The notes under the pieces: generated by a model
The model's database searches: none
What the model was told of the DNA's origin: nothing
The model's input: only the letters and a program-made list of their open reading frames with translations
Shown here: in pieces, positions 1-64,000 of the stretch
Layout of the letters: each line of letters starts with the position of its first letter
How positions within the stretch are numbered: the stretch's first letter is position 1
Source of the DNA: a virus
IMG/VR virus record: IMGVR_UViG_3300018080_000165
Span: 1 to 64,000 of that record
DNA length: 64,000 nt
Direction: 5' to 3' (one strand)
Translations under genes and position numbers: made by a program

Positions 1-445
1 CGGGTCAAAACGACAAAAAACCTATCCTCCTCAGGTCACTTTCAAAACTACCGGAAAAAGAAAAAAAGAACACCTTACCGGCGCTACCGCGCCTAGCACG
101 TTGGTTTGAAACGACCGATACCGGATAGCGGCGCATACCCCATGACCCACCTATGTTTTTGTCCACCTAGCACGTTTTCGTTTACCTGTTCACACTATGA
201 CTTCCTGCCCACGTCTTTTTTCTCGATTGAAATGAACATCACACAGAAGTTCTTTTCGATTGTTCTGGTTGAAGTAGATGGAATCGGGGCTGGAGGGAAT
301 GAATGGTCGTGAGGGACAGGAAAACCGTGTTACAGGGAAAGTTTCACACAGGCTCTATGCTCTACTCTTCCCTTATGACACTACAGAGCCTTTCTTCAGG
401 CCGCGAATTTTTGGTGAGAGGATTTTTGTTTTGACCAAAAAGGAA

Positions 446-1516
446 TCAGAACTCTTTCGCGAAGTCGTCGAGAACCTCGTCAAGTTCGGTTTCCTTGTGG
501 GTTTTCAGTTCGGCTTCAACTTGTTTGTCGGGAAGTTCTTCCGGCGGGGGTTCCACGATCACTTCGCCTTCAGCATCCTTGAAATCTTCTTTCGTGCCGA
601 TTTTTCCAAGATCGCCGAAAAGACGTTCGATGATTCGAGGACCGGAGATGTGGTCCGATCCTGCTCCGGGAGGGATTCCCTTGTCCCGGTCTTCCATGAC
701 TTTCGTTTTGCGCATCTCGTTTAGCTGCTCGTGTGCGGCGTCTAGACGGGAAGAAGTCTTGTCGTCTATGATCCCGCCCGCCAAGCGTTGCTGGATAAGA
801 CCGAGTTCGGCCGTTTGGAGGTTCGCTTCAATGATCCTTAGCTGCGCCAGCTTGATGTCCTCGATCCCTTCGAGATGGACCGATTCTATGATGTCCGTGA
901 ATCCGCATTCGTAGTCGGGCCTGAACTGGGGGCATTGGGTGGTAAAAGCGCATGTGTTGCATGTGATGGGGGGCAGCTTCTTACCGAATCCCTTGTTCAG
1001 CTTTTCCATGGATCGTTTTTGGGCGGGAGTGAGCGGCTTAGCAGGTTCCGGCGGCGGGAGGGCGTTCTGGTGTTGTGCTTCCGGTTGAGATTGTTGGTTT
1101 GGCTCTTCCTGACCGTCCTTCGTCTCTTCAGGGACTTCCTTGGCACCGTCGCCATTATCACCTACCTTTCCAGAGGGTTCCTCAGTCTTGGGTTCTTCAG
1201 TCTTGACCGGGGTTGTTTTTTCGGGCGGGGGAGAGGGTTCGACAGTCTTCGTTTCGGCTTCCTTGGCGGGTTCCTGGAGGGGTTCCTGTGCCGAGTCTTC
1301 GGTATGCGTTTTAGGGTCGTTCCCGAAAGCGAATGGGGCACGAGTTTTCGGTACAGCATCGTCTGTGCGGCGAAAGGCACCTTGCACGCCTTTTCGGTCC
1401 TTCCGGGGCGGTTTTCGCTTCACCGAGCACGCTTTGGGGCGCTTCTTGGCCTTGCCCGAAAGCGTGCTAGGTGGGGTGTCCGAAAACGTGCGAGGCGGCT
1501 TCCGGCGCTTACCCAT
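446..1516 (-). CDS. Hypothetical protein: basic/low-complexity N-terminus, Cys cluster (CNTC-x5-CP-x8-C), helical C-terminus; possibly terminase small subunit-like
   Basis: 356-aa ORF with AGGAGG RBS; Cys4 motif seen; function is inference only. Confidence 0.4.
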   Translation of the reverse strand: MGKRRKPPRTFSDTPPSTLSGKAKKRPKACSVKRKPPRKDRKGVQGAFRRTDDAVPKTRAPFAFGNDPKTHTEDSAQEPLQEPAKEAETKTVEPSPPPEKTTPVKTEEPKTEEPSGKVGDNGDGAKEVPEETKDGQEEPNQQSQPEAQHQNALPPPEPAKPLTPAQKRSMEKLNKGFGKKLPPITCNTCAFTTQCPQFRPDYECGFTDIIESVHLEGIEDIKLAQLRIIEANLQTAELGLIQQRLAGGIIDDKTSSRLDAAHEQLNEMRKTKVMEDRDKGIPPGAGSDHISGPRIIERLFGDLGKIGTKEDFKDAEGEVIVEPPPEELPDKQVEAELKTHKETELDEVLDDFAKEF

Positions 1517-1533
1517 GTTAGGGTTCCTCCTGG

Positions 1534-1743
1534 CTAACGCTTTTCGTACATCGTCTGGTGAATCCGGCTGCCTCTTCCCTGGGCGTCGATCCTGTTCGTC
1601 AGAGCGTAGTGGACCTTCCAGGGCAGCGCGGGAGTCTTCTTCCGTCTCTTAGGGGGCACATTCGATAGAGGCATCTTGCCCCCGAACCGCTTCAGGGCTT
1701 CCTTGTGGGCTTCCATATCGCGTCGTTGGTTCGGCGTCATCAC
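1534..1743 (-). CDS. Small hypothetical protein
   Basis: 69-aa ORF overlapping the stop of the upstream gene by 4 nt. Confidence 0.5.
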   Translation of the reverse strand: MMTPNQRRDMEAHKEALKRFGGKMPLSNVPPKRRKKTPALPWKVHYALTNRIDAQGRGSRIHQTMYEKR

Positions 1744-2177
1744 TTGGCACCCTTCTTTCGCTTCTTCTTGTAGGGCTTCGCGAAGCCCCTGTCAAGGAGT
1801 TCTTCGTTCAGGTTGGTCCACTCGTCGTCCAAGTTCCACCTGTACCAGACGATGGCCAAGTAGCGCCCGAAGGAGTCCGACTTGGACGTTTGGACTTGGA
1901 GGTAGGCTCTCCATCCTTCCCTGGAGTCGAGCAAGTCCGGCAAGTCGAGCACGTCTCCCGACAATTCCTTGAGGATGAAGGTCTTTGCCTGCCGTGCCGC
2001 AATCCTCTCATTAGGATTCCTGGACATGAGTTTCAGCGTGTCTATCTCGGCAAGCCTGAGTCGCTGCCTCGTGGTCATGTGGAATCCGAGATCGATGTCC
2101 ACATCGATGATATCCCCGTCAATCACCCTCACCAGTTTGGCCTTGTACACGTAGCACAGCAGCAATTCGTCGCTCAT
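1740..2177 (-). CDS. Thermonuclease (SNase-like) family nuclease
   Basis: Motifs RVIDGD, RLRLAEIDT, DSFGRYLA, NLNEELLDRGFA. Confidence 0.85.
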   Translation of the reverse strand: MSDELLLCYVYKAKLVRVIDGDIIDVDIDLGFHMTTRQRLRLAEIDTLKLMSRNPNERIAARQAKTFILKELSGDVLDLPDLLDSREGWRAYLQVQTSKSDSFGRYLAIVWYRWNLDDEWTNLNEELLDRGFAKPYKKKRKKGAK

Positions 2178-2189
2178 CTCACTTCCTCC

Positions 2190-2567
2190 TTAGATCGTGT
2201 CCAACTGTCCAAACGCCCGAACGACCTTATCCCATTCCTTTGGGGACACTGTTTTCTCCATCGTGTAGAAATCGGTTCCGATCTTGTACTTGAGTGTCGC
2301 ACCGCAGAAGAAAGCGCACTCTTCCCTGTACTCAGACTCAGAATTAGGACCCATCAAGTTGAAGTTGGAAGGAACGTTTATGGCCTTACGAATGGCTCTT
2401 CCCAAACAAGTCTGGCAGACGACTCTACCCCAACATGGAGTCTTTTCTTCTATCAAACTGTAGTAGCGGTTGCAGATTTCACACTTTGCCAAGTTCTTTA
2501 ACAAGCCGTCTACCGGGCTCATTCCAAGTCCTCCAATCTTTCCGCTGCATCCACGGCTTCGTCCCAT
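2190..2567 (-). CDS. Hypothetical Zn-finger protein (start probably ~2522)
   Basis: CEIC...TPC...VCQTC motifs. Confidence 0.5.
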   Translation of the reverse strand: MGRSRGCSGKIGGLGMSPVDGLLKNLAKCEICNRYYSLIEEKTPCWGRVVCQTCLGRAIRKAINVPSNFNLMGPNSESEYREECAFFCGATLKYKIGTDFYTMEKTVSPKEWDKVVRAFGQLDTI

Positions 2568-2845
2568 GTGCTGTTCGGTTCCTTGACCGGAGGCTTAGGC
2601 GTGTTCTCGTCCACGTAAGCGGGCATCTTGTATGTCGCTCTCTTCTGTCCGCAAATAGGACAGACGAACCCGTCTCCGCGAATGATAGTCCGTTCCTTAA
2701 GACGAACTCCCGCACTGAACGTAAAAACCTCGTCGTCGAAATCCAGCGCGTTCAAAGAACACATGTCACAGATTTTACTTCCGCAACAATCCATGACCAC
2801 GAGTGCTGCGGATGTCGCATTGCAGTTGTCGCACTTATGCATCAC
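2519..2845 (-). CDS. RING-like Cys-rich Zn-finger protein
   Basis: CDNC...CCGSKICDMC...CPIC. Confidence 0.55.
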   Translation of the reverse strand: MMHKCDNCNATSAALVVMDCCGSKICDMCSLNALDFDDEVFTFSAGVRLKERTIIRGDGFVCPICGQKRATYKMPAYVDENTPKPPVKEPNSTWDEAVDAAERLEDLE

Positions 2846-3162
2846 AAACTCTCCAACCTCTTGAGAGCATTGAGTGCTTCATTCCACTTGGCCATGTTTC
2901 TTTTTTTGTTTACGTGTACACGCCACTCCCCTTTGTCCGGTCCTTTTGTGTACACCGATACGCGAATCCTTTCTCGGCACATGAAACAGTATTCATAAAC
3001 ATAGTTGTACACGGAACCGATTTTCATTCGCTGATATATTTCTCCCATGCAGTCAAAGCACATATAGATTTCACAGCACCCATATATGCAAAACAACTTG
3101 TACTTGATAGGGCACCGGCATCTTGCGCATCTCGCGATTCTTTTTTCACCCTGTAGCATCAC
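2842..3162 (-). CDS. Cys-rich hypothetical protein
   Basis: CARC...CIYGCC...CFDC...CFMC; translationally coupled to neighbours. Confidence 0.55.
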   Translation of the reverse strand: MMLQGEKRIARCARCRCPIKYKLFCIYGCCEIYMCFDCMGEIYQRMKIGSVYNYVYEYCFMCRERIRVSVYTKGPDKGEWRVHVNKKRNMAKWNEALNALKRLESL

Positions 3163-4442
3163 TTGTCTCCATAGAACAAGTCCATACCTTCGGAGTCCAA
3201 ACGCTCGACGGGATCAACCTCAGGATCATCCCGTTTGTGCGTGACGAAACGGGGTTTGAACTCTTCAGGCGATGTTCTTTTCCTCGCGCCTGCAGAAACA
3301 AGAAGACCGAGATTGTACGCGCGTCTGAGCGCGTCCAGTTCGTCTGGTTTTGGGTTGGCCATGTCCGCGATCTTCTTTGCCGCGTCATCGGTGAACAGGA
3401 CACCCACATCTTCCGGCGGATTGCTCACGATCCATTTCTTGATCGTCTTCAATCGACCGTGTTGCAGACACGAGAACAGGTAAGCCCGTTCCCGTTTGTC
3501 TTTCATGTCGAGGTTGCCGATCTCTTCTTTTGACAGCCCTTGGGTCAAGAGATACCCCTCAATGCCATCGTCGCTGGCACTCCTCACGACCATGGGCTTG
3601 GGCATTCTCTTTTCCCAATACGCCTTGACCCGATTCACTTTCGCGAGGTATGCTTCCATCTCGACGAACGAAAGCATGTTCATGCGGATTACCTCATAGT
3701 AATCCTCGCTTGCGATCTTGCTCCAGTCAAGCCCAGCGTTTTCGAATTTCACGCGATAGGTCCGGCGGATGTCCTTCTTCGTGTTGTCGTACCGATTGAT
3801 CGTCTTCCCGTTGAAGATGTCCGTCTCCCCGTACTTCGATCCGAGAAGCCACGTTGTCGAATCCACCGAATAGAAGTCGTAGTTCTGAATCTCGGTGCTT
3901 CTCGTGTAGCCGAACACGTGGACTTTGGTCAAGTATTGCCGGGCCGTGGCCATGAGTCGCTGGTAATCGTCGTTAAAGCCGGAACCTATTCCGACGAAAT
4001 CGTATCGCTGGCAGTAGGCTTTGAAATCGTTTTCGTCATGCCACGTGTCGTGCCACACAAAGACGATTGGAACAACGGACTTGTTCATCTTCTCGAAGAT
4101 TTCTTCGCGCCACTTCTGCGCGACATCACCTACAATGGTGTCGATGTCCAGTTCCGCCGCGCAAAAGATATAGTCCCTGTATTTGCGGAGAAACTTGGCG
4201 TAGTCCCTCACGTACCTCTCGTAGAACTTGAGCGGCTTCTTCCATCCCTTCATAAAGAAGGTGAACGCACCCGAGTCAATGAACACGTCGATGTCGGGGT
4301 CCGCGTCCTTCCGCCGCTTGAGGTAGTCAGGATTCTTTCGCAGCGTCCAGTACGTCATCAGCACCGACTTGCCGCCCATCTGCTTCATCGAATCGTAGAA
4401 CTTAGGGACTTCACCACCGGACAAAAACACACGGGTAGGCAT
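3159..4442 (-). CDS. dpdA: DpdA-like (TGT-fold) 7-deazaguanine DNA transglycosylase with C-terminal extension
   Basis: FIDSGAFT, ELD, VWH, VGIG, KVHVFG, YSVDSTTW motifs of the TGT/DpdA family; que genes in the same genome. Confidence 0.75.
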   Translation of the reverse strand: MPTRVFLSGGEVPKFYDSMKQMGGKSVLMTYWTLRKNPDYLKRRKDADPDIDVFIDSGAFTFFMKGWKKPLKFYERYVRDYAKFLRKYRDYIFCAAELDIDTIVGDVAQKWREEIFEKMNKSVVPIVFVWHDTWHDENDFKAYCQRYDFVGIGSGFNDDYQRLMATARQYLTKVHVFGYTRSTEIQNYDFYSVDSTTWLLGSKYGETDIFNGKTINRYDNTKKDIRRTYRVKFENAGLDWSKIASEDYYEVIRMNMLSFVEMEAYLAKVNRVKAYWEKRMPKPMVVRSASDDGIEGYLLTQGLSKEEIGNLDMKDKRERAYLFSCLQHGRLKTIKKWIVSNPPEDVGVLFTDDAAKKIADMANPKPDELDALRRAYNLGLLVSAGARKRTSPEEFKPRFVTHKRDDPEVDPVERLDSEGMDLFYGDK

Positions 4443-4443
4443 T

Positions 4444-4656
4444 TCATTTCCCCTTGTACTTGTGCAAGTACATTTCTTGGGAGAGAACTCCTGTCATGTC
4501 TTGGCAAACGACTCTCCCACAACCGGAACAGTCCAAAGGGACATAGACATCCTTACACTTTTCTCCGTCACACTGGGAGGCTTTCCCGTGAAGAAAAGTT
4601 TTCTTGCACTCAGGACAAACCGATGTTTCACTCCCGCAACAAGGACACCGTATCAT
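4444..4656 (-). CDS. Small Zn-ribbon protein
   Basis: MIRCPCCG...CPEC...CSGCG...C; start reassigned to ATG at 4656. Confidence 0.5.
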   Translation of the reverse strand: MIRCPCCGSETSVCPECKKTFLHGKASQCDGEKCKDVYVPLDCSGCGRVVCQDMTGVLSQEMYLHKYKGK

Positions 4657-4898
4657 CTCGCCACTCTCTTTCTGTTCTTGTGCTGCCTGTCCAGCTTCTT
4701 GATGATCTTCTCTTGGTTCTCCAAGATCAGATCGACCTTTTGATTCATGGTCAGCTTGCCGTCCTTGATCTTCCCTTGCCGCCACAGTCTGACGTAGCAC
4801 GCATGGCACAAAGGGAACTTCTCTTTGAGCCGGTGCTTCGCGGGAGTGCGGCAACCTTTCGCCGAGCAACTCCTTTTCTTCTTCAGTTTCTTTTTCAT
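4653..4898 (-). CDS. Small basic Zn-finger protein
   Basis: CSAKGC...LCHACY; GGAG RBS. Confidence 0.55.
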   Translation of the reverse strand: MKKKLKKKRSCSAKGCRTPAKHRLKEKFPLCHACYVRLWRQGKIKDGKLTMNQKVDLILENQEKIIKKLDRQHKNRKRVAR

Positions 4899-4910
4899 GT
4901 GCTCTTCTCC

Positions 4911-5393
4911 TCAAAAGTCCTTACGATCAACCTCCACGTTCTCTTCAGCAGCGAGGTTGTACAACGAGTTCAGCACGGTTTCCCAAGAAAAAATCGTCGC
5001 GTTCGCGATGCCGAACAGGTCTTTGGGTGCGTTCCACCAAAGAAAACCTTTTTGACTGGCTGACTTCACCATCTCTTTGTACCATTCCTTCACGTCTTGA
5101 AGGAAACGGTAGTGCCTGTGCCGATAATTCGTCGGCATCTCCTGTTCCAGTTCATTGAAGATGACGACCTTGCAATAGAACAGCGGGTGAATGGAACTGT
5201 TCGAAGAAGTCTTCGCGCGCACTCTCACCACATAGATGTGCATGTTGAGACGCTTGTCCCTGTCGCCGTGCTTCAACTTGACCGAGAGAAGGAGTTTCTC
5301 TCCTCCCGCGCTAGAACGCAAAAGGGCTTTTCTTTCTTTTGATGACGGCTTTTTTCTTCGGCGGTTGCTGAGTTGTTTGAACCTTCTGGCCAT
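4911..5393 (-). CDS. Hypothetical protein
   Basis: 160-aa ORF with AAGGAG RBS. Confidence 0.6.
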   Translation of the reverse strand: MARRFKQLSNRRRKKPSSKERKALLRSSAGGEKLLLSVKLKHGDRDKRLNMHIYVVRVRAKTSSNSSIHPLFYCKVVIFNELEQEMPTNYRHRHYRFLQDVKEWYKEMVKSASQKGFLWWNAPKDLFGIANATIFSWETVLNSLYNLAAEENVEVDRKDF

Positions 5394-5673
5394 GTGTCAT
5401 CTCCTTCGCGTTCGGCTTGCCCTTCACTCTCAATACAGTGAGCACAGGCTTCGGCTTCACGCACGTATCCTGTGCACACCTGTTGAGAATTTTATGGTGA
5501 TATTCCGCTTGCTCCTTCTTGGCGTACACGGCGCGCTGTTTCTTGTTTTTAACCCAAAGTATTGATCGGCCCACGAAACGCTGAAAGAAGTACACTTCCT
5601 CTTCACGTACTGTCTCCTTTTCGCCGGGCCATATCGTTCTTGTTCGAACAGACCTTATCACATAGCCGCTCAT
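5311..5673 (-). CDS. Hypothetical protein ending ...KRKKSPFAF (C-terminal FxF tag)
   Basis: AGGAGG RBS before ATG at 5673; tail overlaps the next gene by 83 nt. Confidence 0.6.
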   Translation of the reverse strand: MSGYVIRSVRTRTIWPGEKETVREEEVYFFQRFVGRSILWVKNKKQRAVYAKKEQAEYHHKILNRCAQDTCVKPKPVLTVLRVKGKPNAKEMTHGQKVQTTQQPPKKKAVIKRKKSPFAF

Positions 5674-5799
5674 TGTCAATCGTCCTCCTTGGGCCATTCT
5701 CCTTCTTCGATCCACAGGCCCACGAGTTCCGTGAAACCTGAAGCGACGATGAGAAGCCAGGAACAAAATTGAATGAACTCCGCGACAAGGTAGACGAAC

Positions 5800-6303
5800 T
5801 CAGCCAGAAGTATCCTCACCCATTGACTCCTTCAATCCTTGCTCTTCGACCCGTTTCCGCTGTTCGATCCCCGCCCGGATGGAGTTGACGAGCGTTGCGC
5901 GTGCGAACTCTGGCGGCATCTGCGAAAGCATCTTCTTTGCCAGGAACGCAGCCGCGACACCCTCTTGTTCTATCCCGTAAACGACTTTGACTCCTTCCTG
6001 AATGATCTTTCCGATGACTTGGGCGGACGTTTGCCATCCAGGCTCAATCACCATGAACCGTAGCCACATGAACTGCGCCAGTGTGGCTTCGCGTATCTTC
6101 ATGGAGAACTGGATTTCCTTCGGCTTCTTCGGATCGGCTTGATGCTGGCGCATGAAGAACGTGAACTTGTTCTGCGCATCACCCATCAGCTTGTCGATCT
6201 CGTGCATCTGCTTCTGCTCTTCATGCGTGAGATTCAAAGCCTTCTCAAATTCTTCCTCGTCCTTGTCTTTCCAGCCATGACCGGCATCGTATTCGCTGCT
6301 CAT
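5800..6303 (-). CDS. Hypothetical protein, possible ribbon-helix-helix DNA-binding domain
   Basis: IQFSMKIREATLAQF...TSAQVIGKIIQEG pattern. Confidence 0.45.
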   Translation of the reverse strand: MSSEYDAGHGWKDKDEEEFEKALNLTHEEQKQMHEIDKLMGDAQNKFTFFMRQHQADPKKPKEIQFSMKIREATLAQFMWLRFMVIEPGWQTSAQVIGKIIQEGVKVVYGIEQEGVAAAFLAKKMLSQMPPEFARATLVNSIRAGIEQRKRVEEQGLKESMGEDTSG

Positions 6304-6321
6304 TTGTCCGTTGCTCCTTTC

Positions 6322-6675
6322 TTACGTCCAAAAGTTTCCACGTAGCCTTGCTTCCGCTTGAACGGCATCCTTTGACTCCTTCAAACCGTTTCCCGTCAAC
6401 TCACGATATGCTTTGATCGTAGCGATTCTGTTGTGCACCCCGAAAGGATGGTGTTGTGTATCGAAATAAGAATACGTCCGTGCTTTGTCCACGACCTTTT
6501 CCCAACTTACCGCTTTTATTGTGATGACACCTTTTTCTAAAAGATCGACGAGTTTGTGCAGCCGACGACAGACCATCGGTTCCATCGTCTCGATTTCATC
6601 TTCTTCCTCGCACAACGCGAGTACCGTCAGCCACGACGCGGTTTCACGTAGCAGTTCCTTCGTTTCGTCGTCCAC
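6322..6675 (-). CDS. Protein with ribosomal L7/L12 C-terminal-like domain
   Basis: RIATIKAYRELTGNGLKESKDAV resembles bL12 [23 protein letters not shown]. Confidence 0.7.
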   Translation of the reverse strand: MDDETKELLRETASWLTVLALCEEEDEIETMEPMVCRRLHKLVDLLEKGVITIKAVSWEKVVDKARTYSYFDTQHHPFGVHNRIATIKAYRELTGNGLKESKDAVQAEARLRGNFWT

Positions 6676-6687
6676 GGCTTTCCTTTC

Positions 6688-6921
6688 TTAGTTGTACTGG
6701 AACATCCGCCGTTGTTCGTTCAACTCGATCACCTTGAGCATCATGCGCCCGTCTTCATCGGCGCATTCGTCCGGGTCACAAGCGGGACAACAGGGAACAT
6801 GAAGGGATTCTCCTGTGGGCACCGTGCCGTCGGGCTGTCTCACTCGTTCCATACGCCCAACTTTGCAGCCACACTGGTTACAAAACACAGGAATCGTATC
6901 CACAGGTACCTCATCACTCAA
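6688..6921 (-). CDS. Small Zn-ribbon protein
   Basis: CNQCG...CCPAC. Confidence 0.5.
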   Translation of the reverse strand: MSDEVPVDTIPVFCNQCGCKVGRMERVRQPDGTVPTGESLHVPCCPACDPDECADEDGRMMLKVIELNEQRRMFQYN

Positions 6922-7274
6922 AATGCAAACCCTTTCTGCTTTGATTTCTTTTTCACAATTTGTTCTTCCGGCATCGCATCATCGATAGCCTTTGCCATTT
7001 TTTTGACGATGACATGCCGCGCCTTGTAAATCCGTTCGATGAGTTCGGTGAGATCGTATGGAGTACCGAAGACTGTAATAGAGAAATCATCGTGAGTAAA
7101 CGCACGAGGTTCTTTTCCAGTCTTCCTTTGCTTATCCCACCTTCTCCTCACGGCCTTCGAAGCGTGCCGGAAGTCCAGTTCGAAATGCGCCAGACGATTC
7201 TCTCCCCTGGACCACACGATCACTCCAACATCCTCAAAGCCTTTTACCTTTAACTCTTTTCGCAAGCTGGGCAT
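6918..7274 (-). CDS. Hypothetical protein ending ...KKKSKQKGFAF
   Basis: 118-aa ORF coupled to the downstream gene. Confidence 0.6.
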   Translation of the reverse strand: MPSLRKELKVKGFEDVGVIVWSRGENRLAHFELDFRHASKAVRRRWDKQRKTGKEPRAFTHDDFSITVFGTPYDLTELIERIYKARHVIVKKMAKAIDDAMPEEQIVKKKSKQKGFAF

Positions 7275-7584
7275 TCGCCTTGTCCCTCGCTGCCTTGGCT
7301 TCCTTCACTGTACCGAAAACGTTTCTTTCCTCGACGATGTGCAGATTCCTGTTCCGTTCCATCAAAACGTAAGTGACGTGGTACCTTAAAAGAGCGTGCG
7401 TGATTCGCAACTCAAACACCTTTCCTCTCGCACTCACGTATTTCATATCGGCGATCAAGTGTCTCTCACCGCACTCCGAGCATGGGTGCTCTCTGATACA
7501 GCTTACCTCTTTGACAAAGTATACCGTATCGTCGAGATCGAACTTGGAAGCCATCAATTTCAATCCTTCTTCTTTTTTCACCAT
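7234..7584 (-). CDS. Hypothetical protein (SH3-like with CxxC)
   Basis: KFDLDDTVYF...CSECG...VEERNVF pattern. Confidence 0.5.
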   Translation of the reverse strand: MVKKEEGLKLMASKFDLDDTVYFVKEVSCIREHPCSECGERHLIADMKYVSARGKVFELRITHALLRYHVTYVLMERNRNLHIVEERNVFGTVKEAKAARDKANAQLAKRVKGKRL

Positions 7585-8183
7585 CAGAAAGAAAACCCTC
7601 CTTCCTTCTTCCGTTTCCTTCGCTTGGCCGATTTCACGAACTCCTTCGGCTTCACCTTCTTGTTCAGTTTCTCGACCAGCGATTCGAATTTCGGATCGTC
7701 GTCTTGCACGATTCGAAGATGGGCCAAGTACAGGAACACATGGTGAGCGGAAGGAAACATAGACACCGATTCCTCAAGAATGGCGATAGGCGCTTTCACG
7801 CAATCGTAAGGATACCTGTTCGCCCATCCCCATCCCATGCACAGTTTTTTCCGCCCGCTTTTCCCGCCCAACATTCGGCCAGCCGTCACGTCGAATGTTG
7901 ATCGATCAATGGGATATTTCTTACCGTCATCGTCGTGGATGTAGGGTTTCTTCCTGTCATGGGCGAACACTCCGGCGTAACGGTCGCCCACGATGAAAGA
8001 AAGCTGTTCACCCATGGCCGTGACAGTGCCATACTCGGTATCCCCTTTGATGTTTGATCCCGATTGCACACTACCCTTTCCGTTCGCGGCCCTCCAAGCC
8101 GTATAGATGTTGAATGTTTGGTTGTGAAATGCTCCAAGGGAGCACGCGATCTTCCCGTCTCCCCGCAGCATTACAAGGATCAT
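7584..8183 (-). CDS. Hypothetical protein ending ...KRRKRKKEGGFSF
   Basis: GAGGAGG RBS before ATG at 8183. Confidence 0.6.
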   Translation of the reverse strand: MILVMLRGDGKIACSLGAFHNQTFNIYTAWRAANGKGSVQSGSNIKGDTEYGTVTAMGEQLSFIVGDRYAGVFAHDRKKPYIHDDDGKKYPIDRSTFDVTAGRMLGGKSGRKKLCMGWGWANRYPYDCVKAPIAILEESVSMFPSAHHVFLYLAHLRIVQDDDPKFESLVEKLNKKVKPKEFVKSAKRRKRKKEGGFSF

Positions 8184-8193
8184 GTCTACCTCC

Positions 8194-8691
8194 TCAGAAG
8201 GAAAAGCCTTCCTCCTTTTTCTTTGGCAGCGTTTCTGTTTTGATCCGTTGCCAGCCCATTCTCCGCAAAGCTCCTTCAAGTTGAATCGTTTCATACCCCG
8301 CGTGCAATGCGTCTGGATCGTCGGTGAGTTCCCTGTACGCGAGATTGTCCAATACGGACTGTATCGTCTCGCACAACACTTTGTCACCGGCTTGCCTTCT
8401 CAATGCGCCGAATTTCTCCGACACTTGTTTCAAGAAAATACCTTCATCGATATTCGCTCCGGTCACGGAATAGTTGCGATGCACATAATGACGGATCAAA
8501 ACATACGCAAGCACGGCAAACGCATCAGCATCCGGCGTGATGACCTTCACCACTTCAACAGGCTGGTTCACGGGAGGCGGTACTTTCTTCTTCGTCTTCT
8601 TCTTGATGTTCTTCTTCTTGGCTTTCTTTTTCAGAACAACGTGCTCACCCCCACCAAAGTCGAATGCTGATTGATGTTTGCGCTTAGGCAT
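8194..8691 (-). CDS. Hypothetical basic protein, N-terminal SAFDF and C-terminal ...PKKKEEGFSF
   Basis: GGAGG RBS before ATG at 8691. Confidence 0.6.
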   Translation of the reverse strand: MPKRKHQSAFDFGGGEHVVLKKKAKKKNIKKKTKKKVPPPVNQPVEVVKVITPDADAFAVLAYVLIRHYVHRNYSVTGANIDEGIFLKQVSEKFGALRRQAGDKVLCETIQSVLDNLAYRELTDDPDALHAGYETIQLEGALRRMGWQRIKTETLPKKKEEGFSF

Positions 8692-8824
8692 CTGCGCTTG
8701 CCTCCGCCACTTGGTCGAACTGGATGTCACACCAAGTCAGGTTCCTCTTTATCTGACTCACGGGGGGCTGAGTGATCTTGAACCTCTTCGCTATCGTCAC
8801 TTGCAAAACTTCTCTCTTGAGTCG

Positions 8825-10402
8825 TTAGTCTGACGCGGCTTTCGCAATATCATCAAACTGGATACTCTGAGGATCGACCTTGTAGTACGATGCCGCCAGC
8901 TTTCGCAGTGGCGTATCCGCGTGTGCAATGTAGCCTTGCGGAGACACATCCAACACATGCAACCGAATGTCGTCTTTCAGTATGCCTGCCAGTTTGCTCT
9001 CGTCAACGTATGACTCGGCATCCGAGATCAAAAGGATTTCGGCTTTACCTTTTCCTTCCTTCTCCTTTTCCCGGATGTCTTCACAAGCCGCTTTCAAGGC
9101 GAGCATGATTTCGGTTCCACCCCCGTTGAAATCGGAGATGCCAACCATGCGCGCGAGATCGGCCATCGAATCGTCGTCGTCCGCGATCTTGAGCCGATCC
9201 GGCTGGCCAGCGAAGAACCGGAACAGCATGGTTCCCTGTTCCAAGCTGATCTTTTTGATGACGGACAGGCACAACGCGGAAGCGAAAGTTCCCTTCGTGT
9301 GCAAGGCGTAGACGTTCGGCGCGATCATGGAGTTCATCGAACCCGACACGTCCAGCAAGGTGTGGAAATACTGCTTCTTCTTTTGCCGTTGCATGTCCTG
9401 CCGGACTTGGAGTTCCCCCGTGACCAGCTTCTTGTCCATCATGTCATCGTCAATGACTTCACCGGGGAGCGCCTTGGGAACTTCCTCCACGGTCCTGATC
9501 TCCCTCGCGCGGAAATCGTGGGAGATGTACTCCACGTCTTCCTTCTCTTCCGATTCACCCGGCAATAAAGTTTCGTTGAACGTTCTTGCCAGTTCGAAGA
9601 TCGCAAGCTGCCTTGACGTAACATCGTCCACCATTTGCTCAAGACGCTTGACGAAAGACTCTCCCGTGAATGTGGCATCGAATTCCGGCGTTGCCTTTCC
9701 GACCTGATTCATCGGAATCATCATGTTGACCAATTCCACGGTGGCACTCTCTCCCCCGTTCTGTTCCATGTGTTCCGCGAAAGCGGCACCTTGGATCGGA
9801 TCGAGAATGACAGTGAGGATCGAGAGCGCGATCACGGCGTGAACCAAAGGATCGACGGCGGACGGAGGTTCCTTACAGTCCTTGCTCACCTTCTTGGTGT
9901 GGTCAATGGAAAACGTGTTCGGCATGTTGTGATACGACGTGTGCCCTTTGCTGAACTGCTTTCCGAACGCACAATCCTTCGCGTGATTGCACGCATTGCA
10001 CCGCGCGGGTTGAGTCTTTGCGCTCAGCTTCTTGAAGATGGCCAACAACCTCTCCACGGCATCGTAGGTGTCCTTGACTTGGCACAACTTCAGAAAGTAC
10101 GGAAGGTGTTTCAGCTTCCGAAAGAAGGAATAGTGCTTCGCCATTCGCTTGTACGCGGCAGTCCACGTCCACCCTTCGTCTTTCATCATCCGCTTGACAT
10201 TGCGCTTGGCGTTCTTCCGGGACATGAGAGCACGGCCTGTGGACTTTAGCATGAGGTACAAGTCCTGGACGAAACCCTCATCGTCGATCTGGAACTTCCG
10301 TGCGATGGCGTGAAGTTCCTTTTTCACATCGTCGTCAAGGACAGGCATCCGCGTTCGCTTCAGCCTCTTCTCCTTGTGGTAATGATAACATACCCGGATC
10401 AT
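8825..10402 (-). CDS. vWA (MIDAS) domain protein, ViaA/CoxE-like, partner of the AAA+ ATPase
   Basis: LLDVSGSM, GGGTEI, ILLISDAE; extra CNACNHAKDC insert. Confidence 0.85.
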   Translation of the reverse strand: MIRVCYHYHKEKRLKRTRMPVLDDDVKKELHAIARKFQIDDEGFVQDLYLMLKSTGRALMSRKNAKRNVKRMMKDEGWTWTAAYKRMAKHYSFFRKLKHLPYFLKLCQVKDTYDAVERLLAIFKKLSAKTQPARCNACNHAKDCAFGKQFSKGHTSYHNMPNTFSIDHTKKVSKDCKEPPSAVDPLVHAVIALSILTVILDPIQGAAFAEHMEQNGGESATVELVNMMIPMNQVGKATPEFDATFTGESFVKRLEQMVDDVTSRQLAIFELARTFNETLLPGESEEKEDVEYISHDFRAREIRTVEEVPKALPGEVIDDDMMDKKLVTGELQVRQDMQRQKKKQYFHTLLDVSGSMNSMIAPNVYALHTKGTFASALCLSVIKKISLEQGTMLFRFFAGQPDRLKIADDDDSMADLARMVGISDFNGGGTEIMLALKAACEDIREKEKEGKGKAEILLISDAESYVDESKLAGILKDDIRLHVLDVSPQGYIAHADTPLRKLAASYYKVDPQSIQFDDIAKAASD

Positions 10403-10415
10403 TTCCCCTCCTTTC

Positions 10416-11606
10416 TCAGAAAGTCGGCAAGTCTTCGGGCTTGATTCTCTTGCTGACGGCTTCCAGAAGTTTCGCGCAACGCTGCTCGACTTCAGCGAAA
10501 CCCTTCTCCACGCTGGCATCGGGATTCACAGGCACCTTCCTGTTCTTGAAGCCGCCCTTGATGGTCATCAATTCCTGATGGTACTTCACCAAAAGGTTCG
10601 CGCTCCCGGTCTTTGTCTTCGCTTCGACCTTATCGAGAACACGGGAGAACGTCTGCAACTGCTTCCGCGACTTGCTCTTCTCTTCGATGTTGCCGACGAC
10701 TTTCTGATAGACTTCCTCGAAAGCCGTTTCGTGGTCGCTGTTACCGATGAAACAGAGTCCGAAGCGGGTCGCGTGAATGTCTTGCGCTTCGGCTTCCGTT
10801 CGCCCGTCCAGGATAGCGGATGCCTGGATGAGCATGGCCGACCACACATACCGCCGAGTGGAGATGTCCTCGCCCTTCCCCAATCTCTGCCGGTAGAGTT
10901 CGAAGAGTTCGTCGTAAGCCGCGACAACATCCTCATCGACTTCGACCGTCTCCCGGAGATCGGCCAGCTTTTCGATGTCCTCGAATGAAATGGTTCCTTC
11001 GACTTCCGGCAATCCGTTTTCGAGGAACGCCGTCACAACATTAATGCGTGACGCCCCCTCTTCCAGATCGGGAACCTTGATCCGGCACAGGAAACGATCC
11101 GCGACGGCCTGCGCGTCGTTCTTGTCACGCCAGAAATTCGACGTGGCAATCGCGGTATGCAACGGAGACTGGACGGGCTTTCCGATTGAACGGGTGTACT
11201 CCCGTTCGTTCAGAACCTCGTTCATGCTCCGAATGCACGCATCGCTTGCGTCGAAATACTCTTCCAGACGCGCAAGCTGGCAGTCGGCCATCCCGCCTCT
11301 GATGTTGTACTCATACTCGCCTTCCTCCCGCCACTTCTTCACGTTCAGAGGACCAAACACCGCTTCCTCTGTCATCTGGCGGGTAAGCTGCTTGTGAAAG
11401 TACGATGCCCCTTCGATGGATTCCAAAAGGAGTTTCGCGGCAAGAGACTTCGCCGTACCGGGAGGACCAAACATGAATGCGTGCATCCGAAGGATGAGTG
11501 CATAGATGCAGGCACGTAGCGCGTCTTCCCTTTCCGCCAGCACTTCGTTAACCTCCTTTTCAATCTCCAACAGGTTCTCGACGATTTTTCTTTCGTGGTT
11601 GGTCAT
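10416..11606 (-). CDS. MoxR/RavA-family AAA+ ATPase
   Basis: Walker A GPPGTAKS, EEAVFGP, NEVLNER, ATSN, DRF motifs. Confidence 0.88.
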   Translation of the reverse strand: MTNHERKIVENLLEIEKEVNEVLAEREDALRACIYALILRMHAFMFGPPGTAKSLAAKLLLESIEGASYFHKQLTRQMTEEAVFGPLNVKKWREEGEYEYNIRGGMADCQLARLEEYFDASDACIRSMNEVLNEREYTRSIGKPVQSPLHTAIATSNFWRDKNDAQAVADRFLCRIKVPDLEEGASRINVVTAFLENGLPEVEGTISFEDIEKLADLRETVEVDEDVVAAYDELFELYRQRLGKGEDISTRRYVWSAMLIQASAILDGRTEAEAQDIHATRFGLCFIGNSDHETAFEEVYQKVVGNIEEKSKSRKQLQTFSRVLDKVEAKTKTGSANLLVKYHQELMTIKGGFKNRKVPVNPDASVEKGFAEVEQRCAKLLEAVSKRIKPEDLPTF

Positions 11607-11627
11607 AGTTCTCTCCGGTTGAAAGAA

Positions 11628-11659
11628 CGGGAGTGGGGACTTTGACATCCCCACTCCCG
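11628..11659 (-). terminator. Rho-independent terminator-like hairpin
   Basis: 12-bp perfect stem cgggagtgggga/tccccactcccg followed on the minus strand by TTCTTTC. Confidence 0.6.
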
Positions 11660-11665
11660 ACTACC

Positions 11666-11986
11666 TCAAACGAGGCTGAAGCCGTAGCGGATACGGACGG
11701 GAATCTCGTTCCCGAAAGCCCGGATGTCCTTGACGCTCTCCGGTTCGTACCCACTCAGTTCCTTCTTGACGGTATCCTCGAAAGCCCTTTTCGGGGTCGT
11801 GAAGACGTGATTGCCGCCGTCAGTAAACGAAACAACAACGGCTACCTCCTTCGCTTTCCTTCCGCGCTTGCCCTTCTTCCTTCCGTTGGCGGGCTTGCGC
11901 TTCTTGTACTTGCGCTTCTTCTTCGCGGGAACCTCTTCGTCCTCTCCGCGAGGCTTCTTCCGCTTCTTCCGTTTCTTCTTCGCCAT
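11666..11986 (-). CDS. Very basic protein (Lys-rich N-terminal half)
   Basis: MAKKKRKKRKKPRG...; ends GFSLV; GAGGAGG RBS. Confidence 0.65.
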   Translation of the reverse strand: MAKKKRKKRKKPRGEDEEVPAKKKRKYKKRKPANGRKKGKRGRKAKEVAVVVSFTDGGNHVFTTPKRAFEDTVKKELSGYEPESVKDIRAFGNEIPVRIRYGFSLV

Positions 11987-12011
11987 TTCCTACCCTCCTC
12001 GAAAAGAGAAA

Positions 12012-12057
12012 GTGGTAGGGCGTGACGCTTCACAAATCGCCGCCTCCGCCCCACCAC
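12012..12057 (-). terminator. Probable terminator hairpin after the acidic/H1-like gene
   Basis: gtggtagggcg...cgccccaccac stem followed by TTTCTCTTTT on the minus strand. Confidence 0.45.
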
Positions 12058-12069
12058 ATGATTCAGCGC

Positions 12070-13416
12070 CTACCTGCGCTTCCTGGCCGTCTTCTTGCGC
12101 GGAGCCTTCGGCTTCCGCTTGGCGGCTTTTTTCACGGTCTTCTTTGCCACTTTCTTTTTCCGGCCCTTCTTTACCACCTTCTTCTTTGCCGCCTTCTTCT
12201 TCACTTTCTTCCTGCCCTTCTTGGCAGCCTTCTTGGGATCGATCTCCCTGTATGCGAAGGCCCGCTTTTTCTTCTCATCCGGCGGCACCAAGGCGAAGAC
12301 GGTTCCCGTCACCGAATCCATCGCGGCGAATTCGTCGTCCTTCATTTGGGCTTCCACGTTCGCCAGCGCATCCCCGTCGAGTTCCTTTTCGGCAGGGATC
12401 ATCACCACCCCATTGCAGAACGGCGTTGCTCGGTCGTTCTTCTCGTGCGTGATGATGTAAGGCACGTCCAGATCGGCGATCTCTCCACCGTCAGCCACGA
12501 AGAGTGACTTGAAAAGCGTGTAGGCCGTCCAGAGTTTCTTCTTCTTCAACAATGCCGGAATCTTTGCGTATTCCGGCCACTGCTTCGTGTTGCAGTGCTT
12601 GTAGTGTCTCGGTTGGAAGAAGTCCGCGAACTCCTTTTTCACCGAGGCTTGCGTTGCTTCCTTCGACTTCCTAGCTCCGGCGACGAACTCTTTGGCGACG
12701 GTCAGACGATCCGGGTTGTCTTCCTCGTCACCTTCTTCGTCGTCGGCTTCCGCTTCCTCTTCTTCTTCCTCTTCCTCTTCCTCCTCTTCTTCCTCTTCGT
12801 CAACCTCTACTTCGTCTTCCTCTCCTTCCTCTTCCTCCTCTTCGTCCTCTTCGGATTCCTCTTCCTCTTCTTCTTCCTCTTCTTCGTCCTCCTCACCTTC
12901 CTCCTCTTCCTCTTCCTCCTCCTCTTCTTCCTCTTCCTCTTCTTCGGATTCCTCTTCCTCTTCTTCTTCCTCTTCCTCGTCCTCACCGGCAGCGAGCTTT
13001 TCGCAAGCCTTCTTCACTGCGGCTTCCTTGTCCTCCAACTTCTTCCCGACCTTCACGTCGAGCAGACGGGCCGCTCGGGTCAAGGTCTTTTGGTTGGCAA
13101 CGGCGTCCTCATCGCTGCACACTGCCGCGATACCTTCCAGCGCGGCCTTGATGTCGGCGAAGGTCATGTCGCCAGGATCGACGCCGATCTTCTCACAAAG
13201 GGCCTTCAACTTCTTGCCCTTCATCTTCTTGATGAGTTTCGCGGAAGGAAGACCGATGTCGATGGTTTCCGCTTCTTCTTCTTCCTCTTCCTCGGGTTCC
13301 TCTTCCTCGGCAGGCTTCGCGGCCTTTCCACCGAGAATCTTGCCGAGTGCCGCGAAGAACTTCTCACAGAGCGCCAAGCACTTCGCGCCCTTCACAATCT
13401 TCGGACTTTTCGCCAT
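12070..13416 (-). CDS. Protein with a ~90-aa poly-Glu tract and a histone-H1-like Lys/Ala C-terminal tail
   Basis: EEEE tract at ~12720-12985; tail PKKAAKKGRKKVKKKAAKKKVVKK...; AGGAG RBS. Confidence 0.75.
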   Translation of the reverse strand: MAKSPKIVKGAKCLALCEKFFAALGKILGGKAAKPAEEEEPEEEEEEEAETIDIGLPSAKLIKKMKGKKLKALCEKIGVDPGDMTFADIKAALEGIAAVCSDEDAVANQKTLTRAARLLDVKVGKKLEDKEAAVKKACEKLAAGEDEEEEEEEEEESEEEEEEEEEEEEEEEEGEEDEEEEEEEEEESEEDEEEEEEGEEDEVEVDEEEEEEEEEEEEEEEAEADDEEGDEEDNPDRLTVAKEFVAGARKSKEATQASVKKEFADFFQPRHYKHCNTKQWPEYAKIPALLKKKKLWTAYTLFKSLFVADGGEIADLDVPYIITHEKNDRATPFCNGVVMIPAEKELDGDALANVEAQMKDDEFAAMDSVTGTVFALVPPDEKKKRAFAYREIDPKKAAKKGRKKVKKKAAKKKVVKKGRKKKVAKKTVKKAAKRKPKAPRKKTARKRR

Positions 13417-13437
13417 CGTTTCATTTCTCCTAAAAGG

Positions 13438-13773
13438 TTAGTGACGTTTTTTCACAACCCGACTCTTCCGTTTTGAACTCTGCCCGTCTACATACAATCC
13501 TCCTTTCCATGCGTCCGGGTTCCAGCGGATCACCTGAATCGGACAAGCCCCGTTCTCGAAGACGGTCGCGCGAATCCCCTTTGGGATGATCCTCTTTCCG
13601 CGCTTAATCCCCAAAAGCAAAACCAGATGCTTCGAATCGCCCTTTCCTTCTACCTCCTTTCCGCACACGTACAAGTCCCGATTCAGAAATTTTTCGTCCA
13701 GATGCTTTGCCACGATCACGCGGGTTCCTACCCGGAAGATTCTTTTCTGCCGCCGGACCAGTGCGGCGTACAT
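13438..13773 (-). CDS. Hypothetical protein
   Basis: ORF with basic C-terminus; start uncertain. Confidence 0.45.
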   Translation of the reverse strand: MYAALVRRQKRIFRVGTRVIVAKHLDEKFLNRDLYVCGKEVEGKGDSKHLVLLLGIKRGKRIIPKGIRATVFENGACPIQVIRWNPDAWKGGLYVDGQSSKRKSRVVKKRH

Positions 13774-14032
13774 ATCCACCTTGCTTTCTCCTTTCCAGGC
13801 ATTCGACGTATGCCAATGTGTCAAACGCCCCCCGGTCCACGAGGAACTTGATGTGAGAGCATATCGTGCTCTTGCACCGAGTACATGATATGCTCCCCGA
13901 TCTGTACTGCGTGATTGTGAAGTGAGACTTCTTTGTTTTGACCTTGAACGTTTTCTGGATTTGGTTGCCGGTCCTGGAGAAGTCTCCCAACATGGTGTAG
14001 CGGAACATCTTGGTCTTGTACTTGCGCCTCAT
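13604..14032 (-). CDS. SWIM-like Zn-finger protein with basic tail ending SGFAFGD
   Basis: SCTRC...ICSHI motif. Confidence 0.5.
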   Translation of the reverse strand: MRRKYKTKMFRYTMLGDFSRTGNQIQKTFKVKTKKSHFTITQYRSGSISCTRCKSTICSHIKFLVDRGAFDTLAYVECLERRKQGGYVRRTGPAAEKNLPGRNPRDRGKASGRKISESGLVRVRKGGRRKGRFEASGFAFGD

Positions 14033-14407
14033 CTATCTCGCCGACCTTCGGCCCTTCTTCTCGGCCTTCTTCTTTTTCTTCCCCCCGGTCCTGTTGGCTT
14101 CCTTCGGCACGTCACAGTCCGCCAGTTCGGCGATGTCCACCTTTCCGGCATTGATCCCTTTCAGATTGACATTCACCAAGGCGGACTTGATGGCCTTGTA
14201 GGAAGAAATGGTCAACCGGACGCCACGAGGCGAGGGTTGCCACGTCTTGTACGTCTCCGAATCCTCGCGGTTGTCGAAATACCACCGACGAATGTCGATC
14301 ATCGGCTTGCTCTTCTTGGTCTGCTGGACGACGCGAACTCGTAACTGTTCGCGCCCCAGGTCTTCCACGTACACCAGGACCGACTTGTCCGGGTCTGTTG
14401 ACACCAT
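14033..14407 (-). CDS. PC4/YdbC-like ssDNA-binding protein
   Basis: IDIRRWY...WQPSPRGVRLT signature of the PC4 family. Confidence 0.8.
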   Translation of the reverse strand: MVSTDPDKSVLVYVEDLGREQLRVRVVQQTKKSKPMIDIRRWYFDNREDSETYKTWQPSPRGVRLTISSYKAIKSALVNVNLKGINAGKVDIAELADCDVPKEANRTGGKKKKKAEKKGRRSAR

Positions 14408-14408
14408 C

Positions 14409-14582
14409 TCATTCCCTCCAAAAGAAAATCCACTTCACGAGAAAACCAACGACGACGATGAACACACCACAGATGAACGCGGTGAGTAGATCAGCACCCG
14501 CGTTCACTACATTGTACTCTTCTCCTTTCTTCTTTTTCATGCTGTCGGCAAAACGATCCCAGTGACTCTTGTCCTTGCTCAC
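14409..14582 (-). CDS. 57-aa single-TM membrane protein (absent from the ORF track)
   Basis: GGAGG RBS, GTG start; LLTAFICGVFIVVVGFLVKWIFFW hydrophobic helix. Confidence 0.55.
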   Translation of the reverse strand: MSKDKSHWDRFADSMKKKKGEEYNVVNAGADLLTAFICGVFIVVVGFLVKWIFFWRE

Positions 14583-14615
14583 ATCAAATCAACCTCCTTT
14601 CACGCTCCGCGCAAA

Positions 14616-15440
14616 TCAGAAAGCGAACGACGACTGCCGCGCTTTCTTACCTCCTTCGATCCGGGCCTTGTGCTTCTTGAAATACGCGAGAAGAGCATTT
14701 CTTCTTTCGATCTTACTCTCCCTCTTCTTGCACAAGTCGATCATCTGACTGCCTTCGAGGCGAAGAAGACCCAATTCCTTGGCGGTCTTCCGGTAGTCCA
14801 CGCCCGTCAACGCTTCCAGATAACCGAACTGGCTTTTCGTGATCTCGTTGCCAGGAACCCGATTGTATCTCCTCTTTCCCATCTTCTTCTGTTCGGACTT
14901 CGGCAGTCCGTTCTTTGTCCGTGCGTTGTCGATCATCGCGGACATCTGTTTCTTGGTATAATTGCCAACGACTGCCGTTCCGCTCAGGTCTTCGTAGTAC
15001 CTGATTTGCTTCGCCGTGGCGGGTTCGTTCTCTCTCCTTTCCTTTTCCGCCGCCAACTCCGAAGGACGCTTAGCCGTCTTCCTTCTGGCGACACCGGCCT
15101 TCCACATCTCCTTCGCCCGTTCGCGGACACGTTTCAGCACGCCAGCCCAGTTCTCCGTTCGATTGATCCGAGTGGTCTTGGCCAACGGAGCTTCCTCTTC
15201 AGGATTCTCCCACCGCCGGACAGCGACAACGCGGATCGCGTCTTCCCCTTCCCCACGAAACTTGTCGCCTTTGATGCTGGAATAGATACGCACCCAGGCG
15301 CGAGTACGTAGCTTCTTCCCGTTCTCTTGCGCGACGATCTGCCGTTCGAAGACACGTTCCCCCTTGGACTCCGTTTCGAGGAACGACATGTTCAACATCA
15401 AATGCAAGAACCTTTTCACTTTTATCGAGTCACTCGGCAT
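14616..15440 (-). CDS. Hypothetical protein with two PATxKQ-type (DUF3072-like) repeats, ending ...KKARQSSFAF
   Basis: EPATAKQIRYYEDL...TKKQMSAMID and EITKSQFGYLEAL. Confidence 0.6.
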   Translation of the reverse strand: MPSDSIKVKRFLHLMLNMSFLETESKGERVFERQIVAQENGKKLRTRAWVRIYSSIKGDKFRGEGEDAIRVVAVRRWENPEEEAPLAKTTRINRTENWAGVLKRVRERAKEMWKAGVARRKTAKRPSELAAEKERRENEPATAKQIRYYEDLSGTAVVGNYTKKQMSAMIDNARTKNGLPKSEQKKMGKRRYNRVPGNEITKSQFGYLEALTGVDYRKTAKELGLLRLEGSQMIDLCKKRESKIERRNALLAYFKKHKARIEGGKKARQSSFAF

Positions 15441-15835
15441 CCGTGGGTTCTCCTTCCTCTTCTTCCTCCCTCTTCTTCCTCTTCCAAGGTCCTTTGCCCT
15501 TTTTCGAAAACGTCGTACATGACTTCGAGAGACACCTTCCCTTCTCTCATGTACTCTTCGCCCGCGTCCTCAATCGCGTAGCGATTGTTCCAGATGTAAA
15601 CGTGCGGCTTGTGACTGTTCTTCGAACGGGTGCGGAGATACAACTGCTCGTCGGCCACCAAATGACCGTCTTTCCACATCCGCTTTTTCACGAGATCGTG
15701 ATCGCCCGCATTGAGCAACAGCTTGATGTGGTAGAGAAGCTGGGACTCTTTGCTTCCCCATGAACCGCCCTTGATTGGAGGATCACCTTTCTCCCGCGTG
15801 ACGATCAGACTCGATCCTTCGAAAACAAGTTTCAT
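15422..15835 (-). CDS. Hypothetical phage protein
   Basis: 137-aa ORF with AAGGA RBS. Confidence 0.6.
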   Translation of the reverse strand: MKLVFEGSSLIVTREKGDPPIKGGSWGSKESQLLYHIKLLLNAGDHDLVKKRMWKDGHLVADEQLYLRTRSKNSHKPHVYIWNNRYAIEDAGEEYMREGKVSLEVMYDVFEKGQRTLEEEEEGGRRGRRTHGCRVTR

Positions 15836-15847
15836 GGTTTTTCCTTT

Positions 15848-16135
15848 CTAATCCAGGTATTGAACTTTCACGGAACCCCGGAATCCGTGTTTTTCCATGT
15901 GATCTTTCGTGTAGTTCTCCCTGAAGACTTCGATTTCTTCCGGCGAGCGCCAGCCCGTGATGGTGCCTGTCACACCTGTTCCCGCTCCCTTCGCCGTGTA
16001 GATTCGACCAAACGTAGTGAGTTTGACCTTTCGCTTGCCATCCGTGTCGAAAGGCTTCCCGCACTTGTGGCACGCATCCTGGAAATCGAGATCGAAGACC
16101 GTACCACAGGCATCGCATGTCCAGCTTGCCATCAT
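15848..16135 (-). CDS. Zn-ribbon protein
   Basis: WTCDACG...ACHKCG. Confidence 0.55.
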   Translation of the reverse strand: MMASWTCDACGTVFDLDFQDACHKCGKPFDTDGKRKVKLTTFGRIYTAKGAGTGVTGTITGWRSPEEIEVFRENYTKDHMEKHGFRGSVKVQYLD

Positions 16136-16347
16136 TTCCCCTTTTCTCTGGTTCGCCCTTTCGAGTCCTGTTCCAGCATACGTAGCCGACCCATGTGGCG
16201 AATCCAGCTTCGGTGGACAGGCTCGTCCCGCTTCACGCAATCGAGAATGTCGGGAAGCGCCTCCCGCATTTCCCGGCGCGTGGAACCCGTCTCCTTCTTC
16301 ACGATGTCCAGGATCATCTTGGTCGGGAACTTCGAAAACAGTTTCAT
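16132..16347 (-). CDS. Small hypothetical protein
   Basis: AAGGAG RBS before ATG at 16347. Confidence 0.5.
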   Translation of the reverse strand: MKLFSKFPTKMILDIVKKETGSTRREMREALPDILDCVKRDEPVHRSWIRHMGRLRMLEQDSKGRTREKGK

Positions 16348-16360
16348 GGTTTTCTCCTTT

Positions 16361-16690
16361 TCAAAACGCGAAAGAACCTTGCTTCGCTTTCTGGCCAACG
16401 TGCTTACCCCCACCTTTCTTCTTAGCCTTCAACTCCTTGTCCTTCCTGGCTTGCGCGGCCATCTTCGCCTTGTACGAGATTTCGTACAACTCCATCATCT
16501 CGTCCAGCTTGGACCGGACGCCTTTCGGCGTCCACTTGCCCTTGAGCCAGTACGCGCAAGCGGCGTACATGTGAGCACCCGCCTGGGTGTCGTCGGCTTT
16601 CTTGGCTTCCTTGATGGCCGTAAGACTCTCTTTCTTCTTGGCCGGTTCCTTCTCCTTGACTGCCTTCTTCACAAGCTTTTTCTTTGCCAC
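16361..16690 (-). CDS. Basic hypothetical protein ending ...KAKQGSFAF
   Basis: AAGGAG RBS, GTG start. Confidence 0.6.
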   Translation of the reverse strand: MAKKKLVKKAVKEKEPAKKKESLTAIKEAKKADDTQAGAHMYAACAYWLKGKWTPKGVRSKLDEMMELYEISYKAKMAAQARKDKELKAKKKGGGKHVGQKAKQGSFAF

Positions 16691-16693
16691 TCG

Positions 16694-17131
16694 TTATCTC
16701 CTTTTCTTCCACACATCCCGGAAGTACCAGCCATACTCGGGAACACCATTGCCGTCGATCCTCTTGCACACCTGTCGGAGCGCAAGATCGAACAGTTCGA
16801 AGATGTCATCCTTGATGTCGTTCCGGTCTCTGCCGGAAATGGTGATCTTGAATCCTACGAACTGGGGACGCACAATGACAGTGTGGTATGTCCACCCGTC
16901 GTAGAATCCATACTTGTTCATGTGGTGAAATGATGTGTCGAAAACCAACTTCTCTGCCGTCGAACGGTTGCAGTCCAGTGTGGTTCCGTCGTCGAACCCG
17001 CCCCCGGACGGATAAAACTGCTCTTCCATCCATTGAAGTGTGCTGTAGTACGCGTGCGTATGGTCATCCGTGCACCTTGTCAGCGCGTTGAGAATGGAAG
17101 ACAACTCCTGTGCCACGGTGTATTCCGACAT
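16694..17131 (-). CDS. Conserved-looking hypothetical phage protein
   Basis: PSGGGFD...SFHHMNKYGFYDGWT motif; AAGGAG RBS. Confidence 0.65.
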   Translation of the reverse strand: MSEYTVAQELSSILNALTRCTDDHTHAYYSTLQWMEEQFYPSGGGFDDGTTLDCNRSTAEKLVFDTSFHHMNKYGFYDGWTYHTVIVRPQFVGFKITISGRDRNDIKDDIFELFDLALRQVCKRIDGNGVPEYGWYFRDVWKKRR

Positions 17132-17155
17132 TTGAATCTCCTTTCTTCTCCGAAC

Positions 17156-17500
17156 TCAGACACGAGCCTGTGCCTTCAACTCTCCGTTCGCTGCGATCTC
17201 GTCTCCGTCCTTGAAAGGGAAGCCGCGTTTCCATCCTTCGTGCCAATACCACACGTGGGAATGTTGGCTGATCCTGTAGTTCCCAGGCAAGTACCGATTG
17301 ATCCGGTCTTTCGTGGTGACGGTCTCCCATCCGCCCGTCACCACGATGATTCTGCCGTCCGGCTTGAAACGTAGGATGTTGGTTCTGTGCAACCGGACGC
17401 AGATGTCCTTCCCGTCCCGCTCCAAGTAGGTGTTGTTCGTCAACTTACGGCTTTTCTTACACCTGCCTTGAAGCAAACTGTCCGCTTTCTTGTAAGTCAT
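17156..17500 (-). CDS. Hypothetical phage protein
   Basis: VRLHRTNI...TGGWETVTTKDRINRYL; AAGGAG RBS. Confidence 0.65.
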   Translation of the reverse strand: MTYKKADSLLQGRCKKSRKLTNNTYLERDGKDICVRLHRTNILRFKPDGRIIVVTGGWETVTTKDRINRYLPGNYRISQHSHVWYWHEGWKRGFPFKDGDEIAANGELKAQARV

Positions 17501-17898
17501 TCCCGTTCTCCTTTCTTCTTCAAGAGTGTTTTGACGGCCCATTTGCGCATTGCCGCCCATTCGGTTCCGACACTGTTCCAACCCCCGCCCTTGTTCCAGG
17601 CGTCGTACAACTCTTGCGGGAGCGGAATGCCTTGCTCCCACGTCTTGCGGGAAACAGTCTTCGGCAAGCCGCTGTTACCGTAAGCGCCGCACACGAAGAC
17701 AGTCCTGTTCTTGACACGGGCACAGCCCATCATCCAATGTCCGCATTGCCTGAGTGCGACCTTGCGGACGATTCCACGTAAATTGTTTTTCTTACCCACG
17801 TCCTCATCGTCCGGTTGCATGAGGATCAAAAACGGAGCGCGTCTGTGATGCTGCTCCGTACCTTTGTAGTACGTCCCTGCTTCATCTGTCACGTACAT
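17497..17898 (-). CDS. Hypothetical phage protein
   Basis: 133-aa ORF with RBS, coupled to the next gene. Confidence 0.6.
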   Translation of the reverse strand: MYVTDEAGTYYKGTEQHHRRAPFLILMQPDDEDVGKKNNLRGIVRKVALRQCGHWMMGCARVKNRTVFVCGAYGNSGLPKTVSRKTWEQGIPLPQELYDAWNKGGGWNSVGTEWAAMRKWAVKTLLKKKGERE

Positions 17899-18268
17899 GC
17901 CGGTTCTCCTTTTTCATCAACCGGAATTGACCAGAACATATGGTCAATCTGCCGGACATCCTGTCCTTCTTGTTCTTTGCTGCGCACACATAGTTCTTCA
18001 AGCTACCGCCGGCAGGAACACGGGTTTTCACCCCGCATCTTTGGCAAACAACATCCCTTGTCTTCCGAACATACACCGTCTTTGCCTTCTTCTTCGTTTT
18101 GGTCCCGCTCCCGAAGATTTCGGGATGGCTCTTTGCCAAGCGTTTGTTCACCGCTTCCAGAAGCGCGTTGTTAGGATCGTTGTCCATCGCTTCGCCCAAT
18201 TTCACGAACTCCTCATCCCGAAGATGCTCTTCGAGAACCTTCGCTGTCTTCACGAAAATCGCTTGCAT
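17882..18268 (-). CDS. Hypothetical Zn-ribbon protein
   Basis: CQRCG...C...CSG; AAGGAG RBS. Confidence 0.6.
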   Translation of the reverse strand: MQAIFVKTAKVLEEHLRDEEFVKLGEAMDNDPNNALLEAVNKRLAKSHPEIFGSGTKTKKKAKTVYVRKTRDVVCQRCGVKTRVPAGGSLKNYVCAAKNKKDRMSGRLTICSGQFRLMKKENRHVRDR

Positions 18269-18321
18269 GATTCTCTCCTTTCAGATTGTGTTTTCGTCAC
18301 TTGTGAAAACGAAGAAGTCAA

Positions 18322-18669
18322 TCAACCTTTCTCACGTAGCACACACCCACCAGTGCTCTCTTGATTTCGTGTTCGGCGGACTTCTTCGCTTCGAGAGCAT
18401 CCTCTTCCCGACGATGTACTCCGTACTCGGGATGGATTCTCGACTCTTCTTCCGTTGTCATCGTACCCTAGAGAACGCGCGGCTTGATGGACGTACTCAG
18501 CAAACTTCGCGTCCACCGCCGAAAACTCGACGCCCTGTTCTCTCATTGCATCGACCGATTCCAAGGTCTTTTCCCCGATCTTGGCGATGTCCAGGATGTG
18601 CATGTCGTCTTCACGACCCAAGACGACAGCAACTTCGTACAAAAACGCTTTGACACGACCCATGGTCAT
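18322..18669 (-). CDS. Hypothetical protein, first gene after the long leader RNA
   Basis: GAGGGAG RBS before ATG. Confidence 0.55.
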   Translation of the reverse strand: MTMGRVKAFLYEVAVVLGREDDMHILDIAKIGEKTLESVDAMREQGVEFSAVDAKFAEYVHQAARSLGYDDNGRRVENPSRVRSTSSGRGCSRSEEVRRTRNQESTGGCVLREKG

Positions 18670-18699
18670 CTCCCTCTCTTTCTTCGGTTCACTTCTCAA

Positions 18700-19358
18700 A
18701 GGCCACTAGCAGTGCTCCCGGCGTTTTCGCGATCCGCCGCTTTTTGCGTCGCGCCTAACCCGCGCTTTCAAGCCAACGTGCCGACCTGTTCCGCGCTCGT
18801 GACGCCGCATTTTGTTTTCGGCTTGAATCGACATACCAGAAGCATTAGCTAGGGGTCTTTTCCCCTATCCACGGCGAGACTGCGACTTTGCACGTGCATT
18901 CCCCGCGACCTGGCCTATCGGCACGGCCCGCTATGGTTTTGGATTGCCTTACGGGACGAGGTTTGCACGCGACAGCTTTTGCCAAGACTTAGAACCTAAC
19001 CATTCCGGTTTTCTGGATTAGGACGGGAGCGAAGATGGCCCGCTTGTCACCACCTAGCCCGATCCGCCGTTCGTCCGAAGGTCTGCTTGGCCGCTTGTCC
19101 GTCTCTGTGTGTTCGCAACCGGGTGCTTTCCCGGTCCACTCGCGGTTTGCGGCCCGCCCCTAGCAATCGTCTCCCGACGATTCCGTGGGCGCGAACCCCG
19201 CTCTTAATCCTGCGATTCATTCCCGCGACCTTGGCTTGCTCCGTTGGATTCGGCTTCAGGCCGTACCCTAGCTCGGGTTCCCCGCGCGTCACATAGAACG
19301 CGATAACCGGGTTTCGCCGTCGCTCGTAAATCGCTCAATTGTCAAAGAACATTATACT
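18700..19358 (-). ncRNA. Candidate large structured non-coding RNA or antitermination leader (~650 nt)
   Basis: No credible ORF; GC-rich; several perfect hairpins, a long-range pairing and an internal direct repeat; preceded by a promoter and boxA. Confidence 0.6.
19339..19351 (-). promoter_or_regulatory. boxA-like antitermination element TGTTCTTTGACAA
   Basis: Two mismatches to rrn boxA TGCTCTTTAACAA; lies just downstream of the predicted TSS. Confidence 0.6.
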
Positions 19359-19365
19359 ATGTGGC

Positions 19366-19393
19366 ATTATAGCGAAATGCCAGCATAGTGCAA
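19366..19393 (-). promoter_or_regulatory. Strong sigma70-type promoter TTGCAC-N16-TATAAT
   Basis: Consensus -10 with an AT-rich upstream tract; palindrome TTTCACGTGAAA at 19409-19420. Confidence 0.7.
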
Positions 19394-19554
19394 GCACAGA
19401 AAAAACTTTTTCACGTGAAATTTCACTAATTCCTGCACATGGTGCACAAGTGCAGGATAGGGCCACATCTGCTTATAGGTTATCACATGACGGTAGACGG
19501 GGTTTACCAGATTACCTCTATGCGAGCAAAGAAAGGGTATAAGTGACCTTGAAC

Positions 19555-20370
19555 CTATGCCATGCCGAGAAACTTGTGAACCTGTGGGACAAACCTGACG
19601 GCCAAACACCTTTTCACATCGTCGCTGAACGGAAAGGCAAAAGCACATTGATTTGTTTCACGTTGGTTTGAAAACACCTTGTCTTTTTCGGAAAAGATTC
19701 CACTCTCCAATATCACCTTTATCGCATCTGGATGGCCGTCAGCGGGTTGGATGAAAACTTCTCTCACAAAGACTTCTTCTTTCAGGATTTCCTCGACTTC
19801 CCTCATGTCCTGTTCCGTGCCGACAACGAACTTGAAATAGCAATTCGTCATATAACGGACCAATGTAGGAAGCGCACTGCGCCTACCGGAGCTAGAGAGT
19901 TTCGGAGAAATGATCCATGCGTCAATGCAAACGAAATGTTTCGGATCGCACTTGTCCAGAAGTTCCCCGTTCGTTTCGATTGAAGTCCCGAACGCCGGTT
20001 CGATCTCTTTGCAGATTTGAACAATCTGTGGAAGGAAGATAGTAGGCTCACCGCCAGTGAAAACAACATGGCGCTTGTGAAGAGGAAAAGACTTCAAAAC
20101 AGAAATAACATACTCGACAGATAACGAAAGGTGTTTTGTTTCCGCCTGACTCGGTTTGATATTTTCCGGTTTGTAGCCGCTATCGCACCAACTACATGTT
20201 CGATTGCATCCAAGAGTCCTCAGAAAAACAGAAGGAAGGCCAACTGTTGGACCTTCCCCGGAAATCGTCTCATAAATTTCATGTACACCAATTTCTTTAG
20301 GAGTTCCTTGCCTCCGCATAAGATGTATTCGTTTCCCAAACGCGAAGGGAGTCCAGTCTTGCGGATTCAT
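19555..20370 (-). CDS. queE: 7-carboxy-7-deazaguanine synthase (radical SAM)
   Basis: EIYETISGEG, FLRTLGCNRTCSWCDS, VVFTGGEP, IETNG, ISPK, PQVHK. Confidence 0.92.
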   Translation of the reverse strand: MNPQDWTPFAFGKRIHLMRRQGTPKEIGVHEIYETISGEGPTVGLPSVFLRTLGCNRTCSWCDSGYKPENIKPSQAETKHLSLSVEYVISVLKSFPLHKRHVVFTGGEPTIFLPQIVQICKEIEPAFGTSIETNGELLDKCDPKHFVCIDAWIISPKLSSSGRRSALPTLVRYMTNCYFKFVVGTEQDMREVEEILKEEVFVREVFIQPADGHPDAIKVILESGIFSEKDKVFSNQRETNQCAFAFPFSDDVKRCLAVRFVPQVHKFLGMA

Positions 20371-20713
20371 GCTCGAAACACTCCTTCATCTCCGCGAACC
20401 AATGAAGCGCCAACACTTCAACCGTAGGGTCTTGATGGATTATGAACACGTGTTCCCTGAAGCCGCCCTCAATGAGAACGCCCGCGAGAGGATCGTCTAT
20501 TTTGAGAACGACTTTATGATCCCATCTCTCCACGACGTGTTTCAACTTTTTGAGTTCCGCGAAGTCCACCACAAATCCGTTGTCGCCTATGTTGCCGTAG
20601 GCCGTCAACTCCACGCGGTAGTTGTGCCCGTGCAAGAAACGACACTTCCCTTCGTGCCGCATCAACCTATGGGCGATAGAGAACTCGCCCAAAAATTTCG
20701 TTACCTTGACCAT
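20297..20713 (-). CDS. queD: 6-carboxy-5,6,7,8-tetrahydropterin synthase
   Basis: AHRL...GKCRFLHGHNY, VVDFAELK, WDH, PTVE, RVWET. Confidence 0.92.
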   Translation of the reverse strand: MVKVTKFLGEFSIAHRLMRHEGKCRFLHGHNYRVELTAYGNIGDNGFVVDFAELKKLKHVVERWDHKVVLKIDDPLAGVLIEGGFREHVFIIHQDPTVEVLALHWFAEMKECFEHESARLDSLRVWETNTSYAEARNS

Positions 20714-20717
20714 TAGT

Positions 20718-20915
20718 TTACCTCATTCCTAGGCTACCTCTTCCTTTGTCCTTGCACGCATTCCGACCGAGTTTTTGTTCGATCCACACTTGCGCCATGG
20801 GCCGATCTTCTTTCTTCAACGTCTTGAAATCCTCAAAGCACTCATTACACACGGCATGTCCCGCGATTGTCCTATGAGGATTCCCTTCGTTTTCCCGGCA
20901 GGCGCAACATCTCAT
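20718..20915 (-). CDS. Small Zn-finger protein
   Basis: CCAC...VCNEC. Confidence 0.5.
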   Translation of the reverse strand: MRCCACRENEGNPHRTIAGHAVCNECFEDFKTLKKEDRPMAQVWIEQKLGRNACKDKGRGSLGMR

Positions 20916-20918
20916 ACC

Positions 20919-21224
20919 CTACTCTCCTTTGTCTTCTTCGGATTTTTCACCTTCATCTTCCTTGGGCGCTTCTTCAGGGGATACGACAGTCTTCGGAGGA
21001 GCGTCAAAGACGTACTCGACAGTCTTGTTCTTTACGGCTTCGGTGAAATTCCGAAACATGTTCACGCAATCGACACGGTTCTCGTAGCCTTGCCCGCCTT
21101 GCGAGCCGGTGCCGAAGAGATAATTCCCGTTGGCACTGTACACGCTTACCTCGTGTTTGGCTTTCTTTCCCTTTCCCTGCCTGCTGAACACGACTTGATG
21201 AGTCATCTTTCCTGAAATCGCCAT
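20919..21224 (-). CDS. YegP/DUF1508-like protein (an in-frame upstream TM segment from ~21329 is possible)
   Basis: SANGNYL...SQGGQGYENRVDC pattern; AAGGAG RBS at ATG 21224. Confidence 0.5.
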   Translation of the reverse strand: MAISGKMTHQVVFSRQGKGKKAKHEVSVYSANGNYLFGTGSQGGQGYENRVDCVNMFRNFTEAVKNKTVEYVFDAPPKTVVSPEEAPKEDEGEKSEEDKGE

Positions 21225-21386
21225 TGATTCGCTCCTTTCTTTCTCTTCAATCTTACTTCTCCAAAAAGCAAAAAACGACAATGCTCCCACAAGAGCTATG
21301 ATCGTGAGCGCATACATTAGGTCTACCATGTGATCTCTCATGGTTTTACTCGCTCGTGATTCGAAGTTCTCCAAAACAGCGCGTCG

Positions 21387-21676
21387 TGGCTCCCCCGCCT
21401 GGATTCGAACCAGGAATCGCGGATTACGCAGAAAGACGGAGCCTCCCAACAGTAACGGCACGATGACAAACAGCACAGAGCAACACGCACTTCTCAGCTT
21501 CTTTCCGCAGTCGTTCATATGATTCATTACACCCAGCAATTACAAATAGCTTTCGTATGCCTTTTCGATGATGAAAGTCAAAGCCTTCTCGCCCATCTCG
21601 CGTCGGCGTTTTGTCTTCGTCCCTTTCTGCATTTTCAATCTCCTTCGCCGTCGTGATACCATTTCACCACAGGGAA
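21387..21676 (-). tRNA. Split/interrupted tRNA (Asn-like): 5' half 21676-21647, 3' half 21426-21387
   Basis: Acceptor TTCCCTG/CGGGGGA + G + CCA; D-arm GTGA-AATGGTA-TCAC; perfect T-arm CCTGG-TTCGAAT-CCAGG; anticodon loop replaced by a ~220-nt insert. Confidence 0.7.
21424..21632 (-). pseudogene. Decayed HNH endonuclease inserted in the tRNA anticodon loop
   Basis: AAGGAG RBS + MQKGTKTKRRREMGEKA, then in another frame DFHHRKG...EAEKCVLLCAVCHR...SA*. Confidence 0.65.
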
Positions 21677-22243
21677 TCATTTTATGTGCTCCAGGATTTC
21701 ATCCTTGACTTGCAAACCCGCTTGCCCGAGCACGACGCAGACTTTGGTCGCCGCATGGATGTCACCAGTTCCCGTGCATACACACGCATGGTGGGCCTTG
21801 GAGAGAACGCAAACGGCTTCAGGTTTGAGCCTTTCTTCAAGCTCTGCGGCGATTCTATGCGTGAACTCTTCTTGAAGAGTTCCGACCTTCGAGAAGAATT
21901 CAACCAACTGTGGAAGTTTCGAGAATCCGACGATGTGTTTTCCTGGTAAATAACCGATTCCGACTGTCCCATAGAACGGCACGAAGTGATGTTGGCAGAT
22001 CGATACGAAACAGATGTCTCGCATGACAACGATGTCGTTCCCTCTTGATTTGAACAACTTGAAGTCGAAAGGTAATCGGTGAGGATAGCGATCATTGATC
22101 TTGTCCTTGTTCGCTGTCATCTGTTCAAGCATCTTGACGACACGCCGGGGAGTCTCCAGCGTTTCGTTCTTCAGCTTTATGCCTAGATGGTGGCACATCC
22201 GGGCATAGGCTTTTTCAGCCGATTTACGCTTTCTGGCGTTCAC
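21677..22243 (-). CDS. folE: GTP cyclohydrolase I
   Basis: ETPRRV, SICQHHFVPF, GFSKLPQLV, LQEEFT, HHAC. Confidence 0.92.
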   Translation of the reverse strand: MNARKRKSAEKAYARMCHHLGIKLKNETLETPRRVVKMLEQMTANKDKINDRYPHRLPFDFKLFKSRGNDIVVMRDICFVSICQHHFVPFYGTVGIGYLPGKHIVGFSKLPQLVEFFSKVGTLQEEFTHRIAAELEERLKPEAVCVLSKAHHACVCTGTGDIHAATKVCVVLGQAGLQVKDEILEHIK

Positions 22244-22925
22244 AGAACTCCTCCCAACCCTTCTTTCGGAGTAAGCAAGCTGGACATTTTCCGCATCCGT
22301 GTCCCCAACTGTGTTTGCCTAACCCTGTGTTATAGCAAGTCGCTGTTTCAGTCAAGATGGTTTCCAGAACGCCCAACTCATCCGCTGCTTCAAAGATGCG
22401 CGCCTTCGTCATGTTTATTAACGGCGTGAACAGGCGCACAGTGTTCTTAGGCAATCCCAAGGCGAAGTTGATAGCGTCTTCACACGCAGCAACAAACTCA
22501 TAACGGCAATCAGGATAGCCGCTGGAATCCGCTTGGCACACGCCGCTGTAGATGTGCTCTATCCCCCGGCTGACGGCCACTCCGGCAGCGATAGAGAAGA
22601 ACACCATGTTCCGGCCAGGAACAAACGACGTGGGCAATCCCTTGAACCTCTTGCTTTCCTCGATCTTCTCAAAACTGTACCCTGTCAGAGCGGAATCGAG
22701 GAGTGCTCCGTAGTTCTTCAAATCAACGGTGTCGTGCTTGCGGACTTCGAAGATTTTCCCTATCCGCTTTGCTTGGAGCAGTTCCATCTCATGCCGCTGG
22801 CCGTAACAAAAAGACAGAGCATCCACGAACGGATACTTGAAGTTCCGTTTCATCAGCGCAAGACAGGTTGCCGAATCCTGTCCGCCGGAAAGAAGAATCA
22901 GTGCGCCTTTTTGTCCTGATTCCAT
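22224..22925 (-). CDS. queC: 7-cyano-7-deazaguanine synthase
   Basis: LLSGGQDSATC, YGQRH, TSFVPGRN, SGYPDCR, TCY...GCGKCPACLLR. Confidence 0.93.
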   Translation of the reverse strand: MESGQKGALILLSGGQDSATCLALMKRNFKYPFVDALSFCYGQRHEMELLQAKRIGKIFEVRKHDTVDLKNYGALLDSALTGYSFEKIEESKRFKGLPTSFVPGRNMVFFSIAAGVAVSRGIEHIYSGVCQADSSGYPDCRYEFVAACEDAINFALGLPKNTVRLFTPLINMTKARIFEAADELGVLETILTETATCYNTGLGKHSWGHGCGKCPACLLRKKGWEEFCERQKA

Positions 22926-23596
22926 TTCTTGTACACCTTCTGTGCAGAGGTTATCGCGGAAGCCCGAACCAAACATGCGAGGCACACTTCGCAACCTTTT
23001 GGATCGTAGTTGCAGGAATTCGTTTTTTCAAGATCGATGCCGAGACTAAGCGCGAGCAAAGCAACTTGATGCTTCTGGAATCCGCATTCAAGAAACGGCG
23101 CTCGTATCTCGGTGATTTCGTCTTTCGTGAAGCCGCCGACTTCCTGAAGTTCCCGATACGTGTCAAGGAAAGCGGAAGTGCGATCCGAATGCGGTTCCTC
23201 CTCTTCGTGATGGAAACCCACGAACAGGTCCATCTCTTCTATGCTGGCCAAACAAGCGCCCTGTGTGATGAGGAAAGTGTTCCTTCCGTTGATGTAGTCC
23301 TTGGCAATGGAACTGCGTCCAGGTTCTATCTTCTCGCCAAAGCGGAAAATCGGCCCGCCTTTGACTTCATCTTTCATCGGTATGTCAGCCCTGTGCCTCA
23401 CCAAGAATCCTCTCCCGAGAACTCCTTGATGATACTCGACGTACTCTATGGACTTTTCTGTTGTCACTTGCCCGAAGTCAACGACCAAGTTGATGATCCG
23501 TTCTTCAGGGTTCACTCCGTACACAAAGGGGTTCTTTGCGATGGCATAGAACAGCGCGGTAGAATCTAGTCCTCCAGAAGCCAGGATCACGGGCAT
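22898..23596 (-). CDS. Divergent QueC paralogue (PP-loop ATPase)
   Basis: ASGGLDS, DFGQ, YINGRN, SCNY...GCEVCLACLVR; YPDCR replaced by HSDRT. Confidence 0.8.
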   Translation of the reverse strand: MPVILASGGLDSTALFYAIAKNPFVYGVNPEERIINLVVDFGQVTTEKSIEYVEYHQGVLGRGFLVRHRADIPMKDEVKGGPIFRFGEKIEPGRSSIAKDYINGRNTFLITQGACLASIEEMDLFVGFHHEEEEPHSDRTSAFLDTYRELQEVGGFTKDEITEIRAPFLECGFQKHQVALLALSLGIDLEKTNSCNYDPKGCEVCLACLVRASAITSAQKVYKKWNQDKKAH

Positions 23597-24000
23597 TTTC
23601 TTTCTCCTTCCGCTGTGCAACGTATCCTCACACCGCCGCGAGAGTTGAACGTGGTACTCACACTCACAGTCAAAGGATCGATGGCTTTCAAGAAGTCATC
23701 TCGAATCCTTGCTGTGATGCTTTCCTGAAACGCCTTGAAGTTCCTGTAGCTCCCCAAGTACAGCTTCAGCGACTTCGATTCACAGATGCTTTCGAAAGGC
23801 GTGTACTGTATGTCGATTGCCCCGAAGTCCGGTTGTCCCGTCACCGGACAGAGAGACGTGAACTCTTCGAAAGAAATGCAGATACTCGGCGTTGGATGCT
23901 TCACTTGGAAAGGAACGCCTACGAGCAAGGATGGCGAATATTCTTCTGGAAACGGAACCACTTTGCCGAGCGGGATGTCTTCCATGGCCGTACCGTCCAC
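23587..24000 (-). CDS. queF: NADPH-dependent preQ0 reductase (type I QueF)
   Basis: EFTSLCPVTGQPDFG, ESKSLKLYL QueF motif, FQE, RGG. Confidence 0.92.
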   Translation of the reverse strand: MDGTAMEDIPLGKVVPFPEEYSPSLLVGVPFQVKHPTPSICISFEEFTSLCPVTGQPDFGAIDIQYTPFESICESKSLKLYLGSYRNFKAFQESITARIRDDFLKAIDPLTVSVSTTFNSRGGVRIRCTAEGERKCP

Positions 24001-24010
24001 TGCGGAGAGT

Positions 24011-24066
24011 AAAAGAAAAAGGCGAGTATTTCTAGCGTCCGCAAACGCTAACGGTTGACTCGCCTT
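24011..24066 (-). terminator. Terminator after the small basic gene
   Basis: aaggcgagt...actcgcctt stem with inner tagcgt/acgcta, followed by a T-rich tract on the minus strand. Confidence 0.65.
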
Positions 24067-24083
24067 CCCCCTACAACGAATGC

Positions 24084-24239
24084 TTACGGTCGCGGGGGAC
24101 GCCTTCGCTTGCCAGCCTGCACGCCCAGGCGCTGTCTGCCACGGCCTGCCGCTGCACCCCCACGGCGACGGCCTGCACGAACGCCTCGACGCCCTTTGCG
24201 GCCTGCCGCTGCTGTTCCCCCCTTTCCTCCCCCTGGCAT
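24084..24239 (-). CDS. 51-aa Gly/Arg-rich protamine/histone-tail-like microprotein
   Basis: MPGGGKGGTAAAGRKGRRGVRAGRRRGG...; GAGGAGG RBS; own promoter and terminator. Confidence 0.7.
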   Translation of the reverse strand: MPGGGKGGTAAAGRKGRRGVRAGRRRGGAAAGRGRQRLGVQAGKRRRPPRP

Positions 24240-24290
24240 GATCGCCTCCTCTCTTCCTTGTACCGGCCTGAGTGCCAGTACGACGATCAC

Positions 24291-24319
24291 AGCCTAGTAG
24301 AATCCCGGCTTCCCGTCAA
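24291..24319 (-). promoter_or_regulatory. Promoter TTGACG-N17-TAGGCT
   Basis: sigma70-like hexamers with 17-nt spacing upstream of the microprotein gene. Confidence 0.55.
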
Positions 24320-24780
24320 GCGGACGGCTTATCCGAACTTGCTTCTTGAGGGGTTATTTTATGCACAGGACGCCAGTTTGCAACCCTGAAATTCTTGTGA
24401 TTCTCAGGAACCACACTCACAAGGCGCAAAACTGAGCAATCTTTGATGATTTTTTCCTTCGTTTCCCGGTTCTCGACTACGACGCTCGTCCAGTAGGGGA
24501 TACAGGCGACACGCAGCCTGGAACGCTTGGTGACGAAATCCCTGTTGATGGCCCTGCATGTGATGATCGCGCACTTGTACGCTTGGTGGCCCGCGTTCGC
24601 CCCGAGAAAGACGAACTCGATAGGGCGCACTCCCCGTGCCCACAGGTTGTAGGCGTCCATCCCTATCTTGAAAACTTGGGTCGCTCCGCTGATCCTCACA
24701 GACCCCCGGTGGTAGCTGTACTCAGCCTTCTTCACCGAGCCGGTCTTCTCTTCTTTGATGTTCCCGTTTGCTTCCGGCAT
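24316..24780 (-). CDS. SpoVS (Alba-fold)-like protein
   Basis: VRISGAT...IEFVFLGANAGHQAYKCAII...VACIPYWTSVVVE aligns by eye with SpoVS LKVS...IQAIGAGALNQAVKAVAI...LICIPAFTDIQID. Confidence 0.6.
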   Translation of the reverse strand: MPEANGNIKEEKTGSVKKAEYSYHRGSVRISGATQVFKIGMDAYNLWARGVRPIEFVFLGANAGHQAYKCAIITCRAINRDFVTKRSRLRVACIPYWTSVVVENRETKEKIIKDCSVLRLVSVVPENHKNFRVANWRPVHKITPQEASSDKPSA

Positions 24781-25136
24781 TGTTCCATCCTCGCTTTCGG
24801 CAGTAGGGCAGCAATGGTTTTGATGTCTCCCGGATCGATCAACACAAGGAACTGAGGGCATCCCTTCTGTCTGTGTTGTCGCCGTTGGGCCAAGGCCACG
24901 ATGAGAGGCTTACCCTCTTCCTGTGCCTTGGGAAGCTGCTCCTTCCACAGCTCCACAGCCGCGTGCTTGTCGCGGTACTTCGTTTCGATGTAGAAGTGAG
25001 GGCTACGGGAGTCTGATTGGGTGTCGTGGCCCGAGTTGCTACCAGACAGAGGAACGCGCTTGGTTCCGAAGAACGCCGCTACATCGGCTTCGACCTTCTT
25101 CCAGTGCTTCGATCTCTGCTTCGCTGTGCGGGCCAT
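24732..25136 (-). CDS. Holliday junction resolvase-like PD-(D/E)xK nuclease
   Basis: WKKVEADVA...RVPLSG...SD...YIETKYR. Confidence 0.75.
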   Translation of the reverse strand: MARTAKQRSKHWKKVEADVAAFFGTKRVPLSGSNSGHDTQSDSRSPHFYIETKYRDKHAAVELWKEQLPKAQEEGKPLIVALAQRRQHRQKGCPQFLVLIDPGDIKTIAALLPKARMEQCRKQTGTSKKRRPAR

Positions 25137-25157
25137 GACTCTCTCCTGATCTGCCGA

Positions 25158-25185
25158 AGTCTACGAGGTTTTCACCGCCTGTCAA
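25158..25185 (-). promoter_or_regulatory. Promoter TTGACA-N16-TAGACT
   Basis: Consensus -35 upstream of the resolvase RBS. Confidence 0.55.
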
Positions 25186-25233
25186 CCATTTCCTCTTCGA
25201 CTTCTCGTTGATGACTCGGCTTTCTCCGGCAAC

Positions 25234-25725
25234 TCAAGCTCGACTAGAGCGTTCATACTCGACACTCCTTCTGCTTTGATCGCGGCTCAACGCCTTGGAT
25301 TTCCGGTCGTAGTTGTCCACTCGCGTTTCAAGGGCGATTTTCATCGCCTCAAGTTCCTCGCACCTACGGACCAACTTTTGAATCTTCGGATCAAGGTCCA
25401 TCTCCGCATCCTGTTCGTACTTCTTTTTCCCTCCGCTTGCGAATCGAATCCTCGCCCTTGCCGTGCGCAAACTTCTTTGCGCACCGATCAACTGGATTCT
25501 CGTTTTGGCGAGATGATCGTTGGCATAGGCATACCACGCCACCATAGCCGTGTAAGCTCGTTGCAGCCTCTTGGGCGGCAGGCGTGTAGGGTCAATCGGC
25601 ATTTGCGCCGTGCTGTCCTTCGGCTTGTCCGTATCGACGATACCTACAGCGCGAATGCGGCGCTCCGTTTCTTCGAGGATGGTCCTTTTCTTTTTGCTTT
25701 TCGTCCCTTTGCGTTTTTTAACCAT
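25234..25725 (-). CDS. UvsY-like recombination mediator (helical)
   Basis: Helical protein, AWYAY...DPKIQKL...ALSR; next to the exonuclease in a RecA module. Confidence 0.5.
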   Translation of the reverse strand: MVKKRKGTKSKKKRTILEETERRIRAVGIVDTDKPKDSTAQMPIDPTRLPPKRLQRAYTAMVAWYAYANDHLAKTRIQLIGAQRSLRTARARIRFASGGKKKYEQDAEMDLDPKIQKLVRRCEELEAMKIALETRVDNYDRKSKALSRDQSRRSVEYERSSRA

Positions 25726-26552
25726 TTCCTTCCCTTTCTCTCATCCCAACAAATGTTGGTGTAGAAACATCCCTTGCAAGGAAAACGGTGCACAGACTCC
25801 CCTTCCCTCTTCGGCAACTTCCGGTTGTCCACGTGGTCACGGAGATAATCCAAACGCTTCTTCCGTTTCCTTTCGTCGCTCTTGTTGAACTCGAAAAACG
25901 TCTCGCGCAACGTTTGATCGTTCTTGTTCTCGTAGATGAACACGGCACGATGAATCTTCAAGTGCTTCATGTACATGTGAATCTGCTGCTTGTACCCTTC
26001 CTTCCCGTAATGCCGTCCAAGGTTCTTGAAGCCGTAGTCATTGATGGATTTGAAATCGACGATGTACTTCTTCCCCTTTAGACTCACTATGGCGTCACAG
26101 GTTCCTTGTTCATCGCCGACAGTGAAGGGAACTTCGATGTCATCTATCGTACAAAGGCCCATTCGGACGAAGAGGACTTGCATTCGCAAGTGAAGCGAAT
26201 CGCCCGTGGCAAAGATTCGCTGTGACTTGGCGATGTCCGCGATACCACCCATCGGAGGTTTGTTCTTGGGTGCGCGCATGGATTTGTAGACAGTCCTTCT
26301 AGCGCATCCCCCGATAGCGGAAGGATGATAATACTTGTCCCTGTAGTCTTTCTTCGCGGCCTTCCACTGCTTGAACTTGCGTTCGGCCAATGCCAGTTCG
26401 ATCTTTGCTTCGGCACGCCGAATGTCAACGTCCGTTATTTCCCGGCGCATGAGGGCCATCTGTTCATCGTAAAGGAAGCGATCAATGACGTTGATGAACG
26501 AGACTTTCCTCTTCTTCATCTTGTTCACGTCTTTCCACAGGTTGCGAAGCAT
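25644..26552 (-). CDS. Cas4-like/RecB-family PD-(D/E)xK exonuclease with Fe-S cysteines; ends ...KKRSAAFAL
   Basis: HPSAIGGCARR, GDSLH, GTCD, IVDFKS, QIHMYM, CKGCFYTNIC. Confidence 0.85.
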   Translation of the reverse strand: MLRNLWKDVNKMKKRKVSFINVIDRFLYDEQMALMRREITDVDIRRAEAKIELALAERKFKQWKAAKKDYRDKYYHPSAIGGCARRTVYKSMRAPKNKPPMGGIADIAKSQRIFATGDSLHLRMQVLFVRMGLCTIDDIEVPFTVGDEQGTCDAIVSLKGKKYIVDFKSINDYGFKNLGRHYGKEGYKQQIHMYMKHLKIHRAVFIYENKNDQTLRETFFEFNKSDERKRKKRLDYLRDHVDNRKLPKREGESVHRFPCKGCFYTNICWDERKGRKWLKNAKGRKAKRKGPSSKKRSAAFAL

Positions 26553-26946
26553 TCTTCTTTGACTCCCTGTATTTGTCGATCTGACCCTTAGCTTCTTTCA
26601 AACCAAGACCTGTTCTGGCACGGTACTTCTTGACGGCAGGAATGATTCCATCCTGAATGTGTTTATCGACCAGCTTCTTCTCTTCCTCGTTCAATTCTGG
26701 AAACGTACCAACACGAACGGCCTTGGTGATCTCCGGGTACGCTTGCCACACATGAGCCGCCCGAGTAGTGACCACGCGATGCTCCGTTCCGGGAGCGTAG
26801 GCGTCGATATACTTCTGAAGTGTTCTTTTCTTGTGCGCCGTCACAAGATCGACAGTTTCATATTCGAAGCCTTTTCCTTTGATAGTTCGCAAAAGTCCGT
26901 AGTAAGTCCGCTTCGTCCTTGTACCAAACCCCATTGCGCTAGCCAT
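26482..26946 (-). CDS. Protein with C-terminal ribosomal L7/L12-like domain
   Basis: IIPAVKKYRARTGLGLKEAKGQID. Confidence 0.7.
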   Translation of the reverse strand: MASAMGFGTRTKRTYYGLLRTIKGKGFEYETVDLVTAHKKRTLQKYIDAYAPGTEHRVVTTRAAHVWQAYPEITKAVRVGTFPELNEEEKKLVDKHIQDGIIPAVKKYRARTGLGLKEAKGQIDKYRESKKNASQPVERREQDEEEESLVHQRH

Positions 26947-27056
26947 GATCGTTTCTCCTTTCGGTCAGTGAAAATGCAAACGCGGGTTCAAGGCGTCGGC
27001 TCTCCCTCTCCCCCGCGTTTGCAAGCCGCCCGTCCCAGGGGGCAGCCGTTTTCCAA

Positions 27057-27515
27057 CTAGTTACCCAATGTTTGTGCACAAAATGTACACAAATTAACCT
27101 TCTTGACGCAGCATCCATCACACACACGTTGCCCACACGAAGGGCATGTGCTCAATTCCCATGGAGGTGTAGAAGAAATACAAATAGCACAAAAATGATC
27201 GTCATCATCTAACTCATCATCTAACTCATCATCGTCTTCAACTTCTGCGTTGGCTTTTTCAATACACTCATCACAATGCCCATCACACTCGTTGTCGCAG
27301 CCACAAACGGTGTCAAAACAATCAGAACAAATAGGCTTTTTCTCAGTTTCCATTTCAATGAAAAACACACAAAACGGACACGTATTCTGTCCGCACACAC
27401 AACACTTACGGAGTTCTGTGCCCGCCCTTCCGCAAACACCGCATTTGCAACTATCGGGCATTCGCTCTCCGGTTAATCCGTCTTCGATCATTCCGTGTCC
27501 CTTTCGCGTTCGCAC
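27057..27515 (-). CDS. Tandem Cys-rich Zn-finger (B-box/FYVE-like) protein, AT-rich gene
   Basis: Two CxxC...CxxC...CxxC...CxxC units separated by an acidic linker. Confidence 0.6.
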   Translation of the reverse strand: MRTRKGHGMIEDGLTGERMPDSCKCGVCGRAGTELRKCCVCGQNTCPFCVFFIEMETEKKPICSDCFDTVCGCDNECDGHCDECIEKANAEVEDDDELDDELDDDDHFCAICISSTPPWELSTCPSCGQRVCDGCCVKKVNLCTFCAQTLGN

Positions 27516-27732
27516 TTCTTGAAACCGGACGAAGATTCGATGAAGCGTTTTTGCTTGTCGGCCCGCCCTGAATGTTGTGGTTCTTCTTGTCCCGCGTCAC
27601 GGGCTTGACATGGCCAACAAGTTTTCCCGTCCCGCGTAACTTGTCCCGCATCTTTGCCATGTTCGCCCATCTTCCGTCCTTCCAGTTCGATCCCGCCTTT
27701 CCCTTCTTGCTCCCTGAACCTTTGCCGCCCAC
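27451..27732 (-). CDS. Small basic HNH-like protein
   Basis: GHVKP...NASSNLRPVSRSAN; AAGGAGG RBS before GTG. Confidence 0.45.
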   Translation of the reverse strand: MGGKGSGSKKGKAGSNWKDGRWANMAKMRDKLRGTGKLVGHVKPVTRDKKNHNIQGGPTSKNASSNLRPVSRSANAKGTRNDRRRINRRANAR

Positions 27733-27734
27733 TG

Positions 27735-28311
27735 TTACGCCCTCCTTTTTCTCTGCTTCGTAAGCCAGCCCCAAGATCGACCAAGTTTGATGTCTGTAAT
27801 CGTAACTTGATGAACACCAAACTTCCTAGAGATTTCAGTTGGGCCTTCACCTTGCGCTAACAATCGACAGATACGGCGCACATCTCTTTCCTTCAACTTA
27901 GCCCCGTTTTGCTTCGATCCTTGAACATGCGTTCCGTGCCGCTTTTTGTCAGCTATGTTTTCTTTCTTAGTCCCCCAAACCAAATTGCCGATCCTGTTAT
28001 TGGCCGGGTTCCCGTCCAGATGACGGCATTCCATGCCTTCAGGACACGGGCCGACGAAAGCAAGAAGCACAAGACGGCAAACCTTGAAGTTGAACGACTT
28101 GTTGCTAAGGCTAAACGTAATGATCGGTCTTCCGTTTTCCGAGATGTTGTGCGGGCGTATCCTGGCCGTCTGGCCGATGAAGTGTCTAAAGCCACGACAC
28201 GCCCCCTCTTGTTTTTCGCGCCCAAAAAGAACGCACACGTCCCTGGTCGGAGACTTCATATCCTTCCCATCCGGGAATGGGCTTCCAGATTTCTCTCTTC
28301 CGCCCGCCCAT
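27735..28311 (-). pseudogene. NUMOD4-HNH homing endonuclease split by a +1 frameshift
   Basis: 28311-28186 encodes EIWKPIPGWEGYEVSDQGRVRS...L*; HNH (HLDGNPANNRIGNL) lies in the +1 frame to 27735. Confidence 0.75.
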
Positions 28312-28322
28312 CGCTCTCCTCC

Positions 28323-28553
28323 TCAATCTCCGTTCACTGCTTCAAACTTGAACACTTCCCCCGGCAAAAAGTTCTTGGCTTCTTCCTTGGGCACGAATAT
28401 ACGAAGCTTTCCATCGTCCACGTCTACACAGTTTTCCTTTCCATCCTGTGTGTATCGCAAACACGCGGAAAACAACACACTGTAAGCGTTATCGGCCATA
28501 CTTTCTCTTGCGATGCCTTCCACACGCAAATCAACTTCCTTTAATATCAACAT
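28323..28553 (-). CDS. Small hypothetical protein
   Basis: AAGGAG RBS. Confidence 0.5.
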   Translation of the reverse strand: MLILKEVDLRVEGIARESMADNAYSVLFSACLRYTQDGKENCVDVDDGKLRIFVPKEEAKNFLPGEVFKFEAVNGD

Positions 28554-28863
28554 TTTTTTCTCCTTTCAGGAACTCGACAAGATCGGGATTGAAAACGGCA
28601 AACACATCATCCTCTTCTTTCATAACTTCGACAACTTCTTCGACAGTAGGCGTAGGGCGTTCTCCGCATGAGTACCTTGCATCCATCACGTAACGCTTCG
28701 CTTCCACTTCCCGCAACTTCGTAAAGAGAGGATGATTCCGAACAAACTTATCCGCTTCGTTCTTGCAAGGACAACAAATATATGCCGTGATTCCTCCTCG
28801 AAACTTTGTCATTTCCCTGCCGAAAAGACCGGCTGCTCTTCCACATCGCTCACACTTGTTCAT
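28531..28863 (-). CDS. Zn-finger hypothetical protein
   Basis: CERCG...ICCPC. Confidence 0.55.
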   Translation of the reverse strand: MNKCERCGRAAGLFGREMTKFRGGITAYICCPCKNEADKFVRNHPLFTKLREVEAKRYVMDARYSCGERPTPTVEEVVEVMKEEDDVFAVFNPDLVEFLKGEKNVDIKGS

Positions 28864-28864
28864 C

Positions 28865-29020
28865 TCAAATCTCCTTCCCTCTCAGCGCCCGGTACTTCTC
28901 CAAAGCTTCCTCTTTTGAAGCACAGCTTTTCAACTCCAAGTACCATTCCCTAGGCAGCTTCTTCCCGTGGACTTTCTTAACTGCGCGAAGGATTTTCTTT
29001 TCCTCCTTGTACCGGGCCAT
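28865..29020 (-). CDS. 51-aa protein downstream of hicA (absent from the ORF track); possible antitoxin
   Basis: AAGGAG RBS; MARYKEEKKILRAVKKVHGKKLPREWYLELKSCASKEEALEKYRALRGKEI. Confidence 0.45.
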   Translation of the reverse strand: MARYKEEKKILRAVKKVHGKKLPREWYLELKSCASKEEALEKYRALRGKEI

Positions 29021-29207
29021 GTAGGTTTCTCCTTATCGCCCTCTTTGCCTTGTGCTCGATTCCCGGTGACGCTTCCGTGTGCGCGCCACTGAGAGGGATG
29101 TTCACTATCTCGCCGTTTGGCATCCGGTAAATCTTGTGACTCCCCTTGCTACGTAGGAACTTTCCCCCTTCACTCTCCACTAATCTGATTAAGGCTTTTG
29201 TCTTCAT
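28977..29207 (-). CDS. hicA: HicA-family mRNA interferase
   Basis: LIRLVESEGGKFLRSKGSHKIY...VNIP...H; HicA GSH motif. Confidence 0.8.
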   Translation of the reverse strand: MKTKALIRLVESEGGKFLRSKGSHKIYRMPNGEIVNIPLSGAHTEASPGIEHKAKRAIRRNLHGPVQGGKENPSRS

Positions 29208-29388
29208 CGAGTTTGTCTCCAAAGGCCAATACGAACGCCCCGATCAACGCAGACGCTTCTTTTGAATTAATGGGGCGGTTTTCTCCGCTTACCCCGAACC
29301 AGGTTTCTCCGGTTGTGTCTCGGGAAACAGTTAGAGACGGACCTTTCCGCAAGTGCACATTAATTTCAAGATCGATCTCAGGCATCAC
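29170..29388 (-). CDS. Small hypothetical protein
   Basis: GGAGG RBS. Confidence 0.45.
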   Translation of the reverse strand: MMPEIDLEINVHLRKGPSLTVSRDTTGETWFGVSGENRPINSKEASALIGAFVLAFGDKLDEDKSLNQISGE

Positions 29389-29505
29389 TCATCCTCCACA
29401 AAGTGATAGTCGAACGTTGATTCCGCCAGGACATACACGCGCATGTCCTCAATCCCTAAGCTGTTTGCCACACTGTTCCACAATGTATCTTACTCACCCT
29501 CTCTT

Positions 29506-29823
29506 TCATTCTCTAAGTCTCCTTTCTATCGCATCTCGGACAAAATCAAAAGTTGTCTCGGTCAAAATATAAACATTCACATCTTGAATTTGAATCTCCA
29601 TGAGCGGTTCCAATCCTTCTTTAGCCGCCCGTTCAATGATCTTCTCGATGTCAGCCTTCTTCAAGATGATTTGTTTCTTGTCCGTCCTCTTACATTCCGC
29701 AAGCCACTGCGGACCTTTCACATCCCCTTTGTTGCGCCATCCGCATCCCGATCCCGGCTGGACACGCCCGTTCAACTTCTCAGCCAAGCGTTTCTCTTGT
29801 TGATCCGATTTCAGCCGCTTCAT
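29506..29823 (-). CDS. Holliday-junction-resolvase-like PD-(D/E)xK nuclease
   Basis: QEKRLA...QPGSG...KGDV...LAECK. Confidence 0.75.
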   Translation of the reverse strand: MKRLKSDQQEKRLAEKLNGRVQPGSGCGWRNKGDVKGPQWLAECKRTDKKQIILKKADIEKIIERAAKEGLEPLMEIQIQDVNVYILTETTFDFVRDAIERRLRE

Positions 29824-30932
29824 AGCGCGAACGCCTTTCTGTTCTTCTTCTGCCGCTTTTTCGCTTTATCCCCGGTGCGCTTCAGTTGGAGTTTTCCTTT
29901 GTGTACCTTCATCACATCGTTGTACAAGTCCTGCAAGACGTACTTGTCCATGTAGATTTTCTTGCAGAACTTCTCTCTCCCGTTGGCCTTGATCCCCTGA
30001 TAGGAGTAGGCGTGTCCCTTCTTTCGGACAATCCCGTATACCACGGCCATGGGAAGAAGGTCAAGCGCATTGTCGATGGTTCCCCCTTCCCGGTATCCAT
30101 ATGCCCGATTGTAGAAGTTGAAGAATCCCCGTTCGTTCGCGTTGCCGCCGGTCTTGTTCTTCACAACGACGAATCCCACCGTTGTTCCCACGGCCTGTTT
30201 CAACGTCTCCCCGCTTTCCTTGATTTCCTCATAGATGTAGCCTTTGCGGTACAGCTTCACGCAGACAGATGCCGCGTGTTCAAGCGCCTTTCCCCCCGGT
30301 GCCGTTTCAGGATCGCCGAACATCACGCCGATTTGAACACGGACTTGATTCAACAAAAGGATGGTCGATTTCGGCGTAGAAGAAAGCAAATCCTTCTTCA
30401 ATCGCGGAATCAGCTTACGCAGCATCTTGGACACGAAACGCGGGTGCATCCCGACACTGCTTTTCTCCATCTTCTTCTCGACTTCGAAGTGCGGTGTGAT
30501 AGCACCGATGGAATCGAAGATCACCAAGACTTGATCCCCCTCGTCCAACACATCGCAAACGATGTCCACGGACTGTTCGCTTGTCGTCGGCGACACGAGA
30601 AGGAACTTGTTCGGATCGGCGTCGAGGAACTTCAACCACTTCACATCGAAAGCGTTCTCCACATCGATGTAGACAACGTACCGCTTCTTAGGCTCTTTCT
30701 TGATGAACTTCGTGGCTCCGCAAATAGCGAGCGTGCTTTTATACGCGCTGTAGTGTCCTATGACTTCGTTTATCCGGCCTTCCACGAAGCCCCCGCCTAG
30801 AGCAATATCAAGGGAATGGCTCCCTGTGCTGAAACGCTTGATCGTCAATCCAAGTGCATCGCTGGCACGGACGATTGTTCCCCTACCGTAGCGTTTATTT
30901 ATGCGGTTCATCACAGTCTCTATCGACATCAC
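29820..30932 (-). CDS. recA: RecA/UvsX recombinase; ends ...KKRQKKNRKAFAL
   Basis: STGSHSLDIALGGG, GHYSAYKST, IDVENAFD, DSIGA, LNQVR, GDPETAPGGKALEH, VKNK. Confidence 0.93.
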   Translation of the reverse strand: MMSIETVMNRINKRYGRGTIVRASDALGLTIKRFSTGSHSLDIALGGGFVEGRINEVIGHYSAYKSTLAICGATKFIKKEPKKRYVVYIDVENAFDVKWLKFLDADPNKFLLVSPTTSEQSVDIVCDVLDEGDQVLVIFDSIGAITPHFEVEKKMEKSSVGMHPRFVSKMLRKLIPRLKKDLLSSTPKSTILLLNQVRVQIGVMFGDPETAPGGKALEHAASVCVKLYRKGYIYEEIKESGETLKQAVGTTVGFVVVKNKTGGNANERGFFNFYNRAYGYREGGTIDNALDLLPMAVVYGIVRKKGHAYSYQGIKANGREKFCKKIYMDKYVLQDLYNDVMKVHKGKLQLKRTGDKAKKRQKKNRKAFAL

Positions 30933-30959
30933 GCTATCCCCTTTCTAAGAGAAACGAGT

Positions 30960-31286
30960 TTACGGGTAAACAAAGTATGGCATCTCTACGACACTTATTG
31001 AAGCTCCACTCTCATCTAACAACTCAACTATGTAAATCTTTTCTTTCACAGCTTTTTTTGAACCATAACTGTCTGCAAAGTGTTTCGAGAGAACTTCTTT
31101 TGCAGAAGCGTCTTCGCCGACAAATCTTGTCAACACAAGAGCAAAACCCTCGATCTCGTGAGCATAGATAACGTCAGGAGGAAGAGGGTTTAGACTTCTT
31201 CCTCCATAGGTAGTGGGTTTTTCTTCACACATCGAAATCTCCTTCTTATACTCCCTGTAGATGTTTTCTACGGCTTGCTTTAACAT
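30960..31286 (-). CDS. Hypothetical protein (AT-rich)
   Basis: 108-aa ORF between polA and recA. Confidence 0.5.
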   Translation of the reverse strand: MLKQAVENIYREYKKEISMCEEKPTTYGGRSLNPLPPDVIYAHEIEGFALVLTRFVGEDASAKEVLSKHFADSYGSKKAVKEKIYIVELLDESGASISVVEMPYFVYP

Positions 31287-31337
31287 CTTGACAGTCAGCG
31301 TCCCACCCCCGGAGAGAAAAACTGTCCCATGATCTCA

Positions 31338-33245
31338 TTAGTTTTTCGCGGTAGCCCATGAGTCTCCGATCCCCACTGAAACCAGTAACGGAATCACAAG
31401 TTTCCTTGTCAGATTTGGCGGCGGTGTTTCCATGAGTCTTTGAACGACCTTCGCTGCTTCGTTCGCGTACTTCGCGGGAACTTCGAAGATCAATTCGTCG
31501 TGAATCTGCATAAGCATCCTGCACTTCATACTTTTCAACTCCTTGCTTGCATCGCAAAGGATCATCGCGTGCTTCAGCCAATCGGCGGCGGAACTCTGAA
31601 TCTGTGTGTTGATGCATTGCCTTTCAGCCGCCTTTCGTTCCCGGAATACTTCGCTGGAAATGTTCCTGATCCTGAAAGGACGGCCACAGATGTTCTTGAT
31701 GAAGCCCCTTTCCCGGCAGGATTCATAAAGCTGTTCCCGGTAGATCGGCACACCGTAATAGATGTTCCAATACTTGTCGATGATGTCTATCGCTTCTTCT
31801 TTCTCTATGAAGACGCCTTCAAGAATCAACTGTCTTTGGAGGGTGAACCACATTCCCTCGTATTGAAGAGCAAAATTGCAATTTTTAGCAATCATATAAG
31901 ACCGATCGTATTTTAATTCCGCCTTAATCTCATCCTTCGTTATTCCTTTAGGCAGCAATCCTGTTTCCACTCCCGTTTGGATGTGAATCGATATTCCCTT
32001 CCGAAAACAACGGAGCATCATTTTATCCAAACTGAAGATTGCCATAAGACGCAATTCAAGTTGTTCCATATCCGCGACAATCAGTTTGTTTCCAGGTTTC
32101 GGCACGAAGCATTCGCGGATATGAAGGATGTCCGTTTTAGAGGGAATCTGTTGAAGATTCGGGTTGGACGACGAAGACCGGGCCGTGCGCGCTCCCACTT
32201 GCGAATAGGTAGTATGAATCCTGTTGTTATCGTCGCAGTAGAGAAAGAGTCCCGTATCCGGCCCGGTAAATCTACGTAATGAGAGATAGGCGTTGTAGTT
32301 GACAATCTGTTTCACCAACGGATGTTCATCCAGCAAATACGCCAAGCAAACCTTGTCAACTTTCGGCCTGCCTGTGGGTGTCTTCTCCACAGGTTCCAAT
32401 CCCAATTTTCCGAAAAGAAACTTTCCTAGCTGTATCTTGGAATTGAGATTGAATTCCTTCCCGTTCTTTTGATAGACTTTGGCCGCACATTTGTCCATCT
32501 TATCTGCCAAAAGACGATCTATCCTCTTGATCCCTTTCGGATTCAGTCTGATTCCCCGGCGTTCCATGCGAATCACACCTGCGAGGCTTTCCATTTCCAT
32601 CTCGAAAAACTTTCGGCGCGTTCCTTTCAACAGCATGTTGCGAACGCCGTCAACGGTCCTGGCTTTGTACCCACGCTCATATGCGTCATAAAGTTTCCAC
32701 GTGGAGATAGCATCGTTACAGGCATAGGGAACAATTTCATCGATGTTCTTCATGTCCACACTGGACGTTTTTCTAAGCCGCATTCCGATAAGAACAGCGC
32801 GTTCCTTGAGCGCATTAGGTATTCTCTCGTCCCAACAGTGTCCCGCAATCATCGTGCAATAGATGGAGCGAAGATCGAACTTCACGCCGTGGTTCATAAC
32901 CATGTTGATGTCGTAGTTGGCATGATGCATTACCTTGGTGAGTCTTCTGTCCGCGAAGAAAGGTTCCAGCTTCTTCATAACGTACTGTGTGTCGAGATAC
33001 GCCGGATCGAAGCTGGATAGAGGGATTCCCCATGCACGATTCTTTCGCGCGATGGATATGAACATCACACGTCCACGGTCAATAACCAACCCCTCTTTCT
33101 TAAAAGTCTTCTTTCCGCCCGGAGCATATGTCTCCGTGTCGAAAGCAAAAGCCCGCCAGAACGGATTCTTGCGCTTGCTGACTTCCTCAAGATATTCACA
33201 CAGAAGACGCAAGTCCTTCTTCGTCTTGACAGTCTTTATCTTCAT
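31338..33245 (-). CDS. polA: Family A DNA polymerase with 3'-5' exonuclease domain
   Basis: FDTET, HHANYD, YACND; TARSSSSNPNLQQIP, DMEQLELR, AKNCNF, QIHDEL. Confidence 0.95.
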   Translation of the reverse strand: MKIKTVKTKKDLRLLCEYLEEVSKRKNPFWRAFAFDTETYAPGGKKTFKKEGLVIDRGRVMFISIARKNRAWGIPLSSFDPAYLDTQYVMKKLEPFFADRRLTKVMHHANYDINMVMNHGVKFDLRSIYCTMIAGHCWDERIPNALKERAVLIGMRLRKTSSVDMKNIDEIVPYACNDAISTWKLYDAYERGYKARTVDGVRNMLLKGTRRKFFEMEMESLAGVIRMERRGIRLNPKGIKRIDRLLADKMDKCAAKVYQKNGKEFNLNSKIQLGKFLFGKLGLEPVEKTPTGRPKVDKVCLAYLLDEHPLVKQIVNYNAYLSLRRFTGPDTGLFLYCDDNNRIHTTYSQVGARTARSSSSNPNLQQIPSKTDILHIRECFVPKPGNKLIVADMEQLELRLMAIFSLDKMMLRCFRKGISIHIQTGVETGLLPKGITKDEIKAELKYDRSYMIAKNCNFALQYEGMWFTLQRQLILEGVFIEKEEAIDIIDKYWNIYYGVPIYREQLYESCRERGFIKNICGRPFRIRNISSEVFRERKAAERQCINTQIQSSAADWLKHAMILCDASKELKSMKCRMLMQIHDELIFEVPAKYANEAAKVVQRLMETPPPNLTRKLVIPLLVSVGIGDSWATAKN

Positions 33246-33670
33246 CGTCCTCTTCCTCTCTTCTTTCTAGGCGGAGGACCAAACTTGTTTCGGTATTGAG
33301 GGCTTCCGGGCGTGATGATACCTCCCGCATTCGGCTTTGTCTTCATCGCGGCTGCTTGCGTGATTTGCTTCAGGTTCACCACATGCGCTTGAAGCAAAGA
33401 CCGATGTAGTTGGATGTTCTCGCCGGGAATGTTGCTGTCATGGACGATCTTCATGTTGAACAATCCGACGCTGTTGATGTTGTCTTCGTACAGAATGCTC
33501 AAGCACGTGAAGTAGGAGATTCCTTCACGAAGGGTGACAACGGTACTATACTTTTGCTTTTCCTTTTCTTCTTCGTCTTGGTTTGGTACTCCCATGAGAA
33601 TGTCGATTGACTTGACTTTCCCCGATGACTTCGGCGGCTCCTCTTGCGGCGTTTTTTCTTCCTCGCTCAT
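33242..33670 (-). CDS. Hypothetical protein
   Basis: 142-aa ORF coupled to polA. Confidence 0.55.
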   Translation of the reverse strand: MSEEEKTPQEEPPKSSGKVKSIDILMGVPNQDEEEKEKQKYSTVVTLREGISYFTCLSILYEDNINSVGLFNMKIVHDSNIPGENIQLHRSLLQAHVVNLKQITQAAAMKTKPNAGGIITPGSPQYRNKFGPPPRKKRGRGR

Positions 33671-33902
33671 TGGAATCGTCCTTTACTTTCAACTTGGCCA
33701 AGTGTTTTCTCAACCTTCTGAGGGTTGTCGGAGTGAATCCGTCCATACGCCCGATGTAAACATATCCAGGTTGTGCTTCTCCGTCGTTCAGCGTCTCCCT
33801 TCGATTGCGCCACATCTCAATAGAAACACGAAGAAAAGCGTGAGAATCAAACTTCTTCTCCCTCAGTCGAAACACTGGAATCGTCTTTATCTTTTTTGCC
33901 AT
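33546..33902 (-). CDS. Hypothetical basic protein
   Basis: 118-aa ORF with RBS. Confidence 0.5.
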   Translation of the reverse strand: MAKKIKTIPVFRLREKKFDSHAFLRVSIEMWRNRRETLNDGEAQPGYVYIGRMDGFTPTTLRRLRKHLAKLKVKDDSNERGRKNAARGAAEVIGESQVNRHSHGSTKPRRRRKGKAKV

Positions 33903-33921
33903 CGCTTTTCCCTTAAAAGTA

Positions 33922-33965
33922 GGGACAGGGTGGAAGAGGCTCGCAACTCAACCACCCTGTTCCCC
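33922..33965 (-). terminator. Hairpin after the ssb-like gene
   Basis: gggacagggtgg...ccaccctgttccc stem, then TACTTTT on the minus strand. Confidence 0.5.
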
Positions 33966-33996
33966 GAGACACCCCCATTTAGGTAGGAGAGGATGT

Positions 33997-34965
33997 CTAA
34001 TCCTCGTCCATCTCCGCGCCTTCGCTCAGACGGCCACGAATGACCTTCTTTGCTTCCTTACTCTTTAGCGGAGCGTAGTATTTCTTGAACCTCTTCGTGA
34101 GATTCGGCAGTTTCTTTTCGTCGGCCTTTGCCGGACTCTTCTTTTCCGGCCAGAAAGTGTAGGCCACATTCCGCCGTTCCCCGGTTCGGCTGACTTCAAC
34201 GAGCCACAGAGGCAGCTTGTCCTTTTTCTTCTTGCGGATCATCTGAATCTGTTTGTGCCGCGCTTCGTTGACTTCGTAGAATCTCGAATTCATCCTCACG
34301 ACTTTCTTCGTCGCTCTCGAACGATATTTAGTGAAGTCAACGACTTCGTACAGGAAGACGACGGAACGAGGGATATTCTGTTGACAGAACAGACACGAGT
34401 CTTTTTCCGAACAAGTGTACTTCGGAAAGACAGCCTTTCCCCCTCTGCTGCGAGACGGAACCGTGTGCATGAACAGCATGGCAATCGGTTCGTTGCTGCG
34501 AAAGCGGAAAGTCTTCTTGTCCTCCTTCTCGGTGAGATAGGTCACAGGACGAAAACTTGCAGCGACTTCTTTCTGATGTGTTTTTAGGCGGCGATCCGCC
34601 TTCTTCCCACGATGATACCAACCTTCATCGTCGTCTTCCTTGTCTTCGTCCTCACTTTCCTCATCCTCATCCTCATCCTCTTCGTCTTCCTCATCCTCCT
34701 CATCTTCGTCTTCTTCGTCTTCCTCATCCTCGTCCTCTTCCTCTTCATCCTCCTCGTCTTCTTCATCCTCCTCTTCGTCCTCTTCCTCTTCTTCGTCTTC
34801 CTCCTCTTCGTCCTCTTCGTCCTCTTCATCTTCTTCAACTTCAACTTCTTCGTCGTCGTCTTCTTCCTCTTCGTCCTCTTCATCTTCGACAGGACGAGCA
34901 GCCTTGCGCTTCTTTTTCTTCGTCTTTTTCCGTGACTTCTTACTTCGGCGAGTCCTTTTTGCCAT
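33997..34965 (-). CDS. gp32-like ssDNA-binding protein with basic N-terminus and ~85-aa Asp/Glu tract
   Basis: KTFRF...MHTV...YTC...CLFC Zn motif, VSRTG...TF; AAGGAG RBS; replication context. Confidence 0.65.
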   Translation of the reverse strand: MAKRTRRSKKSRKKTKKKKRKAARPVEDEEDEEEEDDDEEVEVEEDEEDEEDEEEEDEEEEEDEEEDEEDEEDEEEEDEDEEDEEDEDEEDEEDEEDEDEDEESEDEDKEDDDEGWYHRGKKADRRLKTHQKEVAASFRPVTYLTEKEDKKTFRFRSNEPIAMLFMHTVPSRSRGGKAVFPKYTCSEKDSCLFCQQNIPRSVVFLYEVVDFTKYRSRATKKVVRMNSRFYEVNEARHKQIQMIRKKKKDKLPLWLVEVSRTGERRNVAYTFWPEKKSPAKADEKKLPNLTKRFKKYYAPLKSKEAKKVIRGRLSEGAEMDED

Positions 34966-35128
34966 GACTGCGTGCTCCTTTCTCTCTGTATGCCTCGACA
35001 ATCTCCCGCAACGTTCTTGCCACTGACGGCCTTCCCCCGTCCCGTTTGGCCCGTTCCTTCGCTTCACGCTTCAGAAAAGCAAACTGTTCCTTGCTGAACT
35101 GACCCATGTAGCGGATAAAAGCGGACAC
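34940..35128 (-). CDS. Ribbon-helix-helix regulator-like protein
   Basis: QFSKEQFAFLKREA...SVARTLREIV. Confidence 0.55.
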   Translation of the reverse strand: MSAFIRYMGQFSKEQFAFLKREAKERAKRDGGRPSVARTLREIVEAYREKGARSHGKKDSPK

Positions 35129-35162
35129 ACTTCCCCCTTCCTGCCGACGTAAGCCAGTCCAC

Positions 35163-35190
35163 ACTATAGCAGACTGATAGCGTGCTGCAA
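35163..35190 (-). promoter_or_regulatory. Promoter TTGCAG-N16-TATAGT (extended -10 TG)
   Basis: Same architecture as the promoter at 19366-19393. Confidence 0.55.
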
Positions 35191-35209
35191 GCAGTAAAAA
35201 CATATTCTC

Positions 35210-36163
35210 CTAAACTCCTAGCCAGTTGGAACTTGTGAGGGCTTTAATGATCTGGAGATGGCTGCAAGAGCCAGGGTCTTCTTCCGGCCAGCGAACGTGC
35301 TTCAGGGGGCAGGAGCTACCCAATGTCATTTCCAGTATCGTCGTTCCCTCGTTGCCGTCCTCGTCATTGTCCAGTCCACCAACGAACGGTCCACCGATCT
35401 CCCGCAACTGTTTAACTTGGGCCTTTGAAACTTTGCAGTTCCCCAACCCGACGCCCAACATCCGGGTCTGCTTGTACGTCTGACTCACTCGTATGGCATC
35501 GATTTCGCCCTCCACAATGACGTAGGCCAACGGTTCGTATCTCTGCCACTTCATGTGGCCAAAAAAGAGATGGTTGCTTTTCTTCAGCCCGAAGTATGGC
35601 ATGTATCGTGGGATGCCGCTTTTGTTCACAATCGATCTTCCAGTGCATCCATAGAAATTCCCATCCGAATCATACCACGGAAACATCACACGATACTGTT
35701 CAAGATCGTAGCCAATCTCGTGAAAAGTCTTGGTTAGTGTACCGGATTTTCGGTACAACACCCCACGCTGCCGAAGGTACGCATGAGCGAGTTCGAGATT
35801 CTCTCTTGACGTGAAGGGCGCATATCTCGAAGGCAAGACGATCTCGATTTGCTTCTTGTCTTTGCACGCGAAAAGAAGATTCTCCCTGTCAGTGAGTTCT
35901 ATCCCGTACTCACCAAAGTCCTCTATGAACTCAAGCGCCTTCTCAAGAGTGAACTTCTTCAGTCGAGCTACGAGCGTGAGGAGCGTGCCGGAAGCCCTGC
36001 ACCCGTAGCAATTGAATATCAGTTTCTCCGTGCTCACGCCGAACGAAGGACGATGCTCGTCATGGAAGGGACAAAGGCCGGTTATCTCGTTCCCCCTTGA
36101 AGTCATCTTCAGCCGCTCGATCTTCAACGTGTCCAACAAAAACATGAGTTCGTCACTTTCCAT
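35210..36163 (-). CDS. dnaG: DNA primase (CHC2 Zn finger + TOPRIM)
   Basis: CPFHDEHRPSF...CYGC; IVEGEIDA; LDNDEDG. Confidence 0.92.
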   Translation of the reverse strand: MESDELMFLLDTLKIERLKMTSRGNEITGLCPFHDEHRPSFGVSTEKLIFNCYGCRASGTLLTLVARLKKFTLEKALEFIEDFGEYGIELTDRENLLFACKDKKQIEIVLPSRYAPFTSRENLELAHAYLRQRGVLYRKSGTLTKTFHEIGYDLEQYRVMFPWYDSDGNFYGCTGRSIVNKSGIPRYMPYFGLKKSNHLFFGHMKWQRYEPLAYVIVEGEIDAIRVSQTYKQTRMLGVGLGNCKVSKAQVKQLREIGGPFVGGLDNDEDGNEGTTILEMTLGSSCPLKHVRWPEEDPGSCSHLQIIKALTSSNWLGV

Positions 36164-36173
36164 CACGTTCTCC

Positions 36174-36614
36174 TCAAAACGAATTAGAGGCTTCCCCATG
36201 TTTAGCGTGCCATTGACTATGGTGTGCAACACAAAGCCATCTTACGTTAAGTGGTTTAGCGTAATCGTCGTGATGTGCATGAACTTTTTTTGATCCACAA
36301 ATTACACACGGTTGACGAGATAACTTCCCATTTTTAATAGCACGAAAAACAATGCATGTAGCCTTATTCTTATTCGGATAGCGTATTACATACTTTTTAC
36401 CGTAATCTGGCGATTGTCTATTTCCCCGTTTTCTATCGAACGCCCGATAATACTCAATCCGTTTAAGTCTGTTTGCTTTAACATCTTTTTTCGTACATTT
36501 CTTACACTTATTCACACACCCGTCGCGCATTTCTCTGTGCGCATAAAAATCACACAGCTTTTGTCGCTTCCCACACTTGAAACATATTTTCGTTTTTTTC
36601 GTTTTTTTCTTCAT
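36174..36614 (-). CDS. HNH-type endonuclease (AT-rich, probably mobile)
   Basis: CFKC...CKKC; PCVICG...HAHHDDYAKPLNVRWLCVAHH. Confidence 0.75.
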   Translation of the reverse strand: MKKKTKKTKICFKCGKRQKLCDFYAHREMRDGCVNKCKKCTKKDVKANRLKRIEYYRAFDRKRGNRQSPDYGKKYVIRYPNKNKATCIVFRAIKNGKLSRQPCVICGSKKVHAHHDDYAKPLNVRWLCVAHHSQWHAKHGEASNSF

Positions 36615-36653
36615 CTCAACACCTCCTGCCTTTCTATGTACAAAAGTATTTTC

Positions 36654-37475
36654 TCAGAAAGGAGCTACGTCGTCCGGTTTTTTCGCCAACAGTTCGGGAA
36701 ACTCCTTGAATCCCTTCGGCCTAGTGTATGAGTACACAGGAAACGAATGCACAGGAAACGACACGTCCTCGAATCGAACTTCAGCACCTTCCACAACACG
36801 ATTCGGAGATTTCACAACATACTCATCCCATTCTGCTATATCGAAACACAAGTCCTCCACAAACGCTTGAAAAGGCGCGTCTCTCAGCTTCTCCAGAAAA
36901 CGGTGTCCGATCTGAATCACTTTATACTCCTCTCCCTTTTCATTGCGCCAAGTCTGATACTCCCGATAATAGCACGTATCCGGCTCCTCTCGGCAAATAC
37001 GGTCTATGATCGTCCAATGAATGATGTCCAAGCACTTGACGCTGGCTAGGACTCTCTCGATCATGTGCCGGACGTTCTTGGACTCTTTCACCAAATTGAG
37101 AGCCGTGTACGTCCACAGGTAGTACACCACCTGATAGTTCTCCCCCTCGTAAGCATGTTCCTTTACGAGTTCTTCGTACAAGTCGAATTGCATACTGGAC
37201 AACTTGAAACAATGACTTCTCTGTGCCGCTTTGCTTTCGATATACGTCCTAGTGCCGCTGTTGAGAAGATCGGGACAAAGGTCGTTGTCCGAATCCGTGG
37301 TCAGACGCTTCCACCGGTTTCCGCCGATCACAAGAGACAGGCGTTCGAAAATCTCCCCCGTAAGCTGCGCCGCGAACTGAGGCTTATTCACTTTGTTCCT
37401 CAACGTGATTCCAGGAAACAGATATGACCCATCCGCGTCACGTTTCCTGTAACGCCGCGTCACTCGTATGTTCAT
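36654..37475 (-). CDS. Restriction-endonuclease-like PD-(D/E)xK protein; ends PDDVAPF
   Basis: GEIFE...CPDL...YIESKA. Confidence 0.6.
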   Translation of the reverse strand: MNIRVTRRYRKRDADGSYLFPGITLRNKVNKPQFAAQLTGEIFERLSLVIGGNRWKRLTTDSDNDLCPDLLNSGTRTYIESKAAQRSHCFKLSSMQFDLYEELVKEHAYEGENYQVVYYLWTYTALNLVKESKNVRHMIERVLASVKCLDIIHWTIIDRICREEPDTCYYREYQTWRNEKGEEYKVIQIGHRFLEKLRDAPFQAFVEDLCFDIAEWDEYVVKSPNRVVEGAEVRFEDVSFPVHSFPVYSYTRPKGFKEFPELLAKKPDDVAPF

Positions 37476-37478
37476 GGC

Positions 37479-38753
37479 TCACTCCATGATTTTGCGCATC
37501 TTGAACATCTTCCCTTTCTTCCCGCCCCGTGCTGCCCCTATTTCGCCAAGGTCAACAGGCTTCATGTTCATGTTGATGTGAACTTCCCCGTACTGCGTGT
37601 TCCTTCCCTTGATGATCTTGAGCACTCTAAACGGCCTATCTCTTCCTTCAGGCGCGATTAGTTCCAACACGATGTCCGATTCCTGTCCCACGGTATCGGA
37701 CCAAGAAAGCGTTGCCACGCCGCCGCCTTTCTTCTTCCCTTCGGCTTGACGGTTCAACTGAACGGTTTGTAGGAAGAGAACTTTCCTAGCTTTCGCAATG
37801 CGCTTCGCTGTTCGAACGACCTTTATCAAGCGTTGGACTTCATCCCGAACGCCCGTGACTTCGTAGTGATAGATTCCGTCCACGAGAACAACATCGGGAC
37901 CAAAGTTGTCGATCTCCCGCACAAGGCTGTCCAATCCTTGCGCCTCTATACTTTCTTCCCCGACGATCTGAATGACACCGCTGCACTTCTTCCTTGCCCG
38001 CAAACGCTTCTTGTATCGCTTTCTCTGGACGGGCTTCAAGGAACCACTCAGGAAATCCGTCCAGTTTAGTCTCGCGTCTATCGCGTCCAAACGATCCTCA
38101 AACTCTTGTTCGGACATTTCCTTTGTGATAATCAGCACCTTCGCCCCGCTCCAAAAGTAATGCAGCGCGAACTTCAACAAGAGCCAACTCTTTCCGATGC
38201 CGAGACGTGCCGCTATCGTGATAAGATTTTCAGGTCGAAGAGATATGATGTACTTGTTCAATTTCGGATACGGTGTATCAAAAACATCTCCGCTCATAAG
38301 CTGCTTCCTTCGTCGCACCACGGCGTTCTTGTAGCGCAACGTTCCTTTTTTCTTCCAATCGAGCGCCTTTGACGACGTGTGCAATGCCGTTGTTTCCAAC
38401 CCTATCCGCAATTCGGAAATCGCTTTCGATACATCGCCTTGATCGATCAAAGGCGATATGTTTTTGCTGAGTTCCTTCAAGCGAATCAGGTTCTCACGCT
38501 CGACTAGTTGATCGCAGTAATACTCCATCCCTTCCTTCGTAGTGACAATCTTGAAGTCCTTGAACTTCCGCTTGAACGCGGCCTTGCTAGGCGGCTTGCC
38601 GTACTTCTCTTCGAAGTCTTGCAGAAAATTGAAATGCGCCGTGTACGTGTGGAACATGTCGCTCACGAATCCATACGCAGCAAACTTCGCTCTCGTTGCC
38701 TTGTTTCCGCGAAGCCAACGCGAGAGCACAAGGCGTTCAATGTTGACAGCCAC
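37479..38753 (-). CDS. dnaB: DnaB-like replicative helicase
   Basis: AARLGIGKS, TKEMS, VLVDG, QLNR, SD...QESD, KGR. Confidence 0.92.
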   Translation of the reverse strand: MAVNIERLVLSRWLRGNKATRAKFAAYGFVSDMFHTYTAHFNFLQDFEEKYGKPPSKAAFKRKFKDFKIVTTKEGMEYYCDQLVERENLIRLKELSKNISPLIDQGDVSKAISELRIGLETTALHTSSKALDWKKKGTLRYKNAVVRRRKQLMSGDVFDTPYPKLNKYIISLRPENLITIAARLGIGKSWLLLKFALHYFWSGAKVLIITKEMSEQEFEDRLDAIDARLNWTDFLSGSLKPVQRKRYKKRLRARKKCSGVIQIVGEESIEAQGLDSLVREIDNFGPDVVLVDGIYHYEVTGVRDEVQRLIKVVRTAKRIAKARKVLFLQTVQLNRQAEGKKKGGGVATLSWSDTVGQESDIVLELIAPEGRDRPFRVLKIIKGRNTQYGEVHINMNMKPVDLGEIGAARGGKKGKMFKMRKIME

Positions 38754-38764
38754 GCGGTTTCCTC

Positions 38765-39439
38765 CTATCCCAACGGCAGCTTCCACCGGATTGTCGTTTT
38801 CTTGTGCTTGAAGTTCACGATCACTTTCCTCATCGCCTTCCAGAAGGCTTCCCACTCGTCTTCTCTTCCGCGATTGTACATGATGGCGGCAGGATGAAGG
38901 GACTTCACAAAGCTAACGCCGCCGATCTTCAGATTCGCGGGAATGTGAGTCAGCGCAAAAACGCTTTCTGTCGCGCTGTTCCCTAGAAGAATCACGAGTC
39001 GAGGACGCGCGGCCCTCAGGATGCTTTGAAGCCGTGGCCTGCAATTCTCCAACTCTTTCGACGTGGGTCGTCTGTTCTTCACTCGGTTGAAGTCGTTGCA
39101 CGGGCGGCATCCGAGCGCATTAGTTATAAAGCAGTTCGAGTTCTTTCCCTTGTACCGGAGTTTGGCTCTTCGCATCGCGTTGTCGAGATTTTCTCCACAC
39201 TCCCCGACAAACGGGACGCCTTCCTCGTCTTCCACTCTCCCCGGCGCTTCGCCAACCAAGACGATGCCGCTATCCAGTTTTCCTTTCCCCCAAACCATGT
39301 TGGTCCGGTAAGCGGAAAACTCGCATTTCATACAACGACGCCACTTGTTTTGAACATCACACAACTTCTCAAAAGATGATTTCTTCTCGTATTGAATTGA
39401 AGACAGACAGCCAATCCCCTTCAGGGTACTCGTAGACAT
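38765..39439 (-). CDS. Family-4 uracil-DNA glycosylase (start uncertain)
   Basis: CMKC, VGEAPGRVED..G.PFVG, TNALGCRP, NRRP..E...C, LLG, HPAA. Confidence 0.9.
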   Translation of the reverse strand: MSTSTLKGIGCLSSIQYEKKSSFEKLCDVQNKWRRCMKCEFSAYRTNMVWGKGKLDSGIVLVGEAPGRVEDEEGVPFVGECGENLDNAMRRAKLRYKGKNSNCFITNALGCRPCNDFNRVKNRRPTSKELENCRPRLQSILRAARPRLVILLGNSATESVFALTHIPANLKIGGVSFVKSLHPAAIMYNRGREDEWEAFWKAMRKVIVNFKHKKTTIRWKLPLG

Positions 39440-39797
39440 CGTTGTATTCCCCTTTCCACAGTCGTTGCGGGATGTTGCTGTGAATGGTGTGAGGAAAGAA
39501 CCTGTCCCTGAACATTTCGAACTCGGCTTTACAAGACGTTCGAATCAGGTAGTTGTAACAAGCGGGTTCAATCACTTTCTCCGCGAGCTGAAGCCGCCAG
39601 ATTTCATAGTCACAAAGCAAACAAACCACGGCGACCTTTTTCAACTGAATCGCCATGTACTCCGCGTCTATGTTCGCCATGTCCAACGGACGTGCAAACG
39701 GTTTCATCACTTTCCATTTCGGCGGCGGCTTCAGCAACAAGACATCTACGTCGAGCGCGAAAAGCGGTAGAGACTCATTCGTCAGTGCCATCGTCAT
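39369..39797 (-). CDS. Hypothetical protein
   Basis: 142-aa ORF in the replication operon. Confidence 0.5.
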   Translation of the reverse strand: MTMALTNESLPLFALDVDVLLLKPPPKWKVMKPFARPLDMANIDAEYMAIQLKKVAVVCLLCDYEIWRLQLAEKVIEPACYNYLIRTSCKAEFEMFRDRFFPHTIHSNIPQRLWKGEYNDVYEYPEGDWLSVFNSIREEIIF

Positions 39798-40386
39798 CCC
39801 TCACTCGTTTCCGTTTCCACTTTGCCACTCGAATGCAATCAAGCGGCATGAAATTTTCTTCTAACAATCCCATTACACTGTCTCCAAAAGTCTTTTCAAT
39901 TTCAATATCGGTCATTCGCGTTGTTACGACTGTTGGAAGAACTTGCTTATCCCTGAATTTCAGCACGTCATAAAACGCTGCAACCATTCCATCGTTGATA
40001 GCATACTTATCCGCTTGATGCTCTAGCTTCAATCCATCAATAATGAGAAAATCTATTCCTAGGATTTCATCAAACGCTGTTTCATCGAAGTTGCCTGTGT
40101 CGAATTTCAAAGCTGTGAGTTCTGAAAGCGAAAGAAGCTGGACTTTGAATCCATAAGCCAAAGCAGACATGCCGATCAAGTTTGCAAGCAAGCTCTTTCC
40201 GCTTTGATCCGCTCCTTGAATCAAAAGTCCTTCGCCCTTTGAAGCCTTGGACTTCATGTACTTCATGTAGCTTCGAACAACCTTCCGTTCTTTTGAATTC
40301 CCGAGGAAGTTCTTCAACGACTTCCCAAGGAACTTTTTGCTGAAGCCGATTTGAAGCAACTGCGTTTCGGTCATTTCAACTTCCAT
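39775..40386 (-). CDS. DnaC/IstB-like helicase-loader ATPase
   Basis: GLLIQGADQSGKS, FLIIDGL, R...LPTVVTT; GGAGG RBS. Confidence 0.8.
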   Translation of the reverse strand: MEVEMTETQLLQIGFSKKFLGKSLKNFLGNSKERKVVRSYMKYMKSKASKGEGLLIQGADQSGKSLLANLIGMSALAYGFKVQLLSLSELTALKFDTGNFDETAFDEILGIDFLIIDGLKLEHQADKYAINDGMVAAFYDVLKFRDKQVLPTVVTTRMTDIEIEKTFGDSVMGLLEENFMPLDCIRVAKWKRKRVRDDDGTDE

Positions 40387-40444
40387 GTTGAATCCTCCCA
40401 AGAACGCGCGCACGCGCATAAAAGAAGACTTCAATGACATCCTC

Positions 40445-40547
40445 TGTTACGATAGTAACATAGGTGTCTCTATATATCACGAGCGAAGCGAGTGATATAT
40501 AGAGACATATTATAATAATTATATTGCGTATGCAGTGTACTAGTACA
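40445..40547. other. Candidate replication origin (16-bp perfect inverted repeat + AT-rich tract)
   Basis: tgtctctatatatcac-gagcgaagcga-gtgatatatagagaca (40465-40507), flanking palindromes; lies between the initiator-like and loader genes. Confidence 0.55.
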
Positions 40548-40554
40548 AGAAGGT

Positions 40555-41166
40555 CTACAGGCGAAGACAGATGTTGCTGCGCATTTTGAAAAATGTTTCG
40601 GCGTCGTATTCCTGTTTCATTCGAACGAAGTTGTCGGCAAAGAACTCCAACATCAATTTTGTTTTCTTCCCCCCGAACTCCGTAAGCACTTTTCGAAGCA
40701 ACGACAAGTGCCTTGTGTTGTCCGATTTCTTGCGCTTGCATTTCTGATCCTTTCGCCTACCTAGAAGATCGAAGTAGTGCATCGCGTCCCTTGGTTGCCA
40801 ATCTCGTGGATTTGAAGTCAAAGACTCCACGACATCGGGATTCTTCGATTCGACAGCCGCAAAGCGCCAAATCCAAGGCTTGACTTGTGTCTCTCGCTTC
40901 AATCCATTCAACCTCAACAACTTCTTCAGCCGCAACTTGTAGACGACCCGGTTTCCTTCCCCGGCGGATTTCCTCAGCACGCCCATTTCGACCAACTCGC
41001 TCAAATGCTTTTGTATCGTTGATCGAGATGTGTTCCTTATCCGCTTTAGCTCATTCAACGAAGGCAGTTTTCCTCTGTCGAAGTGCAAAAGCATTTCCGT
41101 CAGCGTAACTTTGGCTCCGTCGCTCAGGCCGGGACACCTACACACCAAGGCGATGTAGGTTTCCAC
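40555..41166 (-). CDS. wHTH replication-initiator-like protein
   Basis: LSDGAKV...PSLNEL...SRSTIQKHLSELVEMG; upstream of the loader. Confidence 0.65.
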   Translation of the reverse strand: METYIALVCRCPGLSDGAKVTLTEMLLHFDRGKLPSLNELKRIRNTSRSTIQKHLSELVEMGVLRKSAGEGNRVVYKLRLKKLLRLNGLKRETQVKPWIWRFAAVESKNPDVVESLTSNPRDWQPRDAMHYFDLLGRRKDQKCKRKKSDNTRHLSLLRKVLTEFGGKKTKLMLEFFADNFVRMKQEYDAETFFKMRSNICLRL

Positions 41167-41181
41167 GATCCTTCTCCAAAG

Positions 41182-41439
41182 TTATCTCATTTGCCTCGCA
41201 AGTGCACGCAACGCTTTCTTCATGTCAGGCACTTCGACTTCAAGAACCTCGTCAACAGTTCTCTTCAGCTTCGCGACGGTCTGTTTGACGGATTCTCCTT
41301 TCGACGTGTCAATGGCGGCTTTCATTCCTGCCGTTGTTCCCATCGACTGGTATTCATGGCTCAACTTCACATCTTGCGAGAAAAACACTTCAACGATCTT
41401 TCCCGCCTTTTTCTTCGTCAGTTTCTTCTTTACTGTCAT
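41182..41439 (-). CDS. Hypothetical protein
   Basis: 85-aa ORF with RBS. Confidence 0.55.
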   Translation of the reverse strand: MTVKKKLTKKKAGKIVEVFFSQDVKLSHEYQSMGTTAGMKAAIDTSKGESVKQTVAKLKRTVDEVLEVEVPDMKKALRALARQMR

Positions 41440-41759
41440 GCCCTAATCTCCTTCTCCAGACGTTTCTTGAGCGCCTGTATTTCTGCAAAGACACGCTCTG
41501 TAAACTTGGTTTCGCCGAAGCCTTTGCCGGGTTTGACTTGTTCCTCTTCGGCTATGCGCTCGTAGATTTCAATTTCTCCTTCCGTGTACCAGCGCCAGCC
41601 GTCTTTCGTTTTGAGAATCGGTTTGGGAATAACTTTCTTCCATTCCCATCTCCGAATCGTTTGCGGCCCGCGATGCAACTTCATCCCCAAGTATCTAGGA
41701 GAGAATACAGCAACTTCCGCATCTCCAATGAAGACTTTCTTTGTCAATGCTTGTGCCAC
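41436..41759 (-). CDS. MerR-type HTH DNA-binding protein
   Basis: PQTIRRWE..VIP.P....GWRWYT; GGAGG RBS before GTG. Confidence 0.75.
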   Translation of the reverse strand: MAQALTKKVFIGDAEVAVFSPRYLGMKLHRGPQTIRRWEWKKVIPKPILKTKDGWRWYTEGEIEIYERIAEEEQVKPGKGFGETKFTERVFAEIQALKKRLEKEIRA

Positions 41760-41763
41760 TGGT

Positions 41764-42342
41764 CTACCTCCTACGTTCCGTGTACGACTTGAATGCCCGT
41801 ATCTCTTTGACGATCCTACGACGCCAGTAGTCGTTTTCGTAGGCTTCTTCCAGGTCCACTTTTCTATAGTCGGAAAAGAAGAAAAAAGGATAGGGATAGG
41901 CTGCTTCTTTATGGCCGGTTCCATACAACAATTCCGGGATTCCCCCGTCGTTGAAGAAGGCTTTATACACGTCATTTCCGCAAACAATTACCAGTTTGGC
42001 TTTCGTTAAAAAGAGGCTGGTAAATTCGAAACAATTCCTGGCGCATGTCACGGTCATTTTTGAGATGCAGAACGTGACCGGGACTTGTAAACCTTCATGC
42101 CTAGCATCGAACCCACCGACATCCAAAAGCGTATCGAGAAACCAATGGGCTTTGGATGAAAACATGATGTTGGCTTCGCACATATCGGGAATAGTTGGTG
42201 CGGGCATGAGCATGACAGTATCCGCGTCCAAGTAACCCTTTGGACTTGTCAGTCGCGGAGTTCCGTGAAACTTCTTTCCGCACAAAGTACATGCCAACAC
42301 TTTCTTCTTGAACTTCTTCAGGTTGATCTTACGTCTCGGCAT
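41764..42342 (-). CDS. Degenerate UDG-superfamily paralogue
   Basis: KKKVLACTLC...PKGYLDADTVMLMPAP...FC...NC...KLVIVCG; catalytic GEAP and HP motifs altered. Confidence 0.55.
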   Translation of the reverse strand: MPRRKINLKKFKKKVLACTLCGKKFHGTPRLTSPKGYLDADTVMLMPAPTIPDMCEANIMFSSKAHWFLDTLLDVGGFDARHEGLQVPVTFCISKMTVTCARNCFEFTSLFLTKAKLVIVCGNDVYKAFFNDGGIPELLYGTGHKEAAYPYPFFFFSDYRKVDLEEAYENDYWRRRIVKEIRAFKSYTERRR

Positions 42343-42787
42343 CGTTTTTCTCCACAAGAAAGGCTTCGCTCATTTTCGTGTCGTACATCTTGGCGATGTC
42401 GTCTTCGGTCAAATCGCCGTCCGCGAACAGCCCTTCAACCTTCTCTTCTTCGATGATGGTTATCCGTGTCTGCGCCTTTTCGAGAACGCCACGATGCTTG
42501 AGCACTCTTTCCGCTTTGTCTGGATTGAACGCTCCTCTTTCCCGCGTTTCGATTGACATTTTCACGGAGCCGGATCGGACGACAAGATGATTTTCGTCTT
42601 CCTGTTCGCCCAATTCTTTGATAACAGGCATGAATGTGTTTTTGATTGCTTCTTCGCGTTTTTTGTTGTCCTTGTCCGCTTGCTTGAGTCCCATATACTC
42701 AAGCCCTTCTACTTCAGCTTTGTAGAGAGCCACGTTCTTGTCCTCTTCCGTCACAAGGCTTAACGGTTTCGCTTTTGCCTTTGCCAT
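42329..42787 (-). CDS. Hypothetical coiled-coil phage protein
   Basis: AAGGAG RBS. Confidence 0.6.
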   Translation of the reverse strand: MAKAKAKPLSLVTEEDKNVALYKAEVEGLEYMGLKQADKDNKKREEAIKNTFMPVIKELGEQEDENHLVVRSGSVKMSIETRERGAFNPDKAERVLKHRGVLEKAQTRITIIEEEKVEGLFADGDLTEDDIAKMYDTKMSEAFLVEKNDAET

Positions 42788-42801
42788 TCGCCTCTCCTTT
42801 C

Positions 42802-44349
42802 TCATGCGATGTACATATCCCGGTATCGAGGAATGTTCAACTTGTCTCGATACAACGGAACTGCACGCTTGATGAAATGCCGACGACACATCGGAATCTC
42901 CCAATCGACACAATGGATTATCTTCGCATCCTTCTTCTTTTCCGCTTTCCGCCTGATCCTGCCCACAACTTGCTCCAAGTCTTGCTCTCCCCCAACCGTA
43001 GTTGTGATGAAAAGCCGATTCAGCGGGGGAATTGAAGCGCCCGACTTGATTAGCTGCATCGTCGCGACAACACAGCGGAGTTTCCTTTCCCGAAGCATGT
43101 TTTCGTACTTCTCGACTTTCTTTCGACTGCCGCCGAGCATGATTGCGACGCCTTTCTTGTAGACTCTTTTAATGGCTTTGCGTAGAGCCTTGGCGTGTGC
43201 CACTCGGTGTGTGACCACAAGAACGGAATTGCTCTTGTCCGCTTTCAATTCCTCGTACACTCTCTGTGCGATGATCTCCGTTCTCTCCTCGCTCTCGGTG
43301 ACAACATCCAGGACAACTTTGTAGTCGCGTTCGCCGTCAGGAGGAACCCTGATCTTCTTCTTCACGAATCGTCCATCGATCTTTGCTTTCACGATGCGGG
43401 TTATCTTTTTCGGCAGCCGTGTTTCCAACTTCAACAATTCAGCATCGGCGATAGGCAACGAGTTCTCGGTTTCTTTTCCAAACGTTCCTTCCATGCTATA
43501 GAATGCTGTACCGAATACTCGGTACATGACTTTGTGCATCCCGTCTTTCCTCTTAGGTGTTCCGGTGATTCCGATCCGATACGCGGCAGGACTTTGGTTG
43601 ACGCATTCGAGGAAAGTTCTCGCGGGACAGACATGGCACTCATCGAACACAACACATCCGAAGTTCTTTTCCCATGTCTTCCAATGCTCTTGGCGTTTGA
43701 ACCACGTCTGCGCCATGGCGACGGTGAAATGCGGGCCTAACGTAGCTTTCGGTCCTCGAATGATCCCGATCTTTTCTTTGTACTCTTCGCCGAACGCCTT
43801 CATAAGATCGTGAATCCATGCGTTCATCACTACGCTCGTGTGAGTGAAGATGAGCGTCTTCTGTTCCAGTTGCATGGCCATGAGGATCACGCCGATAGTT
43901 TTTCCTGCAGCAACCTCCATCACATTGAGGTAAGTGCCCAACGGACGTTGCCTGTCTTCGGCCAGGATGTCTTTTCGGAATTGATCGAGAGAGACTTGTT
44001 GTTCCTTACGAGGAGAAACTTGAAGATCGGGATACGGTTCTTCGATGTCACAGAAGATTCTCTTGTCTATGACTTCTGCTCGGCCTAAAGCATCGTATGC
44101 GTCCTTACCTATAACGCCGCTTTCGAAGACGTATCCACGTGGAACGTAGATCGTCTTACCCTTCTCATCATACATCTCTATGTACTTCTCGACGTTCTTA
44201 ATAAAGGCCGGATTTATGCCGGAATACTTCACAGCTTTCTGGAAAACAGGGTTGGGTATGGTCAAATGGTCCTTGATTCCTTCTCTTACCGATCTTCTGA
44301 ATCCTGAGACACCAACTCTCCTTCCTACGACAAAGCGTAGACTTCCCAT
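42802..44349 (-). CDS. SF2 (DExH, UvsW/XPB-like) helicase
   Basis: AAGKT, FDECH, GITGTPKRKDG, EQVVGRIRR. Confidence 0.9.
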   Translation of the reverse strand: MGSLRFVVGRRVGVSGFRRSVREGIKDHLTIPNPVFQKAVKYSGINPAFIKNVEKYIEMYDEKGKTIYVPRGYVFESGVIGKDAYDALGRAEVIDKRIFCDIEEPYPDLQVSPRKEQQVSLDQFRKDILAEDRQRPLGTYLNVMEVAAGKTIGVILMAMQLEQKTLIFTHTSVVMNAWIHDLMKAFGEEYKEKIGIIRGPKATLGPHFTVAMAQTWFKRQEHWKTWEKNFGCVVFDECHVCPARTFLECVNQSPAAYRIGITGTPKRKDGMHKVMYRVFGTAFYSMEGTFGKETENSLPIADAELLKLETRLPKKITRIVKAKIDGRFVKKKIRVPPDGERDYKVVLDVVTESEERTEIIAQRVYEELKADKSNSVLVVTHRVAHAKALRKAIKRVYKKGVAIMLGGSRKKVEKYENMLRERKLRCVVATMQLIKSGASIPPLNRLFITTTVGGEQDLEQVVGRIRRKAEKKKDAKIIHCVDWEIPMCRRHFIKRAVPLYRDKLNIPRYRDMYIA

Positions 44350-44443
44350 GAGAGGATTTCCCTTCTCTTGAAGCACTCCTACGCCCAAACGGCCCGGAAA
44401 ATCGCAAGCTGTGAAAGCTGTGCGAGCTAACTGTTTTGGGGAA

Positions 44444-44472
44444 AGGCTAGGGGGTTCCACACGTTGTGTCAA
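44444..44472 (-). promoter_or_regulatory. Promoter TTGACA-N17-TAGCCT of the replication operon
   Basis: Consensus -35 and 17-nt spacer directly after the structural-operon terminator. Confidence 0.65.
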
Positions 44473-44473
44473 G

Positions 44474-44505
44474 AGAAAAATAACTCCTTGTGGAGCAAGG
44501 AGTTA
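44474..44505 (-). terminator. Terminator ending the structural operon
   Basis: taactccttg-tggag-caaggagtta 10-bp stem followed by TTTTTCT. Confidence 0.7.
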
Positions 44506-44537
44506 AGGGGACAATCCAGGGGAAGCGCGAGCGTGGA

Positions 44538-45557
44538 TCAGACAGGATCGTACTTGAAGCCAAGACGGAGCGGAAGGGCCGCGATGTTGATAGCGCCCTT
44601 CGGAACGTTCCTCTTCAGCCACACGGAAAGAACCTCTCCTGCCGCAAGAGTGAAGGCTGTCTGGTAGTGCGGCGGATCGGACGTGGGGGGCGCAAAGAAG
44701 TTGATCCCTGAAGGAGCCACACTGTCTTGAACGATGACCGGCTCCCCTGTGGTTGAATTATACATTCCAATCGACATGTCAATTGGCGAAACAAGTTCGA
44801 TGGTATCGCCTTCGTTTCCTTCGGCTGGAGAAGACATCCGCTGTCCTCTTGCAGCGGCAGAAACAACAAGTGTTCGCCCGTCCGTCCCTCCACGGCTGTT
44901 GTAGTACATGATTTCCTGTGTGCGTGTATTGCGGATGTAGTAGCTCGAAGGAAAGTTCCTGGCGTCGTCGATCTCGATCTGCACATCTCCGCTCTGAGGA
45001 TAGTATCCTTGACAACGAACTCTTGTTGGAAGACCGGGAACTTCGATGACAGGAACAACATTCTTGTAGCTCACAGCCCCCGTGTTCTTCAGGAAAAGAC
45101 ATGCGTAGTTCGGAGTGCCCTTCATCGCTTCATCCAAAGAAACGTCGTCAAAGAGAACGTTCTTGACAGCATCGATGACGGCGTTTTCTTCCGTGTCTGC
45201 GATAGGAAGATCGACAGCCACGACACTGACTTCGATCCAAGCGTTTTCCGTGCTGCTTTCGAGTTCGAAAGTCCCCCCGGCACCCACGGCCACGGATGTT
45301 CCGGCTGTCTTGTCTCTCGGTGCCTGCCAAGCAAGCGTCTGTCCTGAGTTCTTGAAGACAAACTTTCCCACGCCACTGAGGTTCTTTCCGCCTATCTTCG
45401 TGATAGTGACGGCACTCAGGACGAGCATAGGACGCGCGATGAGGCTGGAAACAAGATCGGCACTTATCCTGCCGCCCAAACCATCGTGTCCGGCTTCGTC
45501 ATCCGCCGCAGCGGCGGACTTGCTGTGGAAAAGTTCAATGTCTGAATTGTGCGCCAT
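44538..45557 (-). CDS. Putative tail-associated structural protein
   Basis: LGGRIS...NVLFDDVS..E...G...Y.C.F.KN...LAAGE...WLKRNVP pattern; end of the tail operon. Confidence 0.55.
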   Translation of the reverse strand: MAHNSDIELFHSKSAAAADDEAGHDGLGGRISADLVSSLIARPMLVLSAVTITKIGGKNLSGVGKFVFKNSGQTLAWQAPRDKTAGTSVAVGAGGTFELESSTENAWIEVSVVAVDLPIADTEENAVIDAVKNVLFDDVSLDEAMKGTPNYACLFLKNTGAVSYKNVVPVIEVPGLPTRVRCQGYYPQSGDVQIEIDDARNFPSSYYIRNTRTQEIMYYNSRGGTDGRTLVVSAAARGQRMSSPAEGNEGDTIELVSPIDMSIGMYNSTTGEPVIVQDSVAPSGINFFAPPTSDPPHYQTAFTLAAGEVLSVWLKRNVPKGAINIAALPLRLGFKYDPV

Positions 45558-45560
45558 CGT

Positions 45561-45860
45561 TTAACCTCCCTGGAACACTTTGTTCACACGACTCTGATTG
45601 TCTTGAGTCGCGACAGCCGCATTCCTGAAGAAGTTCTCGAATTCATCGAGAACCTCCATGAACTCTTGATACTTTTCTTTCGTGATCTCGGGAGACACAT
45701 CGGGAACAGGCGTTGTGGGCGTAGCAAGCGCGGCGACTTCAGCCTGTACGCCTGTTGAAACATAGGCTTCCCGAACGTCGCTCACCAAGTTATTCGCCGA
45801 GCGAAGATACTTCGCTACTGACTTCGCTCTTGTCAGCACGTTTTGTGCTTCCACGCTCAT
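45561..45860 (-). CDS. Hypothetical protein
   Basis: GAGGAGG RBS. Confidence 0.6.
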   Translation of the reverse strand: MSVEAQNVLTRAKSVAKYLRSANNLVSDVREAYVSTGVQAEVAALATPTTPVPDVSPEITKEKYQEFMEVLDEFENFFRNAAVATQDNQSRVNKVFQGG

Positions 45861-46188
45861 CAGTTTCTACCTCCTCTTCCCTCGTTACTTTGATCCCTGA
45901 ACGTTCCAAAGCGGCAATCATCTTAGCCGCTTCTTCAGGACTGTCAAACTCAATTTCTTCCGCTCTTTCCCCTCGCTTCTCTCCCTTGGAATCCCTCAAG
46001 GCTTTGATGAAGGGTTCCAGGTCTTTCTCGGCCACATTCGACGCCAGCCGAAACACTTTCGCTTTCTCGTCATACGCCAAAAAGACGAACTGCCGCACCC
46101 CGCTCGCCATCAATTTCAACTCGTCCGACATGTTTGCTTTCATGTAGAACGCATAGCGAGCCTTGTTTGGATCAACCATGTCCGCCAC
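45790..46188 (-). CDS. Hypothetical protein
   Basis: ORF in the tail operon. Confidence 0.5.
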   Translation of the reverse strand: MADMVDPNKARYAFYMKANMSDELKLMASGVRQFVFLAYDEKAKVFRLASNVAEKDLEPFIKALRDSKGEKRGERAEEIEFDSPEEAAKMIAALERSGIKVTREEEVETDERGSTKRADKSEVSSEVSSLGE

Positions 46189-46630
46189 AGCATCCGCTCC
46201 TTACGTTCGTGTTGATGGCAATGGACGGGGGTTTCTTGCCCGCGTCCCGGTACATGACAGTCAAGTTCATGTGCGCCTTGGCGATCTCGTCTTCTATGCT
46301 TTTTCCTTTCAAGTCAATGGTGATCGTGTGATCCCTGTTGTTCCCGAAACAGAACTTCGCAAACCAACCTTCCGTTTGGATGAGAACAAGATTGTACATT
46401 GCCGCCGTTTCCTGAATCCTTTGCGGCAACGGCGGTTCTTTGTAGATGTGCTGCTTGAACGCCTCTCTCACAACGTCCAAGTTCTCAAGAACGAGATAAA
46501 CGCTTCCATCTCCCTGCATGATGGCTGTCTTTGCAGGACAGTTCTTGAAGTTCACAGCATGAACGTTTATCACGCTCACAGGAACTTCTATGGGCGTTTC
46601 ATCCGGTGAAGTCATCGTGATCGTGTCCAT
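46172..46630 (-). CDS. Hypothetical protein ending GCCGGHG
   Basis: GAGG RBS. Confidence 0.55.
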   Translation of the reverse strand: MDTITMTSPDETPIEVPVSVINVHAVNFKNCPAKTAIMQGDGSVYLVLENLDVVREAFKQHIYKEPPLPQRIQETAAMYNLVLIQTEGWFAKFCFGNNRDHTITIDLKGKSIEDEIAKAHMNLTVMYRDAGKKPPSIAINTNVRSGCCGGHG

Positions 46631-46640
46631 GGCAGTATCC

Positions 46641-47060
46641 TCACCACTTTCCCAACGGGCAGTGTTCGTTCTTCGCTTTCCACTTCACAGTCAAAAAACA
46701 TCCGCATCCTTCTTCGGTTTCGTTTCTAGGTTCCGTGTCCAGGTACTTCGGTTGTCCGCACACGGGAGCGCCTTGCCAAGCCATCCTGAAGAGTCTCTTT
46801 CCTTCAGGATTCAATGCCGTACACGCTTCACAAATAGCCTGTCTTTCGTTAAACTCCTCTCTTTCGACCTTCGGACCGACCACAGCCTTAGAAAGCTGAT
46901 ACGCTGCCTTCACCATGTCTTTAGCTTTCTCGATGGCCGTATAGTCATGCCCTTCGGAAGCCATTTGATCGACAATCCTTTGATGCCGAGTCTCGGCGGT
47001 TTCTTCTTCTCGGGGAGCGTCTTCCGTTGCCCCGCTGTCACCCACATACTCTTCCGGCAT
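46641..47060 (-). CDS. Cys-rich protein (R..ICxxC...CGC...K...CPLGKW; DUF6171-like)
   Basis: Motif recognised by eye. Confidence 0.6.
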   Translation of the reverse strand: MPEEYVGDSGATEDAPREEETAETRHQRIVDQMASEGHDYTAIEKAKDMVKAAYQLSKAVVGPKVEREEFNERQAICEACTALNPEGKRLFRMAWQGAPVCGQPKYLDTEPRNETEEGCGCFLTVKWKAKNEHCPLGKW

Positions 47061-47069
47061 CGTCTTCTC

Positions 47070-48110
47070 CTACGGACAAGTGTTGCACGTAATGCAGGGC
47101 GGCAACTGAGCCGCGCAGAAGCCTGGATTCGCGAAGTCAACACAACACGCTGCCATTTCCACAGTGAATCCGTAGCTCCCGCAACAAGGAAGACAGTTGA
47201 AGTCATCAACCCAAAATGCGATGTCCGTTGTCACGATGTTCCCAAAAGGCTGACAAAGACACTGAAAATACTTTGCCCCTCCCGGTCCTCCACCGATCAA
47301 GTTTCCACACGGAGTACATCCGCCTGAAACCAAAGTTGTGCACAGTTTTGTAGGGCACACGCCGAAGATGTTTGTAAAACGGATCAGCGTCATTATACAT
47401 CTCGATGGAACAGTGTTGTTGACACTGGAAATCCTGAGAAGATGTGTAGCGTCTGGAGGACCGCCCGGCCTTCGGCCCGTGCAGACATTCATGGAAACGC
47501 CGCTGACAGGCACATATGCTGGAACAAAGCAGTTCGCGCTCCACCCTGGGGCGGCTTGTGACCAAACAGGCATGAGAAACGTGTGTGCTCCTGGAGCGCA
47601 AGGCACAGGCACATCTCCCGTGCAGCAAAGGTTCAACTCGATTCCCACATCTACATTCAGTTCACAGCAAGAGCAAAGTTCGTCTGCCGTGTTTTTCAAC
47701 GTAACGGAAATCGTCTTTGTTTCCCCGGCGTTGATCCAACAACGGGAAGCAAGCGATTCGATGAACTCGGTTGAAGAGGGACAGAGAAGACATCCTTCTC
47801 TGTAACTGTTGATTGTAACCGCTCCTCTCACAGCGATGGCACAGGTAGTGTTATTGAACACGTCCACTGTGTAAGTAAGTGTGAATCCGTCTATAGCTAT
47901 ACACTGGCCGTAAGGACGGATGAAACAGATTGTCTTGTTTGTCCATCCGGTAGCGTAGAGTTTCAACGGCGGTGGTGTTGCACAATCCGAAGGGCCAACA
48001 GTTATTGTTCCGATGCTTCCCAAGTCAAGGGAATCCTGTGCGCATCCGATGGCAATGTCGGAATTGTCACAACAACAATCAGGATGTGGAGACATTGCCG
48101 GAACAGCCAT
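47070..48110 (-). CDS. Very Cys-rich putative tail-tip/fibre protein
   Basis: ~35 Cys in 346 aa, N-terminal DCCCD; position after the hub gene. Confidence 0.55.
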   Translation of the reverse strand: MAVPAMSPHPDCCCDNSDIAIGCAQDSLDLGSIGTITVGPSDCATPPPLKLYATGWTNKTICFIRPYGQCIAIDGFTLTYTVDVFNNTTCAIAVRGAVTINSYREGCLLCPSSTEFIESLASRCWINAGETKTISVTLKNTADELCSCCELNVDVGIELNLCCTGDVPVPCAPGAHTFLMPVWSQAAPGWSANCFVPAYVPVSGVSMNVCTGRRPGGPPDATHLLRISSVNNTVPSRCIMTLIRFTNIFGVCPTKLCTTLVSGGCTPCGNLIGGGPGGAKYFQCLCQPFGNIVTTDIAFWVDDFNCLPCCGSYGFTVEMAACCVDFANPGFCAAQLPPCITCNTCP

Positions 48111-48119
48111 CGTGATCCT

Positions 48120-49277
48120 CTACGGACAGTTGCCAACGTCAGTGTAGCTTCCCGGAGTTCCTGGGTTCACCACTTCAATCGTGATGAATCTCTTTTTCAA
48201 CACACACGTACTTGTATCAAAACAGATGTCATGTAGAACCTGAACAGACGTGTGCGTAAGCCCGCCGCCCTCTTCGATGCAGCCGTAGGTAACTGTGATC
48301 GTTTTTCCACACTGACAGTCGCCTTTGGACGCCACAGTTATTCCCGTGACAACTTCTGTTTCACTCCCGGAACAAGAACCTGGAGGAGATGTAGGAGTCC
48401 AGTCGTCTTCAGGAATCACGATCTCTTTCGTATTGTACGTCAATTTCCACTGCGTTGAAGTTGGAGACGGTGTACAAGAAAAAGTCATTCCGGTAACTAC
48501 ATGAAGTTCTTCGCAACAGTCAAGAGTTCCTTCGTAGTTCTCTTCTGTCGAAGGAAGCAACAGCCGATAAGTTTCAACGCCTTTCACGTGCCCGCTACAA
48601 TCGATTTCAATGACTTTGGGAAAGATGAGATTATCGCAATCGATCCCTCCAGGCATTGCGTTTCCTTTGTCTGCCTGTGGACATCCTACGTTTACACATC
48701 CCCCCGGAGCTATGCCTGCCGCGAAAGCGTTCCAAGGATGAAGAATAGTCAAAGTGGGATCGCATCTCGTCGGATTCCAATTTACGGCGTTTACAGCGTT
48801 CCCTTGTCGGTCGTTTACACGAAAGCCGTCATTCTGTCTGAGAAGTTGTGTTGTATTTATGGTTTTGAGTTGTACGTCTCCAACGTGCCTGTCGTTTCCC
48901 CCGGCACCATCGCAAGGCTCGAACATCTTGATAGAGCCAACGCCTTGATGTTGATGATTGAACGGGGCTTTCGCCTTTGCCATTCCAGGATCGTTTTCGC
49001 ACGTGACAGGTTTGATCTGATTACCTAACCCTCCGACACCATCTTTGCCCGGTTCAGAAGGCTCTTCCGCGTCTTCTACTTCTTCGTCCGTGACTCCGCT
49101 CACTGAAGACGAAAGAGCATTGAGTTGAGCCTGGACTTTTCTGAACTCGTTTTCGAGCCATCCAATACGAGCATCCTTTTCCACCAGTTCTTTCTGGAGG
49201 AAGAGAAGTCTTTTTGCTACTTCGGTTTCCCAAGCCATTGTTTCACCGTTGTAAGTTGGTAAGCGGCCTGTCGCCAA
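48120..49277 (-). CDS. Putative tail fibre/spike (N-terminal coiled coil, Cys-rich VVTG repeats)
   Basis: Coiled coil followed by VVTG beta repeats. Confidence 0.55.
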   Translation of the reverse strand: MATGRLPTYNGETMAWETEVAKRLLFLQKELVEKDARIGWLENEFRKVQAQLNALSSSVSGVTDEEVEDAEEPSEPGKDGVGGLGNQIKPVTCENDPGMAKAKAPFNHQHQGVGSIKMFEPCDGAGGNDRHVGDVQLKTINTTQLLRQNDGFRVNDRQGNAVNAVNWNPTRCDPTLTILHPWNAFAAGIAPGGCVNVGCPQADKGNAMPGGIDCDNLIFPKVIEIDCSGHVKGVETYRLLLPSTEENYEGTLDCCEELHVVTGMTFSCTPSPTSTQWKLTYNTKEIVIPEDDWTPTSPPGSCSGSETEVVTGITVASKGDCQCGKTITVTYGCIEEGGGLTHTSVQVLHDICFDTSTCVLKKRFITIEVVNPGTPGSYTDVGNCP

Positions 49278-51039
49278 AGATGAACGGACTGTTGGCGACT
49301 CTTAGGACGAGCGATTGCTTCGCCCTGTTGAACGACATCCCCATTACACGAAGGTCCATCGTTTCCCACGTCAAGTCTGTGCCTGCCGGTCCAGCATCGG
49401 GAACCACCCCTTTACCATCTGGGTAAGGATCGACTCCGAAAGTCTCGGTAGGATCGTACATGACATTGATCGAATCGCCAAGTTCGATTCCGAGATAGTC
49501 GATATAGGGTATGATGTCGGGTCTGGTGTAGCTTTCGTCTCCCGTTCCCGTATGCCGGGGATGGAGATGAATTTGAATTTCGCCGGACACTTTAGGACGC
49601 CCGATCTGTTCCATGAGTTGATCGGCGAAGTCTATCAGGAAAGCCTCATCGTCTCTGACTACGCCTCCGCTCTGATCGAGAATCTTCACCCAATCGATGT
49701 TGTATCGCTGATAGACTCTTCCGTTCGGACATCCTCCGGTCTTCACCACAACAAGTTCGCCAAGGTCTTCCCAAAGGTTCGCGAACAAATCCCACACCAA
49801 GATTTTCGGATCGGTGGGATACTCGTCAACATGTTCGCTACCTTCAGGCGACCAAAAAGGAAGCATGGACATGAGGCGCTTGGGACAGAAGGAAACTACG
49901 TACTCACCACAAGAATTCTTGTCTGCTGGTGGTGTGATCGTAGCAACCTCTACAAGTTCGAAGTCAGCCCATTCCCAAGGCGTCTCTTGCTTTTCGCAAT
50001 GAGGATCGACGCCTTCTGGAATCTCGCCCCCCGGATAGTCTTCAGCCTCTTTGCAACGTCCGAGATTTCTCTTTGGGATGTTCGCCATGACGACAATCTG
50101 ATTGTCTCCCACAACGGAAAACTTCCCGTCCTCTTCCTTGAAAGAGAACGCGGCAGGTCTTATGTCGTTCGGAAAGAGATAGCGACAAGCGAACGGCGGA
50201 CATCCCGAAATCTCTTCCGGGAAATAAGGCTCAACAAGATTGAAGCACGCCGGTTTGTGTTCTGCTTCTATGCACTGACTAAACCATCCCGGCAAGAGTT
50301 GGACATCCGGCCTGTAGCGGAATCGGCCAAGACCTTCAAGCCGAATCTTCTCGTAGCAGTCTGACTTGTCGATCCGAAGATTCAACTTGACGAGGTTGTC
50401 CCATTTTGGCGTCCGAAGATGCCATTGGCCGACCAACTTGCTAAGGCGAATCTCTTTCTGTTTGACGACAGTCAAATCGATGAACTTCGCCTTGTCATTC
50501 AACGAGTCGTAGTACCAGCGCCAAGCAGGACCAAACTTGAGGATTTGCGTCAGCATCTCTCCGATGCTGCGCCCCTCGACTTGAATGTTCTTTTCGATCA
50601 GCACGGAACTAGGAACGGGATCAACGAACGTCGTTCCTGTAAGGATGCTGCTCGCGTTCACGATTGCATTCAATGCGTCTTCAAGATTTTCTTCTCCGGT
50701 GTAGCGTTCGTCATTGAAAGCAAAGCGTGCCGTCGTTTCCGATGAAGAATCGGGGTACTCACGGTCACGAAGAAAAGGTTCCCTGGAAACGTCATCGAAT
50801 CCGTCCGTCAATTCGTAACGCTGGAAGTCTTCGTTAGGAGAAATCTGTTCTTCCAATGTACGCAGCCGACCTTTCAGCCGAACGGTTCCGTTGATCGTGT
50901 ACGTCCAGACCAAATCCATGTCAAGAGGAGTGTCATCCGATCTCTTCTCAACAAGAGTGAACGACAAACGCCATGCGCTTTCAAACTGCATCTCAAGTTG
51001 ATCCTCTCTAAATCCCGTAAGGGTTGTGACTTCAGGCAT
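49243..51039 (-). CDS. Putative baseplate hub/tail-tip protein
   Basis: Second gene after the tape measure; size and beta-rich pattern. Confidence 0.55.
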   Translation of the reverse strand: MPEVTTLTGFREDQLEMQFESAWRLSFTLVEKRSDDTPLDMDLVWTYTINGTVRLKGRLRTLEEQISPNEDFQRYELTDGFDDVSREPFLRDREYPDSSSETTARFAFNDERYTGEENLEDALNAIVNASSILTGTTFVDPVPSSVLIEKNIQVEGRSIGEMLTQILKFGPAWRWYYDSLNDKAKFIDLTVVKQKEIRLSKLVGQWHLRTPKWDNLVKLNLRIDKSDCYEKIRLEGLGRFRYRPDVQLLPGWFSQCIEAEHKPACFNLVEPYFPEEISGCPPFACRYLFPNDIRPAAFSFKEEDGKFSVVGDNQIVVMANIPKRNLGRCKEAEDYPGGEIPEGVDPHCEKQETPWEWADFELVEVATITPPADKNSCGEYVVSFCPKRLMSMLPFWSPEGSEHVDEYPTDPKILVWDLFANLWEDLGELVVVKTGGCPNGRVYQRYNIDWVKILDQSGGVVRDDEAFLIDFADQLMEQIGRPKVSGEIQIHLHPRHTGTGDESYTRPDIIPYIDYLGIELGDSINVMYDPTETFGVDPYPDGKGVVPDAGPAGTDLTWETMDLRVMGMSFNRAKQSLVLRVANSPFIFGDRPLTNLQR

Positions 51040-51040
51040 C

Positions 51041-51571
51041 TTATGGTCCCACCAAAGGTTCTTCCGAAGTCTCGAAAAGCAAGCTGTACTCCACGAAGTT
51101 CTTCGACCCATCGTAAGCGTGACTCATCTTCCGATAGTAACTGTTCACATATCTTCGATAGACTGTGGTGTAGTCGTCCTCATAGACACGCAAAATTCCA
51201 GCATACGGCCCGATGGCGTTCGGAGCGGCACGGATGAAGTCTTCCACTTCCTGAATGTTCCGCCCATGATAGTACAGTTTGTCGAGAACAAGCGCATACT
51301 TGCTTGTGGTTCCCAGCAACAACGGTGCTGGAGTCGAACGAGCCAATCCCTGCCAGTTCAATCCGAAGTCACGAGTAGGATTGGGATTCAAAAAGCCGCC
51401 AATCCCCAAACCAAGTGTTCCACTGGCGGCTGGCGTCGTTTGATCGGACACAAGAGTATAGTATACTCCTATGTCTTTCAATCCTTGGCTCGGTCCTTGT
51501 GTCCTCTCGAAGGTGAATCGAGAGGCGATCTCGCAGCCTATTTCCAGGACCATTGGCTCAATCACGGGCAT
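51041..51571 (-). CDS. Putative distal tail protein
   Basis: Directly downstream of the tape measure. Confidence 0.5.
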   Translation of the reverse strand: MPVIEPMVLEIGCEIASRFTFERTQGPSQGLKDIGVYYTLVSDQTTPAASGTLGLGIGGFLNPNPTRDFGLNWQGLARSTPAPLLLGTTSKYALVLDKLYYHGRNIQEVEDFIRAAPNAIGPYAGILRVYEDDYTTVYRRYVNSYYRKMSHAYDGSKNFVEYSLLFETSEEPLVGP

Positions 51572-51581
51572 TACTTTTCTC

Positions 51582-54500
51582 CTACAAAGTTGCGCTGTTG
51601 AGGATTTCCTGTGCCGTCGCCACGTTCTCTTTTTTCTCCGCGATGTAGTTCGTGTGCTCTCTCGTCTTCTCGGCGGACTGTAACGCAAAATCAGCGACAT
51701 TTTCGGCAAGCCCGTTGATGGCTTCGATGTTTTCACTTTGAACATCGAGAAGACCTGTGAGCGAAGCATTCGCGTCAGCGACGGAATCATTCAAGGTTGT
51801 AGTTGCCTCACTGAGTGTTTCCAAGTTAATGCCTTTCAGCATTTCGGTAAACGGCACGATAGCTTTGTCAAAAACGGCTTGTACTTCATTCAACTTTCCT
51901 GCAACAGCCGTGAATCCTTCTTGAACTTTGGCCGTGAAGGTTTCTGTAGCCGTCTTGACACGATCTGTGGCTTCTACGGCGGGTTCCGCGATAGGAGCGG
52001 CTTCGGCGGCTTCCGTAGCTCCTTCGACTCCTCTTGCGCCTTCGGCTCCTATTTCTTCCTTCATAACTTCTTGAATTTCGCGCTCTATCTCTTTTTCCTT
52101 TTGTTGTTTTTCAGCAAGAGAAACAACCGTGTGACGAAGCCTTGAATCAGTTTCCTGGAACTGCCTGAAGAGTTCGTTCATCTGCGTGATCGCGGCGTGT
52201 CTGAAAGCAAACGCCTTATCAAGCGGGAACTCTGCCGCGTCAAAAGCCGCTTTCCCGGCGTTCTCTATGAGCGTGAACATCCTGTCGAAGAGTTCTTTGT
52301 TCGCGCTGCTTTGTTTGCTCCAGAAGTCATTCAAAGCGGCCGTTGCCTGAATCAGCCTTTCTCTTGCGGCGGCAACAGCGCCTTCGTCAGTCAAGTCAAC
52401 GTCGTACACTTCTGCTTGGGCCTTGACAAGATCAAGGGCAAACTGAGTGAACTCAAACGTATCCTCCTTACTCACCTTGGCGGCTTTCTTCTCACGCTCG
52501 GCAGGTGCCTTCGCCGCTTCTTCGACGGGCTTGACAACTTCAGGCTTCGAGAGAGCGCGCTTCGCGATGTCTTCCGCTTTGTCAGCGGCTTCATTCAGTT
52601 TTTCATTACCCTTCTTGAACGCTTCGAAAGTCTTTTCGATTGTTTTGGGAAGCGCCTCAAGGAACGTGTCCATTTTGTCGGACAACTTCTGCGTGCTCTT
52701 CTCGATCTCAGTGCGCCTGAAGTTGATGTCGTTGATAAGATCGCGGATGGCTTTGTCGGTAAGTTCACTGACAAAACCAAAAGCCTCTTGTGTCGGGCCA
52801 GCCCTTTCAACGGACGTGAGGATTTTATCGAAGCCTTCAGCAAAGGCTTTCTGCAAGTCCTCTCTTTCAGGAAAGGCTTCTTTGAGTCTTTCCGCGAACT
52901 CAACAGCCAAAGCACCTTGCTTTTCCCGGAACGCTCTCAGCGTTTCCCTGTTTTGCTTCTCGGTTTCCTCAAGCCTCTTCCTGTCCCTCTTGAGACTCTT
53001 TTGCCGCGCTTCGGCGTTTAGAAGGGCTTCCCTTTCAGTTTCAGTGAGTATCTCTCCGCTAGTCTCCTTCAGTTTAAGCTGACGGATCAACTGTTCCGTC
53101 TCACCAAGACTAGCATTGATGGCAACCAACTTCTTTCCTGAAGTCAAAAACTCCGTGCCGAAGTCTTCGAACGTTCGCGCGAACTCACTCAGCTTCTCTC
53201 GGAATTCGACATCCAAAAGCTGTTGGAGACTGGTGAATGTTTTGATGGTCGCGTTTGCGGCATCCAAGCGCGCTTCGTTCGTGGCTTTTTGCTGATCGAA
53301 CTCTTCTTTGAAGATTCGGCGGAAGAACGCCAGCTTCGCGGCTTCTTCAAGTTTCCTTGCCGCATCGGCAAGTTCACGCGAAGCCGTGATAATACCGTTG
53401 GAAGCATTCTTGGCGCGTCTCTCCATCTCTTTCACGCGAGCATCGCCAATAGCAAAGGCTTTCTGCAATTCAGCAGACGCGCTTTTGTAAAGAGCTTGTA
53501 CTTTGCCTTGATTGTTGAACGTCCTGTTTTGGATGTCTGTGATTTTGGTTTCGGTTTCTTCAAGTTCTTTGGTAGCACTTTCGAAATTGCGGTTTCGAAC
53601 CCTGTCTTCCTGTTCGATTTCAAACATCCGCTTCTGCAATTCGAGTTCGAGTGCTTGTCCTCTCAAGCCCTTCTCACGCAACAACTGACGTTCACGATTT
53701 TGGTTGAGAGAATCGAGTCTGGCCTTTTCGTCTTCGAAACCGAGTTCCTGAAGCCTCTCTTGGACTTCAATCCGTTTCTTGAACAAGTCTTGAAGTTGAG
53801 TCTGATCTTCCTTTTTTTGTTCTGCCGCGACTTGCTGGAAACGCTTCTGGAAGCGCGTGAGAGCCACACGTTCAAGACCTACGAAGCCGCCCTTGAGGGC
53901 TTCCTTCTGGAACTCATCAAACAGGTCTTCAAGAGCGTTGATCTGCTTGTTAGGATCGAGCAGCCGAAGTTGTCTTCGAAGGAACGCTTCTCCGCTCTTC
54001 TGAAGTTTGTCCAAGTCACGAACGGCTTTTTGCTGTTCGCGCCGGAAAACTTCAAGCTGCTTCGTCAAGAAAGTTGTTTCAGCAAGGAGGGCATTTTGTG
54101 TGGCCTTGACACGCGCCTTCGCGATGTCCTGGGCAGTCGCTCCTTGCTTACGCAGTGTATCGACGATTGCCATCTCGCGTTTATGAATCGCTTCGATTTG
54201 CGCCGCCATATCCTTTGCAGTTTCCGCCTGTCGCGCGAGAAGAGATTCGTTACGCCGATTGATTCGCTCAAGGAGACGATTGATCCGCACACGTTCCTTG
54301 TCGTTATCCTGGGTCTTCTTCGTTTCCTTCGCAATCTTTTCTTCAAGCTGAAGAATGATTGTTTTGGTATTTTCTTCATCTTTAAGCAGTTCTGGCGACT
54401 TGTCCTTACCTTGAAGTTCCAAATTCCTTTGGATGAAGCGCAGTATTTCTTTCTGAAAGTTCAAACGCTTGCGGAGTGCTGTAAGACCTTTTTCTTCCTG

Positions 54501-57500
54501 TCTAGCAATTTCCTTAGCATTATCCGCAATGCCTTTTTGTAGTTTAGCACGAACTTTCTGTTGCTCCACGATCTCAACGAGTTTGGTTTGCTGTTCCGCC
54601 GTCAAATTGACGAACGTTCGCAATGACTCGTTGGCCGTATCCAATTTCAGGTCCGAAACAAAATCGATGTCAGGAATAGAAACAATACTGGATCGGAATT
54701 TTGTGAGCGTGTTAATGAACTCATCGAACACTTCTATTCCACGCTGTCCACTCCCGAATAGTCGTTCAAGCTGGAACATGAAAGGATTCAGGCCACCAGC
54801 AACTTGCGCAAGAGGAATCCGGCTTGCCTGGAGTTTCGTGGCGAAGATAAGCGCCTGTTCCGATGTGATGTCAAAAGTTTCTCGAAGGCTTTGCAGGTCT
54901 TTATCAAATTGTTTAAGAGCTTCGGCACCAAAAGTGGCTGCGTCGATAGCACCAAAGACTTGAAGAAACTTGGCGAGAGCTTTACTTGCTTTTTCGCTGT
55001 CATCGGAGACAGCTTCAAAAGCAAGTGCCTTGATAAACTCGTTGACTTGTCCGCGCACTCTATCGAAATTGGCTTTATCAACTTCGATTTTGAATTGCGG
55101 CGCATCCTTTCCTACGATGAAGTTGATCCGATCCACAACGCGCTGAACGCGAGCAATAGCTTCCTCTTCGCCTACTTTGCCTTCACGGCTTGTCAACGCT
55201 TCCTGTATGAATTGATCGAAAGCCTGCCGCACGCCCACAGCGCCTTGCCGAAGCGTTCTTGCGATGCCTTCGGTCAAACCTTCCTGATCGATCAACTCTT
55301 GAAGTTTTACGTCTGTACGACTAAACTGCGTGAGCAAATTGTTGATGGACTCTCTTGAAACTTCCGTGAAGTCCTTCAACCCCGTGCTGACACGCTCTGT
55401 AGCATCCGCAATCGTCTTGAACTCTTGGTTCAAAACGTTCACAGCGTTCGTCAACGCGCCGGTTTCTTCTGCCGATTTCTTTGCTTCTTCACGTATTTCC
55501 CTGAGCCTGTTCCTGGTTTTCTCCGTCTGTTTCTCGACAAAGCCGAACGTCTCTCCGAGTTTTTTCCATCCAGTGTTCAAGAATTCCGTAGGCTTTTGAA
55601 TCAGACCAAGAGCATAGGCTAATTCGGAAGCAAGATCGATGATGGCCACAAGGCCAGCAACAAGGATTCCGACAACGGCAATGATCTTTGCTGCGGATGC
55701 AAGGAAGATGAGTGCGGCTTTAGATGCTGCAAGAAAAGCGATACGCACTTTTCCGAGCGCGCCGATAAGACTCACGCCGCCCACACCTGCTCCTGTGATA
55801 GCCGCGATGAGATTGGCAATGGCAATCTTTGCTGCTCTTGTCGAAGCCACCGAGAAGAAAAGGATGGCCCTTGAAGCTGCTCCAAACGCGGGAACAAGTC
55901 TGGCCAACCAAAGAAGAAGTCTTCCCACAGAACCAACGAAAGCCGTTATGACACCGAGCGCACTTCCAAAAACTTCGATGAAGATGAATGCCGCTGTCGC
56001 CACGGTGCCAAGCACAGCAACCAACGCACCAAACTCAATGGCAAGCGTTGCGATCTGCTTTGCGAACTCAGGGTTCTCCTTGATCCATTCGCGCACTTGG
56101 AAAAGCACGTCTTTAACGATCTTACCGAACGGTTCGAACGCATCTCTGATAACACGCCCGATTTCATTCGCCGTTTGCTGGAACTGACTTTGAAGCGTTG
56201 CCAACTGCCGTTGCACCTCCGCTTCAACGGAGACGCCGTCTCGGAAAGCCTGATTGGCGATGAGTTGTTTCTGTGCCACTCGTTCCGTGTTCGCGGCCAG
56301 TAAGTTAAGAACACGTCCAACGCGAATGTTGTTAAGGCCGAGAAGCGTTTGCGCCGTGATCTTTCCTTGCGCATCAAGAGCATTGAATCCCTTCAACACA
56401 AGATCGAGAGCGCCGAGCATATCCGTTTTGAGGAGTTTCGAGAACTCTTCGAAGGAAACGCCCGCGACTCTTGCCGCTTCCCTGGAACGGTCTGTGATCT
56501 GCGCGAGGATTCTCTGCAAGCCTGTTCCTGTGACTTGCGCCGAAACACCCAACTCCGCGAGCACGGCACCAAGAGCCGTCATAGCTCCAATGCCTTCCGT
56601 GCCGAGAATGTTGAACTGATTCGCCACAGGTCCAAGGAACTGCACGAAACGAACGAGAGAAGCAGCGGAGACGGCTGAAGCATCGGCCACGGCATTGAAT
56701 GCGTCGCCGATCTTGGTGATGTTCGCAATGTCGATCTTGAAGAGAAGCGTAAACGACTTGAACGCTTCAGCCGCTTCCTGTCCGGTCAACTGCAACGCGA
56801 TAGCGACTTTTTGGGCTTGCTTGACAAACTGCACGAGATTGTCTTGAGCAACGCCCAACCTCGCAGCCGCTTCCGCAAGATCGAGAACTTCGTTCGTTGC
56901 GATGCCGAGACTGCTTGCAACGTTCGTAAGTTCTTCTCCCAAGTCCCGCAACTGATCGCCGGACTTTCCAACCAAACGCCCGACACGAACAAGTTTTGTT
57001 TCGAACTCGGTGAACGTTTCAACAACGCTGCGCAAGACACGCTGGCCTATCGCGGCAGCCGCCACAAAGCCGAAGAACGACTGTCTCGTTATTCCGAGAG
57101 CACGATTGAGCAATCCCGCTGACTTCGTGGTTTCCGCGAATGCTCCACCAGCACCACCGGCAATACGAGCGCGGTTCAAGTCTCTGATTGCTTTGTTGGC
57201 TTGATTCACCACAGTAGAAAACTGAGTGAAGCCTTTAGATGCCGCCGTGGTAGATGCAGCGATCTTCCGAGTGAAGTTGTTTATCGAAGCGAGTGCCGTT
57301 TGGAGTCCGGCCAATGCCGCGCTGTCAACTTGGATTCTCGCTTTGATAACAAGTCTGTCTTGTGCTCGTTTCCGAAAAGCATCCAGCTTCTTTTCGGCGG
57401 CTTTGAGAGTAGCCGTAAGCGCAGCCTGATTGATTTTGATCTTCAGGTTAAGCCTTGCTTCGACTCGCGTCTTAAACTTCTTCAAGCGTTCTTCAACGAC

Positions 57501-57551
57501 TTGAATACTTCGCGTGTCGAGTTGAAGCCTAATCAGAATGGTTTCGGCCAC
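51582..57551 (-). CDS. Tape measure protein (TP901 family)
   Basis: 1989 aa, helical, FETKLVRV...GTGLQRIL core, hydrophobic central segment; follows the tail chaperones. Confidence 0.93.
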   Translation of the reverse strand: MAETILIRLQLDTRSIQVVEERLKKFKTRVEARLNLKIKINQAALTATLKAAEKKLDAFRKRAQDRLVIKARIQVDSAALAGLQTALASINNFTRKIAASTTAASKGFTQFSTVVNQANKAIRDLNRARIAGGAGGAFAETTKSAGLLNRALGITRQSFFGFVAAAAIGQRVLRSVVETFTEFETKLVRVGRLVGKSGDQLRDLGEELTNVASSLGIATNEVLDLAEAAARLGVAQDNLVQFVKQAQKVAIALQLTGQEAAEAFKSFTLLFKIDIANITKIGDAFNAVADASAVSAASLVRFVQFLGPVANQFNILGTEGIGAMTALGAVLAELGVSAQVTGTGLQRILAQITDRSREAARVAGVSFEEFSKLLKTDMLGALDLVLKGFNALDAQGKITAQTLLGLNNIRVGRVLNLLAANTERVAQKQLIANQAFRDGVSVEAEVQRQLATLQSQFQQTANEIGRVIRDAFEPFGKIVKDVLFQVREWIKENPEFAKQIATLAIEFGALVAVLGTVATAAFIFIEVFGSALGVITAFVGSVGRLLLWLARLVPAFGAASRAILFFSVASTRAAKIAIANLIAAITGAGVGGVSLIGALGKVRIAFLAASKAALIFLASAAKIIAVVGILVAGLVAIIDLASELAYALGLIQKPTEFLNTGWKKLGETFGFVEKQTEKTRNRLREIREEAKKSAEETGALTNAVNVLNQEFKTIADATERVSTGLKDFTEVSRESINNLLTQFSRTDVKLQELIDQEGLTEGIARTLRQGAVGVRQAFDQFIQEALTSREGKVGEEEAIARVQRVVDRINFIVGKDAPQFKIEVDKANFDRVRGQVNEFIKALAFEAVSDDSEKASKALAKFLQVFGAIDAATFGAEALKQFDKDLQSLRETFDITSEQALIFATKLQASRIPLAQVAGGLNPFMFQLERLFGSGQRGIEVFDEFINTLTKFRSSIVSIPDIDFVSDLKLDTANESLRTFVNLTAEQQTKLVEIVEQQKVRAKLQKGIADNAKEIARQEEKGLTALRKRLNFQKEILRFIQRNLELQGKDKSPELLKDEENTKTIILQLEEKIAKETKKTQDNDKERVRINRLLERINRRNESLLARQAETAKDMAAQIEAIHKREMAIVDTLRKQGATAQDIAKARVKATQNALLAETTFLTKQLEVFRREQQKAVRDLDKLQKSGEAFLRRQLRLLDPNKQINALEDLFDEFQKEALKGGFVGLERVALTRFQKRFQQVAAEQKKEDQTQLQDLFKKRIEVQERLQELGFEDEKARLDSLNQNRERQLLREKGLRGQALELELQKRMFEIEQEDRVRNRNFESATKELEETETKITDIQNRTFNNQGKVQALYKSASAELQKAFAIGDARVKEMERRAKNASNGIITASRELADAARKLEEAAKLAFFRRIFKEEFDQQKATNEARLDAANATIKTFTSLQQLLDVEFREKLSEFARTFEDFGTEFLTSGKKLVAINASLGETEQLIRQLKLKETSGEILTETEREALLNAEARQKSLKRDRKRLEETEKQNRETLRAFREKQGALAVEFAERLKEAFPEREDLQKAFAEGFDKILTSVERAGPTQEAFGFVSELTDKAIRDLINDINFRRTEIEKSTQKLSDKMDTFLEALPKTIEKTFEAFKKGNEKLNEAADKAEDIAKRALSKPEVVKPVEEAAKAPAEREKKAAKVSKEDTFEFTQFALDLVKAQAEVYDVDLTDEGAVAAARERLIQATAALNDFWSKQSSANKELFDRMFTLIENAGKAAFDAAEFPLDKAFAFRHAAITQMNELFRQFQETDSRLRHTVVSLAEKQQKEKEIEREIQEVMKEEIGAEGARGVEGATEAAEAAPIAEPAVEATDRVKTATETFTAKVQEGFTAVAGKLNEVQAVFDKAIVPFTEMLKGINLETLSEATTTLNDSVADANASLTGLLDVQSENIEAINGLAENVADFALQSAEKTREHTNYIAEKKENVATAQEILNSATL

Positions 57552-57563
57552 GGTCTTGCTCCC

Positions 57564-57988
57564 TTACCCCATAGAGGGCGGCGGGGGTCTTCTAGGGACT
57601 CGTCCTTTGTAGTTCGGTCGTCCCTTGTTTCTTGCCCCGCTCCCTCTAAGTTTGTTGAGCACTTGCAACTTCTCCACAAACTGAGAATTGATCCCGCGTT
57701 CTTTTGGTCGATCTCCCTTTCCGGCTTCGTCGTACTCTTTCATCACTCGTTTGAACTGTTTCGCGTCGGCATTGACGCCAAGACGAGTGGCGATGGCCAT
57801 TTGTTTGATGTCCTCCAACTCCCCCGTGATGACTTCCTTGTACAAGATGCTGATCTCCTCTTCGCTGAACTCCCACAAGATGTTCCTTATCGTGTACCCG
57901 TGCCTTACCAAGCGCGAGATTATTTGCGCGTCGGAGACAGGTTCGGACTGGCGATCTTTTCCATCGTCACCAGTCCGCTTAGCAGGTT
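57564..57988 (-). CDS. Tail assembly chaperone, -1 frameshift extension (gpGT-like)
   Basis: The -1 frame is open from the slippery site A AAA AAC (57992-57986) to 57564. Confidence 0.8.
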
Positions 57989-58537
57989 TTTTAGGATGAA
58001 CTCAAAGTTCTGTTCGAAGATGATCTTTCCAAGTTCAACGATGTCGAAGAACTCAAGTTCATGGACGTAATCGAAAGCCTCCTTTTCGCTGCTGAAGTTG
58101 TACGGCCTTTTGTTGTCATCTGTTTGCGCGAGCGTCTTTGCGATGATTTCCGTCACAGACGCAGAATTGTCCGTGAGCATCTTTCCGATGTTGTCTTCGG
58201 TGAAAATGCCGATCATGGATGAAATGCTGATTGCCAACTCTCCTTGGGGAGAAATCAAACCTCCAAGAGAAGAGCCGAAAATCTGAACGCCTTGGGGTAG
58301 AAGTGTCATTCCCAAGCCCCACGGCCAGCGACGAAGAATCAGTTTCTTCGGGCGCTTTTCCGCGTACATGCCGAGAGGTTCATACTCTTCTTCTCTCGTC
58401 GTAAGAAGTTTCCGAAGCCTTGCCTTTCTTTCTTCTTCGGTTTCTTCCTTCTTCTCAGGAACTTCCTGCTTTGCTTTTTCTTCTTTTTCCGCCGCCAACT
58501 CGTCTACCTTCGTGGCTTCTCCGTTCATGTCAGTCAT
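57920..58537 (-). CDS. Tail assembly chaperone (gpG-like)
   Basis: Between the major tail and tape measure genes; ILKN slippery site. Confidence 0.8.
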   Translation of the reverse strand: MTDMNGEATKVDELAAEKEEKAKQEVPEKKEETEEERKARLRKLLTTREEEYEPLGMYAEKRPKKLILRRWPWGLGMTLLPQGVQIFGSSLGGLISPQGELAISISSMIGIFTEDNIGKMLTDNSASVTEIIAKTLAQTDDNKRPYNFSSEKEAFDYVHELEFFDIVELGKIIFEQNFEFILKNLLSGLVTMEKIASPNLSPTRK

Positions 58538-58552
58538 CTCCCGTGATAAATG

Positions 58553-58598
58553 AAAGAGAGAGAGTGAGGTTCAAGGCCCTCACTCCCTCTCTCCTTTT
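58553..58598 (-). terminator. Terminator/attenuator after the major tail gene
   Basis: gagagagtgagg...cctcactccctctc stem followed by a T-rich tract. Confidence 0.55.
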
Positions 58599-58631
58599 CG
58601 GACAGTAACAGCCGACAGCACATGCTATCGA

Positions 58632-59447
58632 CTAAATGTTCTGGCCAGCCCCAAGTTGCTGAATGACCCCGTAGGGCGCACTCGGCGCAGCAAGGCTGTT
58701 GTCCAGAATGTCCAGTTCCAACTGGAACGAAGTCCAGTCGTCGCTGTTCCAACTGAAGTCACCAGTCGGATTGATCTGAACGTTGTCAAACTGTGCGATC
58801 ATTTCCTGTCCGGTATCCGACACACCGATGAACTGGACCTGCGCAGTCTTGAGAATTTGGGTGAGCGGATTGAAACTTCTGCTCTCCAAAACATCATGCG
58901 TGTAGTCCACTTCAACGAAGTCGCCATCGCCGATGCTGCCAGTGGCAACACGACGGATGGCCTTGTGGCCGAAATGATCCTCGATCACGTAGTCGGTCGT
59001 GACAGTGAACGCAGCGCCGCCACCATACGGTTCAACAACAACCGAAGAGGCGTTGACACCATCCTTCAGAATGCGCCTTTCCGTTCCGGTCAGCTTCATC
59101 ACTTCGGTTGTCACACTCCCACCACCTGGAGAAGCAGCAACGTCCGTGATGTCCCCACCAAGGAAGAAGAGCCGAAGGTTCTCGGGATCGGCTTCAACGA
59201 TGGTGACAGTGATGGTCGAAGAGATTTCCTTGACAATCTTTCGATCCTTCACCCGCGTTCCGGTGGACGCGCAGAAGTGCTCTTGAAAGTCAATCGCTTG
59301 TGCGAAAGGAGCCTCTTCGATGCAGCCAAGATCGACAAATCCGCGATACTTAGGCGGAGTTGCGGAAGCATCGAGAAGTTCGTTCACCCACAAACGAATG
59401 CCCCCAAGAGTGTAGTTGTAGGGACTTGGGCGCTCGTAATGAGCCAT
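58632..59447 (-). CDS. Major tail (tube) protein
   Basis: NYTLGG.RL...F.DLGC...EH...G.RVKD...P.GD...DDW....L; synteny. Confidence 0.8.
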   Translation of the reverse strand: MAHYERPSPYNYTLGGIRLWVNELLDASATPPKYRGFVDLGCIEEAPFAQAIDFQEHFCASTGTRVKDRKIVKEISSTITVTIVEADPENLRLFFLGGDITDVAASPGGGSVTTEVMKLTGTERRILKDGVNASSVVVEPYGGGAAFTVTTDYVIEDHFGHKAIRRVATGSIGDGDFVEVDYTHDVLESRSFNPLTQILKTAQVQFIGVSDTGQEMIAQFDNVQINPTGDFSWNSDDWTSFQLELDILDNSLAAPSAPYGVIQQLGAGQNI

Positions 59448-59471
59448 TGTTCCACACTCCTGTCTTTGTCC

Positions 59472-59996
59472 TTATCGAAGGCGTCTCAGTTCCTCAAGGA
59501 GAAACTTCCTCGCCTTGGACACAGCCTTTTGCAAGAAACGATTGGGCTTCGCTCCAGGGTGAAGTACGTGAGTGGCATATTGCTTGTAGAGATTCCCCTT
59601 ACCCAATCCCTTCCTTTGTGCTTTGCTCCGTCTTCGACGAAGCGTGTCTGTCCCTTTCCGCAACAAAAAGTTCTTGTTAGGAAAGGCCAGTATTCCCCCC
59701 GCCCTCTTTGCGAAGATGAAGTTCGGGCCGAAGCCTTCAGTCAACGGCAACAAGTGCGGGGCATCCGAAACGACAGTAACGCTATCGCCACGGACGACAA
59801 CACGGAGAGAATCGACTAGTCCTTTTCCTGTTTCTCTACGATAAGGACCGGGAGCATTCTTATCCCCGCGCGGTGCGGTTCTTCGAATCTCCTTTTCGAG
59901 TCTCACACCAACATTCCGCAACGCCTCGCGGAATTCTCTGCGGGCACGCTGTTTGTCAGTCCCAAGCATGACTGCCAATCTGCTTTCAGCCATCAT
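59472..59996 (-). CDS. HK97 gp10-like neck/tail-completion protein
   Basis: TAP...TG.L.DS...HPGAKPNRFL..A. Confidence 0.7.
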   Translation of the reverse strand: MMAESRLAVMLGTDKQRARREFREALRNVGVRLEKEIRRTAPRGDKNAPGPYRRETGKGLVDSLRVVVRGDSVTVVSDAPHLLPLTEGFGPNFIFAKRAGGILAFPNKNFLLRKGTDTLRRRRSKAQRKGLGKGNLYKQYATHVLHPGAKPNRFLQKAVSKARKFLLEELRRLR

Positions 59997-60475
59997 GGAG
60001 TCCTAACATACTTAGTGGCCCACTGACTGCGGAGCCGGTACGTATCCGTTCTCTCATCGAATACGTTATCCTCAACCGACTCTTGCCGGAAAAGAGCGAC
60101 ATTGATCTTCAAATCCGGCACGGGAGACGGAACCACGGCTTGAAGAAGCCTTGGGGTCACGGCCAACTGAATGGCCCGGTGAACCAACCAAATGGTTTTC
60201 TTCTCCTTCGTCTGCCCTTTGTGAATCACATCGATCTGAACCGTCCCGTCGATCCTTCCGCAAGGATCAACAGTTTCGGCCAGCATGTTAAACGTTACGG
60301 CAGGCAGCTTGCCGTCTGTCAAATCCTCAAGCATCTTGCTGTCGGACGGATAAATCCGATCACCAACAAGCGGCCCAACGCCCGTGGTAGGATCGTCAGA
60401 AGCCACCAACGCGCGTCTAACAGCTTCCAAAATCTCGTAACTAATCGTTAGTGCCCTCCTCATCTTTATTCCCAT
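59993..60475 (-). CDS. Tail terminator-like protein
   Basis: LVGDRIYP...LPAVTF...VQIDV. Confidence 0.7.
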   Translation of the reverse strand: MGIKMRRALTISYEILEAVRRALVASDDPTTGVGPLVGDRIYPSDSKMLEDLTDGKLPAVTFNMLAETVDPCGRIDGTVQIDVIHKGQTKEKKTIWLVHRAIQLAVTPRLLQAVVPSPVPDLKINVALFRQESVEDNVFDERTDTYRLRSQWATKYVRTP

Positions 60476-60482
60476 TTCTGAC

Positions 60483-60511
60483 TTGACTATCGCACGATTT
60501 TCGTGTAATAG
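60483..60511 (+). promoter_or_regulatory. Possible promoter for a near-leaderless HNH transcript (TTGACT...TGTAAT/TAATAG)
   Basis: -35-like hexamer 36 nt upstream of the ATG; no RBS. Confidence 0.35.
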
Positions 60512-60518
60512 TTAAGAC

Positions 60519-61013
60519 ATGAGATGGAAACAGATTCCAGGCTACGAAGGCTTCTACAGTGTCTCCCACACAGGACTTGTGAGAAGAGACACTACGGAAA
60601 AAATACTCAAGCCTTCGCCAACGGGCAAAACAGGATATGTAAGCGTTGATCTTTCCAAGAAAGGAAAGCGCAAACGCATAAACATCCATCGTCTTGTGAT
60701 GCTTGCCTTCGTCAGTCCTTGCCCTCCTGGCCTTGAAGTCAACCACATTGACGGAAAAAGAACCAACAACAGACGAGACAATCTTGAGTACGTCACACGC
60801 TCTGAAAACCACCTTAACGCCTACAGAGACAGAGGCGTTAAAGTAAACCAAGGTTCCAACCACGGAATGAGCCGCCTTACGGAACAAAAAGTGAAACGCA
60901 TTCGACGCCTTATTCGAAAAGGTTGGAGCCTCAAACGAATAGCCAAGAAGTTCAGAGTTGATCCTTCCTGCATTTCTAGGATCAAATCCTACGAACTCTG
61001 GAAACACGTTTAA
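60519..61013 (+). CDS. NUMOD4-HNH homing endonuclease, antisense to the structural operon
   Basis: WKQIPGYEGFYSVSHTGLVR; IHRLV; VNHIDGKRTNNRRDNLEY. Confidence 0.9.
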   Translation: MRWKQIPGYEGFYSVSHTGLVRRDTTEKILKPSPTGKTGYVSVDLSKKGKRKRINIHRLVMLAFVSPCPPGLEVNHIDGKRTNNRRDNLEYVTRSENHLNAYRDRGVKVNQGSNHGMSRLTEQKVKRIRRLIRKGWSLKRIAKKFRVDPSCISRIKSYELWKHV

Positions 61014-61027
61014 GTATGACATCTCGG

Positions 61028-61798
61028 TCAGTTCTCCCCGTACCGGCGACACAACAGCCGGTAGAAGTCTTCTCTCGGATCGAAACGAACGCCGACAACA
61101 ATGAACTCTTGATCCGCTCCGGTATGATCCGTGTCAAGAATCCTATCTTCCATTGTTGGCCGGAATTCCGTTTCGTCAAGCAACTTGAATTCTTCCTTCA
61201 ACGCCCAAAAGACGACATCTCCAACAGCGATGATCCCCGAAAAGATCAACTCGGCTTCCATGTCCACGTCGCTTTTGTTTACAGTCAGTACGATCTTTTC
61301 AACGTCGTCTGTCACTTGCCAAGACGGCCCTGCAAATGTCTGAGCCTTGATTCGCGTGTACACAACACCTTTCAAATGGTTGTCTTGGCGAATGAGCATT
61401 TCACAGCGTCCACTTGCAGGGTTGTACTCCTTTCGTTTGATCGTGAACAGATTGCCCGATCCAGACGGCCAAGTAACCACGGAAAGGATGTTCGGGTTTA
61501 CATCGTACACACTCAAAAAACGATCCGTGGGAAGAATCAATCCGCCGCTGTTGGCGATTTGTTCGTCATCCAGATTCGGCACACTGGCGGGAATGGCAGT
61601 GTACTGTTTCACCAATTCCCTTCTAGGCCGAATGTTTCCGCTTCCAAGGTCTTCCCGACAAAAAGCGTATTGGTGAAAGTCTACAAGAGGATCATTCAGC
61701 AATGAACGCTCTTGATGGAAAATTGATTTGAGTTCCTCGTTAAAGGTTACGACTTCACGAGGACCAAGCCCCTTTGGAAAGTTCGGAAGAAGAGCCAA
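61028..61798 (-). CDS. Putative head-closure/head-tail joining protein
   Basis: Synteny; two beta-rich halves. Confidence 0.5.
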   Translation of the reverse strand: MALLPNFPKGLGPREVVTFNEELKSIFHQERSLLNDPLVDFHQYAFCREDLGSGNIRPRRELVKQYTAIPASVPNLDDEQIANSGGLILPTDRFLSVYDVNPNILSVVTWPSGSGNLFTIKRKEYNPASGRCEMLIRQDNHLKGVVYTRIKAQTFAGPSWQVTDDVEKIVLTVNKSDVDMEAELIFSGIIAVGDVVFWALKEEFKLLDETEFRPTMEDRILDTDHTGADQEFIVVGVRFDPREDFYRLLCRRYGEN

Positions 61799-61799
61799 C

Positions 61800-62120
61800 T
61801 CAAATCTCCTTCAGCGGAACGATGGGTTTGGTGAACTCGGCGAACACCACATCGTCTGTCACAGGCTCGCATGTGCGATGAAAACAATGATCGCACTCTT
61901 GGGTAAAATCCTCAAAGATGTCTTTCGGCCATGCCGCGAGATGCTTTCTCAGACAAATGCGACACTTCAACACTCCTATGATGTACCTGTCGGGGTCGCC
62001 CTTCTCCTTTGGACAGTCAGCCCACGCGCACACGAAATCGTTGGGAACATCGATGTTGATCTCGCCAGCGAGAACGTCATCGATACATTTATCCCAACGT
62101 GCTTCCATCGTGGCGTCCAT
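61800..62120 (-). CDS. Cys-containing hypothetical protein
   Basis: CAWADC...CRIC...CDHC. Confidence 0.5.
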   Translation of the reverse strand: MDATMEARWDKCIDDVLAGEINIDVPNDFVCAWADCPKEKGDPDRYIIGVLKCRICLRKHLAAWPKDIFEDFTQECDHCFHRTCEPVTDDVVFAEFTKPIVPLKEI

Positions 62121-62121
62121 A

Positions 62122-62316
62122 TCACGCTCTCCGATTCTTTTTCCCTGTCCGTTTCTTCGGTACACTTTTTCCACGTCCGCCCCGGACAAGTTTCTGCGAT
62201 CCTTTTTCCATCTTCCCTTCTTTCTGAAGGGCAGACGTAGCGATGGCAAAAGCACGGCTTTCGTCGAAGCCTTGCCGCTTGAGTGCCGCTACTCTCTTGT
62301 CAAGAATTCTAGGCAT
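62122..62316 (-). CDS. Small basic protein (E.RAFAIA motif)
   Basis: GAGG RBS; coupled to the upstream gene. Confidence 0.5.
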   Translation of the reverse strand: MPRILDKRVAALKRQGFDESRAFAIATSALQKEGKMEKGSQKLVRGGRGKSVPKKRTGKKNRRA

Positions 62317-63121
62317 CTGTCCTCACCTGAAGTTCGTTGGAGATGGCGATGCGCCCATTGTAGTCCGTCGTCCCAACGACGATCCAATAGACGGTATCGG
62401 GAGTCAAGTCACTCAGTCTAGCGGCGTTCTGCCACTGTTCCTGAGAGATGACAAGAATGGGTTCAAGCCCTTCTCTCACGCCTGGATTTGTCAAAGCGGA
62501 AGAAAGGCGCGTCTTATCTTCAATCTCAGGAAGCGTATCGATGTAGACAACGTAAGAGTAGAAGTCACTCACCGTTGCCCGCGTCCACTGGATGTCAATC
62601 GTCGTGTCCGTCTTCTTCAACAACTGAAGCGTTGTTTTCGGAGGAGTGTGTTGAACATCCGTAGGAACCATAGCATCGATCACAATATCTCGCCGGATGA
62701 GTTCTCCTTGAAGAATGCTCTCGTCACCGAGAGTGAGTTGAGAATCATCCAAGTAACGTTCGAACTGTTGCCGAAGTTCCTTTTTGATGAGCGCATTGTT
62801 TTTTACGCTTTGGCCTGGATCGGTTTTCCCGACACGAGAATCAATCAGGAAATACTTGGCGAAGTGGAGTAGGCGCGAATCAGTTACCATCATCGCGGCC
62901 CAAAGAAGAATTGCAGGTTCTTCAATGGGTTTCACTTCATCGAAACTTTGAATCTCTTCATTGAAGAGACGAGCGCCGTCAAAAAGAAACGCCGAGAGTT
63001 CATTGTCTGGTAGCTCATCGTGCGGCACGCTTCCCATAGAGCGCAACCGCCCGATGAGTTCCAGACGCTTCGGGGAATCGATCACACTGTACTGATCCAG
63101 CAACATCACTTCGAAAGACAT
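62309..63121 (-). CDS. Putative head-tail adaptor with C-terminal FN3 domain
   Basis: TTIDIQW...DFYSYVVY...LSDLTPDTVYWIVV...SNELQVRT = FN3. Confidence 0.65.
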   Translation of the reverse strand: MSFEVMLLDQYSVIDSPKRLELIGRLRSMGSVPHDELPDNELSAFLFDGARLFNEEIQSFDEVKPIEEPAILLWAAMMVTDSRLLHFAKYFLIDSRVGKTDPGQSVKNNALIKKELRQQFERYLDDSQLTLGDESILQGELIRRDIVIDAMVPTDVQHTPPKTTLQLLKKTDTTIDIQWTRATVSDFYSYVVYIDTLPEIEDKTRLSSALTNPGVREGLEPILVISQEQWQNAARLSDLTPDTVYWIVVGTTDYNGRIAISNELQVRTDA

Positions 63122-63132
63122 CGTAATTCCCC

Positions 63133-63717
63133 TTACTCAAGCGTGATGGCGTTGTCTCCCTCTTCAAGCGCGTCTGCCACGAAACGGGGGCAAACGTATT
63201 TCATCCCGTCGAGAAAGCTGTTGTACACGTCCTGAAAACTAAACGTGCCTATCGTCGGTGCGGGATGGTGCGACTTCATGGCGCGAATCGTGACGAGTTC
63301 CGTACTGCGCGCCAAAGTCGGATTCGCATCCGTGGGTTGATATGTCTGCATGAACCTTTTCGCCGCGTTGTCGATCTTCGCTTGAAGAGCTTTTCGCTGA
63401 CGAACTTTTTCCATCGTGTTCTGCGAGCGAAGACCGCCAGCGGAAAGAACTTCCGAGCCATCTTCTCGCAAAGCAGCTTCATCCACAAACTCAAACTCGT
63501 GCAGAAACTTTCCTGGCCTTGTTGATCGCGGCTGATTCATCTCAGCAACTTTCGCCGGGTTGTTCACGGCAGCGGAACTTTGTGGTACGATTGTTTCCGC
63601 TGTTGGAGAAGCAGACGGGGACGTGGCAGTAGCCGTGCCCACATCGCCTTTTCCTTCGTCCTTCGGTGCTTCGTTCGTGCCCGCATTCTTCGGGGGAGTT
63701 TTGTTGTCCTTCGCCAT
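63133..63717 (-). CDS. Hypothetical protein in the head module
   Basis: AAGGAG RBS. Confidence 0.6.
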   Translation of the reverse strand: MAKDNKTPPKNAGTNEAPKDEGKGDVGTATATSPSASPTAETIVPQSSAAVNNPAKVAEMNQPRSTRPGKFLHEFEFVDEAALREDGSEVLSAGGLRSQNTMEKVRQRKALQAKIDNAAKRFMQTYQPTDANPTLARSTELVTIRAMKSHHPAPTIGTFSFQDVYNSFLDGMKYVCPRFVADALEEGDNAITLE

Positions 63718-63803
63718 GGTCTTTCTCCTTTGTTAGTGAAAAATCGACACGGTTGTTTCGAGAGAGTCCACGTGTCATTCTCTCTACTCACATCCTCGTC
63801 TCC

Positions 63804-64000
63804 CTAGACGAAGGTGACTTTCTTCTGCCCTTGCGAAAGAACCGCCAACGCAGCGGTATTGCTTCCAACACGAGCAGTCACGTAGACATCTTCCGCCGCC
63901 GTGTCGGCGACGTAGCCGCTCACTTTCCCGTCAGCGTCACTCAACATCTCCACACCATCGTTTCCACCTGCCTCCGTGTCAAGAAGTTGACCAAGAGACA
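63804..64000 (-). CDS. Partial CDS (3' end), Ig-like beta pattern, possible head decoration protein
   Basis: ...SDADGKVSGYVADTAAEDVYVTARV...KKVTFV*; truncated by the window edge. Confidence 0.45.
   Translation of the reverse strand, partial: SLGQLLDTEAGGNDGVEMLSDADGKVSGYVADTAAEDVYVTARVGSNTAALAVLSQGQKKVTFV

Follow-up and report, generated by a model that had tools for sequence, protein, structure and literature searches.

Eight minus-strand genes between nt 5311 and 30932 of the window (the whole stretch of DNA analysed, 64,000 nt) specify proteins that end in F-[AS]-[FL] followed by the stop codon, behind a patch of lysine and arginine residues. The consensus of these tails is [K/R patch]-(0–3 residues)-[GSAP]-F-[AS]-[FL]-COOH. 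On the sequence evidence, the tail may be a terminus-anchored docking peptide, or address label, for which the leading candidate reader is a MoxR AAA+/vWA pair of the phage itself, a tentative reading with a substantial but less than even chance of being correct. All eight endings quoted in the original prediction were found again at their minus-strand stop coordinates, and both near variants (SGFAFGD at 13604 and GFSLV at 11666) are present. The genes concerned are as follows.

5311–5766, minus strand: tagged orphan protein without a Pfam or PHROG match; likely start at 5673, preceded by AAGGAGG, giving 120 aa; ends KRKKSPFAF
6918–7274, minus strand: tagged orphan protein of 118 aa, no assigned family; ends KKKSKQKGFAF
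7584–8183, minus strand: tagged orphan protein of 199 aa; the start is at 8183 and not at 8387, to which the ORF is open; ends KRRKRKKEGGFSF
8194–8730, minus strand: tagged orphan protein with a K-rich N-terminus; ends PKKKEEGFSF
14616–15440, minus strand: tagged 274-aa protein; ends GGKKARQSSFAF
16361–16690, minus strand: tagged K-rich protein of 109 aa; ends QKAKQGSFAF
25644–26552, minus strand: Cas4-like (PD-(D/E)xK) exonuclease (phrog_1706, E 1e-30); ends KKRSAAFAL
29820–30932, minus strand: RecA/UvsX-type recombinase (PF00154, E 1e-49); ends KKNRKAFAL
13604–14032, minus strand: near variant, SWIM-like zinc-finger protein; ends RRKGRFEASGFAFGD (tag plus Gly-Asp)
11666–11986, minus strand: weak variant with a poly-K N-terminus; ends RIRYGFSLV

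Two of the tagged ORFs (8194–8730 and 16361–16690) are hidden by longest-ORF tiling but are real genes with SD-type junctions. All eight tails have A or S at position -1 and one of G, S, A and P at position -3, and the flanks carry between three and eight K/R residues. Among ORFs of 100 aa or more, the motif ends 8 of 115 on the minus strand vs none of 121 on the plus strand. Residue frequencies in a set of 105 genes give an expectation of 0.075 endings (Poisson P(≥8) = 2.4e-14), so that the earlier estimate of 0.06 was about right, and across 206 unrelated loci only 2 of 4432 ORFs have a motif ending, neither with the basic patch. By both measures the enrichment is far above chance. A looser pattern, [FY][AST][FLY] behind at least four K/R, is found at only six internal sites in the whole proteome, which indicates that the motif is anchored to the terminus. 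All eight tails belong to the non-structural half of the genome; as had been claimed, no protein of the structural half ends in this way, and no motif ending occurs among the genes beyond 31 kb of the 76-kb record, which is 79% complete (about 20 kb missing). The phage behind the window is uncultured and comes from a marine or sediment source.

The conserved unit is a peptide and not a DNA repeat, in agreement with the original observation that the codons differ. Each of the three tip positions varies in codon (TTT/TTC; GCA/GCG/GCT/TCC/TCT; TTT/TTC/CTG/CTA), mean identity over the 21 nt upstream of the tip is only 43%, and BLAST detects no similarity among the bodies of the tagged proteins (best E 0.08). 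Synonymous tip codons, unrelated bodies and differing gene junctions together indicate that selection acts on the peptide. One could instead read the endings as a by-product of gene-junction signals, with purine-rich Lys/Arg/Gly codons serving as SD sequences and with stop/start overlaps. In favour of this, at 7584 AAG GAA GGA GGG sits 12 nt before the ATG of the next gene, which the TGA overlaps, and at 29820 CTA TGA overlaps an ATG. However, the genes that follow 8194, 14616 and 16361 have their own GGAGG/AAGGAG past the stop (GGAGG and the ATG of the 7584 gene come after the stop at 8194, AAGGAG and the next ATG after that at 16361), and there is no close downstream gene at 25644. Moreover, the Phe-x-Phe tip has no role in SD or overlap signals, and in the RecA orthologues the tip persists although its codons and residues differ. 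The differing junction contexts already largely refute this explanation, which is almost certainly wrong.

Orthologues retain the tail in part. At 60% and 53% identity, both RecA orthologues still end in a basic patch followed by Y-[ST]-F (AYSF and DYTF), while the remainder of the tail is unalignable; of four Cas4 orthologues, however, only one ends in SAF (KKTSAF) and three are without an aromatic-x-hydrophobic tip. The expectation that orthologues would keep the tag thus held in part for RecA but largely failed for Cas4, on which, at least, the tag is dispensable, as it is absent from three of four orthologues even though the lineage conserves the vWA gene. The N-terminal domain of the 274-aa protein (14616–15440) represents a widespread uncharacterised phage family, and since its other members, which are distant and outside the lineage, have no tail, the tail is an add-on. 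The pattern among RecA and Cas4 orthologues and these distant homologues points to a lineage-specific tag that was added to unrelated proteins. The proposal of a short linear motif is therefore sustained in that the tail is conserved as a peptide, anchored to the terminus and carried by unrelated non-structural proteins above chance, but its conservation is incomplete.

Alternatively, the tail could act as a physicochemical anchor, proteins being held on a polyanion by the polybasic patch and a pair of aromatics; the polyanion might be an anionic membrane (cf. the MARCKS effector domain and the MinD/FtsA tails), DNA/ssDNA or a condensate of poly-Glu/Asp proteins. FSF in a K-rich context resembles the membrane-binding segment of MARCKS, DNA-handling enzymes are among the tagged set, and basic runs at the N- or C-terminus are common among the replication proteins of the phage. 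Two further proteins combine poly-K segments with acidic tracts of some 100 residues:

12070–13416, minus strand: protein of 448 aa; poly-Glu tracts of about 100 residues, poly-Lys tail
33997–35067, minus strand: protein of 356 aa; poly-Asp/Glu tract of about 100 residues

The first might serve the basic patches as a polyanionic partner; for the C-terminal domain of the second, a gp32-like viral family is a weak lead that was not confirmed. A generic anchor leaves unexplained why the tip is placed exactly at the C-terminus, beside the negative carboxylate, why only A or S occurs at position -1 and why position -3 is always small; such restriction at two positions is more in keeping with the sterics of a binding groove than with a non-specific sticky tail. 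At least four K/R are also found in the same stretch of 24 of 97 untagged proteins, so the basic patch is not specific to the tag, and the many basic tails without the tip in the same proteome indicate that the tip is a separate, selected feature. As an account of the tail, a generic anchor is unlikely.

The docking reading would need a reader, and a candidate lies amid the tagged genes:

10416–11654, minus strand: MoxR-type AAA+ ATPase, candidate reader/motor (PF20030 bpMoxR, E 1.4e-28)
8825–10402, minus strand: vWA protein of 525 aa, candidate reader, with a helical N-terminal part and a vWA domain
6322–6675, minus strand: small protein with a ribosomal L12 C-terminal/ClpS-like domain match (PF00542, 25.7 bits vs a cut-off of 25.9), within the tagged cluster and listed for context, not as a candidate reader

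The MoxR protein also matches AAA_5 (E 1.4e-16), AAA_lid_8 and phrog_19600, and its P-loop is GPPGTAKS. Pfam vWA matches to its neighbour are by themselves below cut-off, but the vWA fold is confirmed: the top Foldseek match is Rea1-MIDAS (E 1.7e-5), with many other vWA domains, including NorQD, also matching. The MIDAS is complete (D351-V-S-G-S355, T430, D461), and DxSxS-T-D is retained without change in six vWA orthologues of 33–53% identity. A MoxR-clade ATPase and an adjacent vWA protein with a MIDAS thus make up a MoxR AAA+/vWA pair. On one side of it the tagged genes at 5311, 6918, 7584 and 8194 lie within 4 kb; on the other, the near variants at 11666 and 13604 and then the tagged genes at 14616 and 16361 lie within 5 kb. 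The RecA and Cas4 genes are 14–19 kb away, which counts against this pair as reader. As a hub for the tails, one of several originally suggested, the pair is a legitimate candidate, being inside the tagged cluster and having an intact and conserved MIDAS.

We infer both that some protein reads the tail and which one it would be. At least eight unrelated proteins (early, replication or recombination) would have acquired the tail independently of one another, and the tail's small-aromatic-small-aromatic tip, with the free carboxylate, would dock in a two-pocket groove of one protein partner, the flexible basic patch providing electrostatic steering. With the MoxR AAA+/vWA pair as partner, the terminal carboxylate might serve as sixth ligand to the MIDAS metal of the vWA domain; alternatively, the MoxR ring might grip the hydrophobic C-terminus as NorQ grips that of NorD. 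The ATPase could then remodel, assemble or release its clients. The classical MIDAS ligand is an Asp or Glu side chain and not a chain terminus, which counts against docking at the MIDAS. In a MIDAS the target protein contributes the sixth ligand, and NorD depends on its last two residues for binding to the NorQ (MoxR) ring (PMC13036017); vWA domains of MoxR systems have been proposed as captors of extended peptides (PMC7159879). The FxSxx-COOH peptide system (Kaur et al. 2020, PMC7159879) was considered and rejected, as it requires F at -5 and S at -3, where the present tails have F at -2 and mostly at the last position with a small residue at -3, and as it involves small precursors cleaved by a zincin, whereas the carriers here include RecA and Cas4, which are enzymes of full size. 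Neither the vWA protein nor its neighbours showed an HExxH peptidase.

An AAA+ machine of the host might also be the reader, the tail then being a degron or engagement tag for an unfoldase/protease (ClpXP, Lon, FtsH or ClpB-like) that would set when early proteins are removed or remodelled, by analogy with the ClpX-read C-terminus of MuA. AAA+ pore loops favour basic and aromatic peptides, and the tagged proteins are early/middle gene products and not virion parts. The format is like that of MuA (CILEQNRRKKAI), a basic run and then a short non-polar C-terminus, and the MuA ending NRRKKAI-COOH is a ClpX C-motif 2 degron (PMC12723719). The tip F-[AS]-[FL], however, is unlike both LAA and KKAI, and RecA and a recombination nuclease are not obvious targets of programmed destruction, which leaves a degron quite unlikely. 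All eight tails also match the class II PDZ ligand format, hydrophobic-x-hydrophobic-COOH. Class II PDZ ligands, as recognised by DegS and Tsp-type proteins, require the free terminus. The earlier comparison with DegS finds no footing in the record, where no PDZ domain was found (PF13180 best 9.5 bits, E 0.095, below cut-off), and known bacterial PDZ readers are periplasmic, whereas the tagged proteins are cytoplasmic enzymes.

A sliding clamp, of the host (beta) or of the phage, had likewise been suggested as the hub. In T4, unrelated phage proteins (gp43, gp55, gp33) share a common hydrophobic C-terminal epitope for the gp45 clamp (PMC2988020), and the hexameric clamp motif finishes with hydrophobic-x-[F/L] and frequently occupies the C-terminus, its carboxylate then being bound (PMC11139829). 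In canonical form this motif reads Q-aliphatic-x-[L/M]-(x)-[F/L], flanked mainly by acidic residues (PMC11139829). The last F/L of the tails fits, but position -2 is F and not L/M, position 4 of the hexamer is Phe, position 2 is not aliphatic, and the flanking residues are strongly basic. Four to five residues from the end, where the motif would place Q-aliphatic, all eight tails have K, R, G, S, A or P instead, and the PolA-type polymerase, primase and helicase of the phage carry no tag. A beta-clamp/gp45-type gene was not detected in the 76-kb, 79% complete record (PF02916 and PF00712, no match at E ≤ 1). A clamp hub is therefore set aside as very improbable.

The claim that such a tail is undescribed stands for its exact form and a possible MoxR-vWA reader, which appear to be undescribed (no paper describing a basic Phe-x-Phe tail was found in the literature), but not for the principle, which is known from T4 clamp tails, T7 acidic Phe tails and ClpX degrons. 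As in the T4 family, which includes the 11-mer of the RB69 polymerase on its clamp, several unrelated proteins of one phage end in a common short peptide, which in T4 is interchangeable and docks on one hub (PMC2988020); T4 tails, however, are hydrophobic and acidic, while those described here are hydrophobic and basic and exclude the polymerase. Acidic endings with Phe are also present in this phage, on the MoxR protein (KPEDLPTF) and on the protein at 36654–37475 (PDDVAPF). In T7, the acidic Phe-ending tails of gp2.5 and gp4 dock on gp5/thioredoxin, and the bacterial SSB tip is DDDIPF. These share with the present tails a terminal Phe and free carboxylate on a flexible charged tail, which in those systems is a docking handle, but the charge is opposite. 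In ClpX C-motif 2, a basic run before a short non-polar extreme C-terminus, a format that the present tails resemble, is read by an AAA+ machine; the present tip, however, is aromatic-small-aromatic and not K-A-I, and the motif class is defined by degradation assays and not by a sequence profile. The MoxR/vWA pairs compared were NorQ-NorD, Rea1-MIDAS with Rsa4/Ytm1, CbbQ-CbbO, RavA-ViaA, the beta-propeller/FtsH-type ternary systems (Kaur et al. 2020) and the ATV tail-assembly pair. Among known MoxR-vWA systems, none has been described with a library of clients sharing one C-terminal tail, and the phage vWA protein is without a beta-propeller or peptidase domain. The likeness is that here too a MoxR ATPase (P-loop GxxxTAKS) adjoins a vWA protein with a complete MIDAS, and in published models of such systems it is the MIDAS or the ring that captures a client peptide or C-terminus (PMC13036017, PMC7159879).

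All eight endings of the original prediction, a patch of Lys and Arg followed by [GSAP]-F-[AS]-[FL]-COOH on unrelated minus-strand proteins, were found where they had been placed, as were two near variants. The genes are named here by their stop coordinates:

Stop 5311, minus strand: tagged protein
Stop 6918, minus strand: tagged protein
7584–8183, minus strand: tagged protein (start of the gene at 8183)
8194–8730, minus strand: tagged protein
Stop 11666, minus strand: near variant, ending GFSLV
13604–14032, minus strand: near variant, ending SGFAFGD, with a SWIM-like Cys-x2-Cys..Cys-x-His zinc finger
Stop 14616, minus strand: tagged protein of 274 aa
16361–16690, minus strand: tagged protein
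Stop 25644, minus strand: tagged Cas4-like nuclease
Stop 29820, minus strand: tagged RecA

The genes at 8194–8730 and 16361–16690 are real although hidden by longest-ORF tiling, and their stops are followed by GGAGG or AAGGAG and then the ATG of the next gene. Among ORFs of at least 100 aa, F-[AS]-[FL] ends occur in 8 of 115 on the minus strand, whereas all 121 on the plus strand lack them, which bears out the predicted enrichment; from the residue frequencies of the 105-gene set 0.075 such endings are expected against the eight seen (Poisson P ~2e-14). As background, 206 unrelated phage and MAG loci gave two such endings in 4432 ORFs, neither with a basic patch. In all eight tails A or S occupies position -1, and one of G, S, A and P occupies position -3. 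The motif belongs to the protein terminus: preceded by a basic patch, even a looser pattern has only six internal copies in the whole proteome, among them the Exo-I motif of the polymerase and the 13604 variant, which lies two residues before its end. The prediction that structural genes lack the tail was also correct, as the whole tagged set lies in the half of the record that carries early, replication and recombination genes. A scan of IMG/VR for KKxGFAF-TGA returned 19 single, chance-like matches and no further contig bearing multiple tails of this kind, and no paper on the tail was found in the literature.

Conservation of the peptide rather than of a DNA repeat, as originally proposed, is seen in the synonymous variation at all three tip codons. 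The 21 nt upstream of the tails have a mean identity of 43%, and the bodies of the tagged proteins show no detectable similarity to one another. The gene junctions that follow also differ: two are stop/start overlaps, in three a separate ribosome-binding site (RBS) comes after the stop, one lacks a nearby downstream gene, and in two (5311 and 6918) the start of the next gene is uncertain. An origin as a by-product of RBS sequences was rejected because of these differing contexts, and with the varied codons, dissimilar upstream DNA and unrelated bodies they exclude a DNA repeat as well. Selection therefore acts on the peptide.

Close relatives of RecA are rare, with only two (60% and 53% identity) among 5.8 billion proteins. 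They end in ..KKVSKKKPDTEVAYSF and ..KRKKETADYTF, so that both carry a basic patch and then aromatic-[ST]-Phe at the extreme end, while the remainder of the tail is unalignable. The Cas4-like orthologues (40–49% identity) all have basic tails, but one ends in ..KKTSAF, one in ..RISLL and two in K or E. Retention of the tag in orthologues thus held for both RecA relatives and failed for three of the four Cas4-like proteins; the tip is kept on RecA and dispensable on Cas4. Distant Cas4 relatives are without the tail altogether, and it is absent from all 47 other matched representatives of the 274-aa protein (the 48th match being the query), so that the tail is a lineage-specific addition. Taken together, these results confirm the tail as a genuine short linear motif, under selection and specific to this lineage, at the C-termini of phage proteins that are unrelated to one another.

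The window covers nucleotides 1–64,000 of an IMG/VR virus record that is 76,077 bp long and has an estimated completeness of 79%, and the ~20 kb of phage outside the record could encode more tagged genes or another hub. Eight or nine further contigs, the longest of 96 kb, carry identical proteins, and the stretch is present only in DNA runs of sediment and seawater metagenomes (RNA runs: none listed). Megablast against INPHARED, RecA protein and alignment searches of viral and metagenome contigs, the Cas4 alignment against viral and genome contigs, the vWA alignment against viral contigs and tblastn of MoxR against phage records returned nothing, or only relatives of at most 36% identity. Protein clusters contained only identical or near-identical copies, and so gave no microdiversity for measuring selection.

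Nearly all genes lie on the minus strand. They include a PolA-type polymerase, primase, DnaB-like helicase, DnaC-like loader and SF2 helicase, a UDG-family protein, RecA, the Cas4-like nuclease, a MoxR AAA+/vWA pair and a 7-deazaguanine pathway whose DpdA/TGT-like gene is split. The two pieces of this queuine-tRNA-ribosyltransferase/DpdA-like gene (minus strand) correspond to PHROG 887 positions 8–297 (nt 3159–4442) and 353–479 (nt 446–1516); between them are three small ORFs and a gene for an endonuclease (phrog_452), 1740–2177 (minus strand) is also listed in the region, and the gene is either split or invaded. The tagged orphans have no match in Pfam or PHROGs. An Atlas search with the 7584 protein gave no credible match, and the family profile of the 274-aa protein found none in the PDB and only stray Pfam families. 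In the 13604 zinc-finger protein the Gly-Asp beyond the tag adds an extra carboxylate-bearing residue.

Most likely, the tail serves as a docking label for a protein partner. Its exact terminal position, the alternation of small and aromatic residues (small-aromatic-small-aromatic) and the keeping of the RecA tip despite drift of the linker favour recognition in a defined groove of a protein, which would need the free carboxylate; a generic sticky tail fits these three features less well. Two other explanations are live rivals of docking: a degron for a host AAA+ protease, and an anchor to polyanions, membrane or DNA, possibly in a condensate for which the poly-acidic proteins would be the scaffold. 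The latter proteins (12070–13416 and 33997–35067, both minus strand) have poly-Glu/Asp tracts of ~100 residues together with poly-Lys segments. A weak Atlas lead from the C-terminal domain of the second to a gp32-like viral family was unconfirmed: neither phmmer against the PDB nor the gp32 and SSB models of Pfam gave a match, and the single-sequence AlphaFold model (pLDDT 38.6) was unusable.

Poly-Lys runs are unusually frequent in the proteome, and 24 of 97 untagged proteins have at least four K/R in residues -4 to -15. Many replication-module proteins carry terminal poly-Lys/Arg runs at the N- or C-terminus (e.g. 1740–2177, 11666–11986, 33242–33670 and 37479–38855). A 124-aa protein (14033–14407, minus strand) with a weak match to PC4/Whirly-type ssDNA-binding proteins (PF02229, E 2e-4, under the cut-off) has a poly-Lys tail that lacks the Phe tip. 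Phe-ending genes number 13 of 105 (4.6 expected), and a second common ending was seen in MoxR (10416–11654, minus strand; ..RIKPEDLPTF) and in a 273-aa protein encoded between the primase and DnaB genes (36654–37475, minus strand; ..AKKPDDVAPF). Their common pattern, K-P-[ED]-D-[LV]-x-x-F-COOH, is similar to the SSB tip and to the acidic tails of T7.

A sliding clamp had been suggested as the hub that reads the tail. This is unlikely, since the Gln and aliphatic positions that define the canonical clamp-binding motif are missing from the tails, their flanks are basic where those of the canonical motif are acidic (PMC11139829), and no clamp gene was found in the record. Membership of the PDZ ligands was rejected, no PDZ domain being found in the record, as was membership of the FxSxx-COOH systems of vWA-MoxR (PMC7159879), whose register and carrier type do not fit.

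The leading candidate for the reader is the MoxR-vWA pair of the phage itself, ranked likeliest because of its gene neighbourhood and conserved MIDAS. Four tagged genes (5311, 6918, 7584 and 8194) lie directly downstream of the vWA (8825–10402, 525 aa) and MoxR genes, and both near variants and the tagged genes 14616 and 16361 lie directly upstream. MoxR has a Pfam match to bpMoxR (E 1e-28), and its P-loop, GxxxTAKS, is the variant of beta-propeller/FtsH-type systems described by Kaur et al. (PMC7159879). Five orthologues of the vWA protein (33–53% identity) have an invariant MIDAS (D-x-S-x-S, T, D). Its AlphaFold model from the orthologue alignment (pLDDT 66.5) shows a vWA domain and, at the N-terminus, a helical part; the best PDB match of the model was the Rea1 MIDAS domain, and NorQD also matched. 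A complex prediction of vWA (6-row alignment), MoxR, Mg and the C-terminal 40 residues of the 6918 protein scored 0.00 against a mark of 0.32, a result counted neither for nor against the pair as reader. Within the tagged cluster, a 117-aa protein (6322–6675, minus strand) matches the ribosomal L7/L12 C-terminal (ClpS-like) domain slightly below the Pfam cut-off; the vWA components of this class of MoxR-vWA systems are reported to include L12/ClpS inserts (Kaur et al., PMC7159879).

A fuller proposal, which we consider doubtful, is that the pair is a tag-reading machine forming an undescribed client-addressing system. Either the MIDAS metal of the vWA protein or the ring of MoxR would capture free Phe-x-Phe-COOH ends of unrelated clients (RecA, the Cas4-like nuclease and six or more orphans), and the MoxR ATPase would then load, remodel or release them. 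No paper on any tag-reading phage MoxR-vWA was found in the literature.

One short, portable label marks a recombinase, a nuclease and six function-unassigned proteins, so that identifying its reader would assign a single pathway to all of them. MoxR-vWA chaperones are very widespread and poorly understood; if the pair is the reader, the tagged proteins and their tail would be the first set of clients and the first recognition code to be defined for this class. In a few phages that have been studied well (T4, T7), common terminal docking peptides link many proteins to one hub, and to our knowledge very few such codes are known. The principle of terminal-peptide docking has published precedent. 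The T4 proteins gp43, gp55 and gp33 have interchangeable C-terminal clamp epitopes in common (PMC2988020), and the basic C-terminus of MuA is read by ClpX (PMC12723719). In MoxR-vWA machines the target supplies the sixth MIDAS ligand, and NorD needs its last two residues to hold the NorQ ring (PMC13036017), while the vWA domains of MoxR conflict systems have been proposed to capture extended peptides (PMC7159879).

Follow-up and report, generated by a model that had tools for sequence, protein, structure and literature searches.

A candidate boxA-headed leader RNA in front of a small-gene operon of an uncultured sediment/seawater phage

Introduction

What does a densely coding phage genome do with a gene-free stretch of almost nine hundred nucleotides? 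The question is raised by an uncultured phage from sediment/seawater, represented by a linear IMG/VR virus record of 76,077 nt with an estimated completeness of about 79%. The first 64 kb of this record were analysed here and are called the window below; nearly all genes of the window lie on the minus strand. Between the stop codon of a QueE-like gene (19555) and the start codon of the next gene (18663) there is a gap of 891 nt. An earlier inspection of the letters (the sequence-only reading) had called this the largest gene-free stretch of a densely coding window, and the gap is indeed the longest in our rough gene map.

Nus-factor/boxA antitermination is textbook knowledge for lambdoid phages and is documented for T7. 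The T7 boxA antitermination element is found downstream of the early promoters used by the host RNA polymerase (PMC3709561). The boxA of a nascent RNA recruits NusB-S10 and suffices to prompt assembly of an antitermination complex, and boxA is also present ahead of suhB and CRISPR operons (PMC13753749, PMC12360218). Phages and prophages also carry ROOL and GOLLD, two kinds of large ornate RNA (PMC12286853). The coordinates of the features are collected in Table 1.

Table 1. Features of the gap and of its surroundings (window coordinates unless a contig is named).
Feature	Position	Strand	Remarks
DpdA-like transglycosylase gene	3159-4442	minus	further downstream of the gap
Strong terminator-like hairpin	11628..11659	minus	13 bp (9 G-C), T-rich tail
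First operon gene	18322..18663	minus	ATG at 18663; ~113-115-aa product P0001, no relatives
Whole untranslated stretch	18664..19359	minus	~696 nt from the predicted transcription start
Ribosome-binding site GAGAGGGAG	18679-18671	minus	ATG follows after 7 nt
Predicted rod-like hairpin	18706..18852	minus	147 nt, just upstream of the ribosome-binding site
Complementary pair TTCAAGCC/GGCTTGAA	18827-18820 with 18774-18767	minus
5-6-bp hairpin (T)AGGGG/CCCCT(A)	18850..18867	minus	6-nt A-rich loop
Complementary pair ACGGCGA/TCGCCGT	19320-19314 with 18877-18871	minus
7-bp hairpin GACCGGG/CCCGGTT	19117..19136	minus	6-nt loop; inner part (19135-19118) is the motif of the sequence-only reading
7-bp hairpin, GGGA (GNRA-type) loop	19165..19182	minus	pair probability 0.98-1.0
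Predicted 5' domain	19200..19350	minus	z -1.52; prediction only
boxA word TGTTCTTTGACAA	19339..19351	minus	~+8 to +20 of the predicted transcript
Predicted sigma-70-type promoter	19366..19393	minus	TTGCAC (19393-19388), 16 nt, TATAAT (19371-19366)
Overlapping palindromes GTGAAATTTCACGTGAAA, then A5/T6 tract GAAAAAGTTTTTTC	19398..19426	minus	read from the sequence
11-bp inverted repeat, 5-nt loop	19431..19457	minus	after the QueE-like gene
FolE-, QueC-, QueD- and QueE-like genes	19555-22994	minus
AT-rich ORF-free stretch of two other contigs	L176:700-1564 (865 nt); L178:~560-1520		metagenome contigs, one sample series

Results

The phage and the neighbourhood of the gap

The phage is, on sequence grounds, distant from every cultured phage; no phage record matches its DNA polymerase at more than 32% identity. 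Upstream of the gap in the sense of transcription lies a 7-deazaguanine (queuosine-type) cluster with GTP cyclohydrolase, QueC-like, QueD-like and QueE-like genes, and still further upstream are the genes for the DNA polymerase, a DnaB-like helicase and a UvsX-like recombinase. The set of FolE-, QueC-, QueD- and QueE-like genes together with the DpdA-like gene indicates that a 7-deazaguanine derivative probably stands in place of guanine in the phage DNA.

Metagenome runs from sediment and seawater, made in several studies, contain the gap stretch with no letter changed, and no RNA run is among the runs listed as carrying it. Contigs of four DNA runs (sediment, seawater) are letter-identical over 16500-21500, so that no population variation could be used. 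Logan contigs of three runs break in the 3' part of the QueE-like gene, where the depth dips. The contigs of one run break at 19646/19652 and those of the other two at 19646/19779; the interval 19646-19779 may vary between strains or mark a branch in the assembly.

The gap is non-coding and GC-rich

A codon-usage score trained on the long genes of this phage reaches 7 to 22 per 180 nt in the flanking genes, and no frame is consistently positive within the gap. The longest internal ORFs (81, 46, 44 and 42 aa, as well as those of the plus strand) have no match in PHROG or Pfam, and a tblastn search of phage records with the 81-aa ORF gave no match. Since neither a codon-biased frame nor an ORF match was found, the gap is real and non-coding, as the sequence-only reading had it; the stretch is neither a protein-coding gene nor a pseudogene by these measures.

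The GC content of the gap (58.2%) is unusual for phage non-coding DNA; only ~1% of equally long windows reach such a value (genome mean 51%, SD 3%). The untranslated stretch consists of 33% G, 25% C and 16% U (GC 58%). At the predicted transcription start the base composition shifts from T-rich upstream to G- and A-rich, and the latter composition is that of the transcribed strand of the downstream genes.

A predicted promoter precedes the stretch and an operon follows it

Sites of the form TTGNNN-N16-18-TANAAT occur just twice on the minus strand of the 76-kb record, and the predicted promoter is one of the two. It was skipped in a consensus promoter scan because its -35 hexamer, TTGCAC, matches the consensus at 3 of 6 positions only. 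Transcription would start near 19359. The palindromes GTGAAATTTCACGTGAAA and the A5/T6 tract GAAAAAGTTTTTTC lie directly upstream of the -35 hexamer and form a candidate regulator site with an UP-like tract, and the 11-bp inverted repeat may be either an operator or a weak terminator for the unit upstream. The overlapping palindromes are perfect (GTGAAATTTCAC and TTTCACGTGAAA). Together with the inverted repeat (all within 19398-19457, minus strand) they may be operators at which a regulator of phage or host origin binds.

No intrinsic terminator was found between boxA (see below) and the first gene, and no consensus -10 hexamer was seen when that interval was read. Lacking a terminator or an internal promoter before the first gene, the stretch fits better as a leader than as a separate RNA gene. 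The hairpin at 11659-11628 is the first strong terminator that follows on the minus strand, and it likely ends the ~7.7-kb operon headed by the leader. That the stretch heads a small-gene operon had been claimed before, and the claim is supported: the predicted promoter is on the strand of the operon, boxA is at the start and the stretch is non-coding. The position of the stretch behind a sigma-70-like promoter, with an rrn-type boxA at its start, argues for an untranslated RNA that is made ahead of the operon.

Some features of the genes themselves were recorded in passing. The codon-bias signal of the first gene weakens near 18480, past which another frame (ATG 18461 to 18318, 47 aa) scores better; the annotated C-terminal tail of the product is of low complexity and rich in Arg and Ser. 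Overlapping genes or a frameshift are possible explanations of this frame switch. Two operon proteins belong to unannotated phage families. For the 145-aa protein (16694-17131, minus) the family is large and numbers 1,890 representatives at an E of up to 0.001. That of the 133-aa protein (17497-17898, minus) is widespread, with 69 clusters at 39-63% identity and many invariant Gly, Trp and Met positions. Elsewhere in the window there is a separate small unit (24383-24011, minus). Its promoter, TTGCAA-N16-TAAAAT, is at 24383-24356; next come a strong ribosome-binding site and an ORF of 51 aa (24239-24084) with an extremely high content of Arg and Gly, and then a terminator-like hairpin and T run at 24064-24011. 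The ORF could encode a nucleic-acid-binding peptide.

The transcript would begin with an rrn-type boxA

The boxA word TGTTCTTTGACAA begins 14 nt past the TATAAT hexamer. It is therefore placed in the promoter-proximal untranslated RNA of the predicted promoter, and no coding frame follows for ~690 nt. It is the only exact match (zero mismatches) to TGYTCTTTRAMAA in the window. The word fits 10 of 11 positions of GYTCTTTAANA, a consensus that is gammaproteobacterial (PMC5725501). When one mismatch to the 11-mer consensus was allowed, nine boxA-like words were found in the window and eight were expected from shuffles. Because loose matches occur at chance frequency, the case rests on position, strand and exact identity to rrn words. 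A perfect match to the 11-mer consensus, GTTCTTTAACA, lies at 2493-2503 on the plus strand, opposite to the genes, and was taken as chance.

The exact 14-mer TGTTCTTTGACAAT (the boxA word plus one base) was scanned in one genome per prokaryotic species and found at no fewer than 120 loci. Among the 120 matches listed, it is on the same strand as universal 16S/23S motifs in 12 and lies 50 to 715 nt upstream of such motifs in 11. The taxa with the 14-mer by rRNA motifs include, among the matches listed, Planctomycetaceae, other Planctomycetota, Rhizobiales, Mesorhizobium, Nitrospina, Sumerlaeota and Bacteriovoracaceae; at a Kordiimonas locus the 23S motif is on the other side of the 14-mer. rRNA operons take up well under 1% of a genome, yet the 14-mer is found upstream of them, so it is a genuine rrn boxA in several phyla. 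Some phyla that carry it at rrn typically live in marine sediments. The word TGTTCTTTGACAA is thus identical to genuine rrn boxA words and is in the right place and orientation. Derivation of the leader from a host rrn leader was considered and rejected: across the 120 loci listed and five candidate genomes the identity ends at 19 nt or less, and the leader was therefore not copied from those rrn leaders.

Folding of the stretch

The stretch had been described as highly structured, which the folding did not demonstrate. The 695-nt fold has z = -0.05 against dinucleotide shuffles, and 150-nt windows have a mean z of -0.77 within the gap versus -0.64 (SD 1.1) in the flanking genes, so the local values are like those of the neighbours. 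Every motif listed in the sequence-only reading was recovered at its place on the minus strand. The three local hairpins are present and robust in the base-pair probability matrix, with a pairing probability of 0.85-1.0 over most of each stem (0.3-0.6 only for the two outer pairs of the hairpin at 18850-18867). Perfect hairpins of at least 6 bp were counted four times against a shuffle mean of 1.1 (P ~0.05), and 14% of genome windows equal this count; the four are three distinct hairpins, as the first was counted at two loop sizes.

Other proposals fared less well. Both long-range helices, TTCAAGCC/GGCTTGAA and ACGGCGA/TCGCCGT, have a pairing probability of 0.00, and by our own arithmetic a stretch of 690 nt should contain ~14 pairs of complementary 7-mers by chance alone. 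The closing of a ~450-nt domain by ACGGCGA/TCGCCGT is thus at chance level. The near-identical internal repeat of 18 nt does exist (19235-19218 and 18914-18897), and its score of 24 is within the range of shuffles (19.4 +/- 2.6, maximum 30). The word CGGCGGATCG occurs twice, at 19069 and 18739. We rejected an ancient tandem duplication, which two repeat pairs ~320-330 nt apart might suggest, as the halves fail to align beyond the 18-mer. A relation of CGGCGGATCG to the RfaH ops element was also rejected; the two have just GGCGG in common.

Three parts may be distinguished in the predicted fold, with boundaries that were picked after folding. The 5' domain is predicted as an interrupted ~26-bp helix (19350-19316 with 19235-19200) with a small branched tip, in which boxA would become partly paired after synthesis of the full RNA. 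The middle part has z = -0.43. The rod in front of the first gene has z = -2.50, and 5 of 200 shuffles fold equally well, again for boundaries set after folding; it may be regarded as a candidate RNase III-type processing stem. No long leader-trailer (RNase III) helix encloses the RNA in the predicted fold, which has only two 7-bp long-range helices. A duplex energy test of the 5' and 3' ends gave P 0.013, a marginal value from a method unsuited to the question.

Searches for known families and relatives

Comparison of the whole window with the Rfam 15 covariance models, which the sequence-only reading had proposed as a check, gave no match at gathering threshold. ROOL, GOLLD, OLE, HEARO, raiA, introns, riboswitches and ribozymes are all without a match at that threshold in the window. 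At E up to 10, the region 18500-19600 gave five chance-level matches only, each of them located at the promoter. No family of put-type antiterminators (in HK022, a two-stem-loop RNA that works on polymerase with no protein factor) appeared among the Rfam matches either. Neither a tRNA nor a tmRNA was detected by ARAGORN. A blastn search of phage records with the stretch had no match, and exact-pattern scans of viral contigs returned 0, 1 and 4 matches, which were bare seeds with no extended similarity. Searches for related loci with the first-gene protein or the QueE-like protein also found nothing: the first-gene protein matched only itself among 5.8 billion proteins (an identical copy is on nine contigs), and the best relative of the QueE-like protein is 39% identical and comes from a 1.1-kb contig. 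Since no homologue was found, covariation gives no evidence either way.

Ninety-nine loci with the 133-aa gene showed no likeness to the gap by blastn or nhmmer and no boxA word; these loci have only one or two genes in common with the window. Two unrelated contigs with this gene family (L176 and L178) carry a different ORF-free stretch directly before a series of small genes. The copies share 73% identity, and in their two-sequence consensus fold 21 pairs have changed on both sides with pairing kept. Rfam gives no match to this stretch at E up to 1; it is likely a large RNA of phages that is not yet catalogued. The covariance model built from its core found no match in any other locus fetched. 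Homology of the gap to this RNA was tried and rejected, as the core model scores 12.9 bits on the gap with most of the model deleted. The case shows that large RNAs ahead of such operons exist, and it illustrates the kind of comparative support that related copies can give.

Discussion

We put at about 0.5 the probability that the stretch is the ~696-nt 5' leader, anti-terminated by Nus factors, of a ~7.7-kb small-gene operon. The minus-strand operon, with roughly 20 small phage genes, would run from the host-type promoter (19393-19366) to the terminator at 11659-11628. About 8 nt into the nascent transcript, boxA would bind the host NusB-NusE (S10) pair, which together with NusA and NusG would make the RNA polymerase resistant to termination. 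The resistant polymerase would then cross ~700 nt without ribosome cover and continue through the operon, as happens in the rRNA operons of bacteria, at lambda nut sites and in the early leader of T7. The body of the leader, which is GC-rich, would fold into local hairpins and a rod before the ribosome-binding site, and it may also serve processing or stability. Promoter activity, Nus-factor binding, antitermination and any processing are what we infer here.

The arrangement has likenesses to several known systems. T7 has an RNase III site ahead of its first early gene, and a long hairpin just before the first gene is common to T7 and, as a prediction, to this locus. Both also have a host-RNA-polymerase promoter (predicted here), then boxA in an untranslated leader and then small phage genes (PMC3709561). 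The leader of this phage differs in being longer (~696 nt) and GC-rich and in having one promoter versus three in T7 (A1-A3), and the two have no sequence similarity. Bacterial rrn leaders consist of a promoter, boxB-boxA-boxC and a leader-trailer helix and work with NusA/B/E/G, SuhB and S4. The likeness to rrn leaders lies in the boxA word, identical to words upstream of 16S/23S genes in several phyla, in the A/T tract upstream of the -35 hexamer, in the 16-bp spacer and in the long untranslated RNA that follows. However, the product here is not rRNA, protein genes follow in the same unit, and 7-bp closures only are predicted in place of a long leader-trailer helix. The lambda pL-nutL-N region is alike in that boxA comes early in the leader ahead of the first gene of a phage operon of small genes. 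Unlike in lambda nut, boxA is not followed at a few nt by a boxB hairpin with a GNRA-like pentaloop; CGGC-CUGAA-GCCG, the small hairpin closest to it, is ~75 nt further downstream and differs from boxB in loop type. Among the genes downstream, no N-like (arginine-rich) antiterminator protein was recognised, and their small products have no family match. We take the boxA of this phage to be of the rrn type, unlike the weaker lambda type CGCTCTTA. The suhB and CRISPR boxA elements of Gammaproteobacteria are examples of boxA outside rRNA operons, where it governs how a long untranslated or poorly translated RNA is transcribed (PMC13753749, PMC5725501). Those loci are cellular, and the suhB boxA is near the ribosome-binding site and represses, whereas the boxA here is ~660 nt upstream of the ribosome-binding site. 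With ROOL and GOLLD the stretch has in common the size class and the location in a gene-free part of a phage genome. It differs from them in having no covariance-model match even at E up to 10, no relatives and no excess structure.

Two observations sit uneasily with a leader role. Only 10% of the 78-nt windows of the leader have more C than G; being G-rich and C-poor, the leader looks like a poor Rho substrate, and a need for antitermination is not obvious. A leader role alone also leaves the length of 690 nt and the GC content of 58% unexplained. For these reasons we keep alive, as an outside candidate, the reading of the stretch as an RNA in its own right. By this account an RNA of a new structured class, ~650 nt in length, would be made rRNA-style, from a strong promoter with boxA, and processed out of the operon transcript, which we consider unlikely. 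The GC content within the top ~1% of genome windows is in its favour, as are the three robust hairpins, the sub-domains with z of -1.5 and -2.5, and the typical position of cellular boxA ahead of stable untranslated RNAs. The different ~800-nt RNA ahead of small genes in L176 and L178 adds that such a layout exists. Against this, the structure is no greater than that of neighbouring sequence, no homologue was found and hence no covariation, no Rfam family matches, the 3' end has no terminator and the stretch fails the core model of the L176/L178 RNA. It is doubtful that the phage mimics the layout of a host rRNA operon (A/T tract, promoter, boxA) to mass-produce an RNA of a new class. That such an RNA acts as a scaffold, decoy or sponge, and that this is a wider, largely undescribed habit of phages, is a speculation to which we give a small chance.

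The stretch might instead have no function, as a spacer or the decayed remains of a lost gene, with boxA there by chance or irrelevant and the promoter upstream. The lack of relatives, the chance-level structure, repeats and long-range pairings, and the loose boxA matches as frequent as chance would all agree with this. But an exact rrn-type boxA that is correctly oriented and no more than ~20 nt away from where transcription is predicted to start would then be a coincidence; no residual coding signal or protein similarity is left, the GC content is unusually high, and an inert gap of 890 nt is costly in a densely packed phage genome. We consider such a remnant improbable. A replication origin is far less probable again. 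It would work after the manner of ColE1 RNA II and the T4 and T7 origins, with a stable RNA-DNA hybrid of a G-rich transcript priming the Pol I-type polymerase of the phage. The transcript is G-rich (G 33%, C 25%) and the locus adjoins the replication/nucleotide-metabolism module (DNA polymerase, DnaB-like helicase, UvsX-like recombinase), but there are no iterons and no repeat family, the GC-skew trend is unchanged at the site, and we know of no role of boxA at replication origins.

The case presented here is that of an exact rrn-type boxA at the head of an unusually long, GC-rich untranslated RNA in a remote environmental phage. As a single instance this is suggestive rather than striking. 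If the stretch is indeed an anti-terminated leader, rRNA-style antitermination extends to environmental phages. The boxA word would then also be a clue to the host, because the rrn boxA of the host should read the same. A promoter followed by boxA and an ORF-free stretch may also serve as a simple criterion by which to look for non-coding RNAs in phages.

Follow-up and report, generated by a model that had tools for sequence, protein, structure and literature searches.

Free-standing homing endonucleases reside in the tRNA gene cluster of phage T5, where they are represented by the HNH nicking enzymes F-TflI/II/IV, and group I introns interrupt the anticodon loops of bacterial tRNA genes, including cyanobacterial tRNA-Leu(UAA), tRNA-fMet and the tRNA-Ile of Azoarcus, the last with an intron of about 205 nt. 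Some of these bacterial tRNA introns carry a homing endonuclease of their own. In phage T4, the homing endonuclease SegB is encoded inside a tRNA cluster and recognises the T-psi-C motif (PMC2330249), and Lak megaphages contain "enigmatic", unclassified tRNA introns (PMC6784885). Here, we explored a virus locus in which an Asn-like tRNA gene is split at the anticodon loop by the remnant of an HNH endonuclease gene, and compared it with each of these systems.

The window, that is, the whole stretch of DNA analysed (64,000 nt), corresponds to the initial 64 kb of an IMG/VR virus record of 76,077 bp, with an estimated completeness of ~79%. Nearly all genes of the window lie on the minus strand, and the replication genes are of bacterial type, namely, a family A polymerase (PolA), a DnaB-like helicase and RecA. 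The locus is located inside a 7-deazaguanine cluster with the order queF-like gene, divergent queC, queC, folE, split tRNA, 140-aa ORF, 65-aa zinc-finger ORF, queD and queE. On the minus strand, the folE stop codon is followed by 29 nt of a tRNA 5' half, an insert of 221 nt and a 40-nt tRNA 3' half ending in CCA (Table 1), such that the tRNA starts at the very base after the folE TGA. An earlier reading of the same letters without database searches (hereafter, the sequence-only reading) had placed the start of the 5' half directly after the folE stop and had described the halves as separated by an HNH-bearing insert of ~220 nt, and in both respects it was accurate.

Table 1. Features of the split tRNA locus, in window coordinates
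Feature	Positions	Strand	Details
folE (GTP cyclohydrolase I)	21677..22243	-	PF01227, 3.5e-39; TGA stop 21679-21677
tRNA 5' half	21648..21676	-	acceptor 5' strand, U8/G9, D arm (GTGA/TCAC, loop AATGGTA), position 26, anticodon-stem positions 27-30
Insert replacing tRNA positions 31-35	21427..21647	-	221 nt; no Rfam family at E<=10; fold z-score 0.18
RBS and 30-codon basic ORF	21540..21646	-	RBS GAAGGAG 21646-21640, ATG 21632-21630, TAA 21542-21540
HNH core remnant	21427..21588	-	GFDFHH ... KCVLLCAVCHRAV ... LSA; residues 26-79 of P0001; stop TAA 21426-21424
tRNA 3' half	21387..21426	-	TAA (positions 36-38), anticodon-stem TCCGC, 4-nt variable region, T arm, acceptor 3' strand, G73, CCA
140-aa ORF, next gene downstream	20919..21341	-	ATG 21341; N-terminal hydrophobic segment; without family match

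Seven DNA runs contain the locus; they belong to six studies, of sediment (2018) and seawater (2021). Three contigs (X2, X6 and X7) are identical across it and differ at a single SNP, which falls in folE at position 21775. Since independent assemblies, among them X6 and X7 from runs other than those marked as the source, agree over the locus, an assembly artefact is excluded; the split arrangement is real and fixed. Neither an insert-free allele nor an intact HNH gene in the same site was found. The one contig that skips the insert (X8) was rejected as an insert-free allele: it has 18 other letters (with the anticodon loop CTTTGGA, of the Gln-UUG type) and unlike flanks, and represents an unrelated tRNA. 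An IMG/VR scan with FolE yielded two loci only, at 30% identity, and FolE falls into a cluster of 99% identity that is encoded on contigs of ~96 kb.

All parts of the tRNA other than the anticodon arm are intact. The acceptor stem is paired at 7/7 positions, two of them G-U, for which the chance expectation, considering the acceptor stem alone, is (6/16)^7, or about 0.001. The D stem (4/4) and the T stem (5/5) are likewise fully paired, the T loop reads TTCGAAT, the bases engaged in tertiary interactions (U8, G18 G19, and T54 T55 C56) are kept, and the 3' half contributes the discriminator G73 and an encoded CCA. By contrast with these features of a canonical decoding tRNA, there is no anticodon stem-loop with U33 and no anticodon: tRNA positions 31-35, and with them the first two bases of the anticodon, are absent, and the only anticodon-stem pairs left are C28-G42, G29-C41 and G30-C40, exactly the three of five pairs, around a missing anticodon, that the sequence-only reading had counted. 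Run without introns, ARAGORN reports zero tRNAs in the window and in the whole 76-kb record, so that no other tRNA gene is found in the record by this program; it makes no call on the two halves joined directly, and the Rfam search gave no tRNA match at the split locus. When the five letters ACTGT are supplied as positions 31-35, ARAGORN recognises tRNA-Asn(GTT) at default settings.

The 25 nt at the 3' end are identical to those of seven IMG/VR tRNAs, all of them Asn(GTT), and also to those of Streptomyces-phage tRNA-Asn genes, whereas an exact search of IMG/VR with the 22-mer of the 5' half found no match. Within a set of 239 tRNAs that have the D-arm 19-mer in common with the locus, the best matches to the 5' half are Asn(GTT) genes and the best matches overall are Gln(TTG) and Asn(GTT) genes, with the arm scores of tRNA-Gln(TTG) genes equal to those of Asn; the acceptor stem is one transition apart from the Asn type. 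Judging from the 25-mer identity, the outcome with ACTGT and the best matches shared by Gln(TTG) and Asn(GTT), the shell appears to be of the Asn type, with a degree of ambiguity toward Gln. The original description as Asn-like thus holds, with the qualification that the arms also resemble tRNA-Gln(UUG) genes. The D-arm 19-mer was discarded as a marker of host or tRNA type because, in metagenome and genome scans, it proved common to Trp, Gln, Asn, Gly and other tRNAs and identified no host. The exact 19-nt motif also occurs in a conserved Nostocales sequence (L132, L140, L142 and about 40 other Nostoc/Nostocales loci) that ARAGORN does not recognise as a tRNA.

The surroundings of the split tRNA had suggested a connection with queuosine. 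The location inside a 7-deazaguanine cluster is as described; the functional link, for its part, is circumstantial and consists of adjacency. Given that tRNA-Asn genes are recurrent in the sampled phage tRNA clusters and that the TGT/DpdA family (PF01702) had no match across the 76-kb record (~79% complete), the position of the split tRNA in the que cluster may be incidental. The preQ1 pathway encoded here (window positions 19555-24000) is complete, comprising FolE, QueD, QueE, QueC and QueF, and is accompanied by a second, divergent QueC.

The insert contains the C-terminal part of an HNH endonuclease. The remnant matches phrog_3106, one of the PHROG HNH families, at E 1.3e-12 over profile positions 176-226 of 252, and has 1171 homologous proteins in a representative library, to which only residues 26-79 of the HNH frame align; an ORF of Roseobacter phage CRP-227 is 53% identical to it, and a Pfam search of the remnant gave no match. 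The HNH core motif (D/E-x-H-H ... N ... C-x-x-C-H) is recognisable, with the invariant H32, C59, C63, C66 and H67 kept. V stands in place of the N of the motif, as it does in P0088, an intact relative, and since this replacement as well as that of the final H by T are found in intact relatives (P0088, P0142, P0108), neither is a sign of decay. What is missing lies upstream. In intact small relatives, of 76-130 aa, DFHH is preceded at a distance of about 20 residues by a GGxCxxCG zinc knuckle; this knuckle, which holds the first CxxC zinc pair, is missing from all three frames of the insert, and the HNH frame contains no ATG, GTG or TTG start, so that the remnant falls short of a complete endonuclease ORF at both counts. 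The 3' end, on the other hand, is complete, given that the remnant shares its last alignment column with the C-termini of P0142 (76 aa, 56% identical) and P0108, and its junction with tRNA position 36 is accordingly a clean insertion edge. The HNH stop codon TAA coincides with tRNA positions 36-38 in the anticodon loop, in agreement with the sequence-only reading.

The RBS and ATG noted previously in the insert are there, and their frame ends after 30 codons. This frame differs from that of the HNH core, and the frame break proposed before DFHH is better described as the loss of the N-terminal zinc-knuckle segment of a mini HNH gene. The 30-codon ORF shows no homology to HNH N-termini (BLASTP against P0082 produced no alignment), and that the RBS and ATG once belonged to the HNH gene is our guess. 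Read from further upstream, the same frame forms a very basic ORF of 46 codons (RRRRR, KTKRRR; 21540-21680, minus strand) that runs through the tRNA 5' half into the insert and whose ATG overlaps the folE stop (ATGA); its upstream extension may be open by chance. Elsewhere in the window there is an apparently intact HNH endonuclease of a different family (174 aa, 27735-28259, minus strand; phrog_1492 and phrog_59, ~1e-31), unrelated to the remnant, of which no second copy was found in the 76-kb record.

Taken at face value, an Asn-type shell lacking exactly positions 31-35, a decayed HNH gene whose clade lives in phage tRNA clusters and the failure to find a splice or ribozyme solution (see below) favour the first of the two origins offered by the sequence-only reading, a homing nuclease that invaded and killed a tRNA. 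Thus, we consider it probable that a free-standing HNH homing-endonuclease gene entered the anticodon loop of the only tRNA gene of this phage, destroyed the tRNA and then itself decayed. The starting state would have been a tRNA of the Asn(GUU) type, encoded by the single tRNA gene of the phage and lying flush against folE. A small free-standing HNH gene from a clade at home in tRNA clusters would have lodged in the anticodon loop, presumably through homing, with its natural C-terminus and stop landing on tRNA positions 36-38 and with positions 31-35 being lost. The endonuclease gene would have decayed afterwards, losing the zinc-knuckle segment and an in-frame start, and the RNA now transcribed from the locus would have no function. 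Since the anticodon is gone, the tRNA gene is most likely dead.

The relatives of the remnant are indeed habitual neighbours of tRNA genes. A profile scan of IMG/VR with the HNH sequence returned 80 loci, 31 of which have a tRNA within 1.5 kb and 26 within 400 nt. Typically, the HNH stop lies a few bases from the tRNA 5' end or 10-11 nt inside it, and the abutted or overlapped tRNA is Asn(GTT) in seven of the loci (L259, L260, L261, L289, L334, L344 and L345). In four cases, the last 10-11 nt of a mini HNH ORF are shared with the tRNA-Asn that follows (L260 363-671, L261 1366-1689, L344 1405-1719 and L345 745-1059); in L260, inspected by eye, the stop codon is U8-A9-G10 of the tRNA. Among cultured phages, Salmonella phage SPLA5a and Klebsiella phage NDO71 have the order tRNA-Tyr, HNH, tRNA-Ile, and Gordonia phage ClubL has an unannotated HNH copy just after tRNA-Asn. 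These relatives live in tRNA clusters with neither intron nor intein, as expected of free-standing homing endonucleases. In cultured roseophages, an unannotated HNH ORF lies between the DNA polymerase and thymidylate synthase genes (CRP-227, L250 1267-1671, as well as CRP-361, -114, -113 and -171). In its tRNA-cluster habitat, the clade (26/80 loci, and the Salmonella, Klebsiella and Gordonia phages) resembles SegB, likewise a selfish, intron- and intein-free endonuclease gene among phage tRNA genes. Unlike SegB and most of the HNH relatives, which lie between intact tRNAs, the gene described here is inside an anticodon loop and the tRNA is destroyed; furthermore, the nuclease fold is HNH as opposed to the GIY-YIG of SegB, and the present copy is itself dead.

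This same habit is also a counterpoint to an invasion: the HNH genes of relatives lie beside tRNAs, and ARAGORN places them inside a split tRNA in only 2/80 loci of the first scan and 0/12 loci of P0142 relatives. The search for intact HNH homologues flanked by tRNA halves, proposed along with the sequence-only reading, was therefore successful in two loci, L299 and L315, with the remaining loci not inside split tRNAs. In L299 (1311-1984, on a 230-kb phage contig), an intact HNH of the clade is contained in a CCA-ended tRNA shell with an unclear anticodon arm. L315 (1188-1968, on a 190-kb phage contig) is a nested case, in which an intact HNH of the clade lies in a split tRNA; its insert opens with a tRNA-like piece, and the 3' side contains a full CAT anticodon loop.

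The preference of the clade for the 5' side of complete tRNAs, often Asn, also invites a different history, in which the halves derive from two tRNA-Asn copies, a resident and a cassette-borne spare, that flanked the HNH gene, after which deletions stripped the first of its 3' part and the second of its 5' part. Such a configuration exists in L289 (on a 250-kb phage contig), where the HNH gene lies between tRNA-Asn(GTT) genes at 1086-1173 and 1649-1722, the upstream one being 88 nt long with an extended variable region. However, this history requires two deletions, the second of which would have to end exactly at the natural HNH stop, with the HNH C-terminus at full length when compared with P0142 and P0108. 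Moreover, the acceptor strands of the two halves pair at all seven positions, both halves best match the same Asn type, and upstream of the HNH genes of L259, L260, L261, L289 and L334 there is no 5'-half remnant. We regard this two-deletion origin as improbable; the present state would be equally dead, and history alone differs.

The second origin offered by the sequence-only reading, a tRNA-scaffolded or intron-like element, is not supported. An intron giving a working tRNA could be removed by self-splicing, by a bulge-helix-bulge endonuclease, or by end processing and ligation. In its favour, one can cite the unclassified tRNA introns of Lak megaphages, the small anticodon-loop inserts in similar metagenome tRNA-Asn genes (L109, L113), and the fact that ARAGORN, once introns are allowed, reports a tRNA with a 201-nt intron at the locus. 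This call, however, the only one obtained in this mode, is a poor "Leu(aag)": residue 33 is a G, position 26 is lacking, and the variable arm would have an implausible length of 21 nt. We regard it as spurious. Neither a group I core (Rfam RF00028) nor any other Rfam family was detected at E<=10 with permissive filters between positions 20500 and 22500, which bears out the sequence-only reading as far as the group I core is concerned. By inspection of the exon junctions, no splice boundaries give a 5-bp stem and a 7-nt loop with U33, and no bulge-helix-bulge motif (3-nt bulge, 4-bp helix, 3-nt bulge) can be drawn there. An archaeal splicing endonuclease is, in any case, not expected given the bacterial-type PolA, DnaB and RecA, and families of RtcB and RNA ligases are absent from the 76-kb record (~79% complete).

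Predicted RNA structure offers an intron no further help. The fold z-scores against shuffles are 0.01 for the 290-nt RNA and 0.18 for the insert alone, that is, no better than shuffles. The pairing of the insert ends that had been proposed as a closing helix exists as an 8-bp complement in the sequence (21630-21623 with 21435-21428), but the helix is absent from the minimum-free-energy fold, whether the cloverleaf is enforced or left free, and would stand 17 nt off the 5' stem and 1 nt off the TAA of the 3' half. A complement of this length is equalled by 37/2000 shuffles in 50-nt end windows (p about 0.02) and by 23/300 shuffles anywhere in the insert; it exceeds chance weakly, and to this mild extent it is a counterpoint to a dead tRNA. 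With no ribozyme and no anticodon, the RNA is probably not spliceable into a decoding tRNA, and a functional intron is highly improbable. As for the metagenome tRNA clusters L109 and L113, they contain several tRNAs with anticodon-loop inserts, including Asn-like ones with the same D arm as here; the inserts are a 21-nt hairpin in L113 (2248-2340) and of 47 nt and 59 nt in L109 (5200-5318 region), and other long tRNAs of L113 measure 90 and 93 nt (2638-2727 and 2734-2826).

The comparison with known introns leads in the same direction. Like the bacterial group I tRNA introns, the insert is about 200 nt long and is located in the anticodon loop of a bacterial-type tRNA; unlike them, it has no core, almost its whole length is filled by the RBS and ORF remnants, and the anticodon bases are missing rather than split. 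Like the Lak megaphage introns, it is a ribozyme-free insert interrupting a phage tRNA gene. The Lak inserts, however, leave both exon halves complete, so that the tRNA is restorable there, whereas here five positions of the tRNA have been lost and the insert lacks tRNA-like ends of its own.

A further possibility is that the locus still yields a useful RNA that does not decode. Such a tRNA-shaped RNA would be cut by RNase P at 21676 and trimmed at the 3' end to the CCA by RNase Z or exonucleases, giving a stable 290-nt RNA and punctuating the operon, and the shell may originally have been a processing or stability module of the endonuclease gene (a "tRNA-shelled" homing gene) that outlived its cargo. 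Consistent with this, the three remaining arms (acceptor, D and T) are preserved, together with an encoded CCA and the canonical tertiary bases; the tRNA begins immediately after the folE stop; and no promoter-like or terminator-like site was seen between folE and the 290-nt unit, which is thus probably co-transcribed with folE. Furthermore, L299 provides a complete CCA shell around an intact HNH of the same clade, with L315 as the nested case. The preservation of the shell is also a counterpoint to a dead tRNA: all remaining arms and tertiary bases are without decay while the function of the HNH gene is lost, so that the shell could still be under selection. On the opposite side, a recent insertion accounts equally well for the intact arms. 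The insert is flanked by anticodon-stem remnants and by the TAA of an Asn loop, which are predicted if a real tRNA was hit and are needless in a purpose-built shell, and imposing the cloverleaf makes the structure 5.9 kcal/mol less favourable than the free fold, itself no more stable than those of shuffles. On balance, we consider an RNA of this kind possible but unlikely, and slightly less likely still its specific form, in which a 290-nt, CCA-ended, anticodon-less RNA is excised from the que-operon transcript, with the shell of "tRNA-shelled" homing genes kept as punctuation next to folE.

The general plan of such an RNA recalls tmRNA, in that the 5' and 3' ends form a CCA-ended tRNA-like domain around a segment with a short ORF. 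Unlike tmRNA, the shell has a full D arm and no G3-U70 alanine pair (positions 3-70 are C-G), and the internal ORF is the remnant of a homing endonuclease, not a tag peptide; the tmRNA search by ARAGORN was negative in the window and in the record. If the shell were nevertheless in use, it would mean that mobile genes can employ tRNA-shaped ends as modules for processing. The link with queuosine, in turn, would matter only if an intact tRNA-Asn occupied the same spot in relatives.

Returning to the destruction of the tRNA by an invading nuclease gene, the reading we favour, the wreck is most likely an ordinary by-product of the traffic of nuclease genes in phage tRNA genes. Perhaps the more useful outcome of this analysis is a side result, the clade of HNH endonucleases of 76-130 aa that are repeatedly wedged at the 5' ends of phage tRNAs and whose genes are often unannotated in cultured phages. 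The locus itself would be a clean, datable snapshot of the erosion of phage tRNA sets by selfish nuclease genes, in which the sole tRNA gene of a phage of roughly 96 kb was probably removed by an intron-less mini HNH gene that has since died.
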